Source of the DNA: Alphaproteobacteria bacterium
GTDB taxonomy: Bacteria; Pseudomonadota; Alphaproteobacteria; SP197
Assembly (NCBI GenBank): GCA_965207785.1
Contig: OZ242305.1
Location: 342,133 to 406,132, forward strand
Direction: 5' to 3'
DNA: 64,000 nt
In this document: piece after piece, positions 1-64,000 of the stretch
How the letters are laid out: each line of letters begins with the position of its first letter
Position numbering within the stretch: position 1 is the first letter of the stretch
Program-made: the position numbers and the translations under genes
The notes under the pieces: generated by a model
What the model was told of the DNA's origin: nothing
The model's database searches: none
What the model saw: only the letters and a program-made list of their open reading frames with translations

Positions 1-197
1 ATCAGGGCCGGACGCGAAGACCTCTACATCAACCGGTCTCTCCTGGCGCCCTTGCCGACGCGGCATGAGCACGTCCGGCGTTCACGGCATCATGACTTCG
101 CCCACGCCACCCGGCCGCGAGACCTCGCCACGGTGACCGGCCACGCCATCCATCCCTTGAACCACCGGTTGGGTCGCGTTCCTGCCGACAGCTCGTC

Positions 198-226
198 TTG
201 CGGCGTATGGTCGGATTGGCTATATG
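198..226 (+). promoter_or_regulatory. candidate sigma70-type promoter for tRNA-Leu
   Basis: TTGCGG (198-203), 17-nt spacer, TATATG (221-226), about 20 nt upstream of the tRNA 5' end at 246. Confidence 0.3.
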
Positions 227-245
227 TGCGGGCCTGCCCGTCAAT

Positions 246-332
246 GCGGTCGTGGCGGAATTGGTAGACGCGCAGCGTTGAGGGCGCTGTGGGCGAGAGC
301 CCGTGGAAGTTCGAGTCTTCTCGACCGCACCA
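246..332 (+). tRNA. tRNA-Leu, anticodon GAG, genomically encoded CCA
   Basis: Hand-folded cloverleaf. Acceptor GCGGTCG/CGACCGC, anticodon stem CAGCG/CGCTG with loop TTGAGGG, long variable arm GGGC..GCCC, T-arm GGAAG-TTCGAGT-CTTCT, discriminator A plus CCA. 87 nt. Confidence 0.95.
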
Positions 333-337
333 TTTCA

Positions 338-369
338 GCACGCGCCCCGGAATGACAGGGGACGTGTGC
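338..369 (+). promoter_or_regulatory. stem-loop covering the mgtE Shine-Dalgarno region
   Basis: 11 pairs (338-348 with 358-369, one G-U pair, A362 bulged) and a 9-nt loop. The 3' arm contains GGGGA 9 nt upstream of the ATG at 371. The structure starts 6 nt after the tRNA 3' end. Confidence 0.35.
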
Positions 370-370
370 C

Positions 371-1744
371 ATGACAGACACATCGCTGCAATCGGTCCAC
401 GATCTCTACGGGCTGAGCCCTGACCTTCTTCGGGCGATCATCGATGCCGTCGATGCGGAGGACCTGGTGCGTCTCGAGGCGCTCGTGGTGCCTCTGCATG
501 CCGCCGACAAGGCGGATCTCCTCGAACAGATGGGCAGCGCACAGCGCCGGGTGGTGATCGAGGCCCTCGGTCCGGACATCGACGCCGAGATCCTTCCCGA
601 TCTCGATGACGCCGTTCTCGACGACCTGCGCAAGGAACTCGGCCTCGAGACGTTTGCCCGGCTGGTGGGCAGGCTCGATTCCGATGATGCCGTCGACGTC
701 GTTTCCGATCTCGATGAGCCGGTCCGCCGGGAAGTGCTGGACGCGGTGCCGGCGCCGGAACGCCGGGTGGTGGAGCAGGGACTCACCTTCCCTGAAGACA
801 GTGCCGGGCGTCTCATGCGCCGTGATGTCGTGGCTCTCCCGGCATTCTGGAACGTCGGCCAGACTGTCGACTACATGAGAGGCGCAGGCGATCTCCCGGA
901 AGAGTTCTATGCCGTCTTTGTCGTCGATCCCGGTCACCGGCCACTGGGCTTCATCGCGCTGGCAGCGCTGATTTGCAGTGACCGTCAGGTTCCACTGACC
1001 TCGCTCGTCGAAGGTGAACCTCTGACCGTGAAGGCCGATACCGACCAGGAAGAGGTTTCCTGGCTCTTCCAGCAGTACGGGCTTTCCGAGATGGCTGTCG
1101 TCGATGGCGACGGCCGGTTGCTGGGTACCATCACCTTCGACGACATGGCGGACGTGTTGAGCGAGGAATCGGAAGAGGACGTGCTCCGTCTTGGCGGCGT
1201 GGCCGGCACCGACCTCAATCAGGGGGTCATCGACACCACGCGCAAGCGCTTCTGGTGGCTCTTTGTCAATCTCGGGACTGCCGTCTTGGCGTCCATGGTC
1301 ATCGGCATCTTCGAAGGCACGATCAAGGAGATCGTTGCCCTTGCCGTCCTCATGCCCATCGTCGCCTCGATGGGGGGTAATGCCGGCACCCAGACGATGA
1401 CGGTGGCAGTCCGGGCACTGGCGACAAGGGACCTCACCCGGGCCAACGGCATGAGAGTGATTGCCAAGGAGATTCTGGTCGGCACCCTGAACGGCATCCT
1501 GTTTGCCGCGATCACCGGGCTGGTCGCCTGGGTATGGTTCCAGAGTCCCATGCTTGGCGCCGTCATCGCCATGGCCATGGTGGCCAACCTTGCGGTCGCC
1601 GGATTCATCGGCGCCGCCACGCCCCTGGTGCTGGAGAGGTTCGGTATCGACCCCGCGGTCGCGGCGAGTGTTGTCCTCACCACGGTGACGGATGTCGTGG
1701 GATTCTTCGTCTTCCTCGCCCTGGGGGCCCTGCTCCTGCTCTGA
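371..1744 (+). CDS. mgtE: magnesium transporter MgtE
   Basis: 457 aa with an acidic N-domain, CBS-pair region and C-terminal 5-TM domain carrying the MGGNAGTQ motif. Confidence 0.9.
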   Translation: MTDTSLQSVHDLYGLSPDLLRAIIDAVDAEDLVRLEALVVPLHAADKADLLEQMGSAQRRVVIEALGPDIDAEILPDLDDAVLDDLRKELGLETFARLVGRLDSDDAVDVVSDLDEPVRREVLDAVPAPERRVVEQGLTFPEDSAGRLMRRDVVALPAFWNVGQTVDYMRGAGDLPEEFYAVFVVDPGHRPLGFIALAALICSDRQVPLTSLVEGEPLTVKADTDQEEVSWLFQQYGLSEMAVVDGDGRLLGTITFDDMADVLSEESEEDVLRLGGVAGTDLNQGVIDTTRKRFWWLFVNLGTAVLASMVIGIFEGTIKEIVALAVLMPIVASMGGNAGTQTMTVAVRALATRDLTRANGMRVIAKEILVGTLNGILFAAITGLVAWVWFQSPMLGAVIAMAMVANLAVAGFIGAATPLVLERFGIDPAVAASVVLTTVTDVVGFFVFLALGALLLL

Positions 1745-1758
1745 CGTCCCGGGAGGCG

Positions 1759-2715
1759 TCAGGTGTCCTGGAGGATACGGGCGAAGAGGTCGCGGTCGAT
1801 GTTGCCCCCCGACAGGACGAGAACGACCTTGCGTCCGGCCATGCGGTCGCGTTCCCTCAGGAGGGCCGCCAAAGGCGCGGCGCCGGCGCCTTCCGCCACG
1901 TTGTGGGTGTCGGTGAAGTAGTGCCGCATGGCGGCGCGGATGTCGTCCTCGCTCGTGGTGACGATGCGCTCGGCGCCCGCATTGATCTCGCTCACCGCGT
2001 CATCGTGAGGCACGCGCACCGCCATGCCGTCGGCGATGGTGTCGCAACGGTTGGTGCTGACGGGTGCCCCGGAAGCAAAGGACCGGGCGTAGCAGGGGGC
2101 GTTTTCGGCCACCACGCCAACCACGGCGGCGCCGGACGCCAACGCGTCGCGTGCCCTCAAGGTACCGCACAGGCCCGAGCCCAGGCCGATCGGCACATAG
2201 ACCGTGTCGATGTCATCATGGCCCCGGAAGATCTCGAGACCGTAGCTTGCGACACCGCAGACAAGGTCATCGTGGAACGAGGCCAGCATGTGGAGACCGT
2301 GGCGTCCGGCGAGATCCCGGGCGTGAACCAGGGCCTCCTGGAAATCGTGGCCATGTTCGATCAGTTCCGCACCAAGCGCGCGCATCGCCTTGTTTTTCTC
2401 GACGGAATTGCCGTGCGGCACGACGATGGTTGCCGGAATGCCGGAGAGACCGGCCGCCAGGGCGACACTCTGGCCGTGATTGCCGCGGGTTGCCGCGATG
2501 ACACCTGGAACGTCCGGTTCCCGTGCCTTGAGCCTCTCCATGTAGACAAGTCCGCCACGGATCTTGAAGGCGCCGATCCGGGTGTGGTTTTCATGCTTGA
2601 CCCAGACTTCGGCGCCACTGCGCCGACTGAGCAGCGGCCAGTGGTGAAGGGGCGTTTCGCCGACGTGGCGGCGCACCAGCCGCTCGGCCGATAACAGGGC
2701 CTCGAGAGAGGTCAT
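1759..2715 (-). CDS. threonine/serine dehydratase-like PLP enzyme (PALP fold)
   Basis: GAFKIRGG lysine motif, TRGNHGQS, GLGSG loop. Start chosen at MTSLEAL (ATG 2715), which overlaps the upstream stop as ATGA. Confidence 0.75.
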   Translation of the reverse strand: MTSLEALLSAERLVRRHVGETPLHHWPLLSRRSGAEVWVKHENHTRIGAFKIRGGLVYMERLKAREPDVPGVIAATRGNHGQSVALAAGLSGIPATIVVPHGNSVEKNKAMRALGAELIEHGHDFQEALVHARDLAGRHGLHMLASFHDDLVCGVASYGLEIFRGHDDIDTVYVPIGLGSGLCGTLRARDALASGAAVVGVVAENAPCYARSFASGAPVSTNRCDTIADGMAVRVPHDDAVSEINAGAERIVTTSEDDIRAAMRHYFTDTHNVAEGAGAAPLAALLRERDRMAGRKVVLVLSGGNIDRDLFARILQDT

Positions 2716-4019
2716 GCGTGATTCTCCGCCATGATGGCATCCAGGGCCATGGTGAGGCGGTCCACTTCGTCTGCCGTGTTGTAGTGGACGAGGGAGCACC
2801 GGACGACACCGTCCGCAGGATCGATCCCCTTCGCCTCCAGCACCCTGGGCGCATAGAAATCGCCGGCGCCCGCAACGATACCGCGGGACTCCAGCAACGC
2901 AGGCAGCTGCTGGCTGGCCATGCCGTCGATGGTGAAACTGAATGTGGGCGCGCGACCGGTGTTGCCGGCCCGCCGGCGGCCCAGGAGACGGATCCGGGGG
3001 CGATCCGCGGCCCAGGAGAGGAACCGGCCACTTAAGGCCGATTCATGATCCCGGATCAGGCCGAAGACCTGACGATAGCGGATGACCGGATCGTGCGCGG
3101 GTTCATCGAAATGGTGCGCTGCCAGGGCGTCGAGATAGGCGCCAACGCCGGCCGTTGCCGCTGTCAGTTCATGATTGGGCGCCCCGGGGTTGAGCTTGAG
3201 CGGGATGTCGTCCTCGCCATGGAAATGGAAGTACTGTCCGGGCAGCGAAAGAAGATGTTCCCGCTTTCCATACATGACTCCGAGATGCGGGCCGAAGGTC
3301 TTGTAAAGACTGAACAGATAGTAGTCGACATCGAGCTCGCGGACATCGATGGACGCGTGCGGCGCCATCGCCACTCCGTCGATGCACACCTGGGCCCCGG
3401 CGGCATGCACCAGGGCGGTGATCACGCGCACCGGGTTGGGACCGCCGGTGATGTTGGAGCAGTGGGAAAAGCAGACCAGCCTCGTTCTCTCGTTGAGCAG
3501 CGGCTCCAGTGCGCCGGTTTCGAGTTCCGCCGTCTCGGGGTCGACCTGCCACTCCCTGATGACGAGGCCATGTTCGCGGAGACGCCGCCAATGGTTGTTG
3601 TTGGCTTCGTGATCGAGGTTGGTGACGATGATCTCGTCGTTCTCGCGAAGCCGGGAGCGCATGGCCATGGCCAGGGTCTGCACGTTGCGCGTGGTCGAGG
3701 GGCCGACGATCACCTCGTCCGGGGAGGCGTTCAGCATGGCGGCGGCGGTCGCCTGACCGGCCGCCATGCGCTGCTGCGCCTCGCGCGCAATTGCCGCGTT
3801 ATCGCCGGGCTGGACCTGGCACTCGCTCATGTAGGCGCTGACCGCCTCGATCACCGTGTGCGGAACAAGGCTGCCGCCGGCGTTCTCCATGAAAGCCCAA
3901 GAGTCGTTGAGGGCGGGAAAGAAAGACCGGACGTAATCGGTATCGAGCGGGGGAGGGACCACGGGTGACATTCCTTGGATCGCTGCGGCCATGTCGCCAT
4001 AGCATCCATGCGACATCAA
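2712..4019 (-). CDS. class V aminotransferase / cysteine desulfurase-like PLP enzyme
   Basis: Class V fold pattern including SLYKTFGPHLG (PLP lysine region) and HCSNITG. Start uncertain (ATG at 4019, 3992 or 3971). Confidence 0.75.
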   Translation of the reverse strand: MMSHGCYGDMAAAIQGMSPVVPPPLDTDYVRSFFPALNDSWAFMENAGGSLVPHTVIEAVSAYMSECQVQPGDNAAIAREAQQRMAAGQATAAAMLNASPDEVIVGPSTTRNVQTLAMAMRSRLRENDEIIVTNLDHEANNNHWRRLREHGLVIREWQVDPETAELETGALEPLLNERTRLVCFSHCSNITGGPNPVRVITALVHAAGAQVCIDGVAMAPHASIDVRELDVDYYLFSLYKTFGPHLGVMYGKREHLLSLPGQYFHFHGEDDIPLKLNPGAPNHELTAATAGVGAYLDALAAHHFDEPAHDPVIRYRQVFGLIRDHESALSGRFLSWAADRPRIRLLGRRRAGNTGRAPTFSFTIDGMASQQLPALLESRGIVAGAGDFYAPRVLEAKGIDPADGVVRCSLVHYNTADEVDRLTMALDAIMAENHA

Positions 4020-4204
4020 GACCCTTGCCGTGAAGATGGCGCGATGATCAGGAAATCGGTCCCGGCGCCATGTGGCCTCTGAATCCGCGCCTCATCTGCA
4101 TCTCGATACAAGCGAGACAACGGTACGCCTGAAGGATGCGGAACATCCGTGCATGCCGCCGCCGCCGGAAGGTCCGCCCATTCGGTCATGATGCAGGCCA
4201 ACGT

Positions 4205-6076
4205 CTAGCGTTCCCTCAACCGCGACAGGCCGGAGGCGATCCAGCCGGGAGTCCGTTCGCCCGGAAGTGATGGTTCGTCTCCGGCGGGGGCCAGCGTACG
4301 CAGACCGTCTTCGGTGGTTGATCCCAGGCGGGCGGGATTGGCGAGCCACCACACCAGGGGCACTCCGATCATCCAGAAGAATATCTGCCAAACCCAGAGG
4401 GAAGAAAGGCCGAGTGCAGCCGCCTCGTCCGCAAAGATCGGTTCGATGAAGAATGTGTTGCCCAGAATGGCGCCCGGGCCCAACGCGAAGAACGCCCAGA
4501 GCAGCACCAGCGACCATGTCGCGGTTCTTGAGGCCGGCCCGCCGAATGGCACGCGCCACGATGCCCGGAACTCGTTGTGCAGGCGATCGCGAACGTCTCG
4601 TCCGGTGCTGCGTCTGGTGAAGATGGAGACGAGCAGGACTGCGACGACGTTGCACATCAACCCCCAGGCAGCTGAATGGACGGTCAGGGGCCACCGGCCC
4701 CAGGGCAGGTCAAGAAACAGACCCTCGAAAAGCACGAGTCCGGGCGGCTCGGTGAAGATGACGACGAGCCCGCCCAGGACGATGCCGGTCAGAATGGCAC
4801 CGCGGCTGATCCATGGCACGAAGGTGAAACCCAGGATAGCGGGCGTCAGCTGAACCGAGAGAGGCAGCACCGCACTGGCGAGAATTGCTGACGTGAGGGG
4901 TGAAAAGGCGGCCAGAATTGCCACCGAAATGAAGGCGCCGGCCAGCGCAACCCGTGTCGCGAAACGCTCGGCGCGACGGCTGAGTCCCGGAAAGATGTCG
5001 CGAAACAGCAGGTCCCTTGCGAGCAACAGGGTTCCTCCGGTGACGAAGAAGGCTACGGTCAGCTGGGCGATGACGACAAGGCCGAGGACCGCTCCTGCAC
5101 CGGCAAGGACATTCACCCTCGCCAGCATGGTAGCGAGGGTGGCCACGTCGCCGTCCATTCGTGCGGCAAGGAAGGGGACTGCAAGCACCAGGACGGCCCC
5201 GACAAGGCCGGCCATGAGCCAGACGTGCGTCACCGCGAAGGCGCGGCCCGGTCCGGTGGTCATGCCGAGATGGAGGAACATTGGCGACAGCACGACGCCA
5301 ACCAGGGTGAGAGCTGCCGACACGACGCCGACAGTCGTGAAAATGCCGCCGGCCGGCACGTCCTTGCCGATACCTGCTGCATACTGGACGACACCTGGAA
5401 TGCGGTCGGCGAGAATGTCGTCGGCTACCGGGATCGACGTCCGCAGAAATCCCCCGTCCGCGAGTACGCCTTCGCCAAAGAAGACCGCAGTGGCAAGGGC
5501 GACGACGACAATGGCGGACTGCATCCCGGCCACCAGGACGACGGCGCGCCAGCCACCGATGACAGCGGGCAGGAAGAGCATGAAGGCCAGAGTCCAGATG
5601 GCGACCCGGTGCGGTATGGCGCCATCCGTTGCAATGTCGATGATGGCGCCGGCATCGGCCAGTACATGGGCAGCGAAGGGAAGGGCGAAGAGGGCTGTCA
5701 GTCCGGCGACGAAAAGGCGCAGGGCGGTGCTTTGGTAGTACCAACCCATCATCAGACCAGGACTGGCAAGTCCGGCGATCCGTGCTCCCAGCCACAGTCG
5801 CTTGAGGACCAGGACTGCGGTCAGGGCAGCGATGATGATGCCGACGCCAACGTGGTTGGCCTGCAGTCCGTAGCGGTCCACGAGGGCGAGATGGTCCGTC
5901 AGGCCGAATCCGGCGAGCACCACGCCGGACGCTGTGAACGCGAAGGCCCAACCGGGGATGTCGCTGCCACCGTCGATGAATGTTCCGGGTGCTCGGCCGA
6001 TACGCGCCACCATGGCCGCGATGTAGACACCGTAGAGCGCCAGCACGGCGACGGCTGTGGCCATGATTGTCGTCAC
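4205..6076 (-). CDS. sodium:solute symporter (SSS) family-like transporter
   Basis: 623 aa, about 13-14 TM. N-terminal FIDGGSDIPGW and the GGWRAVVLVAGMQ segment resemble SSS signatures. GTG start overlaps the upstream stop (GTGA); alternative ATG at 6064. Confidence 0.6.
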   Translation of the reverse strand: MTTIMATAVAVLALYGVYIAAMVARIGRAPGTFIDGGSDIPGWAFAFTASGVVLAGFGLTDHLALVDRYGLQANHVGVGIIIAALTAVLVLKRLWLGARIAGLASPGLMMGWYYQSTALRLFVAGLTALFALPFAAHVLADAGAIIDIATDGAIPHRVAIWTLAFMLFLPAVIGGWRAVVLVAGMQSAIVVVALATAVFFGEGVLADGGFLRTSIPVADDILADRIPGVVQYAAGIGKDVPAGGIFTTVGVVSAALTLVGVVLSPMFLHLGMTTGPGRAFAVTHVWLMAGLVGAVLVLAVPFLAARMDGDVATLATMLARVNVLAGAGAVLGLVVIAQLTVAFFVTGGTLLLARDLLFRDIFPGLSRRAERFATRVALAGAFISVAILAAFSPLTSAILASAVLPLSVQLTPAILGFTFVPWISRGAILTGIVLGGLVVIFTEPPGLVLFEGLFLDLPWGRWPLTVHSAAWGLMCNVVAVLLVSIFTRRSTGRDVRDRLHNEFRASWRVPFGGPASRTATWSLVLLWAFFALGPGAILGNTFFIEPIFADEAAALGLSSLWVWQIFFWMIGVPLVWWLANPARLGSTTEDGLRTLAPAGDEPSLPGERTPGWIASGLSRLRER

Positions 6077-6534
6077 AAGCGTGCCCGGTTTCGGCGTACC
6101 CGCGACGATGGCCTCGGATTGTTGTCGCGGATGATGTCAAACTTCCGGAACGCAGCGCGCGTGCCGTGGCGTGTCACCATGGTGAGGGCGACTGCGACGA
6201 CGAGGCTCGTCATCCCGGTTGCGATGGTGAGAAAGAAGGATTCATAGAATCCATCTATCAGGACCATCGCGCCAATGAAGGCGTTCAGCGCAGCGAGAAA
6301 CAGGACCATGCCGGCACCTGTTTCTCGCGCCGTGAATCCGGTTCCCAGGGCGGCATTGATGATGATGTGGCCGGCGAACCCGGCGAGGATGACGACAAAG
6401 CCCCCGGCAACCCACCAGGATCCGTCAGCGGCAAACCCGTGATTGAACAACATCGCTGCGACAAGGCCGACGGGCAGCCAGAGGGCCATGACCAGGGCGT
6501 GGCGATCAAGCCGCGCCTGTTGTCCGGACGCCAC
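6073..6534 (-). CDS. small 4-TM membrane protein with a basic C-terminal tail, function unknown
   Basis: 153-aa ORF with four hydrophobic segments, a GTG start 11 nt after the flotillin stop, and a stop overlapping the symporter start. No family recognised. Confidence 0.45.
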   Translation of the reverse strand: MASGQQARLDRHALVMALWLPVGLVAAMLFNHGFAADGSWWVAGGFVVILAGFAGHIIINAALGTGFTARETGAGMVLFLAALNAFIGAMVLIDGFYESFFLTIATGMTSLVVAVALTMVTRHGTRAAFRKFDIIRDNNPRPSSRVRRNRARL

Positions 6535-6545
6535 CGCTCAGAACC

Positions 6546-8744
6546 TCAGGCGTCGTCGCTGTCCGTCTTCTTCGGCGCGGTCTCGGGAAAGTTGCGGAAC
6601 GACATGCCGCCGGCCGATCCCAGGTTCTTGAGCGGAAGCCCGATCTCCTCCATCAGGCCATCGACGAACGCCACCTGCGTCCGGTACTTCATGGCCGAGT
6701 TCACCACCCGGTCCGAAACGTTGTCGGATCCGCCTCCTCCCGGCCCGCCTACGCCTTCCGATGGGCTGTTCAGCCCCGGCAGGCCGTCGACCTGGAGAAT
6801 CTTGATGGACTCGATGTTCTCCATTGGCTTCACGGATTCCCGAATCACTTCAGGCAGCGTCCTGACGAGGTGCTCGTAAATGGCGCTGCGGCGACTCTCG
6901 TCAGTGCGCAAGTTCTCGGCCTCGTTGAGTTTCCTGTGACCTTCAGCGTCCGTCTGGTAGCGCACTTCGGCAGCTTTCGATTCGGCGATTTCGGCCTCGG
7001 CTCTCTTTTCCATGGCGACCTTGTGGCCTTCGGCGTTCCGCACGAGGCGCATGTACTCGCGCTCGACCTTGGCCTCGGCGTCGATGATCTCGATGCGCTT
7101 GTTGCGTGTCGCGATCTCTTCGGCCCGGACAGAGTCGATCCGGGCTTCCGTGGCGGCAAGGTTGCGCCGGGCTTCGGCCTCATTGGTGAGTGCGACGGCT
7201 TCCTCGATCTGCTTGTTGATCACGGCGATCAGGCGTTCCTTGTCGGCTATCTCGATCTGCATGTCCTGTTCGATCTCGAAACGATCGATGAACTTGCGCG
7301 CAGCAATGCGCATTTCCTCGAGCGCCCGGTTGGCAGAAATCGCCGCGTCCTCGGTATTGCGGAGGCTCCCGGTTTCCGCGAGCTTGATGGCCTGCTGCTT
7401 GGCAATGTCGCGTTCCGACACCTCCTGATCGGTCTCGAGGCGCGCCAATTCCACGGCAAGGCGCTTGGAGATCGCCGCGCGCTCCTGTTCGCTCGCGGCC
7501 TGTTCCGATGAGACCCGGACCTCCTTCTCGGCCTCGACCCCGAGGAGTTCGATTTCCCGCTGCTTGGCGATGCGTTCCGCCTCGACTGCCCGTTCCCTGT
7601 CAAGGCGGGCCTTCTCGATCTCTGAGTGGGACTGCGAGTCGAAGACCTCGATTTCCATTTCGGACCTGATGGATGCCTCGCGGACCTGGCGTTCACGCTC
7701 GATCCGTTCAGCCTCGATTTGCTGGCGGCTCTGGATGCGTTCGGTTTCAAGCGTCGAATGGGTTTCGATGTCGATCAGTTCGGTGTCGCGCTGCTTCTCG
7801 ATCTCCTGGGTGCGGATGTGGTTCTGCGAGCGGATGCGTTCGAGTTCAATGGCCTGTTCCTTGGTGATGCGCAGGAGCTCGCTCTCCTTGTCGGCCTTGA
7901 GTCGGGCCTCCACCACGGCGATCTCCGAACTGGAGCGTTCCGCTGCAACCTCGGCGAGCTGCATTGCCTTGCGGTTCTCGATGTCCCGGGCCTGGTCGAT
8001 CCGCGCGATTTCCAGGTCGCGGTCGATCTCGAGTGCGCGCTGCTCCGCCTCGAAGTCCTTCATCTTGATGTCGATGCGCGCCTCGTTTTCGATCCTGTTG
8101 CGTAGCTTGCGTCGATCCTCGACCTGTTCGGTCAATTGTGTGAGGCCTTCGGCGTCAAAGGCATTGGAAGGGTTGAAGATCGCGATGTCCGACTGGTTGA
8201 GGGATGTCAGCGATGCGTTCTCAAGTTCGAGTCCATTGCTCTCGAGGGTGCCTGCAGCAAGTTCCGCGGCCTGGCGGATGTACCCGCCACGATCCTGGTG
8301 GATCTCCTCCATGGTCATGCGGGCGGCGACGGCGGCCATGGCATCGACAAAGCGGCCGTGGATGACTTCCTTGACGGCCATCGCGTCCTGGGTCTTGGCG
8401 CCAAGCGTGCGCGCGGCGGTGGATACCCCCTCCCGTGTCGCGATGACGCGGACAAAAAACTCGGCGACCAGATCGATCCGCATCTTGTTGTTCGTGATCA
8501 GCGACTGTTCGCCGGTGCGCCGGACCTCGACAGGGATGGCGTTCATGTTGACGACGGTGATGTCATGGACGATGGGGATGACGAGCGCGCCGCCCCCCAT
8601 CACGACTTTCTCGCCACCGGCGCCCGTGCGCACGAAGCTCTGGTCCTTCGACGAATGGCGATAGAGCCAGTGCAGCAGATAAACCCCGACGGCGATCAGG
8701 ATCGTCAGCAGGATGATGATTGCGATAGCGTCAGCACCGTTCAT
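6546..8744 (-). CDS. flotillin-like SPFH/band-7 protein (YqiK-like) with a very long coiled coil
   Basis: N-terminal TM helix, SPFH core (FVRTGAGGEKVV...IPVEV...RIDLVAEFFVRV), then about 450 aa of E/R/A/I-rich heptad-like sequence with recurring ERI units. Confidence 0.85.
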   Translation of the reverse strand: MNGADAIAIIILLTILIAVGVYLLHWLYRHSSKDQSFVRTGAGGEKVVMGGGALVIPIVHDITVVNMNAIPVEVRRTGEQSLITNNKMRIDLVAEFFVRVIATREGVSTAARTLGAKTQDAMAVKEVIHGRFVDAMAAVAARMTMEEIHQDRGGYIRQAAELAAGTLESNGLELENASLTSLNQSDIAIFNPSNAFDAEGLTQLTEQVEDRRKLRNRIENEARIDIKMKDFEAEQRALEIDRDLEIARIDQARDIENRKAMQLAEVAAERSSSEIAVVEARLKADKESELLRITKEQAIELERIRSQNHIRTQEIEKQRDTELIDIETHSTLETERIQSRQQIEAERIERERQVREASIRSEMEIEVFDSQSHSEIEKARLDRERAVEAERIAKQREIELLGVEAEKEVRVSSEQAASEQERAAISKRLAVELARLETDQEVSERDIAKQQAIKLAETGSLRNTEDAAISANRALEEMRIAARKFIDRFEIEQDMQIEIADKERLIAVINKQIEEAVALTNEAEARRNLAATEARIDSVRAEEIATRNKRIEIIDAEAKVEREYMRLVRNAEGHKVAMEKRAEAEIAESKAAEVRYQTDAEGHRKLNEAENLRTDESRRSAIYEHLVRTLPEVIRESVKPMENIESIKILQVDGLPGLNSPSEGVGGPGGGGSDNVSDRVVNSAMKYRTQVAFVDGLMEEIGLPLKNLGSAGGMSFRNFPETAPKKTDSDDA

Positions 8745-8797
8745 TGTCGTGTCCTCGTCTCGAGGCTCGCGCCTCTTGCGGTTGGATGGATATCACC

Positions 8798-9487
8798 TCA
8801 GAACCGTTCCTGACCTGCGACCGCCAGGATTATGAGCGACGGCGTGATGAGGTTGATCAGGTCAAAGAGCGTGTAGAGTGCTACGATACTCGGCGATTGT
8901 CCCGTTCCGATCACCACATCGACAAAGTGCAGAATGGGATAGATCGCCCAGCCGACAGTCATGATCAGGCGGATCCAGAAGTAACCCAGGCGCACCGCCC
9001 GGCTCTGCCGACGGACGACGTCGGCCAGGGGGCCGAAGTAGAACTCTCCGAGGATGTAGAGCCAGAAGCCGATGGAGAGCAGTACACCCAGAGTCGGATT
9101 GAAGAAGCCTGCGTCGCCCAGGTAGCGCGCGAACACCATCAGCAGCGCGGCGGCTGCCGTGCGCCAGAAAATTCCCACCGGGGGTTTCGCCAAGGCGCGC
9201 ACGAAGAAGTACATGGCCGCGACCTGCAACGGGTGCACCGTGAACCAGGCGGCAAAGCGGATGCCCCCGCTTGACGCTCCTCCTTGCAGCCACAGGGACG
9301 CCGCGCCGGCATAGTGCAGCGCCGACGCCAGGGTGGCGACGGCTACCATTGCCACCGGAATCCGCCACTTTTCGGAGGACCAGCTCAGGCCCGCGAGACA
9401 CAGGACTGCGGTAGAGAAGGTGGCCAGTGCGGCGATGACGAAGCTGCTGGCGACCACGTGCTGCGAGGTGTAGAGAACTCCGAACAT
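8798..9487 (-). CDS. proteorhodopsin-family (Bac_rhodopsin) homolog lacking the Schiff-base lysine
   Basis: 229 aa, 7 TM. By-eye alignment to green proteorhodopsin: EKW..HY (helix B), RFAAWFTVHPL vs RYIDWLLTVPLL (helix C), YLGDAG vs YMGEAG (helix D), GWAIYP identical (helix F), LYTLFDLINLI vs IYNLADFVNKI (helix G). The lysine position is Leu. Confidence 0.8.
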   Translation of the reverse strand: MFGVLYTSQHVVASSFVIAALATFSTAVLCLAGLSWSSEKWRIPVAMVAVATLASALHYAGAASLWLQGGASSGGIRFAAWFTVHPLQVAAMYFFVRALAKPPVGIFWRTAAAALLMVFARYLGDAGFFNPTLGVLLSIGFWLYILGEFYFGPLADVVRRQSRAVRLGYFWIRLIMTVGWAIYPILHFVDVVIGTGQSPSIVALYTLFDLINLITPSLIILAVAGQERF

Positions 9488-9497
9488 GTCCTTCTCC

Positions 9498-10901
9498 CTA
9501 GACTTGTGCCCTGATGTGCGCCGAACGTCCGTAGAGAGCCACCATGGGCAAGATCAGGAGGCCGAAAATGAACTGCTGCCACTCGTACTGAAGTCCGATT
9601 CCGATCAGAAACGAACTCAGCACCTGAAGCACCAGGACACCGATGACCGTGAACCCGTAACCGCCGTAGCCGCCGAGCAACGACGTGCCGCCGATGACGA
9701 CGGCCGCCAAAGTCGTAAAGAGGTAGGGATCGCCGACTCCGATGAAACCGCCTCCTGACCAGCCAAGAAGCAGCGACCCTGTCAGGGCGGCGAACACTCC
9801 GGACAGAACATAGGCGAGGGTCCAGTACTTGAACTCCGAGACGCCGATCAGCCTCGCTGACTGGCGGTTGCCGCCGAGGCCGTAGAGGTGGCGTCCCCAT
9901 GCCGTATGGCGCAGGCCGATGATGATGACCGCGGCGATGACGACCCAGATCAGGATGGTCGGTGGAAAGGCCAGACCGAAGGTCTCGCCATTCATCGCCG
10001 CCAGATTCTGCAGCCACGAGGGAACCGTGCCGAATACGTTGCCACTGAATGCCGTGCCGATGGATGTCAGGATCTGCACGAGTCCGGCGATGCCGAAGCC
10101 GATGCCCAGCGACACGATCAGCGCCTGGCCCTGCAGTCTGAAACTCAGGACCCCGTTCAGCAGGCCGATGAGACCGCCGATCAGAAGGACGAAACCGAAG
10201 GCGACGTAGGACGGCACACCGAGGCTGATCAGAAACAGCAGCCCGATGTTCGCGGCGCCGATCACGAAGGGGATCGAGAGGTCAAGTCCGCCCATGAGGG
10301 CCACCAGCGTCTGACCGACGCAGGCGATGCCGAGGAACGAGGCGAACAGCAGGATGGCCTTCACGTTCGTACCGGAGAGAAACCCGTCGATGGTGAACGA
10401 GGAGATGACGATCAGGGCGGCGAGGACGATCAGCCCGATGAAGGCGCTTCGCCCGTGGGCGAAGCGCCCTGATACCTTGAAGGCGAAGAGAAGGATCGCC
10501 TCCAGAACCAGAAAGGCGATGAGATTGGTCACTGTCCGGAAGGATTCAACCGAAGCGGTGATGATGAGGTAGGCGAGCAGCAGCAGGCCCATGGCGATAA
10601 TCATCACGCGATTTGACTGCCACACGCCCCTTGCGCCGCTGGCCGGCGCCCTGGTCCCGGTACTGCGGGACTCGAACATGACCACGATGTAGTTGAGGAG
10701 CCACAACAGCACCGCAACCGACACGACAGTGGAGACGATGACGTCCTGGGCCGCCAGCCCCTGACCGAATCCGACCCCGAAGCCGATGGCGGCCACGATC
10801 AGTGCCGCCGCCAGGTTGATCCAGATCATGAACGCCGACCGCGGCATGGGTATAAGCTGCATCCTTGAATCGCGCTCGGCGGGAGGCCGTTCCTCAGTCA
10901 T
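9498..10901 (-). CDS. sugar-type ABC transporter permease (BPD_transp_2, RbsC/AraH-like) with an N-terminal 2-TM extension
   Basis: 467 aa. Canonical permease core from about residue 95, preceded by about 92 extra residues. ATGA overlap with the upstream permease. Confidence 0.8.
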   Translation of the reverse strand: MTEERPPAERDSRMQLIPMPRSAFMIWINLAAALIVAAIGFGVGFGQGLAAQDVIVSTVVSVAVLLWLLNYIVVMFESRSTGTRAPASGARGVWQSNRVMIIAMGLLLLAYLIITASVESFRTVTNLIAFLVLEAILLFAFKVSGRFAHGRSAFIGLIVLAALIVISSFTIDGFLSGTNVKAILLFASFLGIACVGQTLVALMGGLDLSIPFVIGAANIGLLFLISLGVPSYVAFGFVLLIGGLIGLLNGVLSFRLQGQALIVSLGIGFGIAGLVQILTSIGTAFSGNVFGTVPSWLQNLAAMNGETFGLAFPPTILIWVVIAAVIIIGLRHTAWGRHLYGLGGNRQSARLIGVSEFKYWTLAYVLSGVFAALTGSLLLGWSGGGFIGVGDPYLFTTLAAVVIGGTSLLGGYGGYGFTVIGVLVLQVLSSFLIGIGLQYEWQQFIFGLLILPMVALYGRSAHIRAQV

Positions 10902-12265
10902 GGCGACATTCCTCCGAACACGGTCATGTCACCCTGGACCATCACCAGCGCGAACAGCGCGATCACGAGAACCGCAAGCAGGACGTAGGTGAAGAGACCG
11001 AGCTTTTGCCGGCGGGCCTCGGCGCTCATCAGCCGCACCGCCAGCGTCACTGCGGCCGCGGCGACGACGATGCCAAACGCGATTCTCTGGAGAAGCGAAA
11101 ACCGCGGCACTGTCGCCTCGGCACCCGCGGGCGCGACCAGGAGGTAGCGTGTCGCAAGGTCGGCGTTTTCCGCTGCGGCGGGGCCTTCCGCCGGCAGGTA
11201 GGAGCCGGAGGTTGCCACATGCAGCAGGATGCCGGCGACGACGGTGCCGAGAACCAGAAACGCGCTCCAAGGCGATATGAACGCGATGTGCCGGGCAACG
11301 ATCGGGACCAGGAGAGTCAACAGCAGGGACAGAACCAGGATGATCCCGTAGCTCATCTGCGTGACGAATGCCTGGATGGCACCGAAGTTGAGCGTCGCGA
11401 GGACGTAACCGATCAGGTAGAGGTTCAGTGCACCGAGAAGGGCGCCCGTGACACCGCCTCGGCCGCCGGCCAGGCTGACACCGCCGAGCACGAGCGCAGT
11501 GACAGCCGTCAGGGTCATGGTCGTACCCTGAGTCGGATCCCCTGAGGCGATGAGAGCGGTGTAACAAATGGCGCCCAGTCCGACGAACAGACCGGCGATG
11601 ACGTGGGCGCCGATGCGCACGACGTAGATGCGCACCCCGCTGGTCCAGGCCGCCCGCTCGTCGTACCCCATCATCCTCAGGTTGCTGTAGAACCGCGTCA
11701 GTATGAAGAGCAGCCAGCCGACGGTGGCGATCACGACGATCAGAAGGACCGGCGAGAAGATCGTGGTGCCACGGCCCCAGCTTGCCATCCATTCCGGTGC
11801 CAGACCGCCGGGGCGTGGGAGGATGACCAGGTTGATGCCCGATAGCGCCAGGAATCCGGACAGCGCGACGATAATCGGCTGAACCCGGACCCAGATCACC
11901 ACGAGAGCAAAGAACAGCTGATAGAGAACGCCCAGCCCGAGTGCCACCAGGAAGACGCCGAACGGGCCGGTGACCAGATCCAGCATGTTCAGCTTGACGA
12001 TCGTCACGTTGATGAAGGCAAGTAACGGGCCGACGGCAAGGTCGATGGTGCCGCGGCCGGCGATGGCAAGTGACATCAGCGCGTAGGTCGCCAGAGTCAG
12101 CGGAGCGGCGACGATGATGGCGCTGCCGATTCCCGACATCGAGACGAGATGCGGACCGCGGATGGCAGCTGTCGACAGCAGCACCATGATGAGCGCGATC
12201 GGCACCAGGAGATAGGTGTTCGTCGTCGAGGTGCGTTCTGACATCCCGGTCAGGCCCGCAGCCAT
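10898..12265 (-). CDS. sugar-type ABC transporter permease (BPD_transp_2) with a C-terminal 3-TM extension
   Basis: 455 aa. Canonical core ends near residue 325 and is followed by about 130 extra residues with three hydrophobic helices. Confidence 0.8.
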   Translation of the reverse strand: MAAGLTGMSERTSTTNTYLLVPIALIMVLLSTAAIRGPHLVSMSGIGSAIIVAAPLTLATYALMSLAIAGRGTIDLAVGPLLAFINVTIVKLNMLDLVTGPFGVFLVALGLGVLYQLFFALVVIWVRVQPIIVALSGFLALSGINLVILPRPGGLAPEWMASWGRGTTIFSPVLLIVVIATVGWLLFILTRFYSNLRMMGYDERAAWTSGVRIYVVRIGAHVIAGLFVGLGAICYTALIASGDPTQGTTMTLTAVTALVLGGVSLAGGRGGVTGALLGALNLYLIGYVLATLNFGAIQAFVTQMSYGIILVLSLLLTLLVPIVARHIAFISPWSAFLVLGTVVAGILLHVATSGSYLPAEGPAAAENADLATRYLLVAPAGAEATVPRFSLLQRIAFGIVVAAAAVTLAVRLMSAEARRQKLGLFTYVLLAVLVIALFALVMVQGDMTVFGGMSP

Positions 12266-12292
12266 GATTCAAGCGCCGGGCGCGGCCATTGC

Positions 12293-13231
12293 TCAAAGTT
12301 CGATCACGCGGCGCGGATCCGCTTTCGGGGACTGCTGCGGCCTGGCAGCCGGTCCGGACAGCGAACGGCCTTCCCCGCGTCGCTGCGGATCGTTCTGCAG
12401 GATCTTCTTGAGGACCGGCGCCACGACATTCTTGAACTTTTCCGGATCTTCGGAGGTCGGGAAGTGCCCGCCGGAAAAGATGATGCACTCGCAACCCTTG
12501 ACTTTCTCCGCCGTGCGCTCGGTCATTTCGGGCGTACAGGCGAAGTCGTAGTCGCCGGTCAGGAAGTAGAGGGGCAGTCGCCCCGAAATCCTGTGCACCT
12601 TGTCGCGGTAGTCGCTGTCGACGGAGTAGTAGTAGAGGTCCCCCTTGAAGATGCCCGGTCCGCCCTGTGCATAGTACCACCAGGTTTCCCAGCGGTACTG
12701 GTCCGGACTCTCCGGCGACATCAGGCCGAACACCGATGTCGCCACGGCCTCGCCTCCATGTACGTGCGGGTGATGCAGTGGGTCGATCCACCATCCCGGC
12801 GAGTGGTCGCAGGCTTCCAGTGCGATCAGCGCCGAAAACTCGTTCTCGTAGTTGAGGGCGAGTTCAAGGCAGATGTTGCCGCCCATCGACTGGCCCATGA
12901 TGACCGGCTTGTCCAGATCGAGGGCGCGGCAGAAGGCGACAATGAACTCTGCGTAGAACCGCGACGTCAGCTTGTATTCATCCTCCATCAGGTAGAAGTC
13001 CTCGGGAGGAATCGATTTTCCATGCCAGGGCAGGTCGAATGCGATCATGCGGAAATTCGACGAGAAGTCCGGCTCGCAAAGCTGATGGCGATACTGACGG
13101 CAGTCGGTGCCGGCGGTGTGCAGGCAGACCATGGGAATGCCCTCGCCCGTTTCCTCGTAGTATGTCCTGTAGGTCTTTCCCTCGCAGGTCACGTAAACGT
13201 AGCGTCCGATGATGGGATCATGCGGGTTCAT
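12293..13231 (-). CDS. alpha/beta-fold hydrolase
   Basis: Nucleophile elbow GQSMGG, LHTAGTD oxyanion region, C-terminal GGHFP histidine. Start at MNPHDP (ATG 13231), preceded by GGAGAG. Confidence 0.8.
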   Translation of the reverse strand: MNPHDPIIGRYVYVTCEGKTYRTYYEETGEGIPMVCLHTAGTDCRQYRHQLCEPDFSSNFRMIAFDLPWHGKSIPPEDFYLMEDEYKLTSRFYAEFIVAFCRALDLDKPVIMGQSMGGNICLELALNYENEFSALIALEACDHSPGWWIDPLHHPHVHGGEAVATSVFGLMSPESPDQYRWETWWYYAQGGPGIFKGDLYYYSVDSDYRDKVHRISGRLPLYFLTGDYDFACTPEMTERTAEKVKGCECIIFSGGHFPTSEDPEKFKNVVAPVLKKILQNDPQRRGEGRSLSGPAARPQQSPKADPRRVIEL

Positions 13232-13245
13232 CGTTGTTCTCTCCG

Positions 13246-13650
13246 TCAGATTTCGCGCATCAGTGCGAGCATGCGGGTCAGTGCCCTCACGTTTTGCCAG
13301 AACGACAACTGATTGCCGTCGATCACCAGCTGCTTGTGCAGCGGATGCGCCATGGCCCAGATGTCGTTGAACATGGGCGGGGGCACGGGTTGGCTGAACT
13401 TTTCCCATGCGCTCGAGGGCGCGCGCAGGGCAAACTCGAAACCGAAGTCGTTCGGAGTCAGGCCCTCCGAAATACGGACGATCTTGCCCTTCTGGACCTC
13501 GAACAGGAATTCGGTGTCGTCAAAGGCGATCAGGAACCGGTGATTGAAGAACCTGCCGATGGTCGGCAGGATCCTGTCTTCATTGACGCGACGCGCCCAG
13601 CGCTCGACCCATTCAAGGTCGAAACTGGCTCTGCGGCCATATCTGCTCAT
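13246..13650 (-). CDS. small SCP2-like (sterol/lipid carrier fold) protein, tentative
   Basis: 134 aa from MSRYGRR (ATG 13650, GGAGGA upstream). The pattern FLIAFDDTEFLFEVQKGKIV...FEFALRAPSSAW...LVIDGNQLSFWQNVRAL resembles SCP2/UbiT-like domains. Family assignment is by eye only. Confidence 0.45.
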   Translation of the reverse strand: MSRYGRRASFDLEWVERWARRVNEDRILPTIGRFFNHRFLIAFDDTEFLFEVQKGKIVRISEGLTPNDFGFEFALRAPSSAWEKFSQPVPPPMFNDIWAMAHPLHKQLVIDGNQLSFWQNVRALTRMLALMREI

Positions 13651-13687
13651 GAGGTCCTCCTGTCGGTTCAACAGTAACGTGCATGCG

Positions 13688-15853
13688 TCATGCGGCGGGT
13701 AACGGAGTGCGGGCGGGTCCGTAGACCGCGGTGAACGAGGCCTGGTCGATCGCGACCGGCAGGACCGCCGCACCGAAAGCGGCGAGGTCCGCGTCCGCCG
13801 CAACGCCAATTCTGGGCACCTTGAGTGCGTATAGCGTGAAGACATAGCGATGCTGGCTGTCTGGAGGCCACGGACCGCCCCAGCCGCGGCCGAAGCCTGG
13901 TATGCCGAAGGTCACGAAGTCGGAATTGAGTTCCAGGGCGGCGTCCGGAAGCGTCTGGCCGCTGGCTCCTTCCGGCAGTTCGCGAACGTCTCCTGGAATG
14001 TTGCAGACCAGCCAGTGAGCGAAACTGCGTGGAAAGTTGAAGGCTTCCGGCACGTCCGGGTCGGTGACCGACAGCGCGAAACTTCGCGTGCCGTCTGGTA
14101 CGCCGGACCAGGAGAGGGCCGGCGATTTGGTGCTTGATTCACAGAACCGGTCCGGCACCACCGAGCCCTGGGGAATGTCCGGGGCGCCGAAGAGAAAGCC
14201 TGACTGGTTCATCTTGTCCTCCAAGACGGTTGAAGACACCAATGGCACCGGTCGGCCGCCTGGCCGCCCATCCGACGGAAACGGCGCTGTTGCCGGTTGT
14301 CGCCCGAGTCGGTCGGCGTCATGACCGCCTGCCGACAGGACCGCGCCGCTGCGCCGGCCGAACATGGCGTTGAGAATATCGTGACCGTCGAGCGGCGGCG
14401 AGAACTCCGCTGAGATGGCGCCGTTGCGGAACACGTGCACCCGGGTGCAGAGATCGAGGAATTCCTCGATTTCGGACGACAGAAACACGACCGCGTTGCC
14501 GCGCGCCGCGAAGGCCCTGAGATTGTGATAGAGGTCGCGTTTGGCACCGACGTCGATGCCGCGGGCGGGATCGTTCAGGACCAGGACCGAAGGCTTTTCC
14601 GCAAAGGCGCGGGCGATCAGGACCTTTTGCTGATTGCCGCCCGAGAGGGATGTGACAAGATCGTCAGATGAACCCATCCGCACATCGAGTCGCCCGGACT
14701 CCCACTCGAAGACGGGGCGGAGTTTTGTCCGGTTGATCAGGTTGAGCCAGCCGCCGGTCCGATACTCCCGGTAGACCGGAAGCAAGAGGTTCTCGAAGAT
14801 GCTGAGATTGGCGAAGATTCCTTCCTTCGCGCGGTCGCCGGAGACATAGCTGATGCCGTTCTCCCGAGCCGAGCGGAGATCGTCGACCGGGACTGCCGTC
14901 TTGTTGCGGACGATGGCGATGCGGCCCTCCACCATCGCCTGGACTCCCGCGATGGCGCGGACGAAGTCAGCGTGTCCGTGCCCGTCGAGTCCTGTGATGC
15001 CGACGATCTCGCCGGGATGAATTGTGAAGTCGAAAGAACCGGCGCCGGCCCACACCCGCGCTCCGAGAACGCGCAGGAGAGGATGATCCGACATGCGGGA
15101 GACCGGATCCTGAGATGCGCACTCCCCGTGTCGGCCCTTGCCGGCGATCATGTCCACGATCCGGGCTTCGCTGATGTCCTGACTTGCCAGGGTGCCGATC
15201 GAACGCCCGTCGCGAAGCACGGTGGCGCTGTCGGCAATGCGCACCAGTTCGGCGATGCGATGGGTGACGATCATGATTGTGCAACCCGCGGCCTTCATCC
15301 GGCGCATCTTGCTGAACAGCCGTTCCGTGGAGTCGAAGTCGAGGGCTGCCGACGATTCGTCGAGGATCAGGACCTTGGGGTCGGTCAAAATCGCGCGGGC
15401 GATGGTGACCCATTGCTTGATCGACAAGGGGAGTTCGACGACGGCAAGGTCAAGGTCGAGTTCGAATCCGAGAAGCTCCATCATCAGTTCGCCGGCTGCG
15501 CGGTAACGCTCCTCCCTGGCAACCGGAGTGCCGAGCAGACTGTCGGCGCCAAGATAGAGGTTGTCGAGAACCGAGCACTCGTCGGCGACCAGAACTTCCT
15601 GAAAGACGTTTGAAATGCCCAGTTCCCGGGCTTCGTAGGGAGAGCTTGCGGACTTGCCGAGAATCGAGACGTGGCCGCTGTCGGGGATCAGCACCCCGGA
15701 GATCACCTTCGCAAGCGTGCTCTTGCCGGATCCGTTGCCGCCAATGATCGCGTGAATCTCGCCCGCCGACGCGCGCAGCGACACACCGTCGAGGGCAACC
15801 GTCGGGCCGAAGGCCTTGCTGACGTCGGAAATCTCGACGGTGGCAACGGCCAT
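13688..15853 (-). CDS. tandem-NBD sugar ABC ATPase (RbsA/MglA-like) fused in frame to a C-terminal PEBP/YbhB-YbcL domain
   Basis: Walker A GGNGSGKST, LSGGNQQK signature, and a second degenerate NBD. About 50 aa of low-complexity linker follow, then a 174-aa PEBP-like domain (TDPDVPE...HWLVCNIP...GPWPPDSQHRYVFTLYAL). Confidence 0.8.
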   Translation of the reverse strand: MAVATVEISDVSKAFGPTVALDGVSLRASAGEIHAIIGGNGSGKSTLAKVISGVLIPDSGHVSILGKSASSPYEARELGISNVFQEVLVADECSVLDNLYLGADSLLGTPVAREERYRAAGELMMELLGFELDLDLAVVELPLSIKQWVTIARAILTDPKVLILDESSAALDFDSTERLFSKMRRMKAAGCTIMIVTHRIAELVRIADSATVLRDGRSIGTLASQDISEARIVDMIAGKGRHGECASQDPVSRMSDHPLLRVLGARVWAGAGSFDFTIHPGEIVGITGLDGHGHADFVRAIAGVQAMVEGRIAIVRNKTAVPVDDLRSARENGISYVSGDRAKEGIFANLSIFENLLLPVYREYRTGGWLNLINRTKLRPVFEWESGRLDVRMGSSDDLVTSLSGGNQQKVLIARAFAEKPSVLVLNDPARGIDVGAKRDLYHNLRAFAARGNAVVFLSSEIEEFLDLCTRVHVFRNGAISAEFSPPLDGHDILNAMFGRRSGAVLSAGGHDADRLGRQPATAPFPSDGRPGGRPVPLVSSTVLEDKMNQSGFLFGAPDIPQGSVVPDRFCESSTKSPALSWSGVPDGTRSFALSVTDPDVPEAFNFPRSFAHWLVCNIPGDVRELPEGASGQTLPDAALELNSDFVTFGIPGFGRGWGGPWPPDSQHRYVFTLYALKVPRIGVAADADLAAFGAAVLPVAIDQASFTAVYGPARTPLPAA

Positions 15854-15883
15854 GTCAGATGTTCCGGCAGGCCCGCAAGGCCG

Positions 15884-15921
15884 GGCTCGCCACTGCCCGG
15901 CTTGCAGGGCAGTGGCGAGCC
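15884..15921 (-). terminator. perfect 15-bp stem-loop between the SBP and ATPase genes (attenuator or mRNA stabiliser)
   Basis: GGCTCGCCACTGCCC (15884-15898) pairs with GGGCAGTGGCGAGCC (15907-15921), 8-nt loop, no clear U tract. Confidence 0.45.
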
Positions 15922-15956
15922 ATTACCCGTTCCTTTCGGGCAACGAGGGCCAAACG

Positions 15957-17153
15957 CTATTGTGCGGCCGGATGCGAGGCCGGGTCATACATCTCGGGAT
16001 CGGCCGGACGCAGGAAGAAGTTGTCCAGATACTCCTTGCCCGCCCAGGCCTCGACGCCGACATGGTACCAGTCCGCCGAGTTTTCATCGCAGTCCTCGGG
16101 GATGGCCGCGAGCATCTGATCCCTGTCCATCGAGAAGGGCTTGGCAAGGATCGACTCAACCTTGGGGCCCTGTCCCTGGAGTGTGCGCATCATGATGTTC
16201 CAGGACATCTCGAAATCGTCGCCGGGAGGCCATGCATGGATGGCGCCCGACACGTAGTCCGGGTTGTTGCGCCAGTAGCAAAGCGCGCCGAGCTCGCTGC
16301 CGATGGTGACGGGCACCATGTCTCGGCCCGACTGCTTCAGGGCGCGCAGCGCGCCGAGTTCAGATGCCGACTGAATGACGATGCCATCCAGTTGGCCGGG
16401 ATTGGTCGCCATCCACTTCTGGATTTCGGCCTGGGCCACCTGGTCTGTCCACATGCCGGCGATCTGGCCGACGATCTCGATGTCCGGGTAATCGGCGAGC
16501 GCTGCCTCGATGCCCACATTCTGGCTGTCTGAGGCCGAGGTGCCCGGGATTCCCTCCACGTTCAGGATGTTGCCCGCGCCGCCGAGTTCGTTGGCCATCC
16601 ATTCGCCCATCATGCGTCCACCGACGACGAAGTTGGCCGACGAGTTCACCGAATAGGGGCTCGTCAGGTAACCGACCGCCGAGAACGTGGGTACGCCGCG
16701 TTCGTAGGCATAAGCCACGGTCTGGTTGAGCGCCGTGGGATTCGAGCAGCAGATGATCAGCGCATCGACGCCCTGGTCGACGAGCTGGCGCATTTGCTGG
16801 ATCTGGACCGAATCGTTGAGGTTCGACTGCGTGATGATGACCTCCGAGATAAGGCCGAGCTCGGTCCATTTCGGAATGATCTCGTTCTGCAACCGGTTCA
16901 TGACTGCGGCGCGCCAGGTGTTGCCGGCATAGCTGGAGGCATAACCGATCTTCCATGGCGGCGGGTTGGCGGCGATGAAGTCGCGATAGGGGCTGTCGCC
17001 CACTGGCTGGACCGGATCCAAGTACGCCGGATCGTAGAGGTCGTTGCGGATGTCTTCCGGCAGTTCTTCGACCCCGGCCGACACCGGCGCTGTGATCATG
17101 GCCGACACGCAAACGGCGAGTGCCGGCAAGAAGGCAATTGCGCAGCGTTTCAT
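15957..17153 (-). CDS. periplasmic sugar-binding protein of an ABC transporter (Peripla_BP-like)
   Basis: Signal peptide MKRCAIAFLPALAVCVSAMITAPVSAG. ATG 17153 is preceded by GGGAGGA. Type I periplasmic binding-fold pattern. Confidence 0.8.
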   Translation of the reverse strand: MKRCAIAFLPALAVCVSAMITAPVSAGVEELPEDIRNDLYDPAYLDPVQPVGDSPYRDFIAANPPPWKIGYASSYAGNTWRAAVMNRLQNEIIPKWTELGLISEVIITQSNLNDSVQIQQMRQLVDQGVDALIICCSNPTALNQTVAYAYERGVPTFSAVGYLTSPYSVNSSANFVVGGRMMGEWMANELGGAGNILNVEGIPGTSASDSQNVGIEAALADYPDIEIVGQIAGMWTDQVAQAEIQKWMATNPGQLDGIVIQSASELGALRALKQSGRDMVPVTIGSELGALCYWRNNPDYVSGAIHAWPPGDDFEMSWNIMMRTLQGQGPKVESILAKPFSMDRDQMLAAIPEDCDENSADWYHVGVEAWAGKEYLDNFFLRPADPEMYDPASHPAAQ

Positions 17154-17505
17154 GGGTCCTCCCTTCACTGCATTGTTTCAAGTGACCGACATGGTCGTTG
17201 ACGCTTCAGCGCAACCTCGCCGCCGGTCCGGGCGGCAAATCTACACCATGTCCACAATTCAGGAACAGCCCAAAGTGACACCCCCGCGCGCAGTTTGGGC
17301 CGGGCGAATCGCCGCATCACCGCGTGGCCTCGACAACGCGCCAGGCACCGGGTCATGAGCTTCGGCGTTCCATCCGTCGACGTCGGTATCCGGGCATGGT
17401 GCCGAGTGTTCCTTCAAGCCGGCGGACAACGCCGCGATGCCGAGACTTCCCTTCGGGTCGGGGTGGCGGCAAAGTCGTTGCTGACAAGTCAGTCCGGAGA
17501 TCTTC

Positions 17506-18045
17506 ATGACGGTGTCGTCCACATTCCGCCTTTCGCCCCTCGACCCGGGTGCATGGGATCCTGTCCTGCGGGATGTGCGGCGCCGGATCGGGCAGCCACT
17601 CAACATCCATGGGGTGATAGCTCGCCATCCGGACCTCATGGCGGCGTATGCCCCCTTGCGCGAACACGTGGTGAGGGGTTCCTCGCTCGAGGCGGGGCAC
17701 CGGGAACTCGTGATTCTGCGCGTCGCCCACCGCACCGAGTGTGACTACGAATGGCGCCACCATGTGGAGCGCGGCCGCAGGGCCGGCCTTGACGATGAGC
17801 GGATTGGTCGCGTGAGGCAAGGAAGTGAAGCCCCCGGCTGGTCGCCGGAAGAATCACTTCTGCTGCGCGCGGTGGACGAGATGCTCGATGAGAATGAACT
17901 CAGGCCAGAAACCCTTGATGCAATGGGCAGCGCATTTGGCGATAGGCAGATTCTCGACTTCGTGTTTGTCGTTGGCGTCTACGTCATCATGTCGACGTTG
18001 CTGAAATCCGCGCGCGTGCCGCTTGAGGACGAATTCACGGACTGA
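17506..18045 (+). CDS. carboxymuconolactone decarboxylase (CMD/AhpD-like) family protein
   Basis: RELVILRVAHRTECDYEWRHH motif region typical of CMD domains. Confidence 0.8.
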   Translation: MTVSSTFRLSPLDPGAWDPVLRDVRRRIGQPLNIHGVIARHPDLMAAYAPLREHVVRGSSLEAGHRELVILRVAHRTECDYEWRHHVERGRRAGLDDERIGRVRQGSEAPGWSPEESLLLRAVDEMLDENELRPETLDAMGSAFGDRQILDFVFVVGVYVIMSTLLKSARVPLEDEFTD

Positions 18046-18159
18046 CCGGGGAGGGACTCTCCTTGCCATTGGACCTTTCGCCGTTGCGAGTCGCCGGTTC
18101 CCCGGCAACAGCAGAACGCACTGTGGTCACAGGCCAATGAGGGTCTGCAGGAGGATGAC

Positions 18160-19164
18160 ATGAGAGATGCAGGATCCCCCTACCTGCTGTTTCTGGGTGA
18201 CGCCCGGGACGAGTTGTCGATCAAGGGGGCGACCGGAGTCAAGATCTGGCGCCCCGACAAGGCGAGGGCACAGATCCGCCTTGCGGGCTGCAACCAGGAT
18301 CTCGGATTGCCCGACTTGACGGTCCGCGAGGCCGCGGATGCAGGATGCCGGACGATGCTGGTGGGTGTCGCCAATGCCGGAGGGTTCATTCCCGATCACT
18401 GGAGCGCCACGATCATCGAGGCTCTCGAGGCAGGACTTGACGTCATGGCCGGCATGCACACGCGCCTTGCGGACATTCCGGCCATTGCCGAAGCCGCGCG
18501 ACGCCACGGACGAACTCTCCATGATGTGCGCCAGAGCACCAGGGAGTTCTCCGTCGGCAAGGGAACTCCGCGCAGCGGCAGACGGCTTCTCACCGTCGGC
18601 ACGGACAGTTCCCTGGGCAAGATGTTCACCTCCCTTGCCATCGAACGCGAGATGCATTCCCGGGGCATGAAGGCGACCTTCAGGGCGACCGGTCAGTCCG
18701 GAATCTTCATCGCCGGGAGCGGTATCGCCGTCGACGGGGTGATCGCCGATTTCATTTCCGGGGCGGTGGAGTGGCTCGCTCCGGCCAATGATCCCGATCA
18801 CTGGGATATCATCGAGGGTCAGGGGTCGCTCTTCCACCCATCCTTTGCCGGGGTGAGCCTCGGTCTTCTTCACGGTGCCCAGGCGGAAGCGCTCGTCATG
18901 TGTCACGAGCCCACGCGCTCCCACATGCGCGGTCTTCCGGGACGATCCCTTCCGTCACTTGGGCACTGCATCGAGGCCAATGAACGGATGGCCGGCCTGA
19001 CCGCGCCCGGCGCCCGCGTCGTCGCCATCTCCGTCAACACCTCCGCGCTCGGAGAGGAAGAGGCGCTTCGCGAGATCCAGGCGACGGCCGCCGAACACGG
19101 TCTGCCGTGCGGCGATCCGGTGCGTCATGGCGCCTCGTTTATCGTTGATGTTCTGGTGCCATGA
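18160..19164 (+). CDS. dgcN: DUF1611 family protein, DgcN-like N-acetyltransferase
   Basis: 334 aa with PYLLFLGD...WRP N-terminus and GTDSSLGKM P-loop-like segment. ATGA overlap with the downstream epimerase, the typical pairing for this family. Confidence 0.7.
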   Translation: MRDAGSPYLLFLGDARDELSIKGATGVKIWRPDKARAQIRLAGCNQDLGLPDLTVREAADAGCRTMLVGVANAGGFIPDHWSATIIEALEAGLDVMAGMHTRLADIPAIAEAARRHGRTLHDVRQSTREFSVGKGTPRSGRRLLTVGTDSSLGKMFTSLAIEREMHSRGMKATFRATGQSGIFIAGSGIAVDGVIADFISGAVEWLAPANDPDHWDIIEGQGSLFHPSFAGVSLGLLHGAQAEALVMCHEPTRSHMRGLPGRSLPSLGHCIEANERMAGLTAPGARVVAISVNTSALGEEEALREIQATAAEHGLPCGDPVRHGASFIVDVLVP

Positions 19165-20192
19165 CAGGCCCTCGCCATCGGCGGACCGTCAACGCACGCC
19201 CCGAGACCTGGCCACTGGCCCGGCCGTTCAGGATTGCGCGGGGGTCGAAGAACGAAGCTCGCGTCATCATCGTCGAGATCGCGCAGGAGGGTATGACGGG
19301 CAGGGGCGAATGTGTTCCCTACGCGCGCTACGGCGAAACCCGGGAATCGGTGCTCGCGGACATCGCCCGTCTGGCGGGGGCGGTCGAGGGGGGCGCCGGT
19401 CGGCACGATCTCTACGGAGCGGGGGCGGCCCGCAATGGGATCGACTGCGCCCTGTGGGATCTTGAGGCGCGTCTCGACGGCCGAACGGTCTGGCAGCACG
19501 CCGGCCTCAGCGAACCTTCCTCTCTTGTCACCGCCTGGACCATTGGCATCGATTCTCCTCAAGCCATGTTGAGGGCCGCGGCCAACAACCGGACGCGCCC
19601 GCTCCTCAAGGTCAAGCTCGATGGCGAGTGCATCATGGAAAGGATGCATGCCGTCCGCGAAGGCGCCCCCGAGGCGCGTCTGGTGATTGACGCCAACGAG
19701 GCCTGGACCATGGATCAGCTCCTCCGCGTCGCGGATGATCTCGCAGACCTCGGTGTCGAGATGATCGAGCAGCCCCTGCCTTCAGGCGAGGATGAGGTGC
19801 TGGCCGGTTACAGGTGTCCGCTTGTCCTGTGCGCAGACGAGTCCTGCCACACCGCAGACGATGTCGACCGTCTCCTAGGCCGATACGACATGGTGAACAT
19901 CAAGCTCGACAAGGCGGGTGGCCTGACCGGCGCCCTGGCACTGCGCCGGGCGGCTCGCAAGCGCGGGCTTCGTGTCATGGTGGGCTGCATGGTGAGCACG
20001 TCGCTGGCCATGGCGCCGGCGATGCTGGTTGCCGAGGATGCCGACATCGTCGACCTTGACGGCCCGTTGATGCTGCACGTCGACCGTGAAGGCGGGATTC
20101 GCTACGATGGAAGCGTCATGCATCCCCCTCACGGCTCCCTGTGGGGAGGAGGCGAGTTCGCCGGGCAGGGGACGCCCGCCGCGGCCCGGTAA
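19161..20192 (+). CDS. dgcA: enolase-superfamily dipeptide epimerase-like enzyme, DgcA-like N-acetyl-D-Glu racemase
   Basis: KVKLDG, IEQPLP, CADES and NIKLDKAGGLT metal/catalytic motifs of the MR/MLE family. Confidence 0.7.
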   Translation: MTGPRHRRTVNARPETWPLARPFRIARGSKNEARVIIVEIAQEGMTGRGECVPYARYGETRESVLADIARLAGAVEGGAGRHDLYGAGAARNGIDCALWDLEARLDGRTVWQHAGLSEPSSLVTAWTIGIDSPQAMLRAAANNRTRPLLKVKLDGECIMERMHAVREGAPEARLVIDANEAWTMDQLLRVADDLADLGVEMIEQPLPSGEDEVLAGYRCPLVLCADESCHTADDVDRLLGRYDMVNIKLDKAGGLTGALALRRAARKRGLRVMVGCMVSTSLAMAPAMLVAEDADIVDLDGPLMLHVDREGGIRYDGSVMHPPHGSLWGGGEFAGQGTPAAAR

Positions 20193-20208
20193 CCGGGGGA
20201 GAGGATTC

Positions 20209-21426
20209 CTGGCAGACATTCATTCGAGGATTACCCAGGCCATCATGGCCCAGTTGCGTGACGGCATCCGGCCGTGGATGCGGCCTTGGGAATCGGGGGT
20301 TGAAGGCGCCTTTGAGGGTGCGGGCCTGCCCCTGCGCGATACCGGACAGCCCTACAGCGGCATCAACGTCATAGTCCTGTGGGCAGCGGCGGCATCAGCC
20401 GGCTACGGGAAACCGACCTGGATGACATTCAACCAGGCGAAACGCCACGGCGGTCGTGTGAGGAAGGGCGAGAAGGGCCAGTCGGTCGTCTATGCGGATC
20501 AGTACACCCGGAAGACACGCGATCCCGAAACCGGCGAGGAAGATGTGCGCCGTCAGGGCTTCCACAAGACTTTCACGGTGTTCAACGTCGAGCAGATCGA
20601 TGGTCTCGATCAGCGCTGGCACCGTACCTATGCCGAGTTCCACCCGGTCAATCGCGACCGGCGGTCCGCGGATCTCGAAGGCTTCTTCCATGATCTTGGC
20701 ATCGATGTCCGTCATGGCGGGGACGAGGCCTACTATGTCCTCAGCGACGACTACATCCAGATGCCGGCTTTCGAACTCTTCCACGACGGCGAAGCCTACT
20801 ACACGACGCTGGCCCACGAATCGGTCCACTGGACGCGCCATGCGAGCCGTCTCAACCGCACGTTCAGGGGCAGCTACCAGGTGCCCTATGCGAAGGAGGA
20901 ACTGGTCGCGGAAATAGGCTCTGCCTTCCTCTCGGCGGAGCTCGGCATCGCCCCGGCCATCAGGGAAGACCACGCCGATTACATCGGCGCCTGGCTGAGG
21001 ATTCTCGAAGACGACAACAAGGCGATCTTCCGGGCGGCCAGTCATGCGTCGAAAGCGGTCAACTGGCTGCTCAATCAGGCCGGACGACGGGCGGCCGAAG
21101 CGTCGCAGCGCCTTCCCCGCAAGGATGAACCGCCCGTCTCCACCTGGGTCCAGGGAAGCCTCTTTCGCGGCGTTGCGCAGAATGGCCGGGACCAGGTCTT
21201 CCGGCCCATGAGTCTGCGGATCTCCGAGGCCATGGGAACGGCCTTTCCGGATATCGCCGTTGGCACCCGGGTCGAAAAGGAGAATGGCAGCCGGGCCTGC
21301 GATTCCGGCGAGATCGTGGCTCTCGACGGCGACGATGCCGTCGTCCGCTGGCACACCGCGGAGCTCACGGAACGGATGGCGCGGGGCGATCTGCCCGACC
21401 TTGTCGTGGCTGGCGAAGAACCGTGA
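20209..21426 (+). CDS. ardC: ArdC-like protein (DUF1738 ssDNA-binding N-domain plus zincin HExxH domain)
   Basis: DIHSRITQAIMAQLRDGIRPWMRPW N-domain and HESVHWTRH motif. Start ambiguous: the conserved N-terminus lies upstream of the first post-stop ATG (20245). The candidate is CTG 20209 after GGGGGAGAGGA; in-frame ATGs at 20086/20107 overlap dgcA. Confidence 0.75.
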   Translation: MADIHSRITQAIMAQLRDGIRPWMRPWESGVEGAFEGAGLPLRDTGQPYSGINVIVLWAAAASAGYGKPTWMTFNQAKRHGGRVRKGEKGQSVVYADQYTRKTRDPETGEEDVRRQGFHKTFTVFNVEQIDGLDQRWHRTYAEFHPVNRDRRSADLEGFFHDLGIDVRHGGDEAYYVLSDDYIQMPAFELFHDGEAYYTTLAHESVHWTRHASRLNRTFRGSYQVPYAKEELVAEIGSAFLSAELGIAPAIREDHADYIGAWLRILEDDNKAIFRAASHASKAVNWLLNQAGRRAAEASQRLPRKDEPPVSTWVQGSLFRGVAQNGRDQVFRPMSLRISEAMGTAFPDIAVGTRVEKENGSRACDSGEIVALDGDDAVVRWHTAELTERMARGDLPDLVVAGEEP

Positions 21427-24400
21427 GCGCCGCCGCTCCGGGACGTTTGTCTGGCGAGAGGGCGGCGATGACATTCGTGTTCGATGAGGCAGAGGCGGAG
21501 ACCGCTCCCGTCCGCCTCGACGCGACGTCGGACGAGACCCGGCGTGTCACGGAGCTCATGGCCGAGGCCCGTCTCGAGGCTGGCGATGGACGTGCTGTCA
21601 GGAAACGCGCCATCGATCTCGTGACGCACATGCGGGCCAACAGGCGCCATGCCGGCGGCATCGACGCCTTCATGCACGAGTACGATCTTTCCAGTCACGA
21701 GGGCGTCGCCATCATGTGCCTTGCCGAGGCCCTGTTGCGGATTCCCGATGCCTCCACGGCGCTGATGCTCATCCAGGACAAAATTGGTGATGCCGACTGG
21801 CAACGGCACCTGGGTGACAGCGAATCGCTGTTCGTCAACGCCTCGACATGGGGGCTGATGCTCACCGGACGCCTCGTCAGCCTGGATCCGGAGTGGACGG
21901 GAAATGCGCGAGGCGTGATGTCGCGTGTCGTCAGTCGCCTTGGCGAACCCGTCATCCGGGAGGCCTTTCTGCACGCCATGCGCATTGTCGGCCGGCAGTT
22001 CGTCATGGGTCGCGACATCGATGAGGCCCTGGCCAACGCGAGAGACGACGTGGCGCACGGCTACACGCATTCCTTCGACATGCTGGGCGAGGCGGCCTGC
22101 ACCATGGCGGATGCCGACCGCCACCTGGCGCACTATCGCCATGCCATTGAACGGGTCGGGGAAGCAGAAGAGAGTCATGATCAGATCCGCCGCGCCAGCG
22201 TCTCGGTCAAGCTGTCGGCACTCCATCCGCGATACGAGATGGCCCAGCGGTCCCGTGTTCTGAGTGAACTTGCCCCGCGCCTGATCGAGTTGGGCCATCT
22301 CGCCCGCGAACGCGGCATTGCTCTCACGGTTGATGCCGAGGAGGCCGAACGACTCGAACTCTCGCTGGATGTCCTGGCGGTGGCTGCCCGGGCCCTCAAC
22401 GGCTGGGACGGTCTGGGTCTGGCGGTGCAGGCCTACCAGAAACGGGCGATGGAGGTGATCGACTGGTTGGCCCGCCTGGCCGCCGACACGTCCCGCAGGA
22501 TTCCCGTACGCCTGGTCAAGGGCGCCTACTGGGACAGCGAGATCAAGCGGGCCCAGGAGCTCGGTCTCGAGAACTTTCCCGTCTTCACGCGCAAGGCGTC
22601 GACGGACCTTTCCTACATCGCCTGCGCCAGGAAACTGCTGGCCCGGCCGGATCTCTTCTTTCCGCAGTTCGCCACGCACAACGCCCAGACCATCGCCACG
22701 ATTCTCGTTCTGGCCGACCGGCGGCGCGATATCGAGTTCCAGCGCCTCCACGGCATGGGCCAGGCGGTCTACCGGCCTCTTGTCGGCACCAGGGGAGACG
22801 GCGTCGCCTGCCGAGTCTATTCGCCCGTCGGCGGTCATGACGATCTCCTGCCCTATCTTGTCCGCAGGTTGCTGGAAAACGGCGCCAACACCTCCTTTGT
22901 GAACCGCATCGTCGATGACCGTCTGCCCATAGAGGATCTGGCCAAGGATCCGGCGACGGTGCTGCGCCAGGCCGATGCGGTGGTGCACCCGGCGATCCCG
23001 CGACCGCCTTGCCTCTATGGCGGGGAGAGAAGGAACGCGCGGGGGCTCGATCTCACCAGGGTGGCGGTTCTTCACCGGCTTGCCCGCGACATGGACCGGG
23101 CCGCAGGCGACGTGCCCTGGGCGGTCGACGGACCGTGCCACGGCACCGAACGCACGATCACCAGTCCGGCAGACCGGCGCCGGATTGTCGGCACCATCAG
23201 GCAAGCCGATGAGAGTGACCTCAACTCGGCCCTTACTGGAGCCCGCGACGCTGCCTGGGACTGGAGCGTCACGCCCGCCGACAGCCGCGCCTCGTGCCTC
23301 GAGAGAACGGCCGACTTCCTCGAACGGGACTGTCCCCGGCTGATGGCGACGGCCGTCCTGGAAGGCGGAAAGACGATCGGCGATGCACTGGCGGAGGTGA
23401 GGGAAGCGGTCGATTTCCTCAGGTACTACGCCTGTCGCGCACGCGCGGAGTTCGCCGACGACAGTGAACTTCCGGGACCCACCGGAGAATCCAATCGCAT
23501 CAGCCTTCACGGACGTGGCGTATTTGCCTGTATCTCCCCATGGAATTTTCCGCTTGCCATCTTCTGTGGTCAGGTGGCGGCGGCCCTTGCCGCCGGCAAT
23601 GCGGTGATTGCCAAGCCGGCGGAACAGACGCCTCTCATCGCATCCCACGCCGTCAGCCTGTTCCATGAAGCCGGCATTCCCAAGGACGTGCTGTCGTTGC
23701 TTCCCGGTGACGGCGCCACCGGAGCCGCCCTCGTCCGTGACTCTCGCATCGACGGCGTTGCCTTTACCGGGTCGACCGCAATCGCGCGGCGCATCAACCT
23801 ATCCCTCGCCGGAAGGAGTGGCGCCATCGTGCCGTTGATCGCCGAGACCGGTGGACAGAATGCCATGATCGTCGATTCGACGGCACTGCCCGAGCAGGTG
23901 ACCCTCGATGTCATTCGCTCGGGCATCACCAGCGCCGGCCAGCGCTGTTCGGCCCTGCGTGTGCTCTGTCTGCAGGAGGACATTGCCGATCGGGTGATCA
24001 CGATGCTGTCGGGCGCCATGGCGGAACTGAAGGTCGGCGATCCCGCTCTCATCGACACCGACGTCGGTCCCGTGATCGACCATGAGGCGCTTGCCGGGCT
24101 CGAGTCCCATCTTGCCGGCATTGAACCCGCCGGCCGGATTCTCTTTCGCTCTCCCCTTGATCCGGACCTCGCCCGTCACGGCACGTTCCTGGCTCCCGCC
24201 CTTGTGGAGATTCCCGACATGGCACTCCTCGAGAGCGAGGTGTTCGGTCCGGTCATCCACGTGGTGCGTTTTGCCAGTGACAGGCTCCAAGAGGCGCTCG
24301 ATGCCATCATCGCCACCGGTTTCGGTCTGACTCTCGGCATTCACACCCGCATCGATTCGCGCGCGCAGTGGAATGCCGGACGCATGCCTGTGGGCAACAT

Positions 24401-24590
24401 CTATGTGAATCGCAACATGATCGGTGCCGTGGTGGGAAGCCAGCCCTTCGGCGGCGAGGGTCTCTCGGGCACCGGTCCCAAGGCCGGAGGCCCCCGCTAT
24501 CTTCACCGGTTCGCAACCGAGCGGGTCGTGTCGATCAACACCACCGCCGGAGGAGGCAACGCCACGCTCATGTCCCTGGGGGAAGCCTGA
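21423..24590 (+). CDS. putA: bifunctional proline dehydrogenase / L-glutamate-gamma-semialdehyde dehydrogenase PutA (no RHH domain)
   Basis: 1055 aa with a PRODH barrel followed by an ALDH domain (FTGST, EETGGQNA). GTG 21423 overlaps the ardC-like stop; alternative ATG at 21468. Confidence 0.9.
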   Translation: MSAAAPGRLSGERAAMTFVFDEAEAETAPVRLDATSDETRRVTELMAEARLEAGDGRAVRKRAIDLVTHMRANRRHAGGIDAFMHEYDLSSHEGVAIMCLAEALLRIPDASTALMLIQDKIGDADWQRHLGDSESLFVNASTWGLMLTGRLVSLDPEWTGNARGVMSRVVSRLGEPVIREAFLHAMRIVGRQFVMGRDIDEALANARDDVAHGYTHSFDMLGEAACTMADADRHLAHYRHAIERVGEAEESHDQIRRASVSVKLSALHPRYEMAQRSRVLSELAPRLIELGHLARERGIALTVDAEEAERLELSLDVLAVAARALNGWDGLGLAVQAYQKRAMEVIDWLARLAADTSRRIPVRLVKGAYWDSEIKRAQELGLENFPVFTRKASTDLSYIACARKLLARPDLFFPQFATHNAQTIATILVLADRRRDIEFQRLHGMGQAVYRPLVGTRGDGVACRVYSPVGGHDDLLPYLVRRLLENGANTSFVNRIVDDRLPIEDLAKDPATVLRQADAVVHPAIPRPPCLYGGERRNARGLDLTRVAVLHRLARDMDRAAGDVPWAVDGPCHGTERTITSPADRRRIVGTIRQADESDLNSALTGARDAAWDWSVTPADSRASCLERTADFLERDCPRLMATAVLEGGKTIGDALAEVREAVDFLRYYACRARAEFADDSELPGPTGESNRISLHGRGVFACISPWNFPLAIFCGQVAAALAAGNAVIAKPAEQTPLIASHAVSLFHEAGIPKDVLSLLPGDGATGAALVRDSRIDGVAFTGSTAIARRINLSLAGRSGAIVPLIAETGGQNAMIVDSTALPEQVTLDVIRSGITSAGQRCSALRVLCLQEDIADRVITMLSGAMAELKVGDPALIDTDVGPVIDHEALAGLESHLAGIEPAGRILFRSPLDPDLARHGTFLAPALVEIPDMALLESEVFGPVIHVVRFASDRLQEALDAIIATGFGLTLGIHTRIDSRAQWNAGRMPVGNIYVNRNMIGAVVGSQPFGGEGLSGTGPKAGGPRYLHRFATERVVSINTTAGGGNATLMSLGEA

Positions 24591-24669
24591 TCGGGCCCTC
24601 GCGATGAACGTGCGGTTGTTCCGGTCGCGCGGCGGAATAGAGTACTTGTGACGGAAGAGGACCAGGACC

Positions 24670-25428
24670 ATGAAGATCGATCATGAAGGCAGGCGGGTGC
24701 TCGTCACCGGCGGGACCAGGGGAATAGGCCGCGCCATCGTCGAGGCCTTTATCGAGGCGGGCGCCCGGGTGGCACTCAACGGCAGTTCCGAGAGCACCAC
24801 CAGTGATGCCATCGGCGAACTCGATGCCGGGGACCGTGTTGTCGCCGCACCGGGATCCGTGGCCACCGTCAAGGGTTGCAGGGCGGTCGTGGAGGCGGCC
24901 GTCGAAGGACTCGGTGGCCTCGATGTGCTCGTCAACAACGCCGGAAGGGGCGGCGGCGCGGCGATCGATGACTTCACGGAAGAGTTGTGGGACCGCATCA
25001 TCGACACCAATCTCAAGGGCACGTTCTTCACCATCCAGGCAGCGGTTCCGCACCTGCGCCCCACCAGGGGCAACATTGTCAACATCGCGTCGGTCAACGG
25101 CATGACGGGCGTCGTGCGAAGCACTGCCTACGGACCCTCGAAGGCCGGCGTCATCAACATGACGAAGTGCCTGGCGAAGGAACTTGCCCCGGATGTCCGT
25201 GTGAATGCGGTCTGTCCCGGAGGTGTCGATACCGACATGCTGCAGAACCTTGCCATGCGCATCGCCGGCAATGTCGAGGACGGCTACCGGATCATCGCCA
25301 GGGACTGTGCGCAACGGCGCATTGCCAGGACTGACGAGCTTGCCGGACCGGTGCTGTTCCTCGCCAGCGATGCCGCAACCTTTGCGACCGGATCGATCGT
25401 GGCCATCGACGGCGGCGAGACCGCATGA
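24670..25428 (+). CDS. SDR family oxidoreductase
   Basis: VTGGTRGIGRAI cofactor motif, NNAG, YGPSK catalytic motif. Confidence 0.85.
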   Translation: MKIDHEGRRVLVTGGTRGIGRAIVEAFIEAGARVALNGSSESTTSDAIGELDAGDRVVAAPGSVATVKGCRAVVEAAVEGLGGLDVLVNNAGRGGGAAIDDFTEELWDRIIDTNLKGTFFTIQAAVPHLRPTRGNIVNIASVNGMTGVVRSTAYGPSKAGVINMTKCLAKELAPDVRVNAVCPGGVDTDMLQNLAMRIAGNVEDGYRIIARDCAQRRIARTDELAGPVLFLASDAATFATGSIVAIDGGETA

Positions 25429-25567
25429 GGCGATGCCTGAAACGCTGTCGCGAATGACCACCGTTTCCAGGACGTTCCGGTCTCCATCGTGGCAGGTGAA
25501 CTCTCTCGCATTTCCGGGCCTTGCGGCCGTTCCGGATGCCGGACAGTGAAGGGAGTTCCCGCAGTGA

Positions 25568-26851
25568 TCAGCCGTGAGGCCTCAACGCCGACCTGACTTC
25601 ATGCATCGCCCGTCGGCCGGAGAGCCAGGCGCCATGGCACGTGGCGTGAAACTCCGGAATGGTCGCCTCGCCGGCAAAGAAGATTCGCTCGTCGATCGGC
25701 CTGGCGAGCTCCAGGCGCTGGTGGGCATTGCCCGGTGTGGCGGCGGAATACGATCCCAGTGTCCATGGATCGCCCTGCCAGGCGGTAACGATCACGCGGT
25801 CGGTGAAGTGCCTGGCGATGGAAGATCCCCATGCCGCCTTCAGGTGCTCGGCAAGGCACTCGACGGACGCCTCCTGGCCTGAGCGTTCGAGCCAGGAGCC
25901 GAATCGACCTCCGGTGACGCCCACGGCCCAGGAGGTGCCGTAGGGCCCGAGTTGCACACCCATCGGCACGTCGCCGTTCGGGAGCAGCACCGTCATATCA
26001 TCATCGCGGCAGTCTCGAGGAAGGTCCTTCAGCAGCATGGCGATTCGGTTGTGAACCCCGAGCGGCAACTCCCGCGCTGCCGTTTCCTTCCAGGCGGGAA
26101 GTCCAGGATCGAAGCTGATGCGTCCAGAAGCCAACACATTGGTGGACACCGTTATCAGAACTGTGCGTCCCCGCACCGTTCCCTTTGGCGTGGTGACGGC
26201 GACACCATCGCGGGTCAGAGTGATCTTCGTCGCCTCGGCATTGAGGGTCACTGGTATCGAAGCGGCCCAAGTGGCCACCAAGGCGCCGTAACCATCGATG
26301 ACCGGCCAGTCCTCGTCGGTATCCCGGTAGGCACAGACGTCGTGCACACCGGTCTGGTCCATGTCGCAAGAGGTTCCCAGCGAGAACCAGTAGGCGTCGT
26401 AGACAGCCCAGGAGCTGTCGAGGTCGACGACATCGCTGACGGCCTTGTCATCACCTTCAAGAACCGCAGAAAACGCCTTGTCTTTCGCCGCAAAATAGGC
26501 ATCGAACTCCGCCAGAGCATCGTCGTCGAGGCGCGATCCCCGGTGGTGGATGTCGCGGTCCCATCCGCTCTCCTGGCGATAGGCGAAACCGTGACTCTGG
26601 GCGATGGCGACAAAGGGATTGAGACTCGCCGAATGCATCCAGTGGCATCCAAGATCGAAGGGTTGTCCGGGGGCAATCTCCTCGGTCAGGGCGCGTCCGC
26701 CAATTCGGTGGGAGGCCTCCAGCAGCGTGAACGTCAGTCCCTGTTCCATGGCGACACGGGCAGCCGACAGCCCCGCCGAGCCGGCGCCGATGATGATGAC
26801 GTCGCAGTGGTCAGCCATTGCACCCGGAGTTCCTTGTTGACGTTTCATCAT
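25568..26851 (-). CDS. FAD-dependent amine oxidase family protein
   Basis: DVIIIGAGSAGLSAAR dinucleotide motif and C-terminal FFAGEAT. Start at MMKRQQ (26851) after GGAGGG. Confidence 0.8.
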   Translation of the reverse strand: MMKRQQGTPGAMADHCDVIIIGAGSAGLSAARVAMEQGLTFTLLEASHRIGGRALTEEIAPGQPFDLGCHWMHSASLNPFVAIAQSHGFAYRQESGWDRDIHHRGSRLDDDALAEFDAYFAAKDKAFSAVLEGDDKAVSDVVDLDSSWAVYDAYWFSLGTSCDMDQTGVHDVCAYRDTDEDWPVIDGYGALVATWAASIPVTLNAEATKITLTRDGVAVTTPKGTVRGRTVLITVSTNVLASGRISFDPGLPAWKETAARELPLGVHNRIAMLLKDLPRDCRDDDMTVLLPNGDVPMGVQLGPYGTSWAVGVTGGRFGSWLERSGQEASVECLAEHLKAAWGSSIARHFTDRVIVTAWQGDPWTLGSYSAATPGNAHQRLELARPIDERIFFAGEATIPEFHATCHGAWLSGRRAMHEVRSALRPHG

Positions 26852-26923
26852 GCACCCTCCACAGGTCATGACGGAAGTGCGCTGTTGCATGACCGGTCCA
26901 GGACCCGAGGGGAGGAAGTGACG

Positions 26924-28453
26924 ATGAAGGAAGTGGTTCTGGGGCGCTGGGTCATCCCGGACGCTCAAGGCGACGTGATCGAGAACGGCGCCGTCGTCGT
27001 TGAAAACGGTCGCATCGTCGCTGTCGGACCAGCCGACAGGCTGCGCCGGGAGCATGGCGACGCGGTTGTCTCAGGAGATCGGGAGTGTGCCATCATGCCC
27101 GGTCTCATCAACGCCCATCACCATTCCTCTGCCGCCAGTCACGTGCAGCACGGCGCGCCCGACATGCTGCTCGAGAGCTGGCTCAAGGCGTTGGCGGTCA
27201 TGCGCCGGTCGCCGACGCGCCTCGACATCCTTCTCTCGGCAACGCGCCAGCTGCAGGGTGGTGTCACGACGGTCGTTGATCTCGCCTCACTGTCGGGGTC
27301 TGCCGAAGAGGTCGCCACAACGTGCGAGGAAGCGCTCCGGGCCTACGACACGGTAGGCATGCGCTGTGCCTTTGGCCCGGGAATTGGTGATCAGAACTTC
27401 CTGGGTGTCGGGCCTGGTGATTGTGACGAGCGCTTTCTTACAAACCTGCCTGGTGACCTCGGCGAGCGGCTGCGTTCGCACTACATGCCGGGAGCCGACC
27501 AGATGACGGCGGCCGACTACATACGTTTCATGGAAGACCTGGTCGGCGCCTGGAAAGCCCACGAGCGTATCGACGTCTGGTTCGGTCCGCCTGGACCGCC
27601 GTGGGTGAGTGACTCGTTCCTTGAACTCATTGGGGACGCGGCATCGAGACTCGACGTCAACATTCAAACGCATGTCTCCGAATCATTTTATGAAAAACTC
27701 CAGGGTCCGAAGTTTCATGGAGCGCCGATGCTTGTCCACCTGCACCGGCTTGGCCTGACCGGACCACGCTTGTCGATGGCCCACGGGGTGTGGATGACAG
27801 AGGATGAGATTGCCATCATGGCCGAGACCGGAACGGCGGTCTCGCACAACCCTTCGAGCAATCTGAGGCTGCGTGCCGGAATCGCCCCGCTCACCGCTTT
27901 CCTCGATGCCGGTGTCGTCACCGCGCTGGGCATGGATTCGACCACCATCAACGATGACGAGGACATGTTCGCCGAAATGCGCCTCGCCCTGCGTCTTGCC
28001 CGTGCGCCGACATACCACGAGTCCGCACCGTCGCCAGGTGACATCCTTGCCTGCGCCACGCAGGGTGGAGCGACACTGATGCGCAAGGATGATCAGGTCG
28101 GACGCCTTGCCCCGGGCCTTGCCGCCGATCTTCTCCTGATCGACATGACGGCGGCCGCAACGCCCTGGGTGGCGCCTGAAGCCTCGCCACGGGACCTGGC
28201 GCTCATGAGAGTGCGGGGCGCGGACGTGCGGGACGTGATGGTTGCCGGGGAATGGGTGCTCAAGGACCGCCTGCCGACCCGCTTCAGTCTCGATGACGCG
28301 ATCCGCGAACTCCACGAAGTCATGGCGGCAACACCCTTTCCCGCATCCTCCCGCGATCTGGCGCTTGAGGCCTTGCCGCATGTCGAGGCCTGGTACGGAT
28401 CATGGGACCATCCCCCGCGTCGGCCCTATGCGGCGATGAACAGCCGAACCTGA
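26924..28453 (+). CDS. amidohydrolase-superfamily deaminase-like enzyme
   Basis: PGLINAHHHS metal motif. Start ATG 26924 after GAGGGGAGGA. The ORF-track extension upstream is antisense to the amine oxidase gene. Confidence 0.8.
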   Translation: MKEVVLGRWVIPDAQGDVIENGAVVVENGRIVAVGPADRLRREHGDAVVSGDRECAIMPGLINAHHHSSAASHVQHGAPDMLLESWLKALAVMRRSPTRLDILLSATRQLQGGVTTVVDLASLSGSAEEVATTCEEALRAYDTVGMRCAFGPGIGDQNFLGVGPGDCDERFLTNLPGDLGERLRSHYMPGADQMTAADYIRFMEDLVGAWKAHERIDVWFGPPGPPWVSDSFLELIGDAASRLDVNIQTHVSESFYEKLQGPKFHGAPMLVHLHRLGLTGPRLSMAHGVWMTEDEIAIMAETGTAVSHNPSSNLRLRAGIAPLTAFLDAGVVTALGMDSTTINDDEDMFAEMRLALRLARAPTYHESAPSPGDILACATQGGATLMRKDDQVGRLAPGLAADLLLIDMTAAATPWVAPEASPRDLALMRVRGADVRDVMVAGEWVLKDRLPTRFSLDDAIRELHEVMAATPFPASSRDLALEALPHVEAWYGSWDHPPRRPYAAMNSRT

Positions 28454-28460
28454 TTCGCCA

Positions 28461-29630
28461 TCAACCGAGGCTGCCCTCGAGTGCGTCGAAAAAGAGTTGG
28501 CGGAACGTGTCATCGGTGAGCGGCCGGGGATTGGTGGCGGCGGTGGGGTCTGCGAGCCCCTGGCGTACGATCTCGTCGACATCGCGATCGTCGACCCCGA
28601 TCTCGCCCAGAGTGTGCTCGATGCCGAGAGTCCGGCGCAGGTCAAGGACCCAGTCCATCACGGCATCGACTCCGCCGCTCCCAAGGCCGAGCCACCGCGA
28701 GAGATCCCGGTATCGTGCGTCCACGACTTCCCTGTTGAAGGCGATGACATAGGGCATGACGATGGCGTTGGTCCGGCCGTGGTGGGTGTCGAACAGCACG
28801 CCGACAGGGTGTGACAGGGAGTGGATGGCGCCCAGCCCCTTCTGGAAGGCGGTGGCTCCCATGGTGGCGGCCACAAGCATGTTTCCCCGGGCCTCCAGGT
28901 TGGCGCCGTCGCTGACCGCGACCGGCAGCCACTCCTTCACCAGGCGCATGCCCTCAAGGGCAACACCGTCAGCCATGGGGTGATAGCCGGGGGCACTGAA
29001 GGCCTCGAGGCAGTGGGCGAGCGCATCCATGCCGGTCCACGCCGTGACGGAACGCGGAAGCCCGACGCTGAGCCGGGGATCCTCGATGACGATGCCCGGC
29101 AGCATCCGGGGGTGAAACAGGATCTTCTTGGTGCGCTCGGCCTCGTCAATGACGACAGCCGCACGTCCCACCTCGGACCCCGTCCCGGCAGTGGTGGGAA
29201 CGGCGACGACCGGCAGGATGGTGTTGTGGTTGGCACGTCGCCAGTTATCTCCCTTGTCTTCGAACACGAACATGTCAAGCGTCTGTCCGGCCATGAAGGC
29301 GATGGTCTTGCCGGCATCCATGGCGCTGCCGCCGCCAAGGGCGACGACGCCGTCATGGTCTCCGGAACTGAGGTGTCCGACTCCTCGCGTGATATCGGAA
29401 CCGGACGGATTGGGACTGATGTCGCAGAAGAGATCCGCCTGCAGTCCGGCCGCGCGAATGTCGCTGAGGACGCGGGTGACCATGTCGAAGCCGGCAAGTC
29501 CCGGATCTGTCACGAGAAGGGGCCGCGTCATGCCCAGTGTGCGGCAGGCATCCGCGAGTTCGGCAATCCGCCCGGGGCCGAAACGAATTTCCGTGGGCCA
29601 AGTCCAGGTGACGTTCTCAGGCACGGTCAT
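28461..29630 (-). CDS. iron-containing alcohol dehydrogenase
   Basis: ALGGGSAMDAGK and histidine-rich metal site pattern. Start ATG 29630 (alternative 29660). Confidence 0.85.
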   Translation of the reverse strand: MTVPENVTWTWPTEIRFGPGRIAELADACRTLGMTRPLLVTDPGLAGFDMVTRVLSDIRAAGLQADLFCDISPNPSGSDITRGVGHLSSGDHDGVVALGGGSAMDAGKTIAFMAGQTLDMFVFEDKGDNWRRANHNTILPVVAVPTTAGTGSEVGRAAVVIDEAERTKKILFHPRMLPGIVIEDPRLSVGLPRSVTAWTGMDALAHCLEAFSAPGYHPMADGVALEGMRLVKEWLPVAVSDGANLEARGNMLVAATMGATAFQKGLGAIHSLSHPVGVLFDTHHGRTNAIVMPYVIAFNREVVDARYRDLSRWLGLGSGGVDAVMDWVLDLRRTLGIEHTLGEIGVDDRDVDEIVRQGLADPTAATNPRPLTDDTFRQLFFDALEGSLG

Positions 29631-29723
29631 GGCATCGTCGATCCTGTTGTGGGGTGTCATGGTTTGCCTCGTCACGGCGGTGGATGCAAGATGGGTCCCT
29701 GATCCCTGCATTCTGGTCCTGGA

Positions 29724-30620
29724 GTGGAACCGCTTCCCGTCATCTTCGATTGTGATCCCGGCAAGGACGACTCGCTGGCGCTCTTCGTTGCCCTGGCCCT
29801 GCCGGAAGTCATCGATGTCCTTGGTGTCACCACGGTTGCCGGAAACGTTCCGGTCGAACACACGAGCCGCAATGCGCGACGGATCGTGGAAGCCGCAGGA
29901 CGCCACGATATACCTGTCTATCCCGGTTGTGCCCGGCCTCTTCTGCGAAACACCGTGACGGCTGTCGAGGTCCATGGCGCCGACGGAATGGGGGGATCGG
30001 GGCTTCCCGATGCCGAGCTTCCCGTTGAGGACTTCCATGGCGTGGAGGCGCTTGCCGGTTTTCTCGAGGAAGCCTCGACTCCACTGACCATTGCAGCGAT
30101 CGGTCCGCTGACCAACATTGCCTTGCTGATTTCCCTGCGACCGGATCTGGTGCCGGCGATCGGACAGCTGGTGGTCATGGGTGGCGCCCGCAGAGGGGGC
30201 AATGTCACGCGGAACGCCGAGTTCAATATCTTTGCCGACCCCCATGCCGCACGGATCGTGCTCTCCGGCAAGGTGCCGGCGACCGTCGTTCCACTGGACG
30301 TCACCCGGGGTATCCTGCCGCCACAGGACTGGTTCGACGCCATGGAAGGCTATGGCGAGCCGGGGAGAGCCGTTGCCGCCATGTGGCGGGAATCACCGGT
30401 GGCGCTTCACGATGTCACAGTGACTGGGTTGTTGGCGTGGCCTGAACTCTATTCGCTCGAGTCATGTTCGGTCGATGTGATCTGGAATGACACCGGCGAC
30501 TTTGGGCGCACCGTGTTCAGCAGGGATGACGGACCGCTCAGAGTCGTGAAGCGCGTCGACCGGCAACTCCTTTCCGACAGGGTGACAGAGACAATGAAGA
30601 GCTATGCCGCGCCACAGTGA
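29724..30620 (+). CDS. nucleoside hydrolase (IUNH family)
   Basis: N-terminal DCDPGKDD aspartate cluster, GTG start. Confidence 0.85.
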   Translation: MEPLPVIFDCDPGKDDSLALFVALALPEVIDVLGVTTVAGNVPVEHTSRNARRIVEAAGRHDIPVYPGCARPLLRNTVTAVEVHGADGMGGSGLPDAELPVEDFHGVEALAGFLEEASTPLTIAAIGPLTNIALLISLRPDLVPAIGQLVVMGGARRGGNVTRNAEFNIFADPHAARIVLSGKVPATVVPLDVTRGILPPQDWFDAMEGYGEPGRAVAAMWRESPVALHDVTVTGLLAWPELYSLESCSVDVIWNDTGDFGRTVFSRDDGPLRVVKRVDRQLLSDRVTETMKSYAAPQ

Positions 30621-30638
30621 CGCCTCTGGGCTGGGGTC

Positions 30639-31613
30639 TCAGGCAACCCGGTCCGGCGGCTCCTGACCGGCAAAGAAGGCGTCGAGATTGTCCAGTGCGC
30701 GAAATCCCATCGCGTTCCGGGTTGGCATGGTGGCACTGCCGAGATGCGGCAGGAGGAAGACATTGTCGAGGTCGCGATAGCCCGGATGGATGTTGGGCTC
30801 CCCATCGAACACGTCGAGTCCTGCGGAAAAGAGCTTGCCGCAGGAAAGGGCGGCAATCAGGGCATCATCGTCAACGACATTGCCGCGTGCCGTATTGACG
30901 ACAATGGCGCCGTCGGGCAGCAGCCGAAGGCTCTCCTCGTTGATGATGCGCAGGGTCTCGGGCGTTGACGGACAGTGAATTGACAGGATGTCGCTGACGG
31001 CCAGCAGACTCTCGAGGCTGTCGTGAAAGCGGGCGCCCGCCTCCAGTTCGCCTGTCAGCCGTGACCGGTTGTGGTAATGCACCTCCATGCCGAAACCGGC
31101 GACCCGTCGGGCCAGTGCCTGTCCGATGCGGCCCATTCCGAGAATACCCAGCCTGGCCCCGGTGACGTGGACACCCCGCATGGCGGTCGGCGCCCAGGCG
31201 CCCCAGGTCTTCTCGTAGATCATTCTCTGGCCCTCGTGCACCCGCCTTGCGGCGCCCAGGATCAGCAGCATGGCTATATCGGCGGTGGCATCGGTGAGAA
31301 CGTCCGGCGTATTGGTGACGACAATTCCGCGCTCGGCCGCCGCGTCGATGTCGATGTGTTCATAGCCAACGGAGAACGACGCGATCACCTTGACGCCGTC
31401 ATTGAGCCGGTTGATGACCTCGGACGTGATCCTGTCAGTGGGGCAGGGAACGAGGGCTTCGGTCTCGCGGCATCCTTCGACCACCTCGTCAGCCGATGGC
31501 AGATGATCGTCGGCATTGAGAATGGGCCGATAGTCGCGCTTGAGGCGATTCTCGACGGCATCGGGGAGTCGGCGGGTGACAAAGACCGAGGGGCGGTGGT
31601 CTGCGCTTGACAT
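30639..31613 (-). CDS. D-2-hydroxyacid dehydrogenase (glyoxylate/hydroxypyruvate reductase-like)
   Basis: GILGMGRIGQALARR NAD motif and the conserved R..E..H catalytic pattern (NTARG, PHLGSAT). Confidence 0.85.
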   Translation of the reverse strand: MSSADHRPSVFVTRRLPDAVENRLKRDYRPILNADDHLPSADEVVEGCRETEALVPCPTDRITSEVINRLNDGVKVIASFSVGYEHIDIDAAAERGIVVTNTPDVLTDATADIAMLLILGAARRVHEGQRMIYEKTWGAWAPTAMRGVHVTGARLGILGMGRIGQALARRVAGFGMEVHYHNRSRLTGELEAGARFHDSLESLLAVSDILSIHCPSTPETLRIINEESLRLLPDGAIVVNTARGNVVDDDALIAALSCGKLFSAGLDVFDGEPNIHPGYRDLDNVFLLPHLGSATMPTRNAMGFRALDNLDAFFAGQEPPDRVA

Positions 31614-31662
31614 GGTTGTTCCTGACTTTCAAATACGTGGGGTGCCGAAAGAAACGTCCTTA

Positions 31663-32430
31663 ATGAAATCCCGGGACAATCGCAAAACATTCATCGCCAT
31701 GCTGCTGCTGGTCTGGGCGGCGGGTGGGGCACAAGCGCTCGACATGCTGTCCCATCGGGCTTCCTACCATGCCAGTGTACAGATTCTGCGAGGTGATCCG
31801 GCGATCAGGGCAGGGGAGGGATTCGTCGAGTGGAGAACGGAGGATCACTGCGAAACCTGGCTATTCAACGAGGTCTCGCTCATCCGTATCGGAAGTGGAA
31901 GTGATGCGTCCGAATTCGCCAGCAACCAGGTGAGTTTCGAGGCCAAGGACGGGTCGTGGTATCGCTATCAGAACGAATTCGATGGACCGGGTGGAGCAGA
32001 ACTCTCTTCGGGCGAGGCGGTGATGAGTGCAGCGGACAGGTCGGGACGGATCGTGGTCGACGAACCAGAATCGCTCACCGGAGACCTGCCCGTTGGCACC
32101 ATGTTTCCGATGCGCTTCACCATCGATGTTCTTGAGCGCGCCGCCACGGGCGAGAGGTTCATGAACCACGTCGTCTTCGACGGAAGGGATGGAGCCGTGG
32201 CGAGCGAGTACACGACCTTTGTGCAGTCGGTCGGGGAAAGCAATGGCCACAGGATCTGGACCGTCAAGGTCTCGATCTTCACGGACCCGGAACACATCGG
32301 CCCGGAGATGGAAGTGACAGCCGGTATTCGTGATGATGGCGTCATCGACACCATTCGCTACGAAGACGGCACGACAATCACCACCCTGACGCTCCACGAG
32401 TTGACCGAGCTCCCCGACGGCGACTGCTGA
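31663..32430 (+). CDS. periplasmic DUF1849 / EipB-like protein, tentative
   Basis: Signal peptide, HRASY motif near the mature N-terminus, one early Cys (DHCETW) and a C-terminal Cys (GDC), as I recall for EipB-type proteins. Confidence 0.5.
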   Translation: MKSRDNRKTFIAMLLLVWAAGGAQALDMLSHRASYHASVQILRGDPAIRAGEGFVEWRTEDHCETWLFNEVSLIRIGSGSDASEFASNQVSFEAKDGSWYRYQNEFDGPGGAELSSGEAVMSAADRSGRIVVDEPESLTGDLPVGTMFPMRFTIDVLERAATGERFMNHVVFDGRDGAVASEYTTFVQSVGESNGHRIWTVKVSIFTDPEHIGPEMEVTAGIRDDGVIDTIRYEDGTTITTLTLHELTELPDGDC

Positions 32431-32533
32431 TCGCAGGACGGACATGCTCTGAATCGTGGGGCGGCGACGGAGACCATCACTGTGGAGAGGGGTCCGCCGG
32501 ACCGCTTCGCTCCAGGCGGATTCCCGACAGGCG

Positions 32534-33265
32534 CTACCGCGTCACGACAAGATGATAGCCAAAGTCAAGGGATTCCCTGTGTAGAATCCGGGAGTATCGG
32601 CGTACCCACGCACCGCTCCTGAGGTCATTGTCCAGACGCTGCAGCGGTTCGGTAATGTCTCCGATCTTCCAGAATGACGAAATCGAGCGGCGAACGTCCG
32701 GGTCGAGATAGGCGGCGGGCCGCCGCCAGTAGGCGCAGAGCATGCCGTCGATGCAGTCATGGGGAATGGGAACCGCGATCCGCTCGACCGGACCGAGCGC
32801 GGCCTCGAAGTCGTCCATGGCAGGCATTTGCCGACTGTCCAGGCTTGCCAGGGATGGCAGGTAGTCGAGCAACCAGAAGTTCGACATCAGGGAGTCGAAG
32901 GTCAGGACGACGATCTTGTCGCGCGTCACCCGTCGCATCTCCCGCAGACCCCGGCGGGCGTCGTCCCAGTGGTGAACTGTGAGGATGGCCATCGAGGCAT
33001 CGAAAGCCCCGTCCCCGAACGGCAGGTCTTCGGCAAGGGCCTGAACGACCACCGCGGCGTCATGCGGCCGCTGCCGGATCATGGCTGCGGACGGCCCCAC
33101 GGCGGTCACCACGAGGTCAGACGGTTCGTAGGAGCCGGTGCCCGCACCCACATTCACAACGGTGCGTGACTCGCCAAGATGGGCATGGATTGACGCGGCG
33201 ATTCTCGGATCCGTGCGGCGCAGGCGGCGATAGCCAACGCCAATCGTGTCATAGAGCACGGTCAC
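32534..33265 (-). CDS. class I SAM-dependent methyltransferase
   Basis: VVNVGAGTGSYE motif I and downstream acidic motifs. Confidence 0.8.
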   Translation of the reverse strand: MTVLYDTIGVGYRRLRRTDPRIAASIHAHLGESRTVVNVGAGTGSYEPSDLVVTAVGPSAAMIRQRPHDAAVVVQALAEDLPFGDGAFDASMAILTVHHWDDARRGLREMRRVTRDKIVVLTFDSLMSNFWLLDYLPSLASLDSRQMPAMDDFEAALGPVERIAVPIPHDCIDGMLCAYWRRPAAYLDPDVRRSISSFWKIGDITEPLQRLDNDLRSGAWVRRYSRILHRESLDFGYHLVVTR

Positions 33266-33356
33266 GGGAACGCCGGTTCGCTGCCATCGCCGTGTCCATG
33301 TGACAGGTGCGCGACGACCATTTTCTCCATCGACGCCAACAGGGTCAGGGGAGGAA

Positions 33357-34013
33357 TCACGAAGGGCTCACGCCCAGGCAACCCTCGATGTAGGAGCGGA
33401 TGCCGGGCCAGTCGCGGGCATGGTGATGACAGTTGGTCGCGGGCCCAAGGAGGTCCGCCAACCGCCGGTTGGCCACATAGTGAATGCGGATGACATCCCC
33501 GGAGAGGCTGGCGACATCCCGGTGATGTTCGGGAATGTCATCGACAAAGAAAACGGGCCCGCTTGTCCGCGAGGCAAGGTGTGCGACAGCCGGCGCCTTG
33601 GAGCCGCGGTTGGCGATGACAGGGTAGGGCATGCCCTGGCTCTCGAGGGCGTGAGCCCGCGCTTCGCGGAATTCGGGCCAGATATTGCTGAGAACAACGA
33701 TCTGCAGATGGCGGCCCAGATACTGCAGAGCTTCCGCCGCCCCGTCGACGGCGGCAATCGATCGGGTGTGGTTTTCGAAGAAGGAATAGATGAGTGATCT
33801 GACAGCCGAGGTTTCCACCGCCTCGCCCGTACGATCGTCGATGATGTTGCCATTGAGCCGGAACGACGCCCAGGAGAAGCTCAGACCGCGACCGTTCAGG
33901 AAACGCTCGAAGCCTTCCATGAAGGCGAAGAGCACCTCGTCGGCGTCGCTGATGAGAAGGGGACGGCTGGAATCGATGCCGAGAGCGTTCAGCTCATCCT
34001 GCATCCGCGTCAA
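33357..34013 (-). CDS. HAD-like hydrolase, tentative
   Basis: ISDADEV (DxDxV motif I), VVLSN (motif II), FVDDIPEHH (motif IV). TTG 34013 or ATG 34004 start. Confidence 0.5.
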   Translation of the reverse strand: MTRMQDELNALGIDSSRPLLISDADEVLFAFMEGFERFLNGRGLSFSWASFRLNGNIIDDRTGEAVETSAVRSLIYSFFENHTRSIAAVDGAAEALQYLGRHLQIVVLSNIWPEFREARAHALESQGMPYPVIANRGSKAPAVAHLASRTSGPVFFVDDIPEHHRDVASLSGDVIRIHYVANRRLADLLGPATNCHHHARDWPGIRSYIEGCLGVSPS

Positions 34014-34028
34014 GAAGTGGAACCGGGC

Positions 34029-34196
34029 CTACTTCAGCCTGGCTTCCTTGAACACCACGTGTTTGCGCGCCACGGGGTCGTACTTGCGAAAGGAGAGTTT
34101 CTCCGTCTGCGTGCGCGGGTTCTTCTTGGTCACATAGTAGTATCCCGTGTCGGCTGTGCTCTCGAGTTTCACGAGAATGGTGGTCGGCTTGGCCAT
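34029..34196 (-). CDS. rpmG: 50S ribosomal protein L33
   Basis: 55-codon ORF below the ORF-track cutoff. My codon-by-codon translation is [55 protein letters not shown]. Confidence 0.9.
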
Positions 34197-34434
34197 GGTT
34201 CACCCGCTCCGGCAAGTCGACCGGACACTAGGGAAGAGCCATCGGTCATGTCAAGCACCGGACGCTGCGTTGTCGGAACTCGGCGGTGCGATGCGACCAC
34301 GGCGGGACGCGCATGATAAGGCCACTCAGGTGTTCCAATCACCGGGAAACGGCTTGCACCTGCTGGCTTCGTTCCGCAAGTGCCCATCGCCTGGGGCACG
34401 AAGGCGGTCGATCGGGAGTGGATTGACCGTTGTG

Positions 34435-36141
34435 TCATTCCCAATGAAGAGGCAGGTGAAAGACAGGTGTTCTGGCATCCCTGCCTGCGGCTGTCGGCTT
34501 GGGAAGGGGGACGTCGGACGGTGGCAGCGGTGCGCGTCCGAGAATCATGTCGGCCGCCCTTTCCCCGATCATGATGGAGGTGGCATTGGTGTTGGCGTTG
34601 ACGATGCTCGGCATGACCGAGGCGTCGACCACGCGCAAGCCCTCAATGCCTTGAACCTTCAGTGCCGGATCGACCACGGCACTGGAGTCGCTGCCCATCC
34701 GGCAGGTTCCCGCCAGGTGAAAGTCGCCGGCCACGTTGTCGCGGAGATAGGCCTCGATGTCGCCATGGGAGCGGACATCCGGGCCGGGATCGACTTCCTG
34801 CGGACCATGGGCCTGGTGGGCCGGACGGGAAACGATGTCGCGGCTGATGTCGAGGGATCGCTTCATGCGCTCGAGGTCCGCGTCCGTCGAAAGGAAGTTC
34901 GAGACGATGCGCGGAGGGTCGTCCGGTCTGGCGCTGCGCAGCCGGACCCAGCCACGGCCGTCGACACGCGTCGGGCCCAGGCAAAAGGTGAAGCCATGGC
35001 TCCCGGGCAGGACCTCGCCCTCGTGGGTGAGAAGGACGGGCAGGAACTGGATGAGCATGTCGGGGTGGGAGAGCGAGGGCTCCGTCCGCAGCCACGCGCA
35101 GGTCTCGACATTGTTGGTGGCGCCGGGCCCGGTGTGCGTCGTCAGCCATCGAAGACCGGTATAGGCCATCATGTGCGGCTTCATGTAACGGCTCATGGAA
35201 ACGGGTTGGTCGACACGGCACTTCATGTAGATGATCGGATGATCCTGAAGGTTCTCTCCGACACCCGGAAGGTCGACCCTGACATCGATGCCATGGTGGC
35301 GCAGTTCGTCTGCCGGTCCGATTCCCGAAAGCTTGAGCAGGTGGGGAGAGCCGACGGCGCCGCCGGCAAGGATGACCTCCCGGGTGGCCCGAAAGGTGTC
35401 GCTGCCTCCGTCGCTTCTGCGCACGGTGATGCCCGAGGCGCGGTTGCCCTCGATGGCGATGGCCGTGGCCAGAGCCCCCGTCTCGATGGCGAGGTTGGAG
35501 CGATGCCGGTTGGGACGGATGTAGGCCTCGGCGGTCGATGCGCGCACGCCGTTGCGGATGTTCATCTGAAAGGCGCCGAAACCCTCCTGGAGTTCACCGT
35601 TGATGTCCTCCGAAAAAGGGTAGCCCGCCTCAATGCCCGCCTCGATGAAGGCCCGATAGAGATCGCTGGGCCAGGCGCCCTTGATGACATGCACCGGCCC
35701 GGAACCGCCGCGCCAGCGGTTTTCGCCACCCTGCCAGGTTTCAAGGCGCCTGAAGTAGGGCAGGATCTCGCGCCACGACCAGCCTGTGGCGCCTTCCTCG
35801 ACCCAGCGCTCGAAATCGAGGGCGTGGCCGCGGATGAAGCACATGCCGTTGATGGAGGATGACCCGCCCAGCACCCGGCCCCTTGGCTGGATGATGGAAC
35901 GGTTGTTGAGTTGTGGCTCCGCTTCGCCCTCGAACATCCAGTTGAATCGGGGATTCTGCCAGGTGCTGCCGAACGCGGCGGGCATCCCCACACGCCAGTG
36001 GTTGAACGGCGTGCCCCGCGCCGGACCGGCTTCGAGAAGAAGAACCCGGATTGAAGGATCCTCCGTCAGCCGGGCTGCCAGGGCGCATCCGGCGCTTCCC
36101 GCGCCCATGATGACATAGTCGTACTCCCGCCCGTCGGTCAT
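34435..36141 (-). CDS. GMC family oxidoreductase (choline dehydrogenase-like)
   Basis: DYVIMGAGSAGCALAARL FAD motif, GGSSSINGM, C-terminal GMC signature region. Confidence 0.9.
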   Translation of the reverse strand: MTDGREYDYVIMGAGSAGCALAARLTEDPSIRVLLLEAGPARGTPFNHWRVGMPAAFGSTWQNPRFNWMFEGEAEPQLNNRSIIQPRGRVLGGSSSINGMCFIRGHALDFERWVEEGATGWSWREILPYFRRLETWQGGENRWRGGSGPVHVIKGAWPSDLYRAFIEAGIEAGYPFSEDINGELQEGFGAFQMNIRNGVRASTAEAYIRPNRHRSNLAIETGALATAIAIEGNRASGITVRRSDGGSDTFRATREVILAGGAVGSPHLLKLSGIGPADELRHHGIDVRVDLPGVGENLQDHPIIYMKCRVDQPVSMSRYMKPHMMAYTGLRWLTTHTGPGATNNVETCAWLRTEPSLSHPDMLIQFLPVLLTHEGEVLPGSHGFTFCLGPTRVDGRGWVRLRSARPDDPPRIVSNFLSTDADLERMKRSLDISRDIVSRPAHQAHGPQEVDPGPDVRSHGDIEAYLRDNVAGDFHLAGTCRMGSDSSAVVDPALKVQGIEGLRVVDASVMPSIVNANTNATSIMIGERAADMILGRAPLPPSDVPLPKPTAAGRDARTPVFHLPLHWE

Positions 36142-36192
36142 GGCGCGTTGTCTCCCCCGGCCATTGCTGCAAGCCCGAAGGATAGGGGTTCT

Positions 36193-37953
36193 TCACTGTG
36201 AATCGCCATCAGTCGCCGGACTCCTTCCGACACGCTCCCCGGGGCCGGTCGATACGGGCCTCAGGAAGTCGAGGTCGCAACCCTTGGTCCAGGGCAACAC
36301 ACTCGCTGAGTGAAGCGAGCGGTACCCGCGCGGGTGGGTGACGCCGGGCTTTCGCCAGGCGCGTCGCCGGCGTTCCAGCTCGTCGTCGCCGACCAGGAGG
36401 TCGATGGTGCCGGACGAGACGGAGAGCCGGATCCGGTCGCCGCTCTCCACCAGGGCCAAAGGGCCTCCAAGATGGGATTCAGGCGCGACGTGGAGAACGA
36501 TGGTGCCGAAGGCCGTGCCCGACATCCGGGCATCCGAGATGCGCACCATGTCGGTGACGCCCTCGGCGGCGAGCTTTCGCGGAATGGGAAGATAGCCTGC
36601 TTCGGGCATGCCCGAGGGGCTTGCCGGCCCTGCGTTCTGCAGGACGAGAACATCGTCCGCGCGGACGTCGAGATTGGGACTGTCTATTCTCGTTGCGAGA
36701 TCCTCGAGGGAGGAAAAGACCACCGCGCGGCCCTCGCTCTCGAGAAGGCGGGGTGTGGCGGCCGCCCGCTTGAGAAGGGCGCCGTCGGGCGCCAGGGATC
36801 CGTGAAGAATGACCAGTCCTCCCTGGTGATCCACGGGATCGTCGGACTTGCGGATGACGCGGTGATCGATCGGATCCGCGAGGGGATCTGCGAGCCGCGC
36901 GGCGAGCGCGCGTCCCGTGATATCGATGCAGCCTCCCTCGAGGCCGTCAGCAATCCCGCGCAGCACGCCGTCCAGGCCTCCGGCGGCATGGAAGTCCTCC
37001 ATGTAGCCCTCGCCGACAGGTTTGAGGTCGACGATGACGGGCGTCACGCGCGCCAGGTCATTGAAACGGCCGGGATCAAAGTCGATGCCGGCACGCCCGG
37101 CGATGGCGGCAAGGTGGATGACGGCATTCGTTGAACCGGAGACGGCCAGCAGGACCTGGAAGGCATTGTCGACCGACCGGGGCGTGATGAGCGTGGAGGG
37201 AGTGGGGCCGCCTTCAGTCGCCATGGTCACGGCAAGGGCGCCCGTCTCTTCGGCGGCCCGAAGACGATCGGCGTGAACCGCGGGTATCGCCGCCGTCCCC
37301 GAAAGCACGAACCCCAGGGTTTCCGCAACAAGCGCCATGCTCGACGCAGTTCCCATGACCGCGCAGGTTCCCGTGGTCACCGCAAGCCGGCCCTCGACCT
37401 GTTCGATCTCTTCGCGCTCGATCCTGCCGGCACGAAACTCTGCCCAGAAGCGCCGGCAGTCGGTGCAGGCGCCCAGGCGTTCGCCTCTGTGGCGTCCGGT
37501 CATCATCGGGCCGGCCACCACCAGGGCGGCGGGCTTGTCAGCCGACGCAGCGCCCATCAGGAGGGCCGGAACGGTCTTGTCGCATCCCCCCATGAGAACG
37601 ACACTGTCCATCGGCTGGGCGCGAATCATCTCTTCCACGGCCATGGCCATCAAATTGCGGTAGACCATCGAGGTGGGATGGAGGAACGCCTCTCCGAGAG
37701 AGATTGCGGGAAACGGCACCGGCAGGCCACCGGCGGCGGTCACGCCTCTGGCGACAGCTTCGACCATATCGCCAAAATGCCTGTGGCAGGGGTTGAAGCC
37801 GCTCTCGGTGTGACAGATGCCGACCACCGGACGGTCCAGCGATCGGCTGGTGAGGCCCGTGGACCGGGCGAAGGAACGGCGAAGAAACCGCGCAAACTCC
37901 TTATCGCCGTAGTCGGTAAGCCCGCCGTCCAGTCCTCTTGCCTTGCCCTTCAT
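36193..37953 (-). CDS. IlvD/Edd family dehydratase (sugar-acid dehydratase-like)
   Basis: GGCDKTVPA and Fe-S cysteine pattern. ATG 37953 lies 2 nt after the upstream stop. Confidence 0.85.
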   Translation of the reverse strand: MKGKARGLDGGLTDYGDKEFARFLRRSFARSTGLTSRSLDRPVVGICHTESGFNPCHRHFGDMVEAVARGVTAAGGLPVPFPAISLGEAFLHPTSMVYRNLMAMAVEEMIRAQPMDSVVLMGGCDKTVPALLMGAASADKPAALVVAGPMMTGRHRGERLGACTDCRRFWAEFRAGRIEREEIEQVEGRLAVTTGTCAVMGTASSMALVAETLGFVLSGTAAIPAVHADRLRAAEETGALAVTMATEGGPTPSTLITPRSVDNAFQVLLAVSGSTNAVIHLAAIAGRAGIDFDPGRFNDLARVTPVIVDLKPVGEGYMEDFHAAGGLDGVLRGIADGLEGGCIDITGRALAARLADPLADPIDHRVIRKSDDPVDHQGGLVILHGSLAPDGALLKRAAATPRLLESEGRAVVFSSLEDLATRIDSPNLDVRADDVLVLQNAGPASPSGMPEAGYLPIPRKLAAEGVTDMVRISDARMSGTAFGTIVLHVAPESHLGGPLALVESGDRIRLSVSSGTIDLLVGDDELERRRRAWRKPGVTHPRGYRSLHSASVLPWTKGCDLDFLRPVSTGPGERVGRSPATDGDSQ

Positions 37954-37955
37954 CG

Positions 37956-39815
37956 TCAGATCAGGGTGCCGGTCCAGGCTTTCTCGACGTCTTCGCACCA
38001 GTTGCCCACGTTCCACGCACCCCATGCTCCGAGACCCCCGAGGGGATTGCTGCCATAGTAGACGGGAACGTGAATGACGCTGAGCCCCTGCCAGGCATGA
38101 GCCTCTTGAAGTGCGTCCCGGAGACTCCCGGCGTTCCGGCCGCCATGAAGGGCCTTCACGCCACCGACTGCAGTCGCAAGGCCGACAAGGTCCACGCTGA
38201 CGTCATCGGCAGTGCGGTAGTCCCTGCCGTACTGCGCCTCCTGCAACTGGCTGATGGCGCCCATGCGTCGATTGTCGAGAATCAGGATGGTGCCGTGGAC
38301 GCCATGTTCGACGCCATCGACGAGGACCTGGGGATTCATCATGAAGGACCCGTCGCCGGTGATGGCGATGGCGTAGCGACCCTGATCGGCCAGCCCTCCG
38401 GCGAGCAGCGCGGAAACGGCGAATCCCATGTATGACGAACCGGACTCCGTGTAACTCTCGCCCACTTTCTCGTCCTCGACGACCTGGAAGCCGTTCGCCT
38501 GCACGTCGCCGGCATCGAAGAACTTGATGGCATCGATCTGCCGGGCGAACCGGTCGGCGACCCGGATGGCCTGGGGCTGGGTGAGAACGGGCTGCTTCCA
38601 GGCGCTGTCAAGGAGCGGCCCGCATGCATAGCGTTCCTCCCGGAATGTCCGCCACTCGGCCTTCCTTTCCGCACAGGCGCTCAGCCACTCGGACTCTCCG
38701 GGCCCGGGGGCGAGGCGTCGAGCGAGCCGGTCCATCACCGTCGCCGCATCTCCCGGAAGGGCCAGGGTGTTGTTGTAGTGGAGAACGTCGACGGGATCGG
38801 CGTTGATGTTGATGACCCTGCGAACCCCGGGCCAGCCGATGCCGGAACAGTCGCTCTGGCAGACGGCGCGGCTTGCGACAAAGACCGCAAGGTCCGCATT
38901 CGCCATGGCGAAGTTGCCGCTGATCGATCCCTTGGAACCCCCGACATGCATGTTGAGCGGGTGGTTTTCCGGCATGACTCCGGTCGAGCCCGGGGAAAGG
39001 ACGACCGCCGCTCCGGCCGCCTCTGCGAGGCGCCGGAGTGCGTCGCTGGCGCTGCGTGTGCCGCCGCCGGCCTTGATGGCAACGCGCCTGGCGTTCCTGA
39101 TCATGTCCGCCGCTTCCTCGATGAGGGTGTCGTCGGCGGGCGCCTGGGGCACGATCCGGGGCCGTCTTGGCAGGGCGTCGGGACGCACGGCCAGCGTGGC
39201 AGGCTGCGTGTTGAGCGGCAGGTTGAGGTAGAACGGTCCGGCCTTCCAGGGGTGAAAGACCGTCGCTGCTCCCCGCCGCAGCGCATCGCGCATCGCGCCC
39301 GGCGTGTGCAGCGTGTACGAAGCGCCCATCAGTGCGGTGATGCGCCCGAAGAGCCCCTGTTCGGGTTTCGGCACCTGTTGCATGTTGTACCCTTCACCGC
39401 GGGTCGTTTCGTCGCCATAGATGTGGTAGAGCCCGACGCCATTGGATGCGGCGGCAAGGGACCCGGCCATCGCCTGGAAGGCGCCCGGACCGATCGATGT
39501 CACCACGGCGGCCGTCTCACCGTAGACCCAGCGCAGCGCCGTGCCCGCATGGGCCATTTCGACCTCGTTGCGGAACTGGTATCCGCGGACCAGCCCGGCC
39601 TCCTCATAGACCCTGAGTGTCTCCGCGAGCTCCGTCGAACCATGTCCGAGGATCATCAGGTACTTGGTGACTCCCTGCCGCATCAGCCCCAGAACAAGCG
39701 CTTCGGTGAGCGGCAGGGTCACGGGCTCTGAGAGATGGCCGGCGCCGATGGCCTCTTCCAGCCCGCCAAGGGACGCCAGCCACGCTGCGCGCCCGCTCCT
39801 GGTGTCGGGGACCAT
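37956..39815 (-). CDS. thiamine pyrophosphate-dependent enzyme (acetolactate synthase/IolD-like)
   Basis: ITGDGSFMMNPQ TPP-binding motif and three-domain length. ATG 39815 lies 1 nt after the upstream stop. Confidence 0.85.
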   Translation of the reverse strand: MVPDTRSGRAAWLASLGGLEEAIGAGHLSEPVTLPLTEALVLGLMRQGVTKYLMILGHGSTELAETLRVYEEAGLVRGYQFRNEVEMAHAGTALRWVYGETAAVVTSIGPGAFQAMAGSLAAASNGVGLYHIYGDETTRGEGYNMQQVPKPEQGLFGRITALMGASYTLHTPGAMRDALRRGAATVFHPWKAGPFYLNLPLNTQPATLAVRPDALPRRPRIVPQAPADDTLIEEAADMIRNARRVAIKAGGGTRSASDALRRLAEAAGAAVVLSPGSTGVMPENHPLNMHVGGSKGSISGNFAMANADLAVFVASRAVCQSDCSGIGWPGVRRVININADPVDVLHYNNTLALPGDAATVMDRLARRLAPGPGESEWLSACAERKAEWRTFREERYACGPLLDSAWKQPVLTQPQAIRVADRFARQIDAIKFFDAGDVQANGFQVVEDEKVGESYTESGSSYMGFAVSALLAGGLADQGRYAIAITGDGSFMMNPQVLVDGVEHGVHGTILILDNRRMGAISQLQEAQYGRDYRTADDVSVDLVGLATAVGGVKALHGGRNAGSLRDALQEAHAWQGLSVIHVPVYYGSNPLGGLGAWGAWNVGNWCEDVEKAWTGTLI

Positions 39816-39816
39816 G

Positions 39817-40893
39817 TCAGGTTTCCGCATAACGCACGACACGGCCGGTCCGTGCCGATTCTTCTGCGGCAAGGGCGATTCGCAGCACGCTTCTGGCGTT
39901 CCGGGCGGTCAGCACCGGTGCGCCGCCTTCCTGCAGGCTGCTGAGGAATTGCCGGGTGGCGCGGGCGAAGCTGTCTTCCCATCGCGAGCAGGTCAGTTGA
40001 GAGGAGTCGAGTTCCCCGTTCCTGAAACACTGAACGGACGGCTGGTTGCCGATGCTCCCGTGCCCCCTGTTGATCCAGATGACGCCACTGGTTCCGGTGA
40101 TCTCGATCCGGTCGTCCTGGGGATACTGGCGCGTTTCGATCTCGAGGTCGGGAGAGTAGACGACCTCGAAACTGCCGATGCGCTGTTCATCGAAGCGCAG
40201 GGAGACAATCGACGGGGCATCCAGCAGGCTGCCGTCCCTGTGTCTGGTCCGGCCGATGAACGCATGGACCTCCTCGGGCTCACCCATGAAATGCCATGCC
40301 AGAGAGAACTTGTGGTGTCCGTCGTCGAAGATGAGCGGACCGCCCCCTGAAAGGTCCCGTCTTTGCCGCCAGGCCGTGGCCTCCGGAGGGACCTTCCAGG
40401 CGCCCTCGCCCTTGCCGGGATTCGATTTCATGCGGATGGCCAGCGGCCTGCCTATGGCGCCGTCACCGACAAGGGCGTCGGCGACCATGACCGGCTCATC
40501 GAACAGGATGTTCTCGAACACCCGGACCGGGCGATCGTGCGCCTCGGCCGCCTCGACCAGACAGTCGGCTTCCTCCATGGTGAGGCACATGGGTTTCTGG
40601 AGCGAGACGATCTTGCCGGCATCGATCGCTGCGAGCGCCAGCGGACAATGAAGATGGTGGGGAAGCAGAATCTCGACGAGATCCACGTCGTTGCGGGAAA
40701 GAAGGGCGCCTGGATCATCGGTCACCATGGCGTCATCGAGACCCCAGGCACGCGCTTTCGACAACGCCCGCTCCACGTTCGTGTCGCACAGGGCCGTGAT
40801 GCGGGCGGCCCTGCTGCCAAGATACCCGGCCGCATGAAGATCGGAGATCCGGCCCGTGCCGATGAAGCCGATTCGCACCGGTGCCCCGATCAT
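39817..40893 (-). CDS. Gfo/Idh/MocA family oxidoreductase
   Basis: VRIGFIGTGRISDLH Rossmann N-terminus. ATGA overlap with the iclR-like stop. Confidence 0.85.
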   Translation of the reverse strand: MIGAPVRIGFIGTGRISDLHAAGYLGSRAARITALCDTNVERALSKARAWGLDDAMVTDDPGALLSRNDVDLVEILLPHHLHCPLALAAIDAGKIVSLQKPMCLTMEEADCLVEAAEAHDRPVRVFENILFDEPVMVADALVGDGAIGRPLAIRMKSNPGKGEGAWKVPPEATAWRQRRDLSGGGPLIFDDGHHKFSLAWHFMGEPEEVHAFIGRTRHRDGSLLDAPSIVSLRFDEQRIGSFEVVYSPDLEIETRQYPQDDRIEITGTSGVIWINRGHGSIGNQPSVQCFRNGELDSSQLTCSRWEDSFARATRQFLSSLQEGGAPVLTARNARSVLRIALAAEESARTGRVVRYAET

Positions 40894-41615
40894 GGCGCGT
40901 TGTCTTCGGGAACGATGACGGTGGCTCTGACGAGCGCTCCGAATTCCTCCAGGCGGGCGTCGTCAATCCGTACCGATGGCCCGGATATGCCGAGAGCGGC
41001 GATCATGTCGCCGCGAATGTCGTAGACAGGACGGGCCACGCAGCGAATGCCTTCGGCAAACTCCTCGTTGTCGATGGCAAAGCCACGGGCCCGCGTCGCC
41101 GCGACGTCCCGCGCCAGAAGATGACGTTCGACGATCGTGCGATCGGTGTATCTCGACAGGACAGGCGGAATGGCGGCCTTGCCGAAGGCGAGGAAAGCCT
41201 TGCCAAGCGCCGTGCAATGGAGCGGCGAAAGCGCTCCGATCGGATGGTCGACCTTCAGCGGCAGCGTGGACTCCACCTTGTCGACGTACCAGACCCGGTG
41301 GTCGACAAGGACGGCAAGATGGGCGCACTCGCCCGTGGCAGCGACCAGGGATTCGAGTGCAGGACGGCACCGTTCCTTGCAGGCCACAACATCCGACAGG
41401 GTGTGCCGCCCTCCGCAACGGGCGGCCGGGGCATAGCGGCGCGTGCTGTCCTGGGTGGCCCAGCCGGCCGCCACGAGGGTCTTGAGAATATGCGAGGCGT
41501 TTGACTTGCGGACACCCAGTTCGTCGGCGATATGCGTCAGGCGCAAGGGCTCGTCGGCCTCCCTGAGCAGGTCGAGGGTCCTGAGGCCCCGTGAAAGCGA
41601 CTGCAAGACACGCAT
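40890..41615 (-). CDS. IclR family transcriptional regulator
   Basis: wHTH LRLTHIADELGVRKSNASHILKTL plus an IclR effector domain. ATG 41615 after GAGGAA. Confidence 0.85.
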   Translation of the reverse strand: MRVLQSLSRGLRTLDLLREADEPLRLTHIADELGVRKSNASHILKTLVAAGWATQDSTRRYAPAARCGGRHTLSDVVACKERCRPALESLVAATGECAHLAVLVDHRVWYVDKVESTLPLKVDHPIGALSPLHCTALGKAFLAFGKAAIPPVLSRYTDRTIVERHLLARDVAATRARGFAIDNEEFAEGIRCVARPVYDIRGDMIAALGISGPSVRIDDARLEEFGALVRATVIVPEDNAP

Positions 41616-41668
41616 CGGGTGTTTCCTCGCGAGAGGGTGCCACATACTGCACAGAATGTTCAACACTG

Positions 41669-41796
41669 TTGTACAAAACGACAATCTTCCCCACAAGATG
41701 CCCCCTGTTTACAGCATTGGCAACACTTCTCGTTGACAACTCCGCAGAGCGGCGCATGCTGTCCCGGCATTGGTAATGAATGTACAACATGTGCAA
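41669..41796. promoter_or_regulatory. divergent promoter/operator region with TGTACAA-type boxes
   Basis: 8-bp palindrome TTGTACAA (41669-41676) and TGTACAACATGTGCAA (41781-41796) in a locally AT-richer intergenic region between the iclR-like gene and the sugar SBP gene. Confidence 0.3.
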
Positions 41797-41818
41797 ATTG
41801 ACCGGGAGGGAACCTCCG

Positions 41819-43090
41819 ATGACATGTTTCAACAGACGTGCGCTGATCGCCTGCGTTGCCGGCGCGGTCATGGCGGCGACCGGGATTTCCGTGTCGGCCC
41901 AGGACAACGAGGTCACGATCACCCACTACTTTACCGGTGATCTCGGTCTCAAGGCGCTCAACGAGCAGATCGCCCGCTTCGAGGAGGCATCCGGTTACGT
42001 GATGCGCAACAGTCCGGTGGGTCACGAGGACTTCAAGACGGACATTCTCGTCAGGGCTTCCGGCAACAGTCTGCCGGATGTCTTCAGCTACTGGGCGGGA
42101 GCCAGGGTCCAGTTCGTGGTCGATTCGGGGAGTCTCACCCCCATTGACGACATGTGGGACCGGGAAGGCCTTGACGATGTCGTGGCAAAATCCATCGCCG
42201 ACAGCGCCACCCTCTATGACGGCGTGCGCTACCTGGTGCCGTTCAACTACCACTATGCCGGAATGTTCTACAACACGCAGGTGTTCGCCGACGCCGGGAT
42301 CACCGAGCTTCCCGGCACCTGGGACGAGTTTCTCGAAGTCGCCGAAACTCTCAAGAACGCCGGCGTGACGCCGATCGCACTGGGTTCCAAGTACCGCTGG
42401 CCGGCACAGTTCTGGTTCGACTACCTGCTCCTCGGAACGGCCGGGCCGGACTACCGTGCGGCGCTGATGAACGGTACGGCCAGCTACGACGATGACGAGG
42501 TGGCCCGGGCGATGGCGATGTGGAAGGAACTTGCCGACCGCGGGTACTTTGCCGCCAACGCCAATGCCGACACCTGGACCGACGCGTCGGACAGGGTTGC
42601 CCGCGGTGATGCCGCCATGACCCTCATGGGGACCTGGATCACCGGTTACTGGAACGACATCGGCCTCGTCCCAGGCGACGACTATGCGTTCTTTCCGTTT
42701 CCGGTGATCGACGATTCGGTTCCGGTTTCGGTGGTCGGACCGGTGGATGGATTCGTGGTCTCGGCACACGGGAGCAATCCCGAAGGAGGAAAGGCGTTCC
42801 TCGCGTTCATGATGTCCGACACCGACGTCCAGCTGGCGTGGACCAATGCGGTCGGCGCTGTTTCGGCCAATGTGAATGTCGATCCGGCGAACTACAACGA
42901 CGTGACACAGAACGTCATCGCCACCATTGGCGCATCGGACAACTTTGCCTTCAACTACGACCTTGCGACACCGCCGCCGGTGGCCGAGGTAGGGCTCTCC
43001 ATGTTCGCCGAGTTCATGGATGATCCCTCCAGGGTTGATGCTATTCTTGAGCAGGCGGCTTCGGACGCAGCTTCGGCCTTCACCCAGTGA
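41819..43090 (+). CDS. sugar ABC transporter substrate-binding protein (SBP family 1)
   Basis: Signal peptide MTCFNRRALIACVAGAVMAATGISVSAQ. ATG 41819 after GGGAGGG. Confidence 0.85.
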   Translation: MTCFNRRALIACVAGAVMAATGISVSAQDNEVTITHYFTGDLGLKALNEQIARFEEASGYVMRNSPVGHEDFKTDILVRASGNSLPDVFSYWAGARVQFVVDSGSLTPIDDMWDREGLDDVVAKSIADSATLYDGVRYLVPFNYHYAGMFYNTQVFADAGITELPGTWDEFLEVAETLKNAGVTPIALGSKYRWPAQFWFDYLLLGTAGPDYRAALMNGTASYDDDEVARAMAMWKELADRGYFAANANADTWTDASDRVARGDAAMTLMGTWITGYWNDIGLVPGDDYAFFPFPVIDDSVPVSVVGPVDGFVVSAHGSNPEGGKAFLAFMMSDTDVQLAWTNAVGAVSANVNVDPANYNDVTQNVIATIGASDNFAFNYDLATPPPVAEVGLSMFAEFMDDPSRVDAILEQAASDAASAFTQ

Positions 43091-43103
43091 CGGCGTGAAG
43101 GGC

Positions 43104-43135
43104 AGGGCCGTGCCGCCCCCTGGCGGCACGGCCCT
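43104..43135 (+). terminator. perfect 14-bp intercistronic stem-loop after the SBP gene
   Basis: AGGGCCGTGCCGCC (43104-43117) pairs with GGCGGCACGGCCCT (43122-43135), 4-nt loop, no U tract. Confidence 0.45.
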
Positions 43136-43156
43136 CTGTAACCGGCGGAGGAGCGG

Positions 43157-44038
43157 ATGGAGCGCGAGAACCGGTTCTGGCGTGTTGTCCTGCTCGTTCT
43201 TCCGCTCTCGGTCTTCGCGGTCTTCGTCGTATGGCCGCTTTTCAGTTCATTCTGGTACAGCTTCACCGACTGGAACGGATTCGATCCGAACTACGCCTTC
43301 GTCGGACTCGACAACTACGCGAGGATCTGGACGGACCGGCTGTTCTACGGGGCGATCATCAACACCGCCTTGTGGATGGTGGCCGCCATCTTGTTGCCGA
43401 CACTCCTCGGTCTTGCCCTGGCGCTCCTCCTCGACCGGCAGATTCGCGGCGCCCGGATCTTCAAGACCATCTTCTATCTGCCGATCTGCCTTTCGGCCAT
43501 CGTCGTCGGCCAGATATGGACCTGGATCTATCAGCCCGACTGGGGTCTTCTCAACGCGGTCATCTCGTTCGTCGCCGGTGAGCCGTTCACGCACGCCTGG
43601 CTCGCCAGGCCCGGCAGCGCCCTGTGGTCGGTTATCGTCGCCTGGTCATGGCAACAGACCGGACTATCCATGGTCATCTATCTTGCCGGGTTGACGGCGA
43701 TACCCTCTGACCTGCTCGAGGTCTGTGACATCGAGGGGGCCACGGCATGGCAGCGCATCCGGCGTGTCGTCGTTCCTCTCCTGATTCCCTCGACGATCGT
43801 GGTCATTGCGCTGTCGATCATCAACTCGCTCAAGGGGTTCGACATTCTCTACATCATGACGGGCGGCGGACCGTTTCATTCCTCCGATACGCTCGCCATG
43901 CACATGTACAACGAGAGTTTCAAGAAGTACCTGATGGGCTACGGCAGCGCCATATCGGTCGTTCTCTTCCTCATCGCTCTCGTCATCATCGGATTCTATT
44001 TCCGGCAGTTGAAGAGGCTCGATGAGATCTATGGCTGA
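43157..44038 (+). CDS. sugar ABC transporter permease (MalF/UgpA-like)
   Basis: 6 TM with EAA-loop region (CDIEGATAWQRIRRVVVPL). Confidence 0.85.
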   Translation: MERENRFWRVVLLVLPLSVFAVFVVWPLFSSFWYSFTDWNGFDPNYAFVGLDNYARIWTDRLFYGAIINTALWMVAAILLPTLLGLALALLLDRQIRGARIFKTIFYLPICLSAIVVGQIWTWIYQPDWGLLNAVISFVAGEPFTHAWLARPGSALWSVIVAWSWQQTGLSMVIYLAGLTAIPSDLLEVCDIEGATAWQRIRRVVVPLLIPSTIVVIALSIINSLKGFDILYIMTGGGPFHSSDTLAMHMYNESFKKYLMGYGSAISVVLFLIALVIIGFYFRQLKRLDEIYG

Positions 44039-44876
44039 TCGCCCGACGCTTCATGTCACGCCGTGGACAGCGGCCCTCATCGCGATTCTGGTGATGCTGG
44101 CGGTGCTGTTCCTCACGCCGACCGTCGGTGTGCTGCTGTCGTCGATCAAGACGACACGAGCCATTGCGATGGGGGACCTGTGGTCGATCCCCGGCGAACT
44201 CTTTCTCGGAAACTACGCCGAGGTCCTCTCAAGTCCCGCCGTTCACCGCTACTTCGTCAACACCCTGATCGTGACCGTGCCGGCAACCGTGGCGTCGACC
44301 GCACTTGGCGTCCTTGCAGGCTATGTCTTTGCCAAGCTGCCGTTCCGCGGTGGCGGCATCCTCTTCCTTGCCATTGTGGCGGGCATGTTCTTTCCGCCCC
44401 AGGTCATCCTGGTGCCGCTGTTCAGACTGTTCAATGGCGTCGGTCTCATCGACACGCTGTGGCCGATATTCCTCGTCCACACGGCGCTGGGCATTCCCAT
44501 CTGCACGCTCCTGATGAGGAACTTCTTTGCCACCGTGCCCGATGCCCTGAGAGAGGCGGCCATCCTCGAAGGCGCCAGCGAATGGCAGGTTCTGACGAGG
44601 GTGGCCATTCCGCTGGGTTTGCCGGCACTGGCGGTCCTTGCCACCCTGCAGTTCACGTGGATCTGGAACGACTTTCTCTGGCCCCTGATCTTCACCCAGT
44701 CCGACGAGAAGCGCACCATCATGATCGGAATCGTCAATCTCAGGGGACAGTACACGGTCGCCTGGGGCGTGCAGGGGGCGCTCTCCCTGATTGCCAGCCT
44801 GCCAACCCTCGTGATCTTCCTCTTCTTCCAGCGCTACTTCATCAAGGGCATGACCATGGGAGCCGTCAAGGGGTAG
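44022..44876 (+). CDS. sugar ABC transporter permease (MalG/UgpE-like)
   Basis: 6 TM with EAA loop (EAAILEGASEWQVLTRVAIPL). Confidence 0.85.
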   Translation: MRSMADRPTLHVTPWTAALIAILVMLAVLFLTPTVGVLLSSIKTTRAIAMGDLWSIPGELFLGNYAEVLSSPAVHRYFVNTLIVTVPATVASTALGVLAGYVFAKLPFRGGGILFLAIVAGMFFPPQVILVPLFRLFNGVGLIDTLWPIFLVHTALGIPICTLLMRNFFATVPDALREAAILEGASEWQVLTRVAIPLGLPALAVLATLQFTWIWNDFLWPLIFTQSDEKRTIMIGIVNLRGQYTVAWGVQGALSLIASLPTLVIFLFFQRYFIKGMTMGAVKG

Positions 44877-44878
44877 GG

Positions 44879-45911
44879 ATGGCGCGCGTCACGCTGGAGA
44901 ACATCCGCAAGTCATTCGGCAACGTCGAGGTCATCCGGGACGTCTCGCTCGATATCACAAGGGGCGAATTCATGGTCTTTCGTCGGCCCTTCGGGTTGCG
45001 GCAAGTCGACCATGCTGCGCCTGATCTCGGGCCTCGAGGACGTCAGCGGCGGCACGATCATGATCGGCGGACGCGATGTGACCGGCGTTGCTCCCTCGAA
45101 GCGGCGCCTTGCCATGGTCTTCCAGTCCTATGCCCTCTTCCCGCACCTTGACGTCGCCGGCAACATCGGTTTCGGGCTCTCGCTTGGCCGAACGCCGGCC
45201 GCAGAGATCGAGCAGCGGGTGAGGGACGTGGCCGGGAGGCTGGGCATCGCAGACCTGCTCACCCGCATGCCCCGGCAGCTGTCGGGCGGGGAGCGTCAGC
45301 GCGTCGCCATCGGACGGGCGATCATCCGCGATCCGGAGGTGTTCCTGTTCGACGAGCCGCTCTCCAACCTCGATGCGGCGCTGCGCGTGCGCATGCGCCT
45401 CGAGATTGCCCGGCTCCACAAGGCACTCGATGGCGTGACCATGATCTACGTTACCCACGACCAGACCGAGGCGATGACCCTTGCCGACCGCATCGCCGTC
45501 ATCAACCAGGGCAGGATCGAGCAGGTCGGTACGCCGATGGAGCTCTACCACCATCCGGCCAACACTTTCGTCGCCGGGTTCATTGGAGCGCCAGCGATGA
45601 ACTTTCTCGATGGAAGCGTGGACGAGAGCGGCGCGGTCACCTTCGCGGGCATCACGATCATGCCTCGACAGCCGGTCAGCCACCGGGGCAGGGCGACCAT
45701 CGGGATACGCCCGGAATCACTCAGGCTTGCAGGGACCGGAGAGGCGGATCTCGTCGCCCGCCTCGATCACGTCGAACCGCTCGGCGCCGAGACGCTCCTT
45801 CATTTCGACACGCCTCTGACCGTCCGGGTCAACGACGCGGTTCCGGCATCAGAGGGCGACACCCTCGGCCTCGTCGTCGACAGAACGCGGATCCATGTCT
45901 TTCCGCCATGA
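44879..45911 (+). pseudogene. MalK/UgpC-like ABC ATPase interrupted by a 1-nt frameshift just before Walker A
   Basis: Frame A reads MARVTLENIRKSFGNVEVIRDVSLDITRGEFMVF up to 44980. Frame B from 44982 reads VGPSGCGKSTMLRLISGLE... to 45911. The observed GTC TTT C GTC GGC would be restored by deleting one T/C at 44978-44981. Confidence 0.7.
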
Positions 45912-46023
45912 CCTCCTGTCACCGGGCTTATCCCGGCAGGCCATGGTGGCAATGGCTCAAGCGATGACGTCGGCGAATCCTTGCCACGATGCCTTGACAC
46001 CCCGATTTCACCTGTGCTGGCGG

Positions 46024-47259
46024 TCATCCCTCGCAGACGAGGATGTCAAAGGGAATGCGTCCGCCAAGGTTGCGTGCGCCGTCGGCTTCGATGACGTACG
46101 TGTCGATCAGGCCGGTGTCCCAGAGAGTCTCGAAGTTGCCGACGAATCCTTCTTCCCAGATCACATCGTCAGGTGGGTCCTCGTCGTAGGAGAAGTTGAA
46201 CTCGTCGACCCAGTCGGGAGCGAACGCGATCCCCAGCTCGTAGCCGATGCACCAGCCAGGGCTGCCATCCAGGCCACACTCGGCGTAGTAGCGCCGCAAC
46301 TCGGCGTTGACCTCCCGCACCGGACGGCCCGCACGCGCCTCGTTGGCGAAGACGTCCCATGACCCCGCCGAGCGGCGGTAGCGATCACGCACAGATTGTG
46401 GTGGCTCGCCCGTCCAGAACCCCCTCAGGATGTTGCCGTGGTAACGGAACCAGACACCCGAGCAGTCGATCTTCAGGTGTTCGCCAGCCTTCACGACCCG
46501 CCGTCGCGGCAGCTGGTGGCCGCCGATCGTGTTGCCCGACTGGATCATGAGCGGAATGGCCGAGACCTCGCCGCCGGCCGCGTACATGGCGTGGGCCATC
46601 TCGGCCTGTATGTCGAGCTCGGTCACGCCGGGCCGGATGGTGCGCCAGGCCGCCTCGTGGCCCAGAGCGCAGATCTCCATGGCCCTCGAGATGTGGGCCA
46701 GCTCGGCCGGCGACTTCAGGCGGCGCGCCCTTCGCAGGATCATGCTGGCGTCGACGACCTCGCAGCCGGCGTCGCGGAAGGCCGATTCAATCGTTTCCTG
46801 CACCCACCGGCACGGCTGGAAGCTGCGATGCTCCAGTCCCACGACCGTTCCCGGCTTCAGCAATCCGGAGGTACGGAGCTCGTCGACGATGAAGCGCGGC
46901 TGGCCTTCGGGCGAGCGATCGTCGAAGAAGCGCCTGTCGTCGGCGACGGATGTCTTGAAGAGAAGCGCGTCCTCGCCAAGCGCATCGAAGTGGATCGGCT
47001 CGTCCCACTCCAGCGCCAGGGCAGTGCCCAGGCATGCCCCCCAGTTCGACGGCGCGTGGGTGCGGTACCAGGCCGCCGCGTAGCCGTGCAGCCAGCACAT
47101 GTGGGCCGGTGAGGTGGCGTACAGGAGGTCGATACCGGCCTCCGCCATGAGGGACTTGGCCCTGACCCAGCGCGCCTCGTACTCGCTGCGTTCGAAGGCA
47201 ATTTCGCCGGGTTCGGCCGTTGCCCGATCGAACGAGCCCGACACGCGTGGCAAGACCAT
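46024..47259 (-). CDS. M24-fold creatinase/Xaa-Pro peptidase-like protein
   Basis: Creatinase-type N-domain plus pita-bread C-domain (KSPAEL..., IDCSG..., ETLW). ATG 47259 after GGAGAGAG. Confidence 0.7.
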   Translation of the reverse strand: MVLPRVSGSFDRATAEPGEIAFERSEYEARWVRAKSLMAEAGIDLLYATSPAHMCWLHGYAAAWYRTHAPSNWGACLGTALALEWDEPIHFDALGEDALLFKTSVADDRRFFDDRSPEGQPRFIVDELRTSGLLKPGTVVGLEHRSFQPCRWVQETIESAFRDAGCEVVDASMILRRARRLKSPAELAHISRAMEICALGHEAAWRTIRPGVTELDIQAEMAHAMYAAGGEVSAIPLMIQSGNTIGGHQLPRRRVVKAGEHLKIDCSGVWFRYHGNILRGFWTGEPPQSVRDRYRRSAGSWDVFANEARAGRPVREVNAELRRYYAECGLDGSPGWCIGYELGIAFAPDWVDEFNFSYDEDPPDDVIWEEGFVGNFETLWDTGLIDTYVIEADGARNLGGRIPFDILVCEG

Positions 47260-47444
47260 GGCTCTCTCCGCGCCATTCGCAACCAGCATAGGCGCCGGGC
47301 GCCACCGTGTCTGCGCGTCGGCAAGCACGGACCGTTTCGTGTGTCCGAAGGTGGCCCGATCACTCGTGGCGTCGCCGCCGGGGACGTGCTGCGGGTCGAG
47401 CGTTTCGACCTCGCAAGGACGAAGAACAACGCCATGCGCAGTCA

Positions 47445-47477
47445 CACCGTCTGCCGGGGAGAAGCCGGCAGACGGTG
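47445..47477 (-). terminator. perfect 13-bp stem-loop downstream of the PotD-like SBP gene
   Basis: CACCGTCTGCCGG (47445-47457) pairs with CCGGCAGACGGTG (47465-47477), 7-nt loop. Confidence 0.5.
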
Positions 47478-47536
47478 CAAGTCATGAATCAGGCACCTTG
47501 GGATTCAACCTCGATTCAATCAGATAGTGCTGCGCT

Positions 47537-48682
47537 CTAGAAGCCTGACTTGACCTCGTCAAACATGGCGACAACCTTGGGCTGACTCTCGACGGAGAAC
47601 GGAATCAGAAGCACACCGGCATCCGTGACGGCATCGGCATTGTCGAGTCCGAGTTCCCTGACCATCGCCAGGTCGACGAGGTCGTAGGCCTTTCTGTTGG
47701 GCGATGCTACCGCCCATTCGCCAAGAAGAAATGCACCGCTCTCGGGCGAAATCACGGAATCGATGTAATCGTACATCTTTTCTTCCGAGGCCGTGGCGCC
47801 GTTGCAGATCGACAGGAAATCGATCCAGACGATCATTCCTTCCTTGGGAACCATGAATTCGACCGGAACGCCCTGCGACCTGAGGATCGAGACCGAACTT
47901 GTCCAGCCGTACGAGGCGACAACTTCTCCTGTCGCCATGGACTGCTCCATCGACGTGGCGTCACTCCAGTAGTAGCGCAGCAGCGGTCGTTGCTCGGTCA
48001 GGAGCGCCCGGCACTTGGCGATGTCGTCGTCGGTCATGTTGAACGGATCGTCGACGCCGGCGACGATGGCAGCCGTGACGACGCTGTCCGTCGAATCGTC
48101 CCGCATCGAAAGGCGGCCCTCGTACTTGGGATCCCAAAGGATGTCCCATGTCGGGTTGTCGGCGTATTCAGGCGCCAGATCAGGGCGATAGACAATCGCC
48201 GATCCACCCCATGCAAAGGGCACCGCCCACTGCTGGCCGTTCTCGAATGCCGGAGCTTGCGTCTTGAGGCCGTCGAAGAGATCGGGCCAGTTGCTGAGCC
48301 TCGAGGTATCGGTGGGCACGATGATGCCGGCGTCCCTCCACCGCTCGATCGTCTCGGCGCCAGGCGTGGTGATATCGGGAACGAAGCCCGAAAGATGCTT
48401 GGCGAATGCCTCGTCGAGGCCGCCGAACAACGAGAATTCCGGAGATTGCCCATACTTGTCGCTGTAGGGCACGTGGAGTTCAGGCACGTTGTACCCGTCC
48501 CACGTGAACACCAGCGGATGATGATCGGATGCCTGAGTGCGCATGGCAAACGGCACGGACGTCACGAGGATGCCGGCCGATGCCAGGGTGCTGAGCGCTT
48601 GACGACGGCTGATACCGTGCGCGAAGGGCGACAAGGCGGTGTCGACCGGGAATGACGTGATTGGTTGTTGATCCTTGCTCAT
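47537..48682 (-). CDS. PotD/PotF-like polyamine-type substrate-binding protein with a Tat-like signal
   Basis: SRRQALSTLASAGILV twin-arginine region. ATG 48682 after GGAGGGAGG. Confidence 0.75.
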   Translation of the reverse strand: MSKDQQPITSFPVDTALSPFAHGISRRQALSTLASAGILVTSVPFAMRTQASDHHPLVFTWDGYNVPELHVPYSDKYGQSPEFSLFGGLDEAFAKHLSGFVPDITTPGAETIERWRDAGIIVPTDTSRLSNWPDLFDGLKTQAPAFENGQQWAVPFAWGGSAIVYRPDLAPEYADNPTWDILWDPKYEGRLSMRDDSTDSVVTAAIVAGVDDPFNMTDDDIAKCRALLTEQRPLLRYYWSDATSMEQSMATGEVVASYGWTSSVSILRSQGVPVEFMVPKEGMIVWIDFLSICNGATASEEKMYDYIDSVISPESGAFLLGEWAVASPNRKAYDLVDLAMVRELGLDNADAVTDAGVLLIPFSVESQPKVVAMFDEVKSGF

Positions 48683-49080
48683 GGTGAGTGGCCTCCCTCC
48701 TGACCAGTTCATGCGTTGCAGTATGGTAGGATGAACATGTTACTGAATTCGCAGGAGTGTGGCCAGTTTCGACCGCTTGGCGGGGGAGTCTGGAGGTTGC
48801 CGCACAACCATCCAGGCGTCTGCCACGGGGCCGACGCCGACATCGCTACGGGTCTTGAACCTTGCGCATGCGGCACCTTCAGGGGAGGCGCCGCATGCGC
48901 GTCCAGGGCGGTTCTCAATTCAATCTCCGTTGCAGAGAGGAACCGCCTGGTTGATTCCTGTTCCATCCCAAGGCCGTGTCCGAATTGTTCGAGGTACCGT
49001 TGCTTGATGGAGCGCTGGTGACCTGAACGGCCAGGTGAAAGACGCCCATTCCCCTGTTCGTGATGCGGGTGTCGGACCGT

Positions 49081-50691
49081 TCAGACAGCGAGTGCCATGC
49101 CGTCGCCATAGGGAATGTCGGCCCCGCCCGAGGGATGACCCTCGGAATCGAATCCGATCGCATGGACCGAGGCGATGTCGTAGCTGAACGGGCTGCGCTC
49201 GACGTGGTAGCCCTCGGACTCGAGTTCGGCGCAAAGGTAGTGCGGTATGCGCGCCGTCACGGTGATGGTGTCGCTGGTCGCCGAGAAGCGGGGCGCCAGG
49301 ATGGCCTCCTGCGGGCTCATGCCGAACTCGATCACGTTGAGAATGACCTGCAGGACGCCCATGGCAATTTGCGTTCCTCCCGGGGCGCCCAGCGCCAGGA
49401 CGGGGCGGTCGCCGCCGAACACGATGGTGGGACACAGCGAGGAGAAGCGTGCCTTGCCCGGCGCGATCGAGCCCGTGCGGCCCGGGCGCGGATCGAAGAC
49501 CGCCATCGCACCGTTGTACATGAAGCCCAGCCCCTCGGTGATGACGCCCGACATCATCCCCAGCGTATGCGTCATGGTGACGATGTTGCCCTCGCGGTCG
49601 GACGTCACTAGGTGGGTCGTGCCGGGCGCCTCAGCGAGAGGCATCCGTTCGACGTGTGCCTTCTTGCCGGCCTCGATGGCCCGGGAATGGTCTCTGGCGT
49701 ACGCCTTGTCGGTCAGCCGCTCGAGAGGCACCTGCGTGAACCGCGGATCCCCGACATGGTTGTCCTTGTCCACGGTGGCGATTTTCATCGCTTCGGAGAC
49801 GGTGCGGATGTAGATGGGCGAGTTGTGGCCCATGGCGGCGAGATCGAAGTTCTCGAGGATGTTGAGCATTTCGACGAGCATGACGCCGCCGCCTGGCGGG
49901 CGGTTCGTCGCCAGGCGATACCCGCGGTAGCTGCCCTGCAGGGGGGCGTTGGTCTCGGTGGTGTAGGCGGCGAGATCGCGGGCCGAGAGCAGGCCGCCAT
50001 GGGCGTTCATGTCGGCATCGATCCGGGCGGCGATCTCGCCCTCGTAGAACACCTCCGCGCCATGCCGTGCGACCTGCTCCAGCGAGAAGGCCATGCCCGG
50101 GTTGCGGACAATGCTGCCGATGCCGTGGAGCTTGCCGTCGGACCGGAAGTAGACGGCGCGGCCCTCGGGCGAAAACGCGAGGCGCTCGCGTACGCTCGTG
50201 CGCCCGGGGTGGTCCGGAGCGACCCAGTAGCCGTGGACGCCCGGCCGCACGACGAAACCCTCCCGCGCATAAGCGATGGCGGGCTCGATCATTTCGTTCC
50301 ACGCCAGTGTGCCGTAGCGGTAGCTCGCCTCGGCGAAGGCCCGGCAGGTGCCGGGGGTCGTGATCGCCTGGTAGCCGAGATCGTTGACGGCGTCCTCGAG
50401 GACGAAGCCGAAGCCATCCTCGGTCTCGCCCAGAATGCGGTCCTGCCACATGTCCGGGGTTGCGGCGGCCGGGACGCGGCCGTGAAAGTCGATGATCTCA
50501 TGGATGCCGCGCCCGGGCATGTACACCTGCATGGCCCCGAAGCCGGCAATGCCGCACATCATCGGGTCGACGACGGTCTGCACGAAGGCGCAGGCGAGTG
50601 CGGCGTCGACCGCGTTGCCACCCTGGCGCAACACCCGTGCGCCGGTTTCGACGGCATCGGGCTGAAGGCTGGTGATCATGGCCCTGGGCAT
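49081..50691 (-). CDS. ggt: gamma-glutamyltransferase family protein, no obvious signal peptide
   Basis: MPRAMITSLQPDAVETGARVLRQGGNAVDAALA N-terminus and the autoprocessing threonine region PGTTHLV. ATG 50691 after GAGGGG. Confidence 0.8.
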   Translation of the reverse strand: MPRAMITSLQPDAVETGARVLRQGGNAVDAALACAFVQTVVDPMMCGIAGFGAMQVYMPGRGIHEIIDFHGRVPAAATPDMWQDRILGETEDGFGFVLEDAVNDLGYQAITTPGTCRAFAEASYRYGTLAWNEMIEPAIAYAREGFVVRPGVHGYWVAPDHPGRTSVRERLAFSPEGRAVYFRSDGKLHGIGSIVRNPGMAFSLEQVARHGAEVFYEGEIAARIDADMNAHGGLLSARDLAAYTTETNAPLQGSYRGYRLATNRPPGGGVMLVEMLNILENFDLAAMGHNSPIYIRTVSEAMKIATVDKDNHVGDPRFTQVPLERLTDKAYARDHSRAIEAGKKAHVERMPLAEAPGTTHLVTSDREGNIVTMTHTLGMMSGVITEGLGFMYNGAMAVFDPRPGRTGSIAPGKARFSSLCPTIVFGGDRPVLALGAPGGTQIAMGVLQVILNVIEFGMSPQEAILAPRFSATSDTITVTARIPHYLCAELESEGYHVERSPFSYDIASVHAIGFDSEGHPSGGADIPYGDGMALAV

Positions 50692-51170
50692 GGTTTTTCC
50701 CCTCGCTGCCACGGCGGGCAACGATAGCCGAAGTTCACCGGCCCTGCGACGCGATCGTTGCCGACCGCGGGCGTTCATGATGGAGCCCGTCCCTTGGAAC
50801 GAACGTTTCCATGAAACCCGGGAACCGTCCGGATGGTGGCAGAGGGGTAGGGGAAGGCACCGGAGCGAGAACCGACGAGGAAGGAGAGCAGGCCTCGCTC
50901 GTCTCCCTTTCTGGGAGGAGGTGGCGGTCCGTTCAAGGCGTGGCGCTCACCGCCGAGCGTCCGGCCACGGCTGTGCATTCGAGCTCGTCGCCGACTTCAC
51001 AGAAGCTTGCCATCCGGTTGGGCAGTGCCCGCCTGGCGCGGGCACCGACGATCAGAGACACGGGCCGGGCTCAGGGAAACAGTGATCTCGCCGCCGCGCC
51101 GGTCGGATTGTTCTGGACTCCCGACTCATGCGGTACTCACCACGCAACGCCTTCCGCCTTCGCTGCCCGG

Positions 51171-51953
51171 TCACACGTCCCAGCCGCCGTCGACCGTAAT
51201 GGCCTGACCGGTGATCTGACGGCTGTCCTCGCTCGCCATGAACAGGACGGCGTTGGCCACATCCCCGGGCGTGGTCACGCGCTTCAGGGCCATCTCCTGG
51301 ACATATTCGTCGTACACCTCGTCGACGGTCCAGCCGCGCACGCGCGCCTTTTCTTCGCACAGTTTCTGCATGCGCGGCGTCTCGACGATTCCCGGACAGA
51401 CGGCGTTGACATTGACGTTGTACTTGCCGACTTCGAGTGCAACCGTTCGCGTGATCCCGCGCACCGCCCACTTCGAGGCGCTGTAGGCCGTACGCATGGC
51501 GTAGCCGCGCAGACCGGACGTGCCGCCGATGTTCACGATCTTGCCGCTCCTTTGCGCGATCATGGTCGGCACCACGTGCTTGATGGGGAGGAAGGTTCCG
51601 CGCTCGTTTGCCGTGATGACGTCGTCGAAGTCGGCGACGGCGATGTCCTGCACCGGCGTCTCGATGGGGCCGGTGACGCCGGCGACGTTGACCAGGATGT
51701 CGATGCGTCCGCCGAAAGCATCCAGGGCGTGCTTCACCATCGCCTCGACCTGTGTTTCGTCGGTGACATCACAGGCGACGACATGGGCCGCGCATCCCAT
51801 CGCCCGGACCTCCCCGGCGACCAGCTCGAGCGCGTCCGACTCGCGCGCTGTGAGAAGAACGTCGGCGCCCTCGCGCGCGAGAGTTGTCGTAATGGCGGCA
51901 CCCATGCCCTTCGCGGCGCCGGTGACAATTGCCTTCTTGCCGTCCAGTTTCAC
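51171..51953 (-). CDS. SDR family oxidoreductase
   Basis: VTGAAKGMGAAI and YSASK motifs. GTG start overlaps the hyuB stop (GTGA). Confidence 0.85.
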   Translation of the reverse strand: MKLDGKKAIVTGAAKGMGAAITTTLAREGADVLLTARESDALELVAGEVRAMGCAAHVVACDVTDETQVEAMVKHALDAFGGRIDILVNVAGVTGPIETPVQDIAVADFDDVITANERGTFLPIKHVVPTMIAQRSGKIVNIGGTSGLRGYAMRTAYSASKWAVRGITRTVALEVGKYNVNVNAVCPGIVETPRMQKLCEEKARVRGWTVDEVYDEYVQEMALKRVTTPGDVANAVLFMASEDSRQITGQAITVDGGWDV

Positions 51954-53584
51954 TGCATCTTTCCCTTGTCTGCACTGTTCACGAGTGTATCCGTTCCCAC
52001 AGTTCCGGGCTGCCCGTAACCGCCGCCGCCGCAGCTTTCGACGACAACCACGTCGTCCCTGCCGAGGCGCAGGTTCGCCTTGCCGGGCATCTGCGACCGG
52101 CTGCCGTCCGCACGCTGGACGGTCACGCGGAAGGGCGCGCCGGAATCACCCCCCTGCAAGCCATAGGGCGGCACGACGCGCCGCTCGAACATCGACGTGA
52201 CCGACATGTCATCGGCGAGCATCCGGTACTCCCGATGCAACCCCTCTCCACCCCGATGCCGGCCCGCGCCACCGGATTCCCGGCGCAGGCGCTGGCATTC
52301 GATGCGGATGGGGAATTCGGCCTCCACCACTTCGGCCGGCGTGTTCATCACGTTGGACATGTGCACCCGGACCACCGGCATCCCGTCGCGATCATGCCGC
52401 GCACCCTCTCCACCGCCGTGGACCTCGTAGAGAGTGGCCCAGGTCCCGTCGGCCCGCCGTCCGCCGAACAGGACCAGCCCCGACGTGGTCGGTCCGCCAG
52501 CGGAGAGCCGCTCCGGCCCGGTCGCTTCCAGGGCCCGGAACACGGCGTCGGCAATGCGCTGCGACGTCTCGTGATTGCCGCCCACCACCGGGCTCTCCGG
52601 GCCCGGATCGAGCAGCGAACCGGGCCGAGTCACGATCTCCAGCGGCCTGTAGCAGCCGCCGCAGGGCTGGATGTCGGTGCCAAGGAGCGCCTTGACGACA
52701 TAGAAGACGGAAGCGGCAGTGATGAAGGGCGTGGTGTTGACCGGCCCCCGTGCCGCATCGTCCGTATCCGAAAGGTCGAACCGTGCCCTCTCGCCGGCGA
52801 TGGTCACCCGCACTCGGACGGCGACCGGGCCACCGCCGGCAGCATCGTCGTCGAGCCAGTCTTCGCCGGTGTAGACACCGTCGGGGATCGCCGCGAGCGC
52901 CTCGCGCATCTGGACCTCGGCGCGATCGTTGATGGCGGAGATGGCGGCCATCACCGTATCTTTGCCGTGTTCCGCCGTGACGTGATGAACCCGTGCCTCG
53001 GCTGCCCGCCCTGCCGCAACCTGCGCCAGGATGTCGCCCTCGCGCTCATCGGCGCCCCGTACGTTGGCTCTGATCATGTCGAGCTTCTCGCGGTCGGGGC
53101 CGGCGGCCGTGAAGAGACGGAAGGGAGGGATGCGAAGTCCTTCCTGCCAGGCGTCGGTGGCGTCCGCGACGTAGCTGCCCGGCACGGCTCCGCCGATGTC
53201 CGCCCAGTGCGCGAGGCTCACTGCAAAGGCCACGACCTCGTCCTGCGTGAAGATCGGGCGGATCGCCTTGACGTCGGGGAGGTGGTTTCCGCCCACCTCC
53301 GGCAGGTTGAGAAACCATGTGTCTCCCGGGGCGAGGCGCTCTCGCGGCACCCGCTTCAGGAACTCGCGGACCGTGAAGCCCATGACTCCCATGTGCATGG
53401 GGATATCGCGACCCTGGGCGATGAGATGGCCGTCGGCATCGGTCAGCGCCGAGGAGAGGTCGCCGGCCTCGCGCAGGAGCGGCGAGCGCGCCGAGCGCAT
53501 GACCACGAGAGACATCTCCTCCGCTGTCGCCGTCAGCGCGTGCCGAATGACCTCCAGGGTCACGGGGTCGACTGCGGCACTCAT
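51950..53584 (-). CDS. hyuB: hydantoinase B / oxoprolinase family protein
   Basis: MSAAVDPVTLEVIRHALTATAEEM N-terminus typical of Hydantoinase_B. ATGA overlap with hyuA. Confidence 0.85.
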   Translation of the reverse strand: MSAAVDPVTLEVIRHALTATAEEMSLVVMRSARSPLLREAGDLSSALTDADGHLIAQGRDIPMHMGVMGFTVREFLKRVPRERLAPGDTWFLNLPEVGGNHLPDVKAIRPIFTQDEVVAFAVSLAHWADIGGAVPGSYVADATDAWQEGLRIPPFRLFTAAGPDREKLDMIRANVRGADEREGDILAQVAAGRAAEARVHHVTAEHGKDTVMAAISAINDRAEVQMREALAAIPDGVYTGEDWLDDDAAGGGPVAVRVRVTIAGERARFDLSDTDDAARGPVNTTPFITAASVFYVVKALLGTDIQPCGGCYRPLEIVTRPGSLLDPGPESPVVGGNHETSQRIADAVFRALEATGPERLSAGGPTTSGLVLFGGRRADGTWATLYEVHGGGEGARHDRDGMPVVRVHMSNVMNTPAEVVEAEFPIRIECQRLRRESGGAGRHRGGEGLHREYRMLADDMSVTSMFERRVVPPYGLQGGDSGAPFRVTVQRADGSRSQMPGKANLRLGRDDVVVVESCGGGGYGQPGTVGTDTLVNSADKGKMQ

Positions 53585-55596
53585 GTTCCGATCCCGGTAG
53601 CGATATGCAGATGTCCGTCCGCGTCTGCTGTCAGCGTCGCGCCGGGAGGAACGACAACGGTCGACCATGCATCGTCGACGATGACCGGCCCGCCGAGCGT
53701 GCTCTCGGCGGTCAGGCTGGCGCGGTCGTAACGTGGGGTCGGCATGCGCCCGACCGACTCGAACGCGCAGGATGATGTCCTGGCCGGCAAGGAAGCCTCG
53801 GTTTTCCCGGCGACCGGCGGGCAGGCCATGCCATCGCGGGCGGCTGAGACCCGCACGCGAATCGACACCAGTTCCCACGGATCCTCTGTCGCGAAGCCGT
53901 AGAGTGCCCGGTGGCGGTCCCTGAACTTACGCCCCAGGCACTCCGGATCATCGAAGGCCGCGCCTGTGACCTCGATCGCGTAGCTCTGACCCCGGTAGCG
54001 AACCGCTGCAACCTCCTCGACCGCCAGCGTATCGCCGTCATGACCAGCTGCTTCAAGGGGCACAGCAAGGGTTGTTCGAAGCGCCTGTCGCACCCGCCCG
54101 ACCCTTTCGGCGTCCCAGCCTTCGGACGTTACGCGCAGTGTGCGCTGCTGTGCATAGCTCATCCTCGCGCCGACACATCCGAGCGCCGAGAACATGCTGG
54201 AGTGGGCGGGGACGACCACGTTGCCGATGGAGAAGGCACGGGCCAGCGCCACCGCGTGCATCGGACCCGCACCGCCGAAGGCGATGAGGGTGCAGGTACG
54301 CCCATCGATGCCGCGTTCCACGGTGACGCGGCGCAGCGCGCGCACCAGCGCCGCGTTGGCCACCTTGATGATGCCGGAAGCGGCGTCCTCCAACGTCATG
54401 TCCATGGCCGAGGACAGCTGCGCAATCACGTCGCAGGCGGCGGCAGCATCGAGGCGGAGCGTTCCGCCGATGACACTGTTGGCATCCATGTATCCCAGCA
54501 CCAGATTGGCGTCTGTCACTGTCGGCCACTCACCACCCCTGGCGTAGCACGCGGGTCCCGGGTCGGCGCCGGCACTCTCCGGCCCGACCGTCAGGGAGCC
54601 GTGATCGAGCCGGGCGATTGATCCGCCTCCCGCACCGATGGATTCCACGGCCACCATGGGCTGGCGCAGGGACCGTCCGCCGATGGAACGGTCGCTCGTG
54701 ATCTGCTCTTCTCCGTCGACGATCAGGCAGACATCGGTGGTGGTGCCGCCCATGTCGAAACTGATGGCCCGCTCGATTCCGAGCGTGCGAGCCAACTGCC
54801 CCGCAGCGGTCACGCCTGCGGCGGGGCCCGAGGCCGCGAGGCCGAGTGGAAGGTCGCGCAGAACGTGCGGCGACGCCATGCCGCCTGCGGAATGGAAGAA
54901 GTGCAGCCGGGAACTGTCGGGCTTTGCCGCGTCCAGATCGTCGAGATAGGCGGCTGCCAGGGGCATGACGCCGGCGCTCAACACGGTGGTTGCCGTGCGT
55001 TCGTACTCGCGCGCCTCCGGATTGACCCGGTACGAGAGCGCGACGAACCTGAACCGCGAGCGCAGGCTCTCTCCCAGGGCCTCCTCGTGGACGGAATTGG
55101 CATAGGCATGCAGCAACGACACGGCGACCGCTTCGGCTCCGCTCCGCTTGGCGCGTCCGATGGCATCCTCCACGGAGTCCGGATCCAGGGCGGTCATGAC
55201 CCGGCCATCGTGGTCGAGCCGTTCCGTGACTTCAAACCGGCGTTCGGCCGGCACCTGCGGCGTGAGTTTGGGAGGCAAGTCGAGCCGATAGAGGTGGCGA
55301 CGGTTCTGGCGACCGATTTCCAGTGTATCGGAGAACCCCTTCGTGGCGATCAGTGCGACCTTCGCATGATCGCCCTGGATGATGGCGTTGGTGACGATGG
55401 TGGTGCCGTGAATCAGGTCATCCACGTCTGACCATGCAAGGCTGACCGCCTGGAGCGCGGACACGAGGCCGGCAATGCGGTCATCGGTGCGTGACGGCAC
55501 CTTTGCAACTCTCACCTCGCCAGGCTCCTGGCGGACTGCGACCACGTCGGTGAACGTGCCGCCGACGTCGATGCCGACCTTCCATCCATTCGGCAT
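53581..55596 (-). CDS. hyuA: hydantoinase A / oxoprolinase family protein
   Basis: WKVGIDVGGTFTDVV ASKHA-fold N-terminus, 671 aa. Confidence 0.85.
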   Translation of the reverse strand: MPNGWKVGIDVGGTFTDVVAVRQEPGEVRVAKVPSRTDDRIAGLVSALQAVSLAWSDVDDLIHGTTIVTNAIIQGDHAKVALIATKGFSDTLEIGRQNRRHLYRLDLPPKLTPQVPAERRFEVTERLDHDGRVMTALDPDSVEDAIGRAKRSGAEAVAVSLLHAYANSVHEEALGESLRSRFRFVALSYRVNPEAREYERTATTVLSAGVMPLAAAYLDDLDAAKPDSSRLHFFHSAGGMASPHVLRDLPLGLAASGPAAGVTAAGQLARTLGIERAISFDMGGTTTDVCLIVDGEEQITSDRSIGGRSLRQPMVAVESIGAGGGSIARLDHGSLTVGPESAGADPGPACYARGGEWPTVTDANLVLGYMDANSVIGGTLRLDAAAACDVIAQLSSAMDMTLEDAASGIIKVANAALVRALRRVTVERGIDGRTCTLIAFGGAGPMHAVALARAFSIGNVVVPAHSSMFSALGCVGARMSYAQQRTLRVTSEGWDAERVGRVRQALRTTLAVPLEAAGHDGDTLAVEEVAAVRYRGQSYAIEVTGAAFDDPECLGRKFRDRHRALYGFATEDPWELVSIRVRVSAARDGMACPPVAGKTEASLPARTSSCAFESVGRMPTPRYDRASLTAESTLGGPVIVDDAWSTVVVPPGATLTADADGHLHIATGIGT

Positions 55597-55664
55597 GACT
55601 CAGCCTCCGTAACCTGATTGCGGCGGGCGGAACACGGCAACCGGTGGCGTGACGGCCCTTGGAT

Positions 55665-55687
55665 TCACGTGACGTTCACCAAGTGAA
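55665..55687. promoter_or_regulatory. paired palindromes upstream of hyuA (candidate operator)
   Basis: TCACGTGA (55665-55672) and TTCAC-CAA-GTGAA (55675-55687), about 70-90 nt upstream of the hyuA ATG. Confidence 0.25.
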
Positions 55688-55860
55688 ATGCGCTGTTGCG
55701 TCAGGCTGTTCCGGAGACGGAGCATAGGCCTGTTGCAGGGCAAGTCACACTTCCATGCGTGGAGCATTCGGCGCGGGATGACACGAGAATTCTGCAGAAT
55801 GAGGAAAGAGGGGCCTGAAGAAGAACGTTGTATTCAATCGGGACCATGGTTTTCATAACA

Positions 55861-55890
55861 AAGCCCCCGGCACCGGGATGCCGGGGGCTT
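55861..55890 (-). terminator. rho-independent terminator after the family-5 SBP gene
   Basis: AAGCCCCCGGCA (55861-55872) pairs with TGCCGGGGGCTT (55879-55890), 6-nt loop, followed on the minus strand by TTGTTATGAAAA. It begins 19 nt after the stop at 55909. Confidence 0.6.
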
Positions 55891-55908
55891 TCGAAAATCG
55901 AGTGCGGC

Positions 55909-57501
55909 TCAGGTGGCGTCGTCCTTCCACTCGAAGTCCGCCACGTACCACAAGGCGCCATTGGGTTGTATCGCCGGTTCCAGGTCCTCGTGATACATCA
56001 CGCCCTGGGGCGGGAAAATGAGCCAGACATAGGCGCCGGTGTCCTCCATCATCTCCTGCATCCTGACGTAAATTTCGTGACGCCTGGCCTCGTCGGTCTC
56101 GCCCAGGCCGGCCGCGTACAGTTCATCGAACTGGGGGTCGGACCAACGTTCCCAGTTCCAGATGCCGACCTGATCGGAGATGTACCACTGGACCATCTGG
56201 CTGGGATCGGGCGAGTCGCCGTATTCTATGATCCACAACTCCAGGTCCTTCCACTCGTCGCCCTCGGTTTCCAGGCCAAGATTCCAGAACGGGCCCGCGT
56301 CCATGGGAACGACTTCGAGTTCCAGACCGACATCGGCCAGGTTCGCCTGGATGATCTGGGCGGCCGCAATACGGTCGGCGCTGTTGATCGTTTTCAGGGT
56401 CAGCTTGCGGCCTTCCGCACCGGCTTCGGCAATCAGCGCGCGTGCCGCATCCGGATCGGGCGTCTCGTACTTGCCCTCGGTGCGGTACCCGATCAACCCC
56501 GGAGGCACGATGCCGTAGGCGCGCGTCGGCACACCGGCCCAGGCGCCCTCGATGACCGAATCGACATCGACCGCATGCTGGATGGCCCTTCGAACCCGGA
56601 TGTCCTGCAGATTGGGATGATCGGTATTCATGCCCATCCAGTACCATGCGGTGCCCGAGTAGACCTTGACGATGGCGCCTTCAGGCGGGTCTTCCTGAAG
56701 CCGCGGGATCGCGTCGATGGCGATTTCGGTGATGTCGATTTCACCGGCCTCGAAGGCGATCTCGGCTGTTTTCTCCTCATCGATGATGAAGAACTTGACG
56801 TTGGAGATGGCGGCCGGCCGACCGCCCCAGTGCGGGTTCGGTTCCAGCGTGTAGCTCTGTTTCTGCATCCACTCGGCGACCCGATAGGGACCGCAATAGA
56901 AATTGAAGATGCCGTCGTATGTGCCACCGACCGCCTCGACCGCCTTCCTCGAGACGATCGAGCCCGTGCCGTCACAGAACCAGGTGTACCAGATCGGAGC
57001 GAATGGCTGATTGAGGTGGATGATGCCGGTGTGGCTGCCGGTCACCTCGACATGGTCAAGCGTGACCGCCTTGTCCTTCCACTCCGATACGCGCATGCGC
57101 TCGAGTGAGTACTTGACATCTTCCGCATCGAGTTCAGCGATGACCTCATGCGTCGTGCCATCGTACCACATGATTCCCGGTTTCAGTTCGAAGCTGATGG
57201 TCTGGGCGTCGACCTGTTCGATTGAATTTACGAACTGACTTGGTCTCCAGCCCCAGCTGTCGCCGCCGGTGTAGTCCGCCAGCCGAGCCAGGCAGGTGAA
57301 CTGCAGGACCATCTCGAAGCCACCGATCATGTAGCCGGGATCGGTCGACAGAATCGCTCGATTGCTGCGTATCCTGAGCGGCCTCTCCGACTGCGCCCAG
57401 GCGCTTGTCGGGTCCATCAGGAAACTGGCGAACCCGGCGGCAGCGACGGATGTCGCCGATGCCTGCATCAGGTGGCGGCGTGAAAAATGCATCTCTGTCA
57501 T
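55909..57501 (-). CDS. ABC transporter substrate-binding protein, family 5 (DppA/OppA-like), Tat-like signal
   Basis: SRRHLMQASATSVAAAGFASF signal region. ATG 57501 after GGGAGG. Confidence 0.8.
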   Translation of the reverse strand: MTEMHFSRRHLMQASATSVAAAGFASFLMDPTSAWAQSERPLRIRSNRAILSTDPGYMIGGFEMVLQFTCLARLADYTGGDSWGWRPSQFVNSIEQVDAQTISFELKPGIMWYDGTTHEVIAELDAEDVKYSLERMRVSEWKDKAVTLDHVEVTGSHTGIIHLNQPFAPIWYTWFCDGTGSIVSRKAVEAVGGTYDGIFNFYCGPYRVAEWMQKQSYTLEPNPHWGGRPAAISNVKFFIIDEEKTAEIAFEAGEIDITEIAIDAIPRLQEDPPEGAIVKVYSGTAWYWMGMNTDHPNLQDIRVRRAIQHAVDVDSVIEGAWAGVPTRAYGIVPPGLIGYRTEGKYETPDPDAARALIAEAGAEGRKLTLKTINSADRIAAAQIIQANLADVGLELEVVPMDAGPFWNLGLETEGDEWKDLELWIIEYGDSPDPSQMVQWYISDQVGIWNWERWSDPQFDELYAAGLGETDEARRHEIYVRMQEMMEDTGAYVWLIFPPQGVMYHEDLEPAIQPNGALWYVADFEWKDDAT

Positions 57502-57804
57502 GGAAGCCTCCCTGCTTCTGACGTGGATGCAGGAAATCATCATAATTTTGTGACCTTTCGTCAAGAATTTGATCCCTAGTCTGATACGGGCAAGGGAGGT
57601 CAATACCATTGCTCACGTCGGTCTTGGCGACGGACCCGAATTGCGTCGTCCAAAGTGACGACACCTGCTTTCTGCGGTGGGCCAATTCCGGGGCGACGCC
57701 CAAGGTCAGATTAATCCGATGCGCTCCCGGAGGTCCGCACTTCGTTGCGGTGCCATGCCGGGATCAATCTTGCCGGGACTTGTCTGGCGAACCGGACGGG
57801 ACGG

Positions 57805-59037
57805 CTAGCGACGGATGAGTTGGCGGGCGGCGGCGAAGCAGCCGTAGAGGATGACGGCGATGATGAGGGATCCGACGAATCCGTGCGGCCCGAATTCCTC
57901 CATTGACATGCCGACCATCAGTGGCCCTACCATGCCTCCGATCCCGAAGAGAAGCGAAAACACGGCGTTGGCCGCAACGAGGTCGACTGAACGAAAGCGT
58001 TGCCCCAGCAGGGTGATGCCGACGGTGAAGACGGCGCCCATGGCGCCGCCCCAGACGACGATGACCGACCACAGGAGGAGGCCCGGTCCGCTCCACCAGG
58101 GTCCTGCGCCGCCATGGAGGAGCCAGGGCAGGGGCGCCAGACAGGCTGCGATGACGAAGACGCATCCGACCAGCAACCAACCCCGGTGCACACGGTCGGC
58201 CAGCCAACCGACAGGATACTGGAAGAAGATGGCGCCGACCGATCCCACCCAGATGACGCCGTACCCCGTCTGGCGGAACTCCTCTCCGAGCACATCCATG
58301 GTGTAGAGGTGGGCGAAGGACTGCAGCCCTCCCTCGAGAATGCCGAACATCGCCGATGACAACAGTACGGTCGGCGCCGCCAGGAACACGATCATGAGAC
58401 GGCCGATGCCGGAATGGGCACGATCTTCGACAGGAAAGGTGAACGTGATCCTGCGGGTTGGCAGGAGCAGCACGGACGTGATGAGGACCGATGACAGTCC
58501 GATCAGGAAGGGCCAGGCGGTCTCCGGGTCAAGGCTGGCGCCGACCACGGGTCCCACGGCCCAGCCCGCCATGCCGACGGTGGTGTAAACTCCCACCCAC
58601 CTCCCCCGGACGCGATCATCGAGAATCTGGTTGATCCAGGTATCGCCGGCGGTGAAGAGCAGTGCGTTGCCGATACCGAGCAGGAATCTCAGCGCGCACC
58701 AGGCGGTGTAGTCGCGCCAGAGCGGCAAACCGATGAGTGCGATGGCGGCCAGAACAAGGCCGGCACCGATCGATCCCAGGATTCCCAGCGCCGGAATGAA
58801 GCGGGTGGCGACAAGGGACACGATAGCGATACCGGCGAACTGCACGGCGGCGCTGATGCTGATCTCGGTCTCGCTGTACCCCCTGTTGCTCAGGGACTCG
58901 GCAAGAATGGGCCACACCAGCGAACTCGTCATGCTGACGACAGACAGTGCCGCAATCAGCAGGACCAGGCATCGTCGTCTGTCGCCAGGCGACAGACGAA
59001 TCTCAGACGTGATCGATCCGCTGTCTGTCACGGACAT
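57805..59037 (-). CDS. MFS transporter
   Basis: 12 TM with an LDDRVRGRW loop 2-3 motif. Confidence 0.8.
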   Translation of the reverse strand: MSVTDSGSITSEIRLSPGDRRRCLVLLIAALSVVSMTSSLVWPILAESLSNRGYSETEISISAAVQFAGIAIVSLVATRFIPALGILGSIGAGLVLAAIALIGLPLWRDYTAWCALRFLLGIGNALLFTAGDTWINQILDDRVRGRWVGVYTTVGMAGWAVGPVVGASLDPETAWPFLIGLSSVLITSVLLLPTRRITFTFPVEDRAHSGIGRLMIVFLAAPTVLLSSAMFGILEGGLQSFAHLYTMDVLGEEFRQTGYGVIWVGSVGAIFFQYPVGWLADRVHRGWLLVGCVFVIAACLAPLPWLLHGGAGPWWSGPGLLLWSVIVVWGGAMGAVFTVGITLLGQRFRSVDLVAANAVFSLLFGIGGMVGPLMVGMSMEEFGPHGFVGSLIIAVILYGCFAAARQLIRR

Positions 59038-59704
59038 AGTGCACGAAGGGAATGGTGGCGGGCTTCAGTCCAAGTGCCCGACCCCGCCAGCGCTGTTGCG
59101 CCGTCGTCAGGGCGAGTTCCGTGACGTCGATGATCGGCAGGTCAAAGGCCTCGTCGAGAGGCAGCCAGTGAAGGTCCTCGAGCTCCCCGTCAACGAGCAG
59201 GTCACCTTCGCAGGCCGCGCCATCGGCGAGAAAGAAGCGCGTGTTGAAGCGCCTTGGCGACAGGGTCGGCGTGAGGGCCCGCATGATGTAATCGAGAGCG
59301 GCCACGTCCGGCATCATGCCAGCCTCCCGGCAGGCGCTCCAGAAGGGCGTCGAGGGCAGGGGGTCGAACGCGTCTGCTGAAGCAGCTCTCCCCAGAAGAT
59401 ACCCCGTTTCCTCGTGGGTTTCGCGAATGGCGGCCAATGCAAGGGCCAACGGGGAGGTGTTCGGGGTATCGCGTCTCAGGGTGCGTTCGGTCTCCGACGA
59501 CAGGCGAAACCGGACGTCCGCAACACTCCTGTCGGCAGCATCGACGCGGCCCCCGGGGAACACGTAGATATCCGGAAGGAACCGAGCACGCTTGCGGCGG
59601 CGTCCCATCAGCACCTCGACCATGTCGCCGGCTTCGCGCAGAAGGACAATGCTGGCAGCATCGCGCGGCCTGGCGGCTCGCGCCGGTTGCGAACTCCGGC
59701 CCAT
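59003..59704 (-). CDS. NUDIX hydrolase
   Basis: Nudix box remnant GGRVD...AAIRETHEETGYLLG. Confidence 0.75.
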   Translation of the reverse strand: MGRSSQPARAARPRDAASIVLLREAGDMVEVLMGRRRKRARFLPDIYVFPGGRVDAADRSVADVRFRLSSETERTLRRDTPNTSPLALALAAIRETHEETGYLLGRAASADAFDPLPSTPFWSACREAGMMPDVAALDYIMRALTPTLSPRRFNTRFFLADGAACEGDLLVDGELEDLHWLPLDEAFDLPIIDVTELALTTAQQRWRGRALGLKPATIPFVHYVRDRQRIDHV

Positions 59705-59728
59705 TGAAGGCGGATCAGACGGATCGTG

Positions 59729-59992
59729 TCAGACGAGAATGCTGCGGCCGGCTTCGGTCAGCCGGCAGACCAGCCAGTCAGGCTTGATGGGATTGGTGAT
59801 CCAGGGTTCCGCCCACCCCTGGCGTATGCAGCTTCGTATGGTACGGGGATCGACTTCGCGGCCGACCTCGTCGAACAGCGGCAGCTTGCCACCGGGCTGG
59901 TCGAGTCCCTTCATCAGCCAGCGTTTCTGGACGATGGTGGGACGACCATGAACACCGCGATCATCGCTGCGAATCTCTCTGGCCAATGCCAT
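59729..59992 (-). CDS. conserved hypothetical small soluble protein
   Basis: 87-aa ORF from MALAREI (ATG 59992 after GGGAGGA). No family recognised. Confidence 0.45.
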   Translation of the reverse strand: MALAREIRSDDRGVHGRPTIVQKRWLMKGLDQPGGKLPLFDEVGREVDPRTIRSCIRQGWAEPWITNPIKPDWLVCRLTEAGRSILV

Positions 59993-60061
59993 GGCGTCCT
60001 CCCGTCCGGCACAATTCATGATGCATCGCCGGGAGAACTTCGTCAAACGACAATGCGCCAC

Positions 60062-60116
60062 ATAAACTTATCTCTCTAACCGTCGTTAAATAAATAAATA
60101 TATTATTGTCCCTATT
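60062..60116. other. strongly AT-rich intergenic island
   Basis: About 23% GC by hand count (13 G+C in the 56 nt of 60062-60117, which includes the first base of the rnr stop), contains TTAAATAAATAAATATATTATTG, lies between the rnr stop and the next gene. Confidence 0.6.
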
Positions 60117-62033
60117 TCAAGAACGGACAAGAGTGTAGAGCAGGGAGGCGTTGTTTATGTCGCATTCTGCAAGTCTTACTTGAACTCTCTGACCAAGGGC
60201 GTACCGCATTGTCTTGCCGTGCAATGTCTGACGTGATTCCTGATAACGGAAGGGACCGCCCGGCAGGTGGCGCGCGGGCACCAGCCCTTCGGCCTCGATG
60301 GGTCCGGCCCTGACGATGATGCCGAACCGGCCGATGCCCGATATGCAGCCCTTCATGACGGCATGCTCATGGGCCGCAAGCCACCGGGCGACATAGTGAT
60401 CACCTGCATGCCTTTCTGCGCCGACGGCCCTGCGTTCCATGGCTCCGAGATGGCGGCCCGCACGGTCAAGATCATCGGGAACCGGTTCACCAAGGAGTGC
60501 GCGATGGATCAGGAGATCGGCATAGCGTCTGATCGGCGAGGTGAAATGGCAGTACTGGTCGAGTGCGAGGCCGAAGTGTCCGATGTTGTGCGGGCTGTAT
60601 GCCGCCAGCGCCTGACAACGCAGCACGATGTCCTCGACCGTCTGGCGTTCGCCGGTATCGGCGGCACGATCCAGAACACGGGCAAGATCACCAGGGGAGG
60701 GGCGGCGTGCCTCGAGGGAACCATGGCCGCGCATCGAAAGGAATGTGCGCAGGGCTTCCAGTCTTTCATCGCTGGGCCGGTCATGAACCCGGAACAGGCA
60801 TGCCTTGCCGCGCAAAGCGAGTTCCCGGGCCGCCGCGACATTGGCCGCGATCATCAGTTCCTCGATGAGACGATGGCTGTCCAGGCGGTGTCTGAGAACG
60901 ATCTCGCTGATGTGGCCATGACTGTCGAAGGTGACCCTGCGTTCTCCCCGCTCGATCTCGAAGGCGCCGCGCTGACGTCTTGCGTCGAGAAGAACCCGGA
61001 ATACACCGTAGAGATGGTCGATCAGACAGTAAGGCAGAACGGAGGTTGCGGGCGATGGACGTCCGCTGCGATGTTGCTCGACCTCGGCGTAGGTGAGTCG
61101 CGCCCGCGAGCACATGACCGCCCGCTGGAAGTTCCAGCGCTGCAGCTTCCCTCGGCTCGTGATCCACAGGTGAGCAGCCACGCAGGAACGCGGCACTCCG
61201 GGCTTGAGGGAACACAGTTCGTTGGAGAGCACCTCCGGCAGCATGGGCACTACGCGGTCCGGAAAATAGACGGAGTTGCCCCGCAGGAAGGCTTCCCGGT
61301 CGAGGGCACTTGCCGGCCGGACATGGTGTGCGACATCGGCAATGGCGACGATGACGTACCAGCCGTCACCGTCCGGTTCCGCAAAGACGGCGTCGTCGTG
61401 ATCCCGGGCATCGTCATCGTCGATGGTGACCAGCGGGATGGCGCCAAGATCGCTGCGGTCTTCTTCGTCGTCTGCAGCCGCCGCGGCCTCAGCCTCGGCA
61501 AGGACGTTGTCCGGAAACTCGAGAGGGATGCCGTGTGCGGCGATGGCGGCAATGCTGATGGCGCCGGCATTCTTCCAGCTGCCAAATGTCCTGGTGATGC
61601 GGACCCGGGGCGGGCCGAGTCGCCCGTCGTCGATGGGCTCTGCCAGGACCAGGTCGTCGTGACTCACGGAGTCGACGTCGCATGCCGCAACCGCCGAGGT
61701 GCGGTCTTCGCGACGGCTGGTGCTGGCAATGAAACGGCTGCGTCCGATGTGCTGGTAGATGCCGGCTATTCTGGCCGGAGGCCGGGGAAGAATGCGGCGC
61801 AGCCTGCCATGGCGTCGTCCATCGCTCGTTCTGCGCCGGACCGAGACCAGGGCAAGATCTCCGATTCCGGCCGCAGGGGACCTCCCGCCGCCGACCATGT
61901 CGAGCACGATGAGTGGCGGCGCTCCGCGACCGGTCCACTTGACGGGACGCGCCAACAGATGACCTTCTTCGTCGAGATCGATGACCTCGACAACGATGTC
62001 ACGCCGGTCATGGTCCCCGGAACGGCGGCCCAT
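60117..62033 (-). CDS. rnr: ribonuclease R (RNB family exoribonuclease with C-terminal S1 domain)
   Basis: RNB motifs TIDDDDARDHDDAV, NSVYFPDRVVPMLP and HFGLALDQYCHFTSPIRRYADL. ATG 62033 lies just after the topA stop; a non-ATG start further upstream cannot be excluded. Confidence 0.85.
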   Translation of the reverse strand: MGRRSGDHDRRDIVVEVIDLDEEGHLLARPVKWTGRGAPPLIVLDMVGGGRSPAAGIGDLALVSVRRRTSDGRRHGRLRRILPRPPARIAGIYQHIGRSRFIASTSRREDRTSAVAACDVDSVSHDDLVLAEPIDDGRLGPPRVRITRTFGSWKNAGAISIAAIAAHGIPLEFPDNVLAEAEAAAAADDEEDRSDLGAIPLVTIDDDDARDHDDAVFAEPDGDGWYVIVAIADVAHHVRPASALDREAFLRGNSVYFPDRVVPMLPEVLSNELCSLKPGVPRSCVAAHLWITSRGKLQRWNFQRAVMCSRARLTYAEVEQHRSGRPSPATSVLPYCLIDHLYGVFRVLLDARRQRGAFEIERGERRVTFDSHGHISEIVLRHRLDSHRLIEELMIAANVAAARELALRGKACLFRVHDRPSDERLEALRTFLSMRGHGSLEARRPSPGDLARVLDRAADTGERQTVEDIVLRCQALAAYSPHNIGHFGLALDQYCHFTSPIRRYADLLIHRALLGEPVPDDLDRAGRHLGAMERRAVGAERHAGDHYVARWLAAHEHAVMKGCISGIGRFGIIVRAGPIEAEGLVPARHLPGGPFRYQESRQTLHGKTMRYALGQRVQVRLAECDINNASLLYTLVRS

Positions 62034-62035
62034 TC

Positions 62036-64000
62036 TCAGGTGGTGCGAACGGATTTCCTGGCCTTCCGTGGCGGCTTTCGCCGACTCTTCGGCGCAGCCT
62101 TCCTGCGAGCGAGAAGATCGAGCGCCATCTCGAGAGTGACATCGCCGGGATCGATGCCTGCAGGAAGCGAAGCATTGGTCCGGTTGTGCCGGACATAGGG
62201 GCCGTAACGCCCCTTCATCACCTCGACAGACTTCTGATCGTCCGGATGTTCGCCAAGCACCCGGAGAGCCTGCCCTCCCTTTCGGGTGTTTCCGCTTTCG
62301 GCGATCAACGACACGGCTCTGTTGAGACCTATCGTGAGCACGTCGTCGTCCTGGAGATTGATGTAACGCGAACCGTGTTTCAGGTAGGGACCGTATCGCC
62401 CGATACCGGCCGCGATGACGGACCCCGTTTCGGGATGCTCGCCGACTTCCCTGGGAAGCGCGAGGAGCGCCAGGGCTGTCTCGAGCGTCATCGTCGATGG
62501 CGGCATGGATGCGGGAACCGAGACCGTCGCCGAGCCGGATCCGGCCTCGCCCTTGCGGACGTAGGGCCCGAACTTGCCATGGCGCAGGGTGACGGGAAGA
62601 CCGGTTTGCGGCTCCTCGCCAAGGACGCGCGGTTCGTTGTCCTCCGGGGCGGCATTGCCGTTCCTGTCGAAGGGATTCTTGGTGTAGCGGCAGTCCGGAT
62701 ACGCCGAACAGCCGATGAAGGCGCCGAACTTGCCCAGTTTCAGATTGAGAGTGCCGTCCTTGCACGACGGGCAGGCACGCCGGTTCCCGTCACCCTGGTC
62801 CGGATAGATGTCGTCTTCCAGAATTCTCTCGATACTCTCGACGATGTGCCGCAGGTCGAGGTTCCGGGTGTCGCGCGTCACTCTTTCAAAGGCGTCCCAG
62901 AATTCACGCAGCACGGCCTTCCAGTTCGCGTTCCCGTTGGAGATTCGGTCGAGGTCCTGCTCCATGTCCGCCGTGAAGGTGTACTGCACGTAGGTTCCGA
63001 AGAAGGTCTCGAGGAAGGCGACGAGCAGGCGTCCGCGGTCAGCCGGATGGAACTGCCTGCGTTCGAGCGTGACGTACTCCTTGTCCTTCAGGACTCCGAT
63101 GATGGGCGCATAGGTCGAGGGCCTGCCTATGCCGAGTTCCTCGAGGCGCTTGACGAGGGTGGCCTCGGTGAGCCGCGGTGGCGGTTCCGTGAAGTGCTGT
63201 TGCGGCCTGACCTCGCGGACCTCGAGGCGGTCCCCTTCTGCAAGATCCGGCAATCTCCTGTCGCCCGAGTCGCTTTCCTTCCCGTCGGTCGATTCACGGT
63301 AAAGCCTGGTGAAGCCGTCGAAGACCATCACCGAGCCGCTGGCGCGCAATCCGATGTCGCGACCGCCGAGGCCGTCGACGGGCGACCTGATGTCGACAGT
63401 GGTCTGGTCGAAACGAACCTCGGCCATCTGGCTGGCGAGGGCCCGCTTCCAGATGAGCGCGTAGAGCCGTGCTTCCCTGTCCTCGAGATATCGCGCCATC
63501 GCCTCGGGAGTTCGGCCGAAGTCCGTCGGCCTGATGGCCTCGTGCGCCTCCTGGGCGTTGCGCGCCCGGGTCGTGAAGGTCCGCTGTCGGTCCGGCAGGT
63601 AGGCGCCGCCGAACGAGTCGGCAATGAGACGCCGCGCGTCCCGGATCGCCGCCTGGGACATGACGACGCTGTCTGTGCGCATGTAGGTGATGAGGCCGGT
63701 CGTCTCGCCCCCGATGTCACGTCCCTCATAGAGGCGCTGGGCCTGGCGCATGGTGTCCTGGACACTGAAACCGAACCTGCGCGAGGCATCCTGCTGCAGG
63801 GTGGATGTGGTGAAGGGGGGCGGAGGATTTCGTTTCGCCTTCTTGCGCTCCACGGAGTCGACGGCGAACGCGCCGTCCTGCACGCTGGCGGCAGCCTCAC
63901 CGGCCATCGCTTCGCCGGTCAGGGTGAACTTCTCGAGCCGGACGCCATCGAGGCTATGGAGCCGTGCGGTGAACAATGCACCGCCTGGCGTTCCCAGATC
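62036..64000 (-). CDS. topA: DNA topoisomerase I, partial (N-terminus beyond the window end)
   Basis: ITYMRTDSVVMS active-site tyrosine region, zinc-ribbon repeats (CPSCKDGTL, CSAYPDCRY), basic C-terminal tail. Confidence 0.9.
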   Translation of the reverse strand, partial: DLGTPGGALFTARLHSLDGVRLEKFTLTGEAMAGEAAASVQDGAFAVDSVERKKAKRNPPPPFTTSTLQQDASRRFGFSVQDTMRQAQRLYEGRDIGGETTGLITYMRTDSVVMSQAAIRDARRLIADSFGGAYLPDRQRTFTTRARNAQEAHEAIRPTDFGRTPEAMARYLEDREARLYALIWKRALASQMAEVRFDQTTVDIRSPVDGLGGRDIGLRASGSVMVFDGFTRLYRESTDGKESDSGDRRLPDLAEGDRLEVREVRPQQHFTEPPPRLTEATLVKRLEELGIGRPSTYAPIIGVLKDKEYVTLERRQFHPADRGRLLVAFLETFFGTYVQYTFTADMEQDLDRISNGNANWKAVLREFWDAFERVTRDTRNLDLRHIVESIERILEDDIYPDQGDGNRRACPSCKDGTLNLKLGKFGAFIGCSAYPDCRYTKNPFDRNGNAAPEDNEPRVLGEEPQTGLPVTLRHGKFGPYVRKGEAGSGSATVSVPASMPPSTMTLETALALLALPREVGEHPETGSVIAAGIGRYGPYLKHGSRYINLQDDDVLTIGLNRAVSLIAESGNTRKGGQALRVLGEHPDDQKSVEVMKGRYGPYVRHNRTNASLPAGIDPGDVTLEMALDLLARRKAAPKSRRKPPRKARKSVRTT

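What the first reader, a model, noticed from the sequence alone, without database searches (positions are those of the whole stretch)
4205..17153. Ten-gene minus-strand string joining an atypical ABC importer, lipid-binding/hydrolase domains, lysine-less rhodopsin, flotillin and a symporter
Spacers between consecutive genes, in nt: SBP-ATPase 103 (with hairpin), ATPase-SCP2-like 37, SCP2-like-hydrolase 14, hydrolase-permease 27, permease-permease -4, permease-rhodopsin 10 (just GGAGAAGG), rhodopsin-flotillin 53, flotillin-4TM 11, 4TM-symporter -4. I see no internal promoter-sized gap and no regulator gene. Several components share a lipid or membrane-organisation theme. These are a PEBP domain (phosphatidylethanolamine-binding fold), an SCP2-like carrier fold, an alpha/beta hydrolase (possible esterase/lipase), flotillin (microdomain scaffold), and a retinal-incompetent rhodopsin scaffold that could hold an isoprenoid non-covalently. 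My inference is a single module that imports or remodels a lipid or isoprenoid-like compound and organises a membrane microdomain. I do not know of this combination being described. A PLP aminotransferase/dehydratase pair follows after a 185-nt gap and may or may not belong to it.
Basis: inference. Interest (0 to 1): 0.75.

Follow-up and report, generated by a model that had tools for sequence, protein, structure and literature searches.

The report
Flotillin-associated rhodopsin transporter operon
The ten genes are a real, tightly conserved operon, but it is a compact version of the already published flotillin-associated rhodopsin (FAR) gene cluster. It pairs a retinal-less "blind" rhodopsin and flotillin with two nutrient uptake systems, and its function is still unknown.

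Summary
Ten minus-strand genes lie at 4205-17153 with spacers of 103, 37, 14, 27, -4, 10, 53, 11 and -4 nt. The same order and spacing recur in about 40-50 alphaproteobacterial genomes.

The combination is not undescribed. Nine of the ten proteins are homologues of the FAR gene cluster of Haro-Moreno et al. 2023. The rhodopsin's best solved relative is the retinal-free PsFAR (PDB 9r21).

The window carries the bare core:
- a CUT2 sugar-type ABC importer, whose ATPase has a C-terminal PEBP domain
- an SCP2-fold protein plus a serine hydrolase
- a lysine-less FArhodopsin (Lys to Leu, Asp to Ala, Glu120 to Arg)
- flotillin
- a 4-TM protein plus a symporter-like protein

The aminotransferase/dehydratase pair does not belong to the cluster.

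Most likely mechanism (inferred): a light-independent FAR-flotillin scaffold organises two uptake systems for a small polar compound. Lipid or isoprenoid import is not supported.

Not mentioned in the papers I read:
- The cluster occurs in cultured soil and rhizosphere bacteria (Mesorhizobium, Shinella, Paracoccus, Martelella, Hoeflea, Pararhizobium), including a conjugative plasmid.
- Sister versions are wrapped in blc/att-like gamma-butyrolactone catabolic genes.

The parts
17154..17248 (-). Upstream leader and promoter region of the operon, and the upstream edge of the conserved block
   Evidence: Nucleotide similarity to L001 starts at window 17248, and to L003 at 17197. The GGGAGGA ribosome-binding site and a GACATGGTGTAGATTT stretch are conserved in L001-L003. 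No sigma-70 consensus was found.
15957..17153 (-). Periplasmic substrate-binding protein (CUT2 sugar type, 398 aa, Sec signal peptide)
   Evidence: Pfam Peripla_BP_4, 1.3e-35. 49% identical to the SAR11 FAR-cluster SBP, E = 1.6e-149. Best PDB relatives are 4rs3, 5hko and 4rsm, all CUT2 sugar-binding proteins. The start codon is fixed by the alignment.
15884..15921 (-). 15-bp GC-rich hairpin in the SBP-ATPase spacer, with no U-tract
   Evidence: The SBP-ATPase spacer is the longest internal spacer and is strongly structured in 37 related loci. A role as an mRNA stabiliser or attenuator that sets SBP excess is inferred.
13688..15853 (-). ABC ATPase with two nucleotide-binding domains and a C-terminal PEBP domain (721 aa)
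   Evidence: Pfam ABC_tran x2 plus PBP. NCBIfam's best hits are AlsA, YtfR, AraG, XylG and RbsA type, all below equivalog cut-offs. 51% identical to the SAR11 FAR-cluster ATPase. The fusion length of 690-747 aa is conserved in most loci.
13721..14155 (-). PEBP (YbhB/YbcL-type) domain, residues 567-711 of the ATPase
   Evidence: PF01161, 111.9 bits against a cut-off of 24. The DPDVP and HRY pocket motifs are visible in the translation. The domain is absent in L031, L042, L044 and L047 and from the marine ATPase annotation.
13246..13650 (-). SCP2-fold small cytoplasmic protein (134 aa)
   Evidence: No Pfam or NCBIfam hit. 31% identical to the SAR11 FAR-cluster 'SCP2 superfamily' protein, E = 7e-24. 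The AF2 model matches the SCP2 structures 1wfr and 2cx7 and UbiJ-SCP2.
12293..13231 (-). Alpha/beta-fold serine hydrolase (312 aa; GQSMG nucleophile elbow, and a C-terminal GH motif taken as the catalytic His by sequence inspection)
   Evidence: Pfam Abhydrolase_1. 44% identical to the SAR11 FAR-cluster hydrolase, E = 2e-85. Weak PDB relatives are esterases, meta-cleavage-product (C-C bond) hydrolases, zearalenone lactonase and epoxide hydrolases.
10898..12265 (-). ABC permease 1 (455 aa) with a C-terminal membrane extension
   Evidence: BPD_transp_2 covers residues 60-312 only. 54% identical to the SAR11 774-aa permease. Extra hydrophobic segments follow residue 325.
9498..10901 (-). ABC permease 2 (467 aa) with an N-terminal membrane extension; overlaps permease 1 by 4 nt
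   Evidence: BPD_transp_2 covers residues 181-451. 53% identical to the SAR11 466-aa permease..
8798..9487 (-). Lysine-less flotillin-associated rhodopsin (FArhodopsin, 229 aa)
   Evidence: The best PDB match is 9r21 'flotillin-associated rhodopsin', 113 bits, against about 70 bits for proteorhodopsins. Residue mapping to PsFAR: K213 to Leu213, D79 to Ala80, H84 kept as His85, E120 to Arg121, D209 and R76 kept. Only 10 nt after permease 2.
6546..8744 (-). Flotillin (732 aa: N-terminal membrane hairpin, SPFH domain, long coiled coil, Flot C-terminal domain)
   Evidence: Pfam Flot 108 bits plus Band_7. 42% identical to the SAR11 FAR-cluster flotillin, E = 5e-92.
6073..6534 (-). Conserved 4-TM small membrane protein (153 aa), translationally coupled to the next gene by a GTGA overlap
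   Evidence: No family hit. Four hydrophobic segments. Present before the symporter in about 44 loci with a median overlap of -4. Also present as a 141-aa 'hypothetical protein' in the plasmid-type clusters.
4205..6076 (-). Polytopic membrane protein (623 aa, 13 or more hydrophobic segments), probable SSF-like symporter; last gene and downstream edge of the block
   Evidence: No Pfam or PDB hit. hhalign gives probability 100%, E = 1e-41, to the SAR11 FAR-cluster 'sodium/solute symporter'. Similarity to L001 ends at its stop codon, 4205.

Best explanation
Shown: the ten genes are a compact, single-strand version of the published flotillin-associated rhodopsin (FAR) gene cluster. They sit in an unclassified alphaproteobacterium, and the 13-kb block has different flanks in different genomes.

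The block encodes:
1. A CUT2 (sugar-type) ABC importer: SBP, a double-NBD ATPase carrying a C-terminal PEBP domain, and two permeases with extra membrane helices.
2. A cytoplasmic SCP2-fold protein plus a serine alpha/beta hydrolase.
3. A rhodopsin-fold protein that lacks the Schiff-base lysine and the counter-ion Asp, and has bulky residues in the former retinal pocket.
4. A flotillin.
5. A 4-TM protein plus a large symporter-like permease.

Inferred mechanism: the FArhodopsin no longer senses or uses light. As a retinal-free oligomer (PsFAR is a pentamer), it is the integral-membrane partner of flotillin. Together they build a membrane platform in which the co-translated ABC importer and the secondary transporter are assembled or stabilised.

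The hairpin after the SBP gene gives excess SBP. The PEBP domain is a cytoplasmic anion- or metabolite-binding regulatory module on the ATPase, in the manner of the C-terminal regulatory domains of MalK, MetN and ModC.

The cargo is a small polar oxygenated organic compound, not a lipid. The most likely class is lactone, gamma-hydroxy acid or polyol. The hydrolase, helped by the SCP2-fold protein, would carry out the first cytoplasmic step. Lineage-specific neighbouring genes complete the catabolism. These are blc/att-like lactonase, Fe-ADH and SSADH in some lineages, and LysR, acyl-CoA dehydrogenase, PrpD, hydratase and CoA-transferase in others. The window has none of them.
For: Identity as a FAR cluster:
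- Nine of ten proteins match the SAR11 AG-390-L03 FAR cluster from Table S2 of PMC10308929. E-values run from 1e-24 to 1e-149.
- The rhodopsin's best solved relative is PsFAR 9r21, at 113 bits against about 70 for proteorhodopsins.
- The rhodopsin-flotillin tandem is present.

Operon and module:
- The order is identical in about 45 loci from Rhodobacterales, Hyphomicrobiales (Mesorhizobium, Bradyrhizobium), Puniceispirillales and others.
- Spacers are conserved and tight, including 10 nt between permease and rhodopsin and two -4 overlaps.
- There are no internal promoter-like or terminator-like sites in the spacers.
- Nucleotide similarity to L001 and L003 begins and ends at the block edges.

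Light-independence:
- Leu replaces Lys in 50 of 53 clade members. Asp79 becomes Ala, Gly, Ser or Thr. Arg sits at the Glu120 position in 52 of 53.
- PsFAR binds no retinal because His84 and Glu120 fill the pocket.
- Hosts include cultured Mesorhizobium, Paracoccus haematequi and Shinella.
- The 4.6-Mb Shinella replicon has no second rhodopsin detectable with a proteorhodopsin query.

Cargo class:
- The SBP, ATPase and permeases are carbohydrate-type.
- Plasmid-borne sister clusters place the same core between IclR, AttM lactonase, Fe-ADH and SSADH. These are the enzymes of the Agrobacterium blcABC pathway from GBL to GHB to SSA to succinate.
- The SAR11 and HIMB59 clusters also carry AttM-type lactonases, 66% identical to the Martelella AttM.
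- The hydrolase has weak (28-43 bit) esterase, lactonase, C-C bond hydrolase and epoxide hydrolase relatives and an apparent serine nucleophile motif.
Against: - No experiment links FAR, flotillin and the transporters physically. Kovalev et al. found no obvious flotillin-binding adaptation in PsFAR.
- In SAR11 the ABC genes lie on the opposite strand, kilobases from the FAR-flotillin pair. Adjacency is therefore not universal.
- The window itself has no lactonase, Fe-ADH, SSADH or CoA-pathway genes next to the cluster. The substrate inference is borrowed from relatives whose accessory genes differ among themselves.
- The SBP matches sugar and polyol binders only weakly and partially: 89 bits, residues 105-283.
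- 'Symporter' is not supported by any curated model.
- The regulatory role of PEBP is pure analogy.
Confidence: 0.6

Rival explanations
1. One reading: the module imports or remodels a lipid or isoprenoid-like compound. The SBP and ABC importer would take it up. The SCP2-like and PEBP domains would carry it. The hydrolase would modify it. The lysine-less rhodopsin would hold an isoprenoid non-covalently, and flotillin would build a raft around it.
For: - The SCP2 fold is supported. UbiJ-SCP2, which binds isoprenoid quinone intermediates, is among the fold matches.
- A PEBP domain is present.
- The hydrolase has esterase-like relatives.
- Flotillins are raft scaffolds, and the FAR paper also notes a lipid-transport flavour for the SCP2 gene.
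Against: - The transporter is a CUT2 carbohydrate-type system with a type I sugar-class SBP. It is not an Mla, Lol, Lpt or other lipid-handling ABC type.
- Bacterial PEBP proteins are not established phosphatidylethanolamine binders (own knowledge). The domain is also missing in part of the family.
- PsFAR has only fragmented water-filled cavities. The window protein keeps His85 and adds Arg121.
- Accessory genes in relatives point to small water-soluble acids and lactones.
Confidence: 0.1
2. The hypothesis of the FAR paper: FArhodopsin assembles with a bona fide proton-pumping proteorhodopsin encoded elsewhere in the genome, inside flotillin rafts. It would tune or boost light harvesting in dim light, and the neighbouring transport genes would simply be raft clients.
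For: - Marine carriers always have a second, functional proteorhodopsin, and FAR genes peak in the lower photic zone.
- FAR and flotillin are co-transcribed in metatranscriptomes.
- PsFAR forms proteorhodopsin-like pentamers.
Against: - In this clade the Lys and the counter-ion Asp are lost.
- Carriers include soil and nodule Mesorhizobium, Paracoccus haematequi and Shinella.
- No second rhodopsin lies in the 64-kb window, nor on the 4.6-Mb Shinella replicon.
- The rhodopsin gene sits 10 nt behind an ABC permease gene in about 46 genomes.
- Whole genomes of carriers were not scanned, so a partner rhodopsin is not excluded.
Confidence: 0.08
3. The FAR is a ligand- or stress-sensing membrane receptor, or a light-independent channel or scramblase. 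It would regulate the adjacent transporters directly, with flotillin as a generic chaperone, rather than act as a passive scaffold.
For: - Arg76, Asp209 and a polar His or Gln at position 84, plus the invariant Arg121, are conserved in the clade. This suggests a maintained internal polar network.
- Light-independent scramblase activity has been reported for a proteorhodopsin (PMC10730872, listed).
- The FAR paper raises a sensor role for retinal-less rhodopsins.
Against: - No transducer, kinase or HAMP-type partner lies in the ten-gene core.
- No ligand cavity was reported in PsFAR.
- There is no experimental hint.
Confidence: 0.15

Closest known systems
FAR (flotillin-associated rhodopsin) gene cluster of Pelagibacterales, HIMB59 and Pseudothioglobus (Haro-Moreno et al. 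2023, mSystems, PMC10308929)
   Same: It shares the rhodopsin-flotillin tandem, the SCP2-like protein, the alpha/beta hydrolase, the sugar-type SBP, the double-NBD ATPase, two long permeases and a symporter. All are sequence homologues at 26-54% identity. The paper also reports lysine-less variants, including Leu, in freshwater metagenomes.
   Different: - The window version has 10 genes on one strand in 13 kb. The marine one has about 24 genes on two strands in about 26 kb.
- Here the rhodopsin follows the ABC permease by 10 nt.
- The ATPase carries a PEBP domain.
- A 4-TM gene precedes the symporter.
- The N,N-dimethylformamidase-like gene and its small partners are absent, as are the carboxylase, PxpA, Fe-ADH, lactonase and aldolase genes.
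- The host is a 63% GC, non-streamlined alphaproteobacterium.
PsFAR, the cryo-EM structure of a retinal-free FArhodopsin (PDB 9r21 and 9r23; Kovalev et al. 2025, bioRxiv 10.1101/2025.04.29.651185)
   Same: It is the best solved relative, E = 1.7e-31 over residues 10-222. The pocket-blocking His84 is conserved as His85. Arg76 and Asp209 are also conserved.
   Different: PsFAR keeps Lys213 and Asp79 and has Glu120. The window protein has Leu213, Ala80 and Arg121. Oligomeric state and absence of retinal are not tested for the window protein.
Rh-noK, the lysine-less xanthorhodopsin-related rhodopsins (as summarised in PMC10308929)
   Same: Both are microbial rhodopsin folds without the Schiff-base lysine.
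   Different: Rh-noK genes are xanthorhodopsin-related, sit in tandem with a functional rhodopsin gene, and regain pumping when Lys is restored. The window protein is FAR-type and sits between an ABC permease and flotillin. It also lacks the counter-ion Asp, and its pocket is blocked.
Agrobacterium blcR-blcABC (attJ-attKLM) gamma-butyrolactone catabolic operon (PMC3907764)
   Same: In sister FAR clusters on plasmids of Martelella, Hoeflea and Pararhizobium, the same transport and scaffold core is flanked by an IclR regulator, an AttM lactonase, an Fe-ADH and (in Martelella) an SSADH. That is the full blc enzyme set. SAR11 and HIMB59 clusters carry AttM-type lactonases.
   Different: The window cluster has none of these genes. 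The classical blc operon has no ABC importer, rhodopsin or flotillin.
SPFH-partner systems (flotillin/YqiK with NfeD-type partners; HflK/C with FtsH) - own knowledge
   Same: An SPFH or flotillin gene is co-transcribed with a gene for an integral-membrane partner. The inferred logic is that the SPFH assembly encloses or organises a membrane client.
   Different: The partner here is a seven-helix rhodopsin-fold protein rather than NfeD or a protease. No NfeD domain is found in the cluster. The analogy is untested.
CUT2 monosaccharide ABC importers (Rbs, Als, Ytf, Xyl, Ara types), and ATPases with C-terminal regulatory domains (MalK, MetN, ModC; own knowledge)
   Same: It has the same subunit set and domain families.
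   Different: All NCBIfam equivalog scores are far below their cut-offs. The permeases are 455 and 467 aa with extra helices. The SBP is about 70-100 aa longer than the solved relatives. A PEBP domain on an ABC ATPase is not a described arrangement to my knowledge.

Membership tests
FArhodopsin clade of the proteorhodopsin family | Closer in sequence to FArhodopsins than to proton-pumping proteorhodopsins | tested here: met
   phmmer against the PDB gives 9r21 PsFAR 113 bits (1.7e-31), against 65-71 bits for proteorhodopsins. The window protein is 32% identical to the SAR11 FAR. No phylogenetic tree was built.
FArhodopsin clade of the proteorhodopsin family | The gene lies next to a flotillin gene on the same strand with a short spacer | tested here: met
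   The spacer is 53 nt in the window. The median is 48.5 nt across 52 loci. The flotillin is confirmed by the Pfam Flot and Band_7 models.
FArhodopsin clade of the proteorhodopsin family | The retinal pocket is blocked by an aromatic residue at the PsFAR His84 position and a bulky residue at or near Glu120 | tested here: met
   The window has His85 and Arg121. Across the clade, position 84 is His in 27 members and Gln in 21, and the Arg is present in 52 of 53. Gln is not aromatic, so the 'aromatic in all FARs' rule does not hold for the whole clade.
FArhodopsin clade of the proteorhodopsin family | No retinal binding, and a pentameric assembly | not testable with these tools
   This needs protein expression, spectroscopy and structure determination. 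The absence of Lys213 and Asp79 makes covalent retinal binding impossible in the usual way.
FAR gene cluster (Haro-Moreno et al. 2023) | Co-located homologues of the ABC importer (SBP, ATPase, two permeases) and the symporter, which are the genes marked 'All' in Table S2 | tested here: met
   BLASTP gives SBP 49%, ATPase 51%, permeases 53-54% and symporter 26% identity, with E from 1e-26 to 1e-149. hhalign for the symporter gives E = 1e-41.
FAR gene cluster (Haro-Moreno et al. 2023) | SCP2-superfamily protein and alpha/beta hydrolase (present in SAR11 and HIMB59) | tested here: met
   31% identity (7e-24) and 44% identity (2e-85) respectively.
FAR gene cluster (Haro-Moreno et al. 2023) | N,N-dimethylformamidase-like gene with two small partner genes (marked 'All' in the marine clusters) | tested here: not met
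   tblastn finds no match anywhere in the 64-kb window. These genes are therefore not part of the universal core.
FAR gene cluster (Haro-Moreno et al. 2023) | A bona fide proteorhodopsin is present elsewhere in the same genome | not testable with these tools
   Only 64 kb is available, and it holds no second rhodopsin. A related carrier, Shinella sp. PSBB067, has none on its 4.6-Mb replicon.
CUT2 carbohydrate ABC importer | Type I sugar-class SBP, a single ATPase with two NBDs, and BPD_transp_2 permeases | tested here: met
   No NCBIfam equivalog cut-off is reached, so the substrate is not assigned.
Flotillin (SPFH superfamily) | N-terminal membrane anchor, SPFH/Band_7 domain, coiled coil and a C-terminal Flot domain | tested here: met
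   Band_7 at residues 39-183 and Flot at 579-703, 108 bits. There is a hydrophobic N-terminus. It is not a FloT equivalog, scoring 46.9 bits against a cut-off of 700.
SCP2 sterol-carrier fold | The alpha/beta SCP2 fold with a hydrophobic tunnel | tested here: inconclusive
   No sequence-model hit. The AF2 model is of moderate confidence (pLDDT 64, pTM 0.59). Foldseek's best matches are SCP2 and UbiJ-SCP2 structures, E = 4e-5 to 5e-3, TM 0.5-0.6. The ligand tunnel was not examined.
PEBP (PF01161) | The PEBP domain with its DPDxP and HRY anion-pocket motifs | tested here: met
   111.9 bits against a cut-off of 24. 'TDPDVP' and 'QHRYVFTLYAL' are visible in the translation.
Sodium/solute symporter family (SSF) | A match to the SSF model or to solved SSF transporters | tested here: inconclusive
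   No Pfam, NCBIfam or PDB hit, even with a 16-sequence profile. The protein is homologous to the SAR11 protein that InterPro labels IPR001734.
blcABC/attKLM gamma-butyrolactone operon | AttM/BlcC lactonase, Fe-ADH (BlcB), SSADH (BlcA) and an IclR-type repressor | tested here: not met
   The window gives only generic 28-33% hits far from the cluster. The feature is met in sister clusters L054-L056 and partly in L031, L044 and L047.
Rh-noK | Xanthorhodopsin-related, in tandem with a functional rhodopsin gene | tested here: not met
   The neighbours are an ABC permease and flotillin. The best relatives are FAR and proteorhodopsins.

The most novel reading that the evidence does not exclude
The 'rhodopsin' has been exapted as a light-independent structural subunit of a flotillin platform. 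That platform belongs to a horizontally mobile, two-transporter uptake operon for lactone, gamma-hydroxy-acid or polyol type compounds. The substrate class is suggested by blc/att-like catabolism in sister clusters.

The operon is spread across soil, rhizosphere, plasmid-borne and aquatic Alphaproteobacteria. On this reading the marine FAR story about dim-light adaptation would be a side-effect of substrate ecology rather than of light.

The PEBP domain on the ATPase would be a new kind of trans-inhibition sensor. In the loci examined it is present exactly where the AttM lactonase is absent.
Probability: 0.3. Interest if true: 0.7.

Novelty: new member of a known kind. Interest (0 to 1): 0.5.

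Why it matters
FArhodopsins are widespread, and their function is unknown. The only proposals tie them to light harvesting in streamlined marine bacteria that cannot be manipulated genetically.

This window, and the roughly 55 related loci it led to, show three things:
- The conserved core is a 10-gene transport, hydrolase and scaffold operon.
- The core exists in cultured bacteria from soil, root-nodule, lichen-associated, oil-field and clinical sources. Most of these genera are not known as phototrophs, which is my own knowledge and was not checked here. One copy lies on a conjugative plasmid.
- Sister versions are embedded in a known lactone catabolic pathway.

That gives concrete organisms (Shinella, Mesorhizobium, Martelella, Pararhizobium) and concrete candidate substrates for testing what a retinal-less rhodopsin and a bacterial flotillin actually do.

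Tried and rejected
- Membership of the aminotransferase and PLP-enzyme pair (1759-4019) was rejected. They follow the cluster only in the closest syntenic relative, L002. Nucleotide similarity to L001 and L003 stops at the symporter stop codon.
- A riboswitch or known RNA in the leader or spacers was sought. Rfam at E <= 0.1 gave nothing.
- A sigma-70 promoter consensus was sought. None was found in 2500-18500. This is uninformative for an alphaproteobacterium.
- Terminal repeats or mobile-element ends at the block edges were sought. None was found.
- Direct assignment of the symporter to a solved transporter family failed, both with the single sequence and with a 16-sequence profile. The only trace was a 10-bit, E = 1.7 match to a 'histidine kinase' chain.
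- A 4TM-symporter gene fusion would have been Rosetta-stone evidence. L022 turned out to have a stop codon. L036 looks like a frameshifted tail. The idea is not used.
- A search for blc-like or CoA-pathway accessory genes in the window found them absent.
- Pfam and NCBIfam gave no hit for the SCP2-like, 4-TM and symporter proteins, even at E <= 10.
- The lipid or isoprenoid import reading is kept only as a low-probability rival.

Full report
**Observation**

The region 4205-17153 holds ten consecutive minus-strand ORFs. I recomputed every spacer from the sequence.

Three relatives share a GGGAGGA ribosome-binding site followed by ATG-AAA-CGC at that point.

The 103-nt SBP-ATPase spacer contains a perfect 15-bp hairpin at 15884-15921. 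The spacer folds at -58.6 kcal/mol, z = -4.9. It has no U-tract.

No sigma-70-like promoter was found. None of the terminator-like hits lies in an intergenic spacer.

Pfam confirms most of the domain calls:
- Peripla_BP_4
- two ABC_tran domains plus a C-terminal PEBP domain (112 bits)
- Abhydrolase_1
- two BPD_transp_2 permeases
- Bac_rhodopsin (32 bits)
- Band_7 plus Flot

The small 'SCP2-like' protein, the 4-TM protein and the 'symporter' have no Pfam or NCBIfam hit, even at E <= 10.

**What it is**

A literature search for lysine-less rhodopsins led directly to the flotillin-associated rhodopsins. Haro-Moreno et al. 2023 (PMC10308929) describe a 'FAR gene cluster' in SAR11, HIMB59 and Pseudothioglobus. 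In it a divergent proteorhodopsin paralogue always sits next to a flotillin gene. The cluster also holds an SCP2-superfamily protein, an alpha/beta hydrolase, a sugar-type ABC transporter and a sodium/solute symporter. Freshwater relatives lack the retinal lysine and carry Gln, Thr, Leu or Arg instead.

I took the SAR11 AG-390-L03 proteins from Table S2 of that paper and ran BLASTP against the window proteins. Nine of the ten are homologous:

| Window protein | Identity to SAR11 protein | E-value |
|---|---|---|
| Rhodopsin | 32% | 1e-34 |
| Flotillin | 42% | 5e-92 |
| SCP2-like | 31% | 7e-24 |
| Hydrolase | 44% | 2e-85 |
| Symporter | 26% | 1.5e-26 |
| Permease 1 | 54% | 6e-116 |
| Permease 2 | 53% | 1e-94 |
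| ATPase | 51% | 9e-125 |
| SBP | 49% | 1.6e-149 |

For the symporter, hhalign with a 16-sequence profile gives E = 1e-41.

The rhodopsin's best solved relative is the cryo-EM structure annotated 'flotillin-associated rhodopsin' (9r21). It scores 113 bits, against about 70 bits for proteorhodopsins. So the combination is already described. The window carries a compact member of that cluster family.

**The rhodopsin**

I aligned the window protein to PsFAR. The mapping is:
- K213 becomes Leu213.
- The counter-ion D79 becomes Ala80.
- T83 becomes Val.
- H84 is kept as His85.
- E120 becomes Arg121.
- R76 and D209 are kept.

Across 53 clade members the pattern is stable. Leu is present in 50. Arg121 is present in 52. 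Position 84 is His in 27 and Gln in 21.

Kovalev et al. showed that PsFAR binds no retinal, because His84 and Glu120 fill the pocket and leave only fragmented, water-filled cavities. By homology, the window protein has neither a Schiff-base site nor room for a polyene. That speaks against the idea that it holds an isoprenoid non-covalently. This point is inferred, not measured.

**Other parts**

- The SCP2-like call is supported by structure. An AF2 model from a 36-sequence alignment has pLDDT 64 and pTM 0.59. Its best PDB matches are Thermus SCP2 (1wfr, 2cx7; E about 5e-5, TM about 0.6), UbiJ-SCP2 and human SCP2.
- The hydrolase has a GQSMG nucleophile elbow and a C-terminal GH motif that I take to be the catalytic His. 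Its PDB relatives are weak (28-43 bits). They are esterases, meta-cleavage-product (C-C bond) hydrolases, zearalenone lactonase and epoxide hydrolases.
- The SBP, ATPase and permeases are CUT2 carbohydrate-type, but they reach no equivalog cut-off. The nearest solved SBPs are annotated as CUT2 sugar-binding proteins.
- The permeases are unusually long. The BPD_transp_2 domain covers only 60-312 of 455 residues in one and 181-451 of 467 in the other, and extra hydrophobic segments fill the rest.
- The PEBP domain keeps the DPDxP and HRY pocket motifs.

**Conservation and boundaries**

A scan of one genome per species found 52 loci that encode a relative of the rhodopsin. Nearly all are Alphaproteobacteria. 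Among them are:
- Rhodobacterales: Pseudotabrizicola, Cypionkella, Gemmobacter, Paracoccus haematequi
- about a dozen cultured Mesorhizobium species
- Bradyrhizobium and Hyphomicrobiales MAGs
- Puniceispirillales and Thermohalobaculum

In every locus that is long enough, the order is the same: SBP, ATPase(-PEBP), SCP2, hydrolase, permease, permease, rhodopsin, flotillin, 4TM, symporter. Median spacers are 95, 35.5, 19, 34.5, -4, 10, 48.5, 28 and -4 nt. The post-SBP spacer is structured throughout.

BLASTN against the closest relatives shows that similarity to L001 runs from window 17248 to 4205. The second coordinate is the symporter stop codon. Similarity to L003 runs from 17197 to 4192. Only L002 shares the flanks. 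The ten genes are therefore a discrete block.

The aminotransferase and PLP-dependent enzyme genes are not part of the block.

**What the relatives add**

1. In roughly 30 of the 52 loci the symporter gene is followed on the same strand by a LysR regulator gene. Where a LysR gene is present it begins roughly 5-190 nt after the end of the symporter match. After it come an acyl-CoA dehydrogenase, an MmgE/PrpD protein, a MaoC-like hydratase and/or a family III CoA-transferase. A few further loci carry the catabolic genes without a LysR match. The window, L001 and L002 have none of these genes. So 'no regulator' is a property of this lineage, not of the family.

2. A tblastn of plasmid records found a window-type cluster in the cultured Shinella sp. 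PSBB067. It also found a second cluster type on plasmids of Pararhizobium gei (conjugative, MOBQ), Hoeflea sp. IMCC20628 and Martelella spp.. RefSeq annotates the order in Martelella sp. AD-3 as follows:
   - IclR regulator (divergent)
   - hypothetical protein (the SCP2-like protein)
   - alpha/beta hydrolase
   - N-acyl homoserine lactonase AttM
   - SBP, ATPase and two permeases
   - 'bacteriorhodopsin' (Lys to Arg)
   - flotillin
   - two hypothetical proteins (the 4TM and symporter homologues)
   - iron-containing alcohol dehydrogenase
   - NAD-dependent succinate-semialdehyde dehydrogenase

   IclR, AttM, Fe-ADH and SSADH make up the enzyme and regulator set of the Agrobacterium blcR-blcABC (attJKLM) pathway. 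That pathway converts gamma-butyrolactone via gamma-hydroxybutyrate and succinic semialdehyde to succinate (PMC3907764).

3. The SAR11 cluster's lactonase is 66% identical to the Martelella AttM. Its Fe-ADH is 56% identical, its hydrolase 80% and its SCP2 protein 65%. HIMB59 also has an AttM gene.

4. AttM also occurs next to the PEBP-less loci L031, L044 and L047. It occurs in none of the roughly 40 PEBP-fused loci.

None of the FAR papers I read makes the blc connection or mentions isolates or soil organisms.

**How it most likely works**

Shown:
- It is a FAR-cluster member.
- It has an operon-like, conserved architecture.
- The rhodopsin lacks the residues needed to bind retinal covalently.
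- The transporter is of carbohydrate type.

Inferred:
- The FArhodopsin is a light-independent oligomeric membrane partner of flotillin.
- The pair forms a platform for the co-encoded ABC importer and the secondary transporter with its 4-TM subunit. The extra helices on the permeases are candidate contact sites.
- The hairpin raises the ratio of SBP to membrane components.
- The PEBP domain acts as a cytoplasmic regulatory domain on the ATPase.
- The cargo is a small polar compound of the lactone, hydroxy-acid or polyol class. The hydrolase and the SCP2-fold protein would carry out the first intracellular step.

Two findings argue against the published idea that FAR tunes a co-resident proton pump. 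Second, many carriers belong to genera not known as phototrophs (own knowledge). Whole genomes were not scanned, so that idea is not excluded. The lipid or isoprenoid import reading is the weakest, because every transport component is of sugar type.

**Novelty and score**

The finding is real and non-trivial, but its core is already in the literature. I rate it a new member of a known kind. Its variant features are the single-strand 10-gene core, the PEBP-fused ATPase, the 4-TM gene and the Leu/Ala/Arg substitutions.

Interest is moderate, 0.5. The function of FArhodopsins is an open question. This locus family supplies tractable hosts and a substrate hypothesis. Nothing here is mechanistically demonstrated, and the window itself lacks the informative accessory genes.

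Noticed in passing
L012:15273-19629, L017:15308-19916, L053:16450-21900 (absent from the window): In roughly 30 related loci the ten-gene string continues on the same strand with a LysR regulator. After it come an acyl-CoA dehydrogenase (73-91% identical among loci), an MmgE/PrpD protein, a MaoC-like hydratase and/or a family III CoA-transferase. A few further loci have the catabolic genes without a LysR match. The pathway is unidentified. The window, L001 and L002 lack it.
   Followed up: partly
L054 (Pararhizobium gei p2), L055 (Hoeflea sp. IMCC20628 plasmid), L056 (Martelella sp. AD-3 plasmid): This is a second FAR-cluster type on plasmids of cultured bacteria. The same core is flanked by IclR, AttM lactonase, Fe-ADH and (in Martelella) succinate-semialdehyde dehydrogenase. 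That is the Agrobacterium blc/att gamma-butyrolactone pathway set. The rhodopsin there has Arg at the lysine position.
   Followed up: partly
L031, L042, L044, L047 versus the other loci: ATPases without the PEBP domain (519-541 aa) occur in four loci. The three of these with enough flank all have an AttM-type lactonase nearby. None of the roughly 40 PEBP-fused loci does. This is a possible mutual exclusion and remains unexplained.
   Followed up: no
window 17154-17260; L001-L003 upstream regions: A conserved stretch, GACATGGTGTAGATTTnCCG, lies about 85-100 nt upstream of the SBP start codon. It is shared by the window and its three closest relatives. It may be a promoter or operator. No sigma-70 consensus is present.
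   Followed up: no
window 20086-21426 (+): A gene for an ArdC-type anti-restriction protein (ArdcN plus a zincin-like metallopeptidase domain) sits alone between a dipeptide-epimerase-like gene and putA. It is a possible remnant of a conjugative element about 3 kb from the cluster.
   Followed up: no
window 18160-20192 (+): This is a gene pair with overlapping ends: DUF1611 (P-loop) and an enolase-superfamily MR/MLE protein. A carboxymuconolactone-decarboxylase-family gene lies upstream at 17506-18045. None of the three is conserved next to the cluster in other genomes, except in L002.
   Followed up: no
window 28461-30245 (-): An Fe-dependent alcohol dehydrogenase has an N-terminal extension of about 215 residues with no Pfam hit. 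It is 33% identical to the FAR-cluster Fe-ADH of Martelella. It lies 11 kb from the cluster and is probably unrelated.
   Followed up: no
L036:12974-15301: The 4-TM gene and the symporter gene read as one ORF in this MAG. The junction looks like a frameshifted tail, so it is more likely an assembly error than a natural fusion.
   Followed up: partly
L047 and L049: These are two divergent loci from Rhodospirillales and an uncultured proteobacterium. They carry FARs that keep Asp79. L047 also keeps the lysine, and L049 has Gln. In L047 the SCP2, hydrolase and AttM genes are divergently oriented upstream. These loci are possible intermediates between the marine and the lysine-less types.
   Followed up: no

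What the first reader, a model, noticed from the sequence alone, without database searches (positions are those of the whole stretch)
6546..9487. Rhodopsin homolog and flotillin gene adjacent and apparently co-transcribed (FArhodopsin-like pair in a high-GC genome)
The rhodopsin-like gene ends 53 nt before the start of a 732-aa SPFH/flotillin gene on the same strand. The spacer holds only a GAGGA ribosome-binding site and a 5-bp hairpin. As I recall, flotillin-associated rhodopsins (FArhodopsins) were described as a divergent proteorhodopsin clade in streamlined aquatic bacteria (SAR11, HIMB59, Pseudothioglobus). Freshwater relatives lacked the lysine, and membrane-microdomain involvement was proposed but not shown. 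Here the same pairing occurs in a large, high-GC, catabolically rich genome with an AVA motif. That would broaden the distribution and offer a more tractable host type.
Basis: partly seen in the sequence, partly recalled or inferred. Interest (0 to 1): 0.8.

Follow-up and report, generated by a model that had tools for sequence, protein, structure and literature searches.

The report
Retinal-free rhodopsin–flotillin transport operon
The rhodopsin-like gene and the flotillin gene are a genuine "flotillin-associated rhodopsin" pair inside a 10-gene transporter operon, and the same operon occurs in many culturable soil and marine Alphaproteobacteria, so its unknown, probably light-independent function can now be tested in the lab.

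Summary
A 229-aa rhodopsin homolog (8798-9487, minus strand) ends 53 nt before a 732-aa SPFH/flotillin gene (6546-8744). The spacer holds a GAGGA site and a weak 5-bp hairpin.

The rhodopsin is a FArhodopsin. Its best solved relative is PsFAR. It keeps the FAR hallmarks (Ser55, pocket-blocking His85, bulky Arg121). It lacks the retinal lysine (Leu213) and the counterion (Ala80).

It belongs to the lysine-less "freshwater, unknown taxon" branch already listed in Haro-Moreno et al. 2023.

The pair is not a two-gene unit. It sits in a tight 13-kb, 10-gene operon (4205-17248):
- binding protein
- ABC ATPase fused to PEBP
- SCP2-like protein
- alpha/beta hydrolase
- two permeases
- FAR
- flotillin
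- small membrane protein
- divergent SSS-fold transporter

Nine of these genes have orthologs in the published marine FAR cluster.

The operon is syntenic wherever the contig is long enough among 80 loci sampled from 152 species with a FAR homolog. About 24 of those 80 are cultured strains (Mesorhizobium, Roseovarius, Ruegeria, Paracoccus).

Most likely FAR is a retinal-free membrane partner of a flotillin scaffold around nutrient transporters.

Verdict: a new member of a known kind. It is useful because it supplies tractable hosts.

The parts
4205..17248 (-). The whole module: a 13-kb, 10-gene operon that is the compact form of the FAR gene cluster
   Evidence: This block is exactly the stretch of nucleotide homology (88%) with the close relative L001, whose flanks are unrelated. 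Gene order and strand are the same in every one of the 80 loci that is long enough. Intergenic gaps run from -4 to 103 nt.
15957..17168 (-). Periplasmic substrate-binding protein of a CUT2-type ABC importer (403 aa)
   Evidence: Pfam Peripla_BP_4, 124 bits. It is 49% identical to SAR11 FAR-cluster cds21.
13688..15853 (-). Tandem ABC ATPase fused to a C-terminal PEBP (phosphatidylethanolamine-binding protein) domain (721 aa)
   Evidence: Pfam ABC_tran x2 plus PF01161 PBP at residues 567-711. The ATPase part is 51% identical to SAR11 cds20. The PEBP part was found in 61 loci and is absent from the plasmid-type variant.
13246..13650 (-). Small SCP2-fold (lipid or hydrophobic-ligand carrier) protein, 134 aa
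   Evidence: The ORF has a caGGAGG site. It is conserved in 70 loci. It is about 30-32% identical to SAR11 cds04, which carries the 'SCP2 sterol-binding superfamily' label. There is no Pfam or PDB sequence hit. The AF2 model (pLDDT 71.5) has its top 26 Foldseek hits all in the SCP2 fold.
12293..13231 (-). Alpha/beta hydrolase (312 aa from Met60 of the maximal ORF); nucleophile motif G-Q-S-M-G
   Evidence: Pfam Abhydrolase_1. It is 44% identical (E 5e-86) to SAR11 FAR-cluster cds05, and the alignment starts at Met60. The nearest solved structures are only generic esterases, C-C hydrolases and lactonases.
10898..12265 (-). ABC permease 1 (455 aa, with an extra C-terminal membrane segment)
   Evidence: Pfam BPD_transp_2. 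It is 54% identical to SAR11 cds18. It overlaps permease 2 by 4 nt.
9498..10901 (-). ABC permease 2 (467 aa, with an extra N-terminal segment of about 150 aa); its stop is 10 nt before the rhodopsin ATG
   Evidence: Pfam BPD_transp_2. It is 60% identical to SAR11 cds17. The junction was read. The spacing to FAR has a median of 9 nt in 78 loci.
8798..9487 (-). FArhodopsin, lysine-less branch (229 aa). Key residues: Ser55, Arg77, Ala80, Val84, His85, Ala91, Arg121, Asp209, Leu213
   Evidence: dN/dS is 0.06-0.16 against relatives.
8745..8797 (-). 53-nt spacer with GAGGA (8756-8752) and a 5-bp GNRA-loop hairpin (8775-8762); no terminator
6546..8744 (-). Flotillin (732 aa): N-terminal transmembrane helix, SPFH domain, long coiled coil, C-terminal Flot domain
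   Evidence: Pfam Flot and Band_7. It is 40% identical over 419 aa to the SAR11 FAR-cluster flotillin. Its N-terminal 60 residues are its most conserved part across all cluster types.
6073..6534 (-). Small membrane protein of about four hydrophobic segments (153 aa), family unknown. It starts 11 nt after the flotillin stop and overlaps the next gene by 4 nt
   Evidence: There is no Pfam, NCBIfam or PDB hit. It is conserved in 76 loci, with invariant R11, H12, H56, N60 and E71.
4205..6076 (-). Very divergent sodium:solute-symporter-fold (SLC5/SSS, LeuT-fold) transporter (623 aa)
   Evidence: There is no Pfam, NCBIfam or PDB sequence hit even with a profile. It is 22% identical (E 1e-17) to SAR11 cds09 'sodium/solute symporter'. 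The AF2 model has pLDDT 80 and pTM 0.86, and its top 34 Foldseek hits are all SSS/SLC5 transporters.

Best explanation
The two genes are a true FArhodopsin-flotillin pair of the lysine-less branch. They are transcribed as internal genes of one 13-kb, 10-gene operon (4205-17248, minus strand). This operon is the compact, single-operon form of the 'FAR gene cluster' described in SAR11, HIMB59 and Pseudothioglobus.

**What is shown**
- The rhodopsin has no Schiff-base lysine (Leu213) and no counterion (Ala80).
- It keeps the residue that fills the retinal pocket in the solved PsFAR structure (His85), and has a bulky Arg121 at the second blocking position.
- It is under strong purifying selection.
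- It is always followed by the flotillin gene.
- It is always embedded in the same set of genes: a CUT2-type ABC importer, an SCP2-fold carrier, an alpha/beta hydrolase, a small membrane protein and an SSS-fold transporter.

**What is inferred**
- The protein is a retinal-free, light-independent seven-helix protein, probably pentameric like PsFAR.
- It serves as the membrane-embedded partner or client of the flotillin (SPFH) scaffold.
- Together they organise a membrane patch that holds the two transporters.
- At that patch, the SCP2-like carrier and the hydrolase take over a hydrophobic ester- or lactone-like organic substrate for its first catabolic step.
- Hints to the substrate class come from a plasmid-borne sister version flanked by attJ/attKLM-like genes (lactonase, Fe-alcohol dehydrogenase, succinate-semialdehyde dehydrogenase). 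Further hints come from LysR, MmgE/PrpD, CoA-transferase and acyl-CoA dehydrogenase genes next to many copies.

**My confidence by layer**
- About 0.95 that this is a FAR-flotillin operon homologous to the published cluster.
- About 0.7 that FAR is retinal-free and light-independent here.
- About 0.4 for the scaffolded transport and catabolism model.

The overall figure given (0.7) weights these layers.
For: **Identity**
- PDB: flotillin-associated rhodopsin 9r21 scores 113 bits against about 70 bits for proteorhodopsins.
- The FAR hallmark residues are present (rationale from bioRxiv 10.1101/2025.04.29.651185).
- The NJ tree places the family with the other lysine-less clades (bootstrap 98), sister to the marine FARs.
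- N-termini are identical to 'freshwater unknown taxon' FARs in Table S4 of PMC10308929.

**Cluster orthology to SAR11 AG-390-L03**
- Flotillin 40%.
- Hydrolase 44%.
- SCP2-like about 30%.
- SSS-like 22%, E 1e-17.
- Binding protein 49%, ATPase 51%, permeases 54% and 60%.

**Operon**
- Gaps run from -4 to 103 nt.
- There is no terminator in the FAR-flotillin spacer.
- Synteny is identical in all sufficiently long loci of 80 species.
- The module borders coincide with the operon ends.

**Purifying selection.** dN/dS is 0.06-0.16.

**Folds.** The SSS fold is supported, the SCP2 fold.

**Flotillin.** Its transmembrane and juxtamembrane 60 residues are its most conserved segment across all cluster types. 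That is the pattern expected if the segment makes a specific contact within the membrane.

**Light independence**
- Hosts include soil rhizobia such as Mesorhizobium and the desert-soil isolate Taklimakanibacter.
- The window holds only one rhodopsin homolog.
- The 4.6-Mb Shinella replicon also holds only one.

**Substrate hints.** (att-like genes; pathway as described in PMC4086400; flank census).
Against: - No experiment or expression data were available for this clade, so co-transcription, retinal independence and any FAR-flotillin contact are all inferences.
- The bootstrap for joining the lysine-less clades to the marine FARs is only 56. Membership rests more on synteny than on the tree.
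- In this window the operon has no lactonase, Fe-ADH or LysR gene beside it. The substrate hints come from other genomes and are facultative, seen at roughly a third to a half of loci.
- The permease-FAR spacing (9-10 nt) is tighter than the FAR-flotillin spacing. This fits equally well with FAR being primarily a partner of the ABC transporter.
- The PsFAR structural study found no obvious flotillin-binding adaptation.
- Absence of a canonical proteorhodopsin could be checked for only one replicon.
Confidence: 0.7

Rival explanations
1. FAR is mainly an extra membrane subunit or regulator of the CUT2 ABC importer. Flotillin is a general membrane-organising protein that happens to be co-expressed.
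For: The permease-2 stop is 10 nt from the FAR start in the window, and the median spacing is 9 nt in 78 loci. Both permeases carry unusual extra membrane segments. The same ABC genes are flagged 'All' in the marine FAR clusters.
Against: In the marine clusters the ABC genes lie in a separate, divergently oriented block, whereas FAR is always directly followed by flotillin with a 16-nt spacer. The flotillin is the only flotillin in those genomes and occurs almost only with FAR.
Confidence: 0.15
2. As proposed for marine FARs, the protein forms a hetero-oligomer with a canonical proton-pumping proteorhodopsin inside flotillin rafts and tunes light harvesting in dim light.
For: This is the hypothesis of PMC10308929. 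SAR116 hosts of this clade (L054, L057) belong to a group that often has proteorhodopsin (my own knowledge, not tested here).
Against: The clade is common in soil and root-nodule bacteria such as Mesorhizobium and in sediment isolates. There is no second rhodopsin in the 64-kb window or on the 4.6-Mb Shinella replicon. The lysine and counterion are lost, and all conserved neighbours are transport or catabolic genes.
Confidence: 0.05
3. The protein still senses or uses light through a non-covalently bound chromophore.
For: The rhodopsin fold, Arg77 and Asp209 are retained.
Against: Leu213 replaces the lysine in every member aligned. His85 and Arg121 occupy the positions that block the retinal pocket in the cryo-EM structure of PsFAR, which binds no retinal even though it has the lysine. 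No transducer gene lies in the operon.
Confidence: 0.03
4. The rhodopsin-like ORF is a decaying relic that is carried along passively.
For: The catalytic and chromophore residues are lost.
Against: dN/dS is 0.06-0.16. Identity is 56-95% at a constant length of 229 aa across several alphaproteobacterial orders. There are 45 invariant columns, even with a SAR11 FAR included in the alignment.
Confidence: 0.01

Closest known systems
FArhodopsin / FAR gene cluster of SAR11, HIMB59 and Pseudothioglobus (Haro-Moreno et al. 2023, PMC10308929); PsFAR cryo-EM structures 9r21/9r23 (bioRxiv 10.1101/2025.04.29.651185)
   Same: - It is a rhodopsin of the proteorhodopsin family without the N-terminal leader.
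- It is directly followed on the same strand by a large flotillin gene.
- It has Ser at PsFAR position 54 and bulky residues at positions 84 and 120.
- Nine genes are orthologous: binding protein, ATPase, two permeases, SCP2-like, alpha/beta hydrolase, FAR, flotillin and SSS-like.
   Different: - Here all the genes form one compact co-directional operon, rather than two divergent blocks within about 26 kb.
- There is no lysine (Leu213), and the motif is AVA rather than DTT, DTL or DNI.
- A PEBP domain is fused to the ATPase, and an extra 153-aa membrane protein is present.
- There are no genes for N,N-dimethylformamidase-like, carboxylase, PxpA, Fe-ADH or lactonase proteins.
- The hosts have large, high-GC genomes, are often culturable, and are often not aquatic.
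Lysine-less 'freshwater unknown taxon' FArhodopsins in the same paper (Fig. 3, Table S4)
   Same: The window's family appears to be one of these clades. The N-termini MFGALYTSQDVVSSAFAA... and MFTTLFTSADVVASSLTG... are identical to those of P0017 and P0105. Leucine is one of the four reported substitutes for the lysine. Flotillin is adjacent.
   Different: [quoted passage not shown] Here the hosts are identified as Alphaproteobacteria of several orders. They include about 24 cultured strains as well as marine SAR116 and roseobacters, so the clade is not specifically a freshwater one.
Plasmid-borne sister module in Pararhizobium gei p2, Hoeflea sp. IMCC20628 and Martelella sp. AD-3 (annotated only as 'bacteriorhodopsin' and 'flotillin domain-containing protein')
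   Same: The core is the same: SCP2-like, hydrolase, binding protein, ATPase, two permeases, FAR, flotillin, small membrane protein and SSS-like. The FAR is 38-40% identical and the ABC parts are 53-64% identical.
   Different: The lysine is replaced by arginine and there is no PEBP domain. The module also carries an IclR regulator, an AttM lactonase, an Fe-alcohol dehydrogenase and, in Martelella, a succinate-semialdehyde dehydrogenase. That is an attJ/attKLM-like gamma-butyrolactone pathway.
SPFH scaffolds with a dedicated membrane client, such as HflK/C enclosing FtsH, and Bacillus FloT/FloA (comparison from my own knowledge)
   Same: An SPFH-family protein with an N-terminal membrane anchor is encoded next to the membrane protein it is thought to organise.
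   Different: The client here would be a retinal-free rhodopsin and/or transporters. No NfeD partner gene is present. No structural or biochemical evidence exists for this pair.
Rh-noK, lysine-less xanthorhodopsin-related proteins (cited in PMC10308929)
   Same: It is a microbial rhodopsin that has lost the Schiff-base lysine.
   Different: Rh-noK sits in tandem with a functional rhodopsin and regains pumping when the lysine is restored. Here there is no neighbouring rhodopsin and the pocket itself is blocked.

Membership tests
FArhodopsin (Haro-Moreno et al. 2023) | Type-1 rhodopsin of the proteorhodopsin family that falls in the separate FAR clade | tested here: met
   Pfam Bac_rhodopsin. 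The best PDB hit is PsFAR at 113 bits against about 70 bits for proteorhodopsins. The NJ tree puts it sister to the marine FARs, but with only 56% bootstrap. N-termini are identical to the paper's freshwater FARs.
FArhodopsin (Haro-Moreno et al. 2023) | Flotillin gene immediately downstream on the same strand | tested here: met
   The spacer is 53 nt in the window. This holds in 79 of 80 loci, with spacers of 17-90 nt.
FArhodopsin (Haro-Moreno et al. 2023) | Retinal pocket occluded: aromatic or bulky residue at PsFAR H84, bulky residue at E120, Ser at position 54 | tested here: met
   His85, Arg121 and Ser55 are found by alignment to 9r21. Actual occlusion was not modelled.
FArhodopsin (Haro-Moreno et al. 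2023) | Embedded in the conserved FAR gene cluster (transporters, SCP2, hydrolase) | tested here: met
   Nine orthologous genes were found.
FArhodopsin (Haro-Moreno et al. 2023) | Schiff-base lysine present (marine members only; freshwater members lack it, so it does not define the family) | tested here: not met
   Leu213 is invariant in the family. Leucine is among the substitutes the paper reports.
FArhodopsin (Haro-Moreno et al. 2023) | A canonical proton-pumping proteorhodopsin elsewhere in the same genome (true of all marine hosts) | tested here: inconclusive
   None is in the 64-kb window and none is on the 4.6-Mb Shinella sp. PSBB067 replicon. Whole genomes could not be scanned.
FArhodopsin (Haro-Moreno et al. 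2023) | No retinal binding; pentameric assembly | not testable with these tools
   This needs protein expression, spectroscopy and structure determination.
Flotillin (SPFH superfamily) | SPFH/Band_7 domain plus C-terminal flotillin domain, with a membrane anchor | tested here: met
   Pfam Band_7 at residues 39-183 and Flot at 579-703. There is a hydrophobic N-terminal helix. The protein is far below the cutoff for the Bacillus FloT equivalog (47 bits against 700), so it is a distinct subfamily.
Sodium:solute symporter (SSS/SLC5) family | Sequence match to the family models | tested here: not met
   There is no Pfam, NCBIfam or PDB hit, even with a 27-sequence profile.
Sodium:solute symporter (SSS/SLC5) family | SSS/LeuT-type fold | tested here: met
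   The AF2 model has pTM 0.86, and its top 34 Foldseek hits are all SSS/SLC5, with TM-scores of 0.5-0.7. I therefore file it as SSS-fold, not as a member of a named subfamily.
SCP2 sterol-carrier fold | SCP2 alpha/beta fold | tested here: met
   The AF2 model has pLDDT 71.5, and its top 26 Foldseek hits are all SCP2, with TM-scores up to 0.66. There is no Pfam hit for the window protein; among its aligned homologs one scored E 0.016 against PF02036 SCP2.
attJ/attKLM gamma-butyrolactone pathway (Agrobacterium) | AttM lactonase, AttL Fe-alcohol dehydrogenase, AttK succinate-semialdehyde dehydrogenase and an IclR repressor adjacent | tested here: not met
   These are present beside the plasmid-type sister module and partly in SAR11. 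They are absent from the window's operon. The only Fe-ADH in the window lies 11 kb beyond the operon (28461-30245) and is only 30% identical.

The most novel reading that the evidence does not exclude
The FAR cluster as a whole may be a chemical uptake and catabolism device, not a light-related one. In this reading, a flotillin cage encloses pentamers of a rhodopsin fold that has been repurposed to bind, conduct or flip a hydrophobic small molecule or lipid, for example a lactone-type signal or nutrient. FAR would then work with the SCP2-fold carrier, the PEBP domain and the hydrolase. If true, this would be the first microbial rhodopsin fold with a dedicated non-photic, ligand- or lipid-handling role, and it would overturn the 'twilight-zone light harvesting' interpretation of marine FArhodopsins.
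Probability: 0.2. Interest if true: 0.85.

Novelty: new member of a known kind. Interest (0 to 1): 0.6.

Why it matters
FArhodopsins are abundant in SAR11 and other dominant plankton. Their function is unknown, and until now every host was uncultured. [quoted passage not shown]

This window and its relatives show three things.
- The complete FAR core (rhodopsin, flotillin, ABC importer, SSS-fold transporter, SCP2-like carrier, hydrolase) exists as one compact operon.
- That operon is present in genetically tractable bacteria such as Mesorhizobium, Ruegeria, Roseovarius, Paracoccus and Shinella.
- Many of these hosts live in soil, sediment or root nodules.

This makes knock-outs, substrate screens, co-purification and imaging of a rhodopsin-flotillin complex feasible. 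It also argues that the system is light-independent, which bears on how the marine genes are interpreted in ocean surveys. Finally, database labels such as 'bacteriorhodopsin' or 'blue-light absorbing proteorhodopsin precursor' for these proteins are misleading as evidence of phototrophy.

Tried and rejected
1. **The pair as a self-contained two-gene unit.** Rejected. The upstream permease stops 10 nt before the rhodopsin gene, and ten genes are syntenic everywhere.
2. **The spacer hairpin as a terminator or regulatory element.** Rejected. It has no T-run, its z-score is -1.07, and terminator-like hits in the operon are not clearly above the shuffled expectation (14 against 8.5 +/- 3.0).
3. 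**The ABC transporter link as a novelty of this clade.** Rejected after reading part 2 of Table S2. The marine clusters carry orthologous ABC genes.
4. **Sequence-based naming of three proteins.** Searches of the SSS-like, SCP2-like and 153-aa proteins against Pfam, NCBIfam and PDB, singly and as profiles, gave nothing. Only structure prediction resolved the first two.
5. **Flotillin against PDB by sequence.** No hit.
6. **Rfam scan of the window for a riboswitch that might name the ligand.** None found. The sigma-70 promoter scan also found none.
7. **Table S4 of the paper.** It is stored truncated to the first 47 alignment columns. Only N-termini could be compared, not the motif columns.
8. 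**The first tree script.** It timed out and was redone with a faster distance calculation.
9. **Proteorhodopsin co-occurrence in the host genomes.** Only one 4.6-Mb replicon that happens to be in the plasmid collection could be checked.
10. **Conserved flanking regulator.** The flanks are not conserved. LysR is frequent downstream but absent in the window.
11. **Literature search.** I looked for prior reports of these genes in Mesorhizobium or Roseovarius and found none in the held library.

Full report
**1. The observation**

- A 229-aa ORF at 8798..9487 (-) matches Pfam Bac_rhodopsin.
- A 732-aa ORF at 6546..8744 (-) matches the Flotillin and SPFH/Band_7 models.

The spacer between them is 53 nt (8745-8797). 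It holds GAGGA 7 nt before the ATG and a 5-bp hairpin with a GCGA loop. The hairpin has no T-run, folds no better than shuffled sequence (z = -1.07), and no terminator-like site falls in the spacer.

**2. What the rhodopsin is**

Against all solved structures, the best match is the flotillin-associated rhodopsin PsFAR (9r21): 113 bits, E 1.7e-31. Proteorhodopsins score about 70 bits.

In PsFAR numbering, the window protein compares as follows.

| PsFAR position | Window residue | Note |
|---|---|---|
| Ser54 | Ser55 | Ser in FARs, Ala in proteorhodopsins |
| Arg76 | Arg77 | retained |
| Asp79 | Ala80 | counterion lost |
| Thr83 | Val84 | changed |
| His84 | His85 | retinal-blocking residue kept |
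| Met90 (the proton-donor position; Glu in proteorhodopsins) | Ala91 | changed |
| Glu120 | Arg121 | second blocking position, still bulky |
| Asp209 | Asp209 | retained |
| Lys213 | Leu213 | Schiff-base lysine lost |

The cryo-EM study showed that His84 and Glu120 fill the retinal pocket, and that PsFAR binds no retinal even with its lysine. A protein that keeps the blockers and has also lost the lysine and counterion is therefore very unlikely to bind retinal. That last step is inference.

The gene is not decaying.
- dN/dS against five relatives is 0.06-0.16.
- The family keeps a constant length of 229 aa.
- It shows 56-95% identity across several alphaproteobacterial orders.

A neighbour-joining tree gives 100% bootstrap to the window's family. 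It joins other lysine-less clades (Lys replaced by Arg) at 98%. That group is sister to the marine FARs, but the joining node has only 56% support.

Table S4 of Haro-Moreno et al. 2023 lists 'freshwater unknown taxon' FArhodopsins. Their N-termini are identical to those of members of this family, P0017 and P0105. The paper reports leucine among the replacements for the lysine. The clade was therefore already sampled there, without hosts.

**3. The pair is part of a 10-gene operon that equals the FAR cluster core**

Reading outwards on the minus strand gives the following order.

| Gene | Coordinates |
|---|---|
| Binding protein | 15957-17168 |
| Tandem ABC ATPase fused to a PEBP domain | 13688-15853 |
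| Previously unlisted 134-aa ORF | 13246-13650 |
| Alpha/beta hydrolase | 12293-13231 |
| Permease 1 | 10898-12265 |
| Permease 2 | 9498-10901 |
| Rhodopsin (FAR) | 8798-9487 |
| Flotillin | 6546-8744 |
| 153-aa membrane protein | 6073-6534 |
| 623-aa membrane protein | 4205-6076 |

Gaps run from -4 to 103 nt.

One scan of a representative genome per GTDB species found relatives of the rhodopsin in 152 species, and 80 loci were retrieved. Every locus long enough has the same genes in the same order and orientation. Flotillin follows FAR in 79 of 80 loci. The exception is an 872-bp contig.

The flanks are not conserved. Nucleotide homology with a close relative (L001, 88%) spans exactly 4205-17248 and then stops, and L001 has a transposase fragment beside it. 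The operon therefore behaves as a discrete cassette.

Comparison with the annotated SAR11 cluster (Table S2 of the paper) shows orthologs for nine of the ten genes.

| Window gene | Identity to SAR11 ortholog |
|---|---|
| FAR | about 31% |
| Flotillin | 40% |
| Hydrolase | 44% |
| SCP2-like | about 30% |
| SSS-like | 22%, E 1e-17 |
| Binding protein | 49% |
| ATPase | 51% |
| Permeases | 54% and 60% |

Only the PEBP domain and the 153-aa protein have no marine counterpart. The marine dimethylformamidase-like gene and two small 'All' genes (genes the paper flags as present in all three marine host groups) are missing here.

**4. The uncharacterised members**

The 623-aa protein has no Pfam, NCBIfam or PDB sequence match, even as a profile. 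Its AlphaFold model (pLDDT 80, pTM 0.86) matches only SSS/SLC5 transporters in its top 34 hits, including CHT1, DUR3, SGLT2, NIS, SiaT and vSGLT.

The 134-aa protein models as an SCP2 fold. Its top 26 hits include Thermus SCP2 and UbiJ-SCP2.

The 153-aa protein has about four hydrophobic segments and invariant His and Asn residues in the second one. It overlaps the SSS-like gene by 4 nt, so I regard it as a probable small subunit of that transporter. This is inference.

The flotillin's first 60 residues (transmembrane helix and juxtamembrane stretch) are its most conserved part in all cluster types. They show 63-70% identity to SAR11, against 40% overall. This suggests a specific intramembrane contact, again by inference.

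**5. Hosts**

The hosts fall into three groups.
- **MAGs.** Rhodobacterales, Hyphomicrobiales, Rhodospirillales and Kiloniellales-like.
- **Marine SAR116.** One SAG, AG-916-C06, and one Puniceispirillales MAG.
- **About 24 cultured strains.** These include at least 13 Mesorhizobium strains with genomes of up to 8 Mb. The rest are Roseovarius, Ruegeria sediminis, Paracoccus haematequi, Pseudohoeflea, Microbaculum, Albidovulum, Taklimakanibacter, Pseudoxanthobacter, Cypionkella and Pseudotabrizicola.

The window's closest named relatives are 'Kiloniellales bacterium' MAGs.

[quoted passage not shown] I found no paper in the held library that connects these genes with rhizobia or roseobacters.

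The window holds only one rhodopsin homolog. So does the 4.6-Mb Shinella replicon that happens to be in the plasmid collection.

**6. Clues to function**

A sister module (FAR 38-40% identical, Lys replaced by Arg) lies on plasmids of Pararhizobium gei, Hoeflea sp. IMCC20628 and Martelella sp. AD-3. There the same core is joined to several extra genes:
- an IclR regulator;
- an AttM lactonase;
- an Fe-alcohol dehydrogenase;
- in Martelella, a succinate-semialdehyde dehydrogenase.

This is the gene set of the Agrobacterium attJ/attKLM pathway for gamma-butyrolactone and gamma-hydroxybutyrate.

These plasmid genes are strikingly close to the SAR11 cluster genes: hydrolase 78-80%, SCP2 64%, lactonase 60-65%, Fe-ADH 55-57%.

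I took a census of two ORFs on each side of 61 loci of the window's type.

| Family | Downstream | Upstream |
|---|---|---|
| LysR regulator | 37 of 112 ORFs | 2 of 97 |
| MmgE/PrpD | 20 | 1 |
| Acyl-CoA dehydrogenase | 8 | 5 |
| CoA-transferase III | 4 | 5 |
| HpcH/CitE-like lyase | - | 5 |

None of these is next to the operon in the window itself. The substrate class (lactone, hydroxy acid or organic acid) is therefore a lead, not a result.

**7. Most likely mechanism**

I commit to the following model. FAR is a retinal-free, light-independent seven-helix protein that partners the flotillin scaffold. Together they organise a membrane patch containing the ABC importer and the SSS-fold transporter. 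The SCP2-fold carrier and the alpha/beta hydrolase handle the imported hydrophobic substrate.

- **Shown:** the residues, the selection, the synteny, the orthology and the folds.
- **Inferred:** co-transcription, absence of retinal, physical association and substrate class.

The main rival is that FAR is chiefly an ABC-transporter subunit. The tight permease-FAR junction fits this, but the marine gene arrangement argues against it.

The published idea of a proteorhodopsin helper is hard to reconcile with soil and nodule hosts.

**8. Verdict**

This is a new member of a known kind (a known clade with newly identified hosts), not a new system. Its value is practical: it gives a compact operon in culturable, genetically tractable bacteria, and an argument that FArhodopsins are not about light.

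Noticed in passing
window 13246-13650 (-): A 134-aa gene with its own Shine-Dalgarno site sits between the ATPase-PEBP gene and the hydrolase gene. It is hidden in ORF lists by longer overlapping ORFs. Sources call its homologs 'hypothetical protein'. It models as an SCP2 fold.
   Followed up: yes
window 13688-14170 (-), the C-terminus of the ABC ATPase: A PEBP (YbhB/YbcL-type) domain is fused to the ABC ATPase, which is an unusual architecture. It was found in 61 loci of this module type and is absent from the plasmid-type module; the stored (truncated) marine ATPase sequence could not be checked. Its role is unknown.
   Followed up: partly
window 20086-21426 (+): An ArdC-N plus zincin-metallopeptidase (anti-restriction-like) gene lies about 3 kb from the operon, which hints at a mobile-element neighbourhood. 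PutA (21423-24590) and a DUF1611 / MR_MLE pair (18160-20192) lie nearby.
   Followed up: no
window 17169-18160: About 1 kb upstream of the binding-protein gene has no recognisable gene (the 158-aa ORF has no Pfam hit), no sigma-70-like promoter and no Rfam match. It is conserved only in the closest syntenic relative, L002. The promoter and regulatory region of the operon is therefore undefined.
   Followed up: partly
L001 15299-16996; L002 15308-16282: In L001 (88% nucleotide identity) the 13-kb module sits in a different genomic context with a DDE transposase fragment beside it. L002 is syntenic with the window but has an extra 324-aa NOV_C-domain gene between the operon and the cysteine-desulfurase-like gene.
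   Followed up: partly
L026 (STGF01000099.1, 'Paenibacillus sp. SY21-1', 872 bp); L033 and L043 (MAGs labelled Gammaproteobacteria / Ectothiorhodospiraceae): These loci carry alphaproteobacterial-type FAR genes under non-alphaproteobacterial labels. The tiny Paenibacillus contig looks like contamination. The MAG labels may reflect mis-binning or horizontal transfer.
   Followed up: no
plasmid hits H5 (CP070278.1, 'Dysgonomonadaceae bacterium zrk40', 246,192 bp) and H6 (NZ_CP066788.1, Martelella lutilitoris, 246,197 bp): Two records with near-identical length and identical hit statistics are assigned to unrelated organisms from the same cold-seep source. One record is probably mislabelled.
   Followed up: no
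plasmid hits H11 and H12 (Polymorphobacter megaplasmids, 0.84-0.91 Mb): A 'bacteriorhodopsin-like' gene is found with a proteorhodopsin query (30% identity) but not with the window's FAR. It is a different rhodopsin on megaplasmids of lichen-associated bacteria.
   Followed up: no
database names of homologs: Members of this retinal-lysine-less family are annotated as 'bacteriorhodopsin', 'sensory rhodopsin' or 'Blue-light absorbing proteorhodopsin precursor', for example in Roseovarius indicus and Paracoccus haematequi. Such labels could be misread as evidence of phototrophy.
   Followed up: partly
L057 (SAR116 SAG AG-916-C06) and P0105 (236 contigs, including Tara): The lysine-less FAR module also occurs in marine SAR116/Rhodospirillaceae-type plankton. 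The 2023 paper concluded that only SAR11, HIMB59 and Pseudothioglobus carry FArhodopsins in the ocean.
   Followed up: partly

Follow-up and report, generated by a model that had tools for sequence, protein, structure and literature searches.

The window, a 64-kb stretch of DNA from an alphaproteobacterium, encodes on its minus strand a lysine-less flotillin-associated rhodopsin (FAR), which is a member of the lysine-less branch of the published FArhodopsin class and not a new class of protein. The placement reflects the identity of the next gene, which encodes a flotillin, the best match, which is PsFAR, and the location of the gene in a conserved 10-gene transporter operon. On balance this retinal-free FArhodopsin probably acts as a light-independent membrane partner of a flotillin scaffold around the operon transporters, a reading held with modest confidence. 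FArhodopsins were defined by Haro-Moreno et al. in 2023 (mSystems, PMC10308929), and are abundant in ocean bacteria. Lysine-less freshwater members, with Q, T, L or R in place of the lysine, were reported in the same 2023 study (PMC10308929), and thus a bare lysine-less proteorhodopsin (PR)-like gene, the Leu variant included, was already known. The contigs concerned are short freshwater metagenome pieces that were not classifiable (PMC10308929); they share with the window a PR-family 7-TM gene that is directly followed by a co-directional flotillin gene, and the replacement of the helix-G lysine. The view taken in an earlier note on this DNA, that the protein represents a recognised but functionally unexplained lysine-less class, is correct with respect to the class, while the flotillin neighbour, the match to PsFAR and the 10-gene operon had been missed. 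A search of one literature library found no paper joining rhodopsin, lysine loss, Rhizobiales and flotillin.

The FAR gene and the positions discussed below are as follows; residue equivalences were taken from HMMER alignments to PsFAR and to Med12 BPR.

8798..9487, minus strand: lysine-less FAR, 229 aa, an 'L-type' member of the R121 clade (ORF, Pfam, PDB match, AF2/Foldseek, dN/dS)
9488..9500, minus strand: stop codon of the upstream permease and Shine-Dalgarno-like GGGAGAAGGA (read directly from the sequence)
8849..8851, minus strand: CTC codon of L213, at the retinal Schiff-base lysine position (PR K231 / PsFAR K213; HMMER alignment)
9215..9250, minus strand: helix-C triad A80 (PR D97), V84 (PR T101) and A91 (PR E108; alignment)
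9233..9235, minus strand: CAC codon of H85, at the PsFAR H84 position, predicted polyene-chain space (alignment; role of H84 from 10.1101/2025.04.29.651185)
9125..9127, minus strand: CGC codon of R121, at the PsFAR E120 position, predicted β-ionone site of the retinal pocket (alignment; role of E120 from 10.1101/2025.04.29.651185)

FAR is a PR-family seven-helix protein, and its family membership, proposed in the earlier note from motifs (KW..HY, RxxxW....PL, YLGDAG, GWAIYP and YxLxD, all of which are present), is confirmed far beyond chance by Pfam, phmmer and AlphaFold2/Foldseek. Residues 14–222 match Pfam Bac_rhodopsin (PF01036; E=1.1e-7, score 32 bits, cut-off 24.6 bits). In a phmmer search of the PDB the top entry was PsFAR from Pseudothioglobus (PDB 9r21; E=1.7e-31), with proteorhodopsins at ∼1e-18; the respective HMMER bit scores were 113 for PsFAR and 70 for the best PR. 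The AlphaFold2 model (pLDDT 85.5) displays seven helices, and Foldseek placed 9r21_A first (TM 0.88, probability 1.0), with TM values of 0.8–0.9 against FAR and PR structures, the latter including the green and blue proteorhodopsin pumps (PDB 7b03, 4jq6 and 4kly). Xanthorhodopsin (3ddl) ranked 24th, with 21% identity. PsFAR is thus the closest match in both sequence and fold, although at 29% its identity to the window protein is about equal to that of BPR (27%). In a neighbour-joining (NJ) tree the clade of L-, K-, Q- and R-type sequences had a bootstrap value of 100%, while the split between all FARs and the PRs had only 30%, too low for this simple phylogeny to decide whether marine FARs are the sister group of the R121 clade.

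Comparison with the pumps and with PsFAR reveals what has been retained and what has been lost. The window protein has in common with proteorhodopsin pumps the RxxxW, WLYI-GE and GWAIYP motifs and D227/N230, and it keeps R77 (PR R94), D209 (PR D227) and the pocket aromatics W81, W180 and Y205; in contrast, the alignment indicates that K231, D97, T101 and E108 are absent, and that two pocket positions are likely occupied by His and Arg. With PsFAR it shares a His at H84, a Ser at S54 and a long side chain at the E120 position, a short N-terminus that lacks a signal peptide, and an adjoining flotillin gene. PsFAR, however, retains K213 and D79, which are replaced by L213 and A80 in the window protein, contains Glu at position 120 where the window family has an invariant Arg, and has Phe in place of His at the PR H75 position. 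The window protein also differs from PsFAR in that only a short conserved tail, AG-x-E/D-R-Y/F, follows helix G. Marine FARs keep the helix-C Asp (in DTT, DTL or DNI), which the window FAR has lost.

At the Schiff-base region FAR reads DLINL, compared with DFLNK and DLINK in the alignments to PsFAR and Med12 BPR. There is, in agreement with the earlier note, no lysine in helix G, and the whole protein contains only two (K40 and K101). The codon had, however, been given as CTG; CTG encodes L210, while L213 is encoded by CTC. Leu occupies this position in 169 of 171 aligned homologues, and is specified by CTC (37), CTG (9), CTT (1) and TTG (1) across the family. As the change from CTC to AAA or AAG takes three base substitutions, a sequencing error is an implausible source of L213. 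The A/V/A reading of the D97/T101/E108 triad was likewise upheld by the HMMER alignment, and the family (171 aligned) has Ala or Gly at position 80 (118 and 45 sequences), Val at 84 (161) and Ala or Ser at 91 (149 and 20). FAR is, as judged from L213 and A80/V84/A91, unable to form a retinal Schiff base or to pump protons by the canonical mechanism, as had been claimed.

The retinal pocket itself appears to be closed. In PsFAR, which binds no retinal although K213 is retained (Kovalev et al. 2025, 10.1101/2025.04.29.651185), mutagenesis showed that H84 and E120 both exclude retinal, and the pocket consists of fragmented, water-filled cavities; the β-ionone site, filled by E120 in PsFAR, is filled by Trp elsewhere in HIMB59 FARs, and S54 replaces the Ala of PRs (10.1101/2025.04.29.651185). 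By alignment at 29% identity, H85 and R121 of the window protein would occupy the former retinal pocket. Of the 171 aligned sequences, 129 have His and 36 have Gln at position 85; S55, which aligns with the FAR-specific S54, is Ser in 113 and Thr in 53; and Arg121 is invariant in all 171 L-type sequences and at all 80 sister-clade loci. The loss of the lysine and the putatively blocked pocket predict that FAR carries no chromophore. Natural loss of the Schiff-base lysine is also seen in the Rh-noK rhodopsins of marine betaproteobacteria, which are related to xanthorhodopsin, occur in tandem with a functional rhodopsin and reportedly regain pumping once the lysine is restored. The window protein differs in being related to PR and FAR, in having no rhodopsin neighbour and in its apparently blocked pocket.

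FAR is the seventh gene of a tightly packed operon of ten genes that spans 4205–17168 on the minus strand. The other nine genes, in the order of transcription, are:

15957..17168, minus strand: periplasmic substrate-binding protein (Peripla_BP_4, sugar/polyol type), operon gene 1 (Pfam; 49% identity to SAR11 cds21, E=2e-135)
13688..15853, minus strand: CUT2-type ABC ATPase with two nucleotide-binding domains, fused to a C-terminal PEBP/YbhB domain (Pfam ABC_tran x2 and PBP, residues 567–711; 51% identity to SAR11 cds20)
13246..13650, minus strand: SCP2 (sterol-carrier-protein-2)-like small protein, ∼134 aa (tblastn with the SAR11 FAR-cluster SCP2-domain protein: 30%, E=4e-20)
12293..13234, minus strand: α/β-fold hydrolase with a GQSMG nucleophile motif (Pfam Abhydrolase_1; 44% identity to the SAR11 FAR-cluster hydrolase)
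10898..12265, minus strand: ABC permease 1 (BPD_transp_2) with a C-terminal extension (Pfam; 54% identity to SAR11 cds18)
9498..10901, minus strand: ABC permease 2 (BPD_transp_2) with an N-terminal extension of ∼150 aa (Pfam, NCBIfam; 60% identity to SAR11 cds17)
6546..8744, minus strand: flotillin (SPFH/Band_7 and Flot domains, N-terminal membrane anchor), 732 aa (Pfam Flot 4.3e-31 and Band_7; 40% identity to the SAR11 FAR-cluster flotillin, E=1e-80)
6073..6534, minus strand: small multi-pass membrane protein, 153 aa (ORF; conserved in 48/52 loci)
4205..6076, minus strand: divergent sodium/solute-symporter-like membrane protein, 623 aa, last operon gene (25% identity, E=2e-22, to the SAR11 FAR-cluster sodium/solute symporter; conserved in 44/52 loci)

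Nine of the ten genes match SAR11 FAR-cluster proteins at 25–60% identity. The nearest PDB entries to the binding protein are the CUT2 binding proteins 4rs3 and 5hko, and the fusion of the ATPase to PEBP is in frame at 35 of 38 loci. The hydrolase, which shows weak matches to enol-lactonases and esterases, is taken to start at M59 of a longer ORF because its alignment with the SAR11 FAR-cluster hydrolase fixes the start. The SCP2-like and 623-aa proteins, which on their own have no Pfam, NCBIfam or PDB match, are assigned solely through the SAR11 cluster proteins; the 153-aa protein has no match in these databases either, nor to NfeD. Scans of the operon returned no sigma-70 promoter site and only weak terminator-like matches, all inside genes, and the boundaries are therefore based on gene spacing and synteny. 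Rfam detected no RNA family within the 64 kb. FAR, which has an AAGGA-type ribosome-binding site just 5' of its start within the 10-nt gap that follows the preceding permease gene, is proposed to be co-transcribed with the two upstream ABC permeases and the downstream flotillin, whose gene follows directly on the same strand after 53 nt. These two gaps, together with the 4-nt overlaps elsewhere (permease 1 with permease 2, and the end of the 153-aa gene with the start of the 623-aa gene), are counted toward a coupling of FAR to flotillin and transporters.

In the proposed mechanism FAR would keep the seven-helix proteorhodopsin fold without retinal, and would neither sense light nor pump protons. 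Made on one transcript with the flotillin, it would serve the flotillin (SPFH) scaffold as a membrane-integral partner or client, independently of light and probably in the form of an oligomeric ring like the PsFAR pentamer. Within a membrane microdomain, the pair may organise or gate both transporters of the operon, the symporter-like protein and the ABC importer of CUT2 type. The oligomeric state, the physical contact with flotillin and the effect on transport are features that we infer. There is precedent for membrane proteins being enclosed as clients in membrane-attached SPFH cages (PMC11260169), and the co-encoding of a scaffold gene with a putative oligomeric membrane partner resembles HflK/C-FtsH and other SPFH cage-client pairs; FAR, however, has no homology to FtsH or NfeD, and its pairing with flotillin is here known from genes. 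An argument against the partner model is that PsFAR has, according to Kovalev et al., no obvious adaptation for binding flotillin (10.1101/2025.04.29.651185). The marine FAR cluster contains, in common with the window, the ABC binding protein, ATPase and two permeases, SCP2, the α/β hydrolase and the sodium/solute symporter. In SAR11, however, the ABC transporter genes lie ∼15 kb from the FAR-flotillin pair on the other strand, whereas in the window all are in one operon, which could mean a looser link to transport than the window operon suggests.

The lipid-related names of three operon domains (SCP2-like, PEBP and flotillin) raise the alternative that the opsin fold serves as a light-independent phospholipid scramblase or lipid-binding module which, with the SCP2-like protein, PEBP, hydrolase and flotillin, builds or remodels a lipid microdomain. 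A proteorhodopsin has been reported to act as a scramblase independently of retinal (PMC10730872), and the best Foldseek matches of FAR include 8cnk, the structure of a proteoopsin that contains decanoate but no retinal. We regard this role as unlikely, since the operon contains no lipid-synthesis or lipid-transfer enzyme of assigned function, the ABC system belongs to the CUT2 (sugar/polyol) type, and PEBP and SCP2 are domain-family names that stand for putative functions.

A second alternative, that FAR is an accessory subunit of a canonical PR encoded elsewhere, the hetero-oligomers in flotillin rafts tuning pump activity or spectrum (Haro-Moreno et al. 2023, PMC10308929), draws on the observations that every FAR carrier among marine single-cell genomes also has PR (PMC10308929) and that FAR and PR share a pentamer type (10.1101/2025.04.29.651185); the view of the source genome, moreover, is the 64 kb of the window. 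Within that window, a Pfam scan of ∼45 ORFs and tblastn with FAR and a PR revealed no second rhodopsin and no blh or crt gene, which bears out the earlier note's statement that retinal and carotenoid synthesis genes and a canonical rhodopsin are missing from it. An Amino_oxidase-family gene (25568–27055) and a weak Lycopene_cycl match to the FAD motif in a GMC oxidoreductase were rejected as carotenoid genes, the window having no crtB, crtE or crtY. No second rhodopsin was present ≤10 kb from FAR in 52 related loci. The check for PR co-occurrence covered one 4.6-Mb replicon, that of Shinella sp. PSBB067, and plasmids. On the replicon, which encodes a FAR 74% identical to that of the window, FAR and PR queries both matched the FAR locus only; the PR query was sensitive enough to detect xanthorhodopsin-like genes in other records. 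The FAR-cluster plasmids examined contained no PR. As the hosts also include rhizobia and Paracoccus haematequi, the accessory role is improbable.

The range of hosts is instead in keeping with the light-independent flotillin partner, toward which the absence of PR, blh and crt from the window and the occurrence of the cluster in soil and root bacteria are counted. L-type FARs are encoded by at least 52 species genomes, and the sister-clade scan retrieved 186 genome stretches encoding relatives. Synteny of the operon extends to ∼50 species genomes, with the same gene order in about 40–50 of 52 and differing flanks, and flotillin adjoins FAR in 51 of 52 L-type and 78 of 80 sister-clade loci. 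Hosts of the syntenic operon include cultured Mesorhizobium (type strains) and Paracoccus, one species of which is named haematequi; close homologues of FAR are found in Roseovarius and Shinella isolates, and sister-type clusters in Rhizobium and Ensifer, in addition to plasmids. Cultured FAR carriers named among these relatives are Mesorhizobium kowhaii ICMP 19512, Shinella sp. PSBB067, Paracoccus haematequi, Roseovarius indicus and Pararhizobium gei ZFJT.2. The closest FAR loci (L001–L003) are from MAGs labelled only Alphaproteobacteria, and PutA, used as a marker of host taxonomy, matched various Alpha- and Gammaproteobacteria at no more than 62% identity. Compared with published FArhodopsins (PMC10308929), the window operon is a compact unit of ten genes on a single strand in a host of 64% G+C, its ATPase carries a PEBP domain, and its relatives occur in bacteria of soil, roots and the sea that are in culture and have large genomes. 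G+C content is flat across the window (62–65%), which provides no compositional signal for a genomic island, although the flanks do differ even in the closest relative.

It is tentatively suggested, at a little under even chances, that the FAR-flotillin module is independent of light and proteorhodopsin, and forms the core of a horizontally mobile, partly plasmid-borne unit for microdomain transport and catabolism that is widespread in non-phototrophic soil, root and sediment Alphaproteobacteria. The defining step would have been the acquisition of Arg at R121 in the retinal pocket, with the lysine lost later to L, R, Q or E; Arg is already present at this position in one relative that still has D97/T101/K231. 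Both FArhodopsin papers assume that the host is aquatic, streamlined and uncultivated, that it also has a proteorhodopsin and that there is some link to dim light (PMC10308929, 10.1101/2025.04.29.651185). The window and its relatives point elsewhere, to a lysine-less branch in a fixed ten-gene transporter-flotillin operon of ordinary high-GC Alphaproteobacteria, moving the question from photobiology toward membrane organisation and transport. As cultured, genetically tractable hosts carry the module, the function of a retinal-less rhodopsin is directly testable, and such carriers allow knock-outs, localisation and purification of complexes.

The catabolic setting also bears on whether FAR may be a chemosensor or gate, in which the old retinal pocket or another site would bind the transported small molecule or a metabolite and, as in ligand-gated 7-TM receptors, regulate the importer or symporter. 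The helical bundle contains invariant charged residues (R121, D125, E148 and D209), the FAR gene directly follows two permease genes, and genes for lactone-to-succinate catabolism (gamma-lactone-to-succinate, blc/attKLM-like) surround FAR in the R-type clusters of the sister clade. The reduction of the PsFAR pocket to fragmented cavities (10.1101/2025.04.29.651185), the lack of a transducer or signalling domain in a Pfam scan of the cluster, and the identity of the closest and most constant neighbour, which is flotillin and not the permeases, make this role quite improbable.

A photoreceptor with a non-covalent chromophore (retinal, carotenoid or another pigment), an option left open by Haro-Moreno et al. 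(PMC10308929), would explain the rhodopsin architecture and the conservation of R77, D209, W81, W180 and Y205. It is nonetheless highly improbable: there is no lysine, His85 and Arg121 are predicted to lie on the polyene and ionone sites, PsFAR binds no retinal despite its lysine (10.1101/2025.04.29.651185), pigment-synthesis genes are absent nearby, and the hosts include soil and root bacteria.

Finally, although every residue needed for pumping is gone, the view that FAR is a decaying, functionless proteorhodopsin remnant is refuted by the selection and conservation data, which comprise a dN/dS of 0.06–0.19, an invariant length of 229 aa with 43 invariant residues in >160 distinct sequences, an operon position kept in dozens of species, and the maintenance of Leu213 through synonymous changes among four Leu codons. 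FAR is under purifying selection.

The earlier note placed the 229-aa product of the ORF at 8798-9487 (minus strand) in the proteorhodopsin (PR) family by eye. This view is confirmed: the protein matches Pfam Bac_rhodopsin (E=1.1e-7; 32 bits against a threshold of 24.6), and among solved rhodopsins its best sequence match is PsFAR, the FArhodopsin of Pseudothioglobus (PDB 9r21; E=1.7e-31), with PRs next at ~1e-18. An AlphaFold2 model computed from 81 homologues displays seven helices (pLDDT 85.5), and the closest fold to this predicted structure is 9r21_A, on which it was superposed (TM 0.88), PR structures ranking after. A Shine-Dalgarno-like GGGAGAAGGA lies inside the 10-nt spacer that separates the ATG from the stop codon of the gene before it. 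HMMER alignments place L213 at the Schiff-base lysine of PsFAR and of the blue PR (BPR) Med12, and A80/V84/A91 at PR D97/T101/E108, in agreement with the residues read previously; the protein contains two lysines in total and none in helix G. The L213 codon, reported as CTG, is in fact CTC (8849-8851); as conversion to a lysine codon needs three base changes, sequencing error is an implausible cause of this leucine. It is certain that the protein cannot form a Schiff base and lacks the canonical proton relay, and the earlier interpretation was correct as far as it reached.

FArhodopsins (flotillin-associated rhodopsins, FARs) are defined as PR-family paralogues invariably adjoining a flotillin gene, and most freshwater members lack the lysine, carrying Q, T, L or R instead (Haro-Moreno et al. 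2023, PMC10308929). The gene downstream of the window ORF, on the same strand after a gap of 53 nt, encodes a flotillin (6546-8744) with Flot (4e-31) and Band_7 domains. PsFAR, whose structure has been solved, was shown to bind no retinal because H84 occupies the polyene channel and E120 the ionone site, and S54 was reported to be FAR-specific (Kovalev et al. 2025, 10.1101/2025.04.29.651185). In sequence alignment these positions correspond to H85, R121 and S55, indicating that the window protein is a lysine-less FArhodopsin, a kind already published. The window FAR is 29% identical to PsFAR and 27% to BPR, compared with 43% between PsFAR and BPR. In a simple NJ tree this leucine (L-type) protein joins relatives with lysine (K-type), glutamine (Q-type) or arginine (R-type) at the Schiff-base position at 100% bootstrap, but the grouping of these with marine FARs against PRs reaches only 30%. 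The assignment to the FAR group is therefore based chiefly on the gene cluster in common and the FAR-specific residues.

The FAR gene is the seventh in a ten-gene operon running from 17168 to 4205, in which every gene is on the minus strand, with gaps of 10-103 nt and two 4-nt overlaps:

Genes of the FAR operon, in order of transcription
15957-17168, minus: Peripla_BP_4 binding protein (gene 1)
13688-15853, minus: two-domain CUT2 ABC ATPase fused to a PEBP domain (gene 2)
13246-13650, minus: SCP2-like protein (gene 3)
12293-13234, minus: alpha/beta hydrolase (gene 4)
10898-12265, minus: extended BPD_transp_2 permease 1 (gene 5)
9498-10901, minus: extended BPD_transp_2 permease 2 (gene 6)
8798-9487, minus: FAR (gene 7)
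6546-8744, minus: flotillin (gene 8)
6073-6534, minus: 153-aa membrane protein (gene 9)
4205-6076, minus: 623-aa symporter-like protein (gene 10)

The longest ORFs of the hydrolase (12293-13408) and the SCP2-like protein (13246-13845), both on the minus strand, begin too early; by homology to their SAR11 counterparts, the true starts lie at 13234 and ~13650, respectively. Nine of the ten genes are matched by proteins of the marine SAR11 FAR cluster, taken from published Table S2, with identities of 49% (binding protein), 51% (ATPase), 30% (SCP2-like), 44% (hydrolase), 54% and 60% (permeases), 32% (FAR), 40% (flotillin) and 25% (symporter-like). In a scan at one genome per species, which yielded 52 FAR loci, gene order was kept in 40-51 loci for the nine operon genes first tested, and a separate search found the SCP2-like gene in 42; the genes flanking the operon recur only at locus L002, which belongs to one of the closest relatives. 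The C-terminal domain of the ATPase belongs to the phosphatidylethanolamine-binding protein family (PEBP/YbhB), and the reading frame runs through the fusion in 35 of the 38 related loci; judged by length only, the domain is apparently missing from the SAR11 (581 aa) and plasmid-borne (~609 aa) ATPases.

The protein database holds 383 relatives of the window FAR. Leucine occupies the lysine position in 169 of 171 aligned sequences, R121, R77 (PR R94), W81, D209 (PR D227) and N212 are invariant, the PR D97 position is Ala or Gly, and the length is nearly always exactly 229 aa. The dN/dS values of 0.06-0.19 against six orthologues, together with the use of four different synonymous codons for Leu213 across the family, indicate that the gene is under strong purifying selection and rule out a decaying gene. 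One homologue, in a long-read MAG (L048:10001-10686), is broken into two frames near residue 166, so that it is either a pseudogene or the product of an indel in the assembly. A 42% identical relative within the same operon in a Rhodospirillales MAG (L047:9402-10109) keeps PR-like D97, T101 and K231 (RYIDW..T, DLINK) yet already has R121 (ARYLGD), which suggests that the arginine was acquired, and the pocket blocked, before the lysine was lost.

FAR producers have been described as all uncultivated aquatic microbes (Kovalev et al. 2025, 10.1101/2025.04.29.651185). This does not hold for the L-type branch, as the operon occurs in several named Mesorhizobium species (type strains), Paracoccus haematequi, Cypionkella and Pseudotabrizicola, and FAR homologues with 64-78% identity are annotated in Roseovarius indicus, R. 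salis, Shinella, Microbaculum marinum and Pseudohoeflea (74% for Shinella sp. PSBB067, on a 4.6-Mb replicon). A further scan, with the sister types, found 186 stretches encoding relatives. Among the best 80 of these, from hosts including Ensifer adhaerens, Rhizobium sp. LjRoot30, Ciceribacter selenitireducens, Gellertiella hungarica, Hoeflea alexandrii, Roseiarcus fermentans and Tistlia consotensis, R121 occurs without exception, the residue opposite the lysine is R in 69, Q in 6, L in 4 and E in 1, and flotillin follows FAR in 78. R-type FARs are 38-40% identical to the window FAR and lie in the same transporter-FAR-flotillin cluster (L054, L055, L056 and L138-L217), which is plasmid-borne in Pararhizobium gei (conjugative; p2, 1-16000, L054), Hoeflea sp. 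IMCC20628 (L055) and Martelella sp. AD-3 (L056). The compact conserved operon, the non-phototrophic and cultured hosts, the carriage of sister types on plasmids and the invariant pocket arginine are what the analysis adds, and together make the question of FAR function approachable by experiment. L- and Q-type clusters were binned to one MAG in both MFD10097.bin.1.22 (L037, L217) and Hypericibacter sp. H1-B2 bin.14 (L033, L212), which points either to paralogous modules within a single cell or to an artefact of binning.

We propose that FAR may be the membrane partner of a flotillin scaffold. The two genes are the most constant unit of marine and non-marine clusters, and from locus to locus their products diverge at near-equal rates (each is at 62% against Mesorhizobium, for instance), both pointing to a partnership. 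Type-1 rhodopsins usually adopt an N-out/C-in topology, and the body of bacterial flotillin is on the cytoplasmic side. The conserved L-type C-terminal tail (A224, R228, Y/F229) would thus face the cytoplasm, on the side of the flotillin body. By analogy, SPFH proteins form membrane-attached cages that enclose client proteins (PMC11260169). The ABC importer and the symporter-like protein lie on either side of the pair, an arrangement suggestive of a scaffolded transport unit. A role for FAR as a lipid scramblase or lipid handler would fit both a scramblase precedent (PMC10730872) and the SCP2 and PEBP domains in the operon; FAR might also be a chemosensor. Non-covalent binding of a pigment sits poorly with homology to PsFAR, which makes it very likely that the window FAR is without any chromophore. 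A PR accessory is disfavoured, as no second rhodopsin, blh or crt gene was found within the 64-kb window (as previously stated), no further rhodopsin within 10 kb in any of the 52 loci, and FAR and canonical PR queries, the latter sensitive enough to detect xanthorhodopsin-like genes in other records, matched only the FAR locus on the Shinella replicon.

With respect to the substrate of the putative FAR-flotillin transport unit, the binding protein is nearest to sugar/polyol CUT2 proteins, and the hydrolase displays weak similarity to enol-lactonases and esterases. The 59 full R-type loci among the best 80 of the 186 sister-type stretches carry, inside the cluster itself, genes for an AttM-type lactonase (54), an Fe-alcohol dehydrogenase (48), an IclR regulator (36) and a succinate-semialdehyde dehydrogenase (31); the lactonase of the SAR11 cluster is 62% identical. 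This enzyme set, which we take to resemble the Agrobacterium blc/attKLM system, looks like a gamma-butyrolactone-to-succinate pathway. All four genes are absent from the window's L-type operon. An Fe-containing alcohol dehydrogenase with an extra ~216 aa at the N-terminus is encoded 11 kb from the operon (28461-30245, minus); its dehydrogenase part is 30-33% identical to those of the SAR11 and plasmid FAR clusters.

Elsewhere in the window, the ORFs at 27683-28381 (minus), 33357-34013 (minus), 59729-60061 (minus) and 60267-62198 (plus) have no Pfam match but gene-like third-position G+C; the last, which may be spurious, runs antisense to the 3' part of topA. Divergent from the operon (17506-20192, plus) are carboxymuconolactone-decarboxylase-family, DUF1611 P-loop and enolase-superfamily (MR_MLE) genes, the first two common to L002 only and the third to no relative, placing the trio outside the conserved FAR cluster. 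An ArdC-like protein (20086-21426, plus), whose ArdcN and zincin metallopeptidase domains are characteristic of conjugative elements, is encoded by a gene flanked by putA and a muconate-lactonizing-enzyme-family gene. The window, where G+C content is flat, showed no further mobile-element gene. A tRNA-Leu(GAG) gene (246-332, plus) lies ~4 kb past the operon end.
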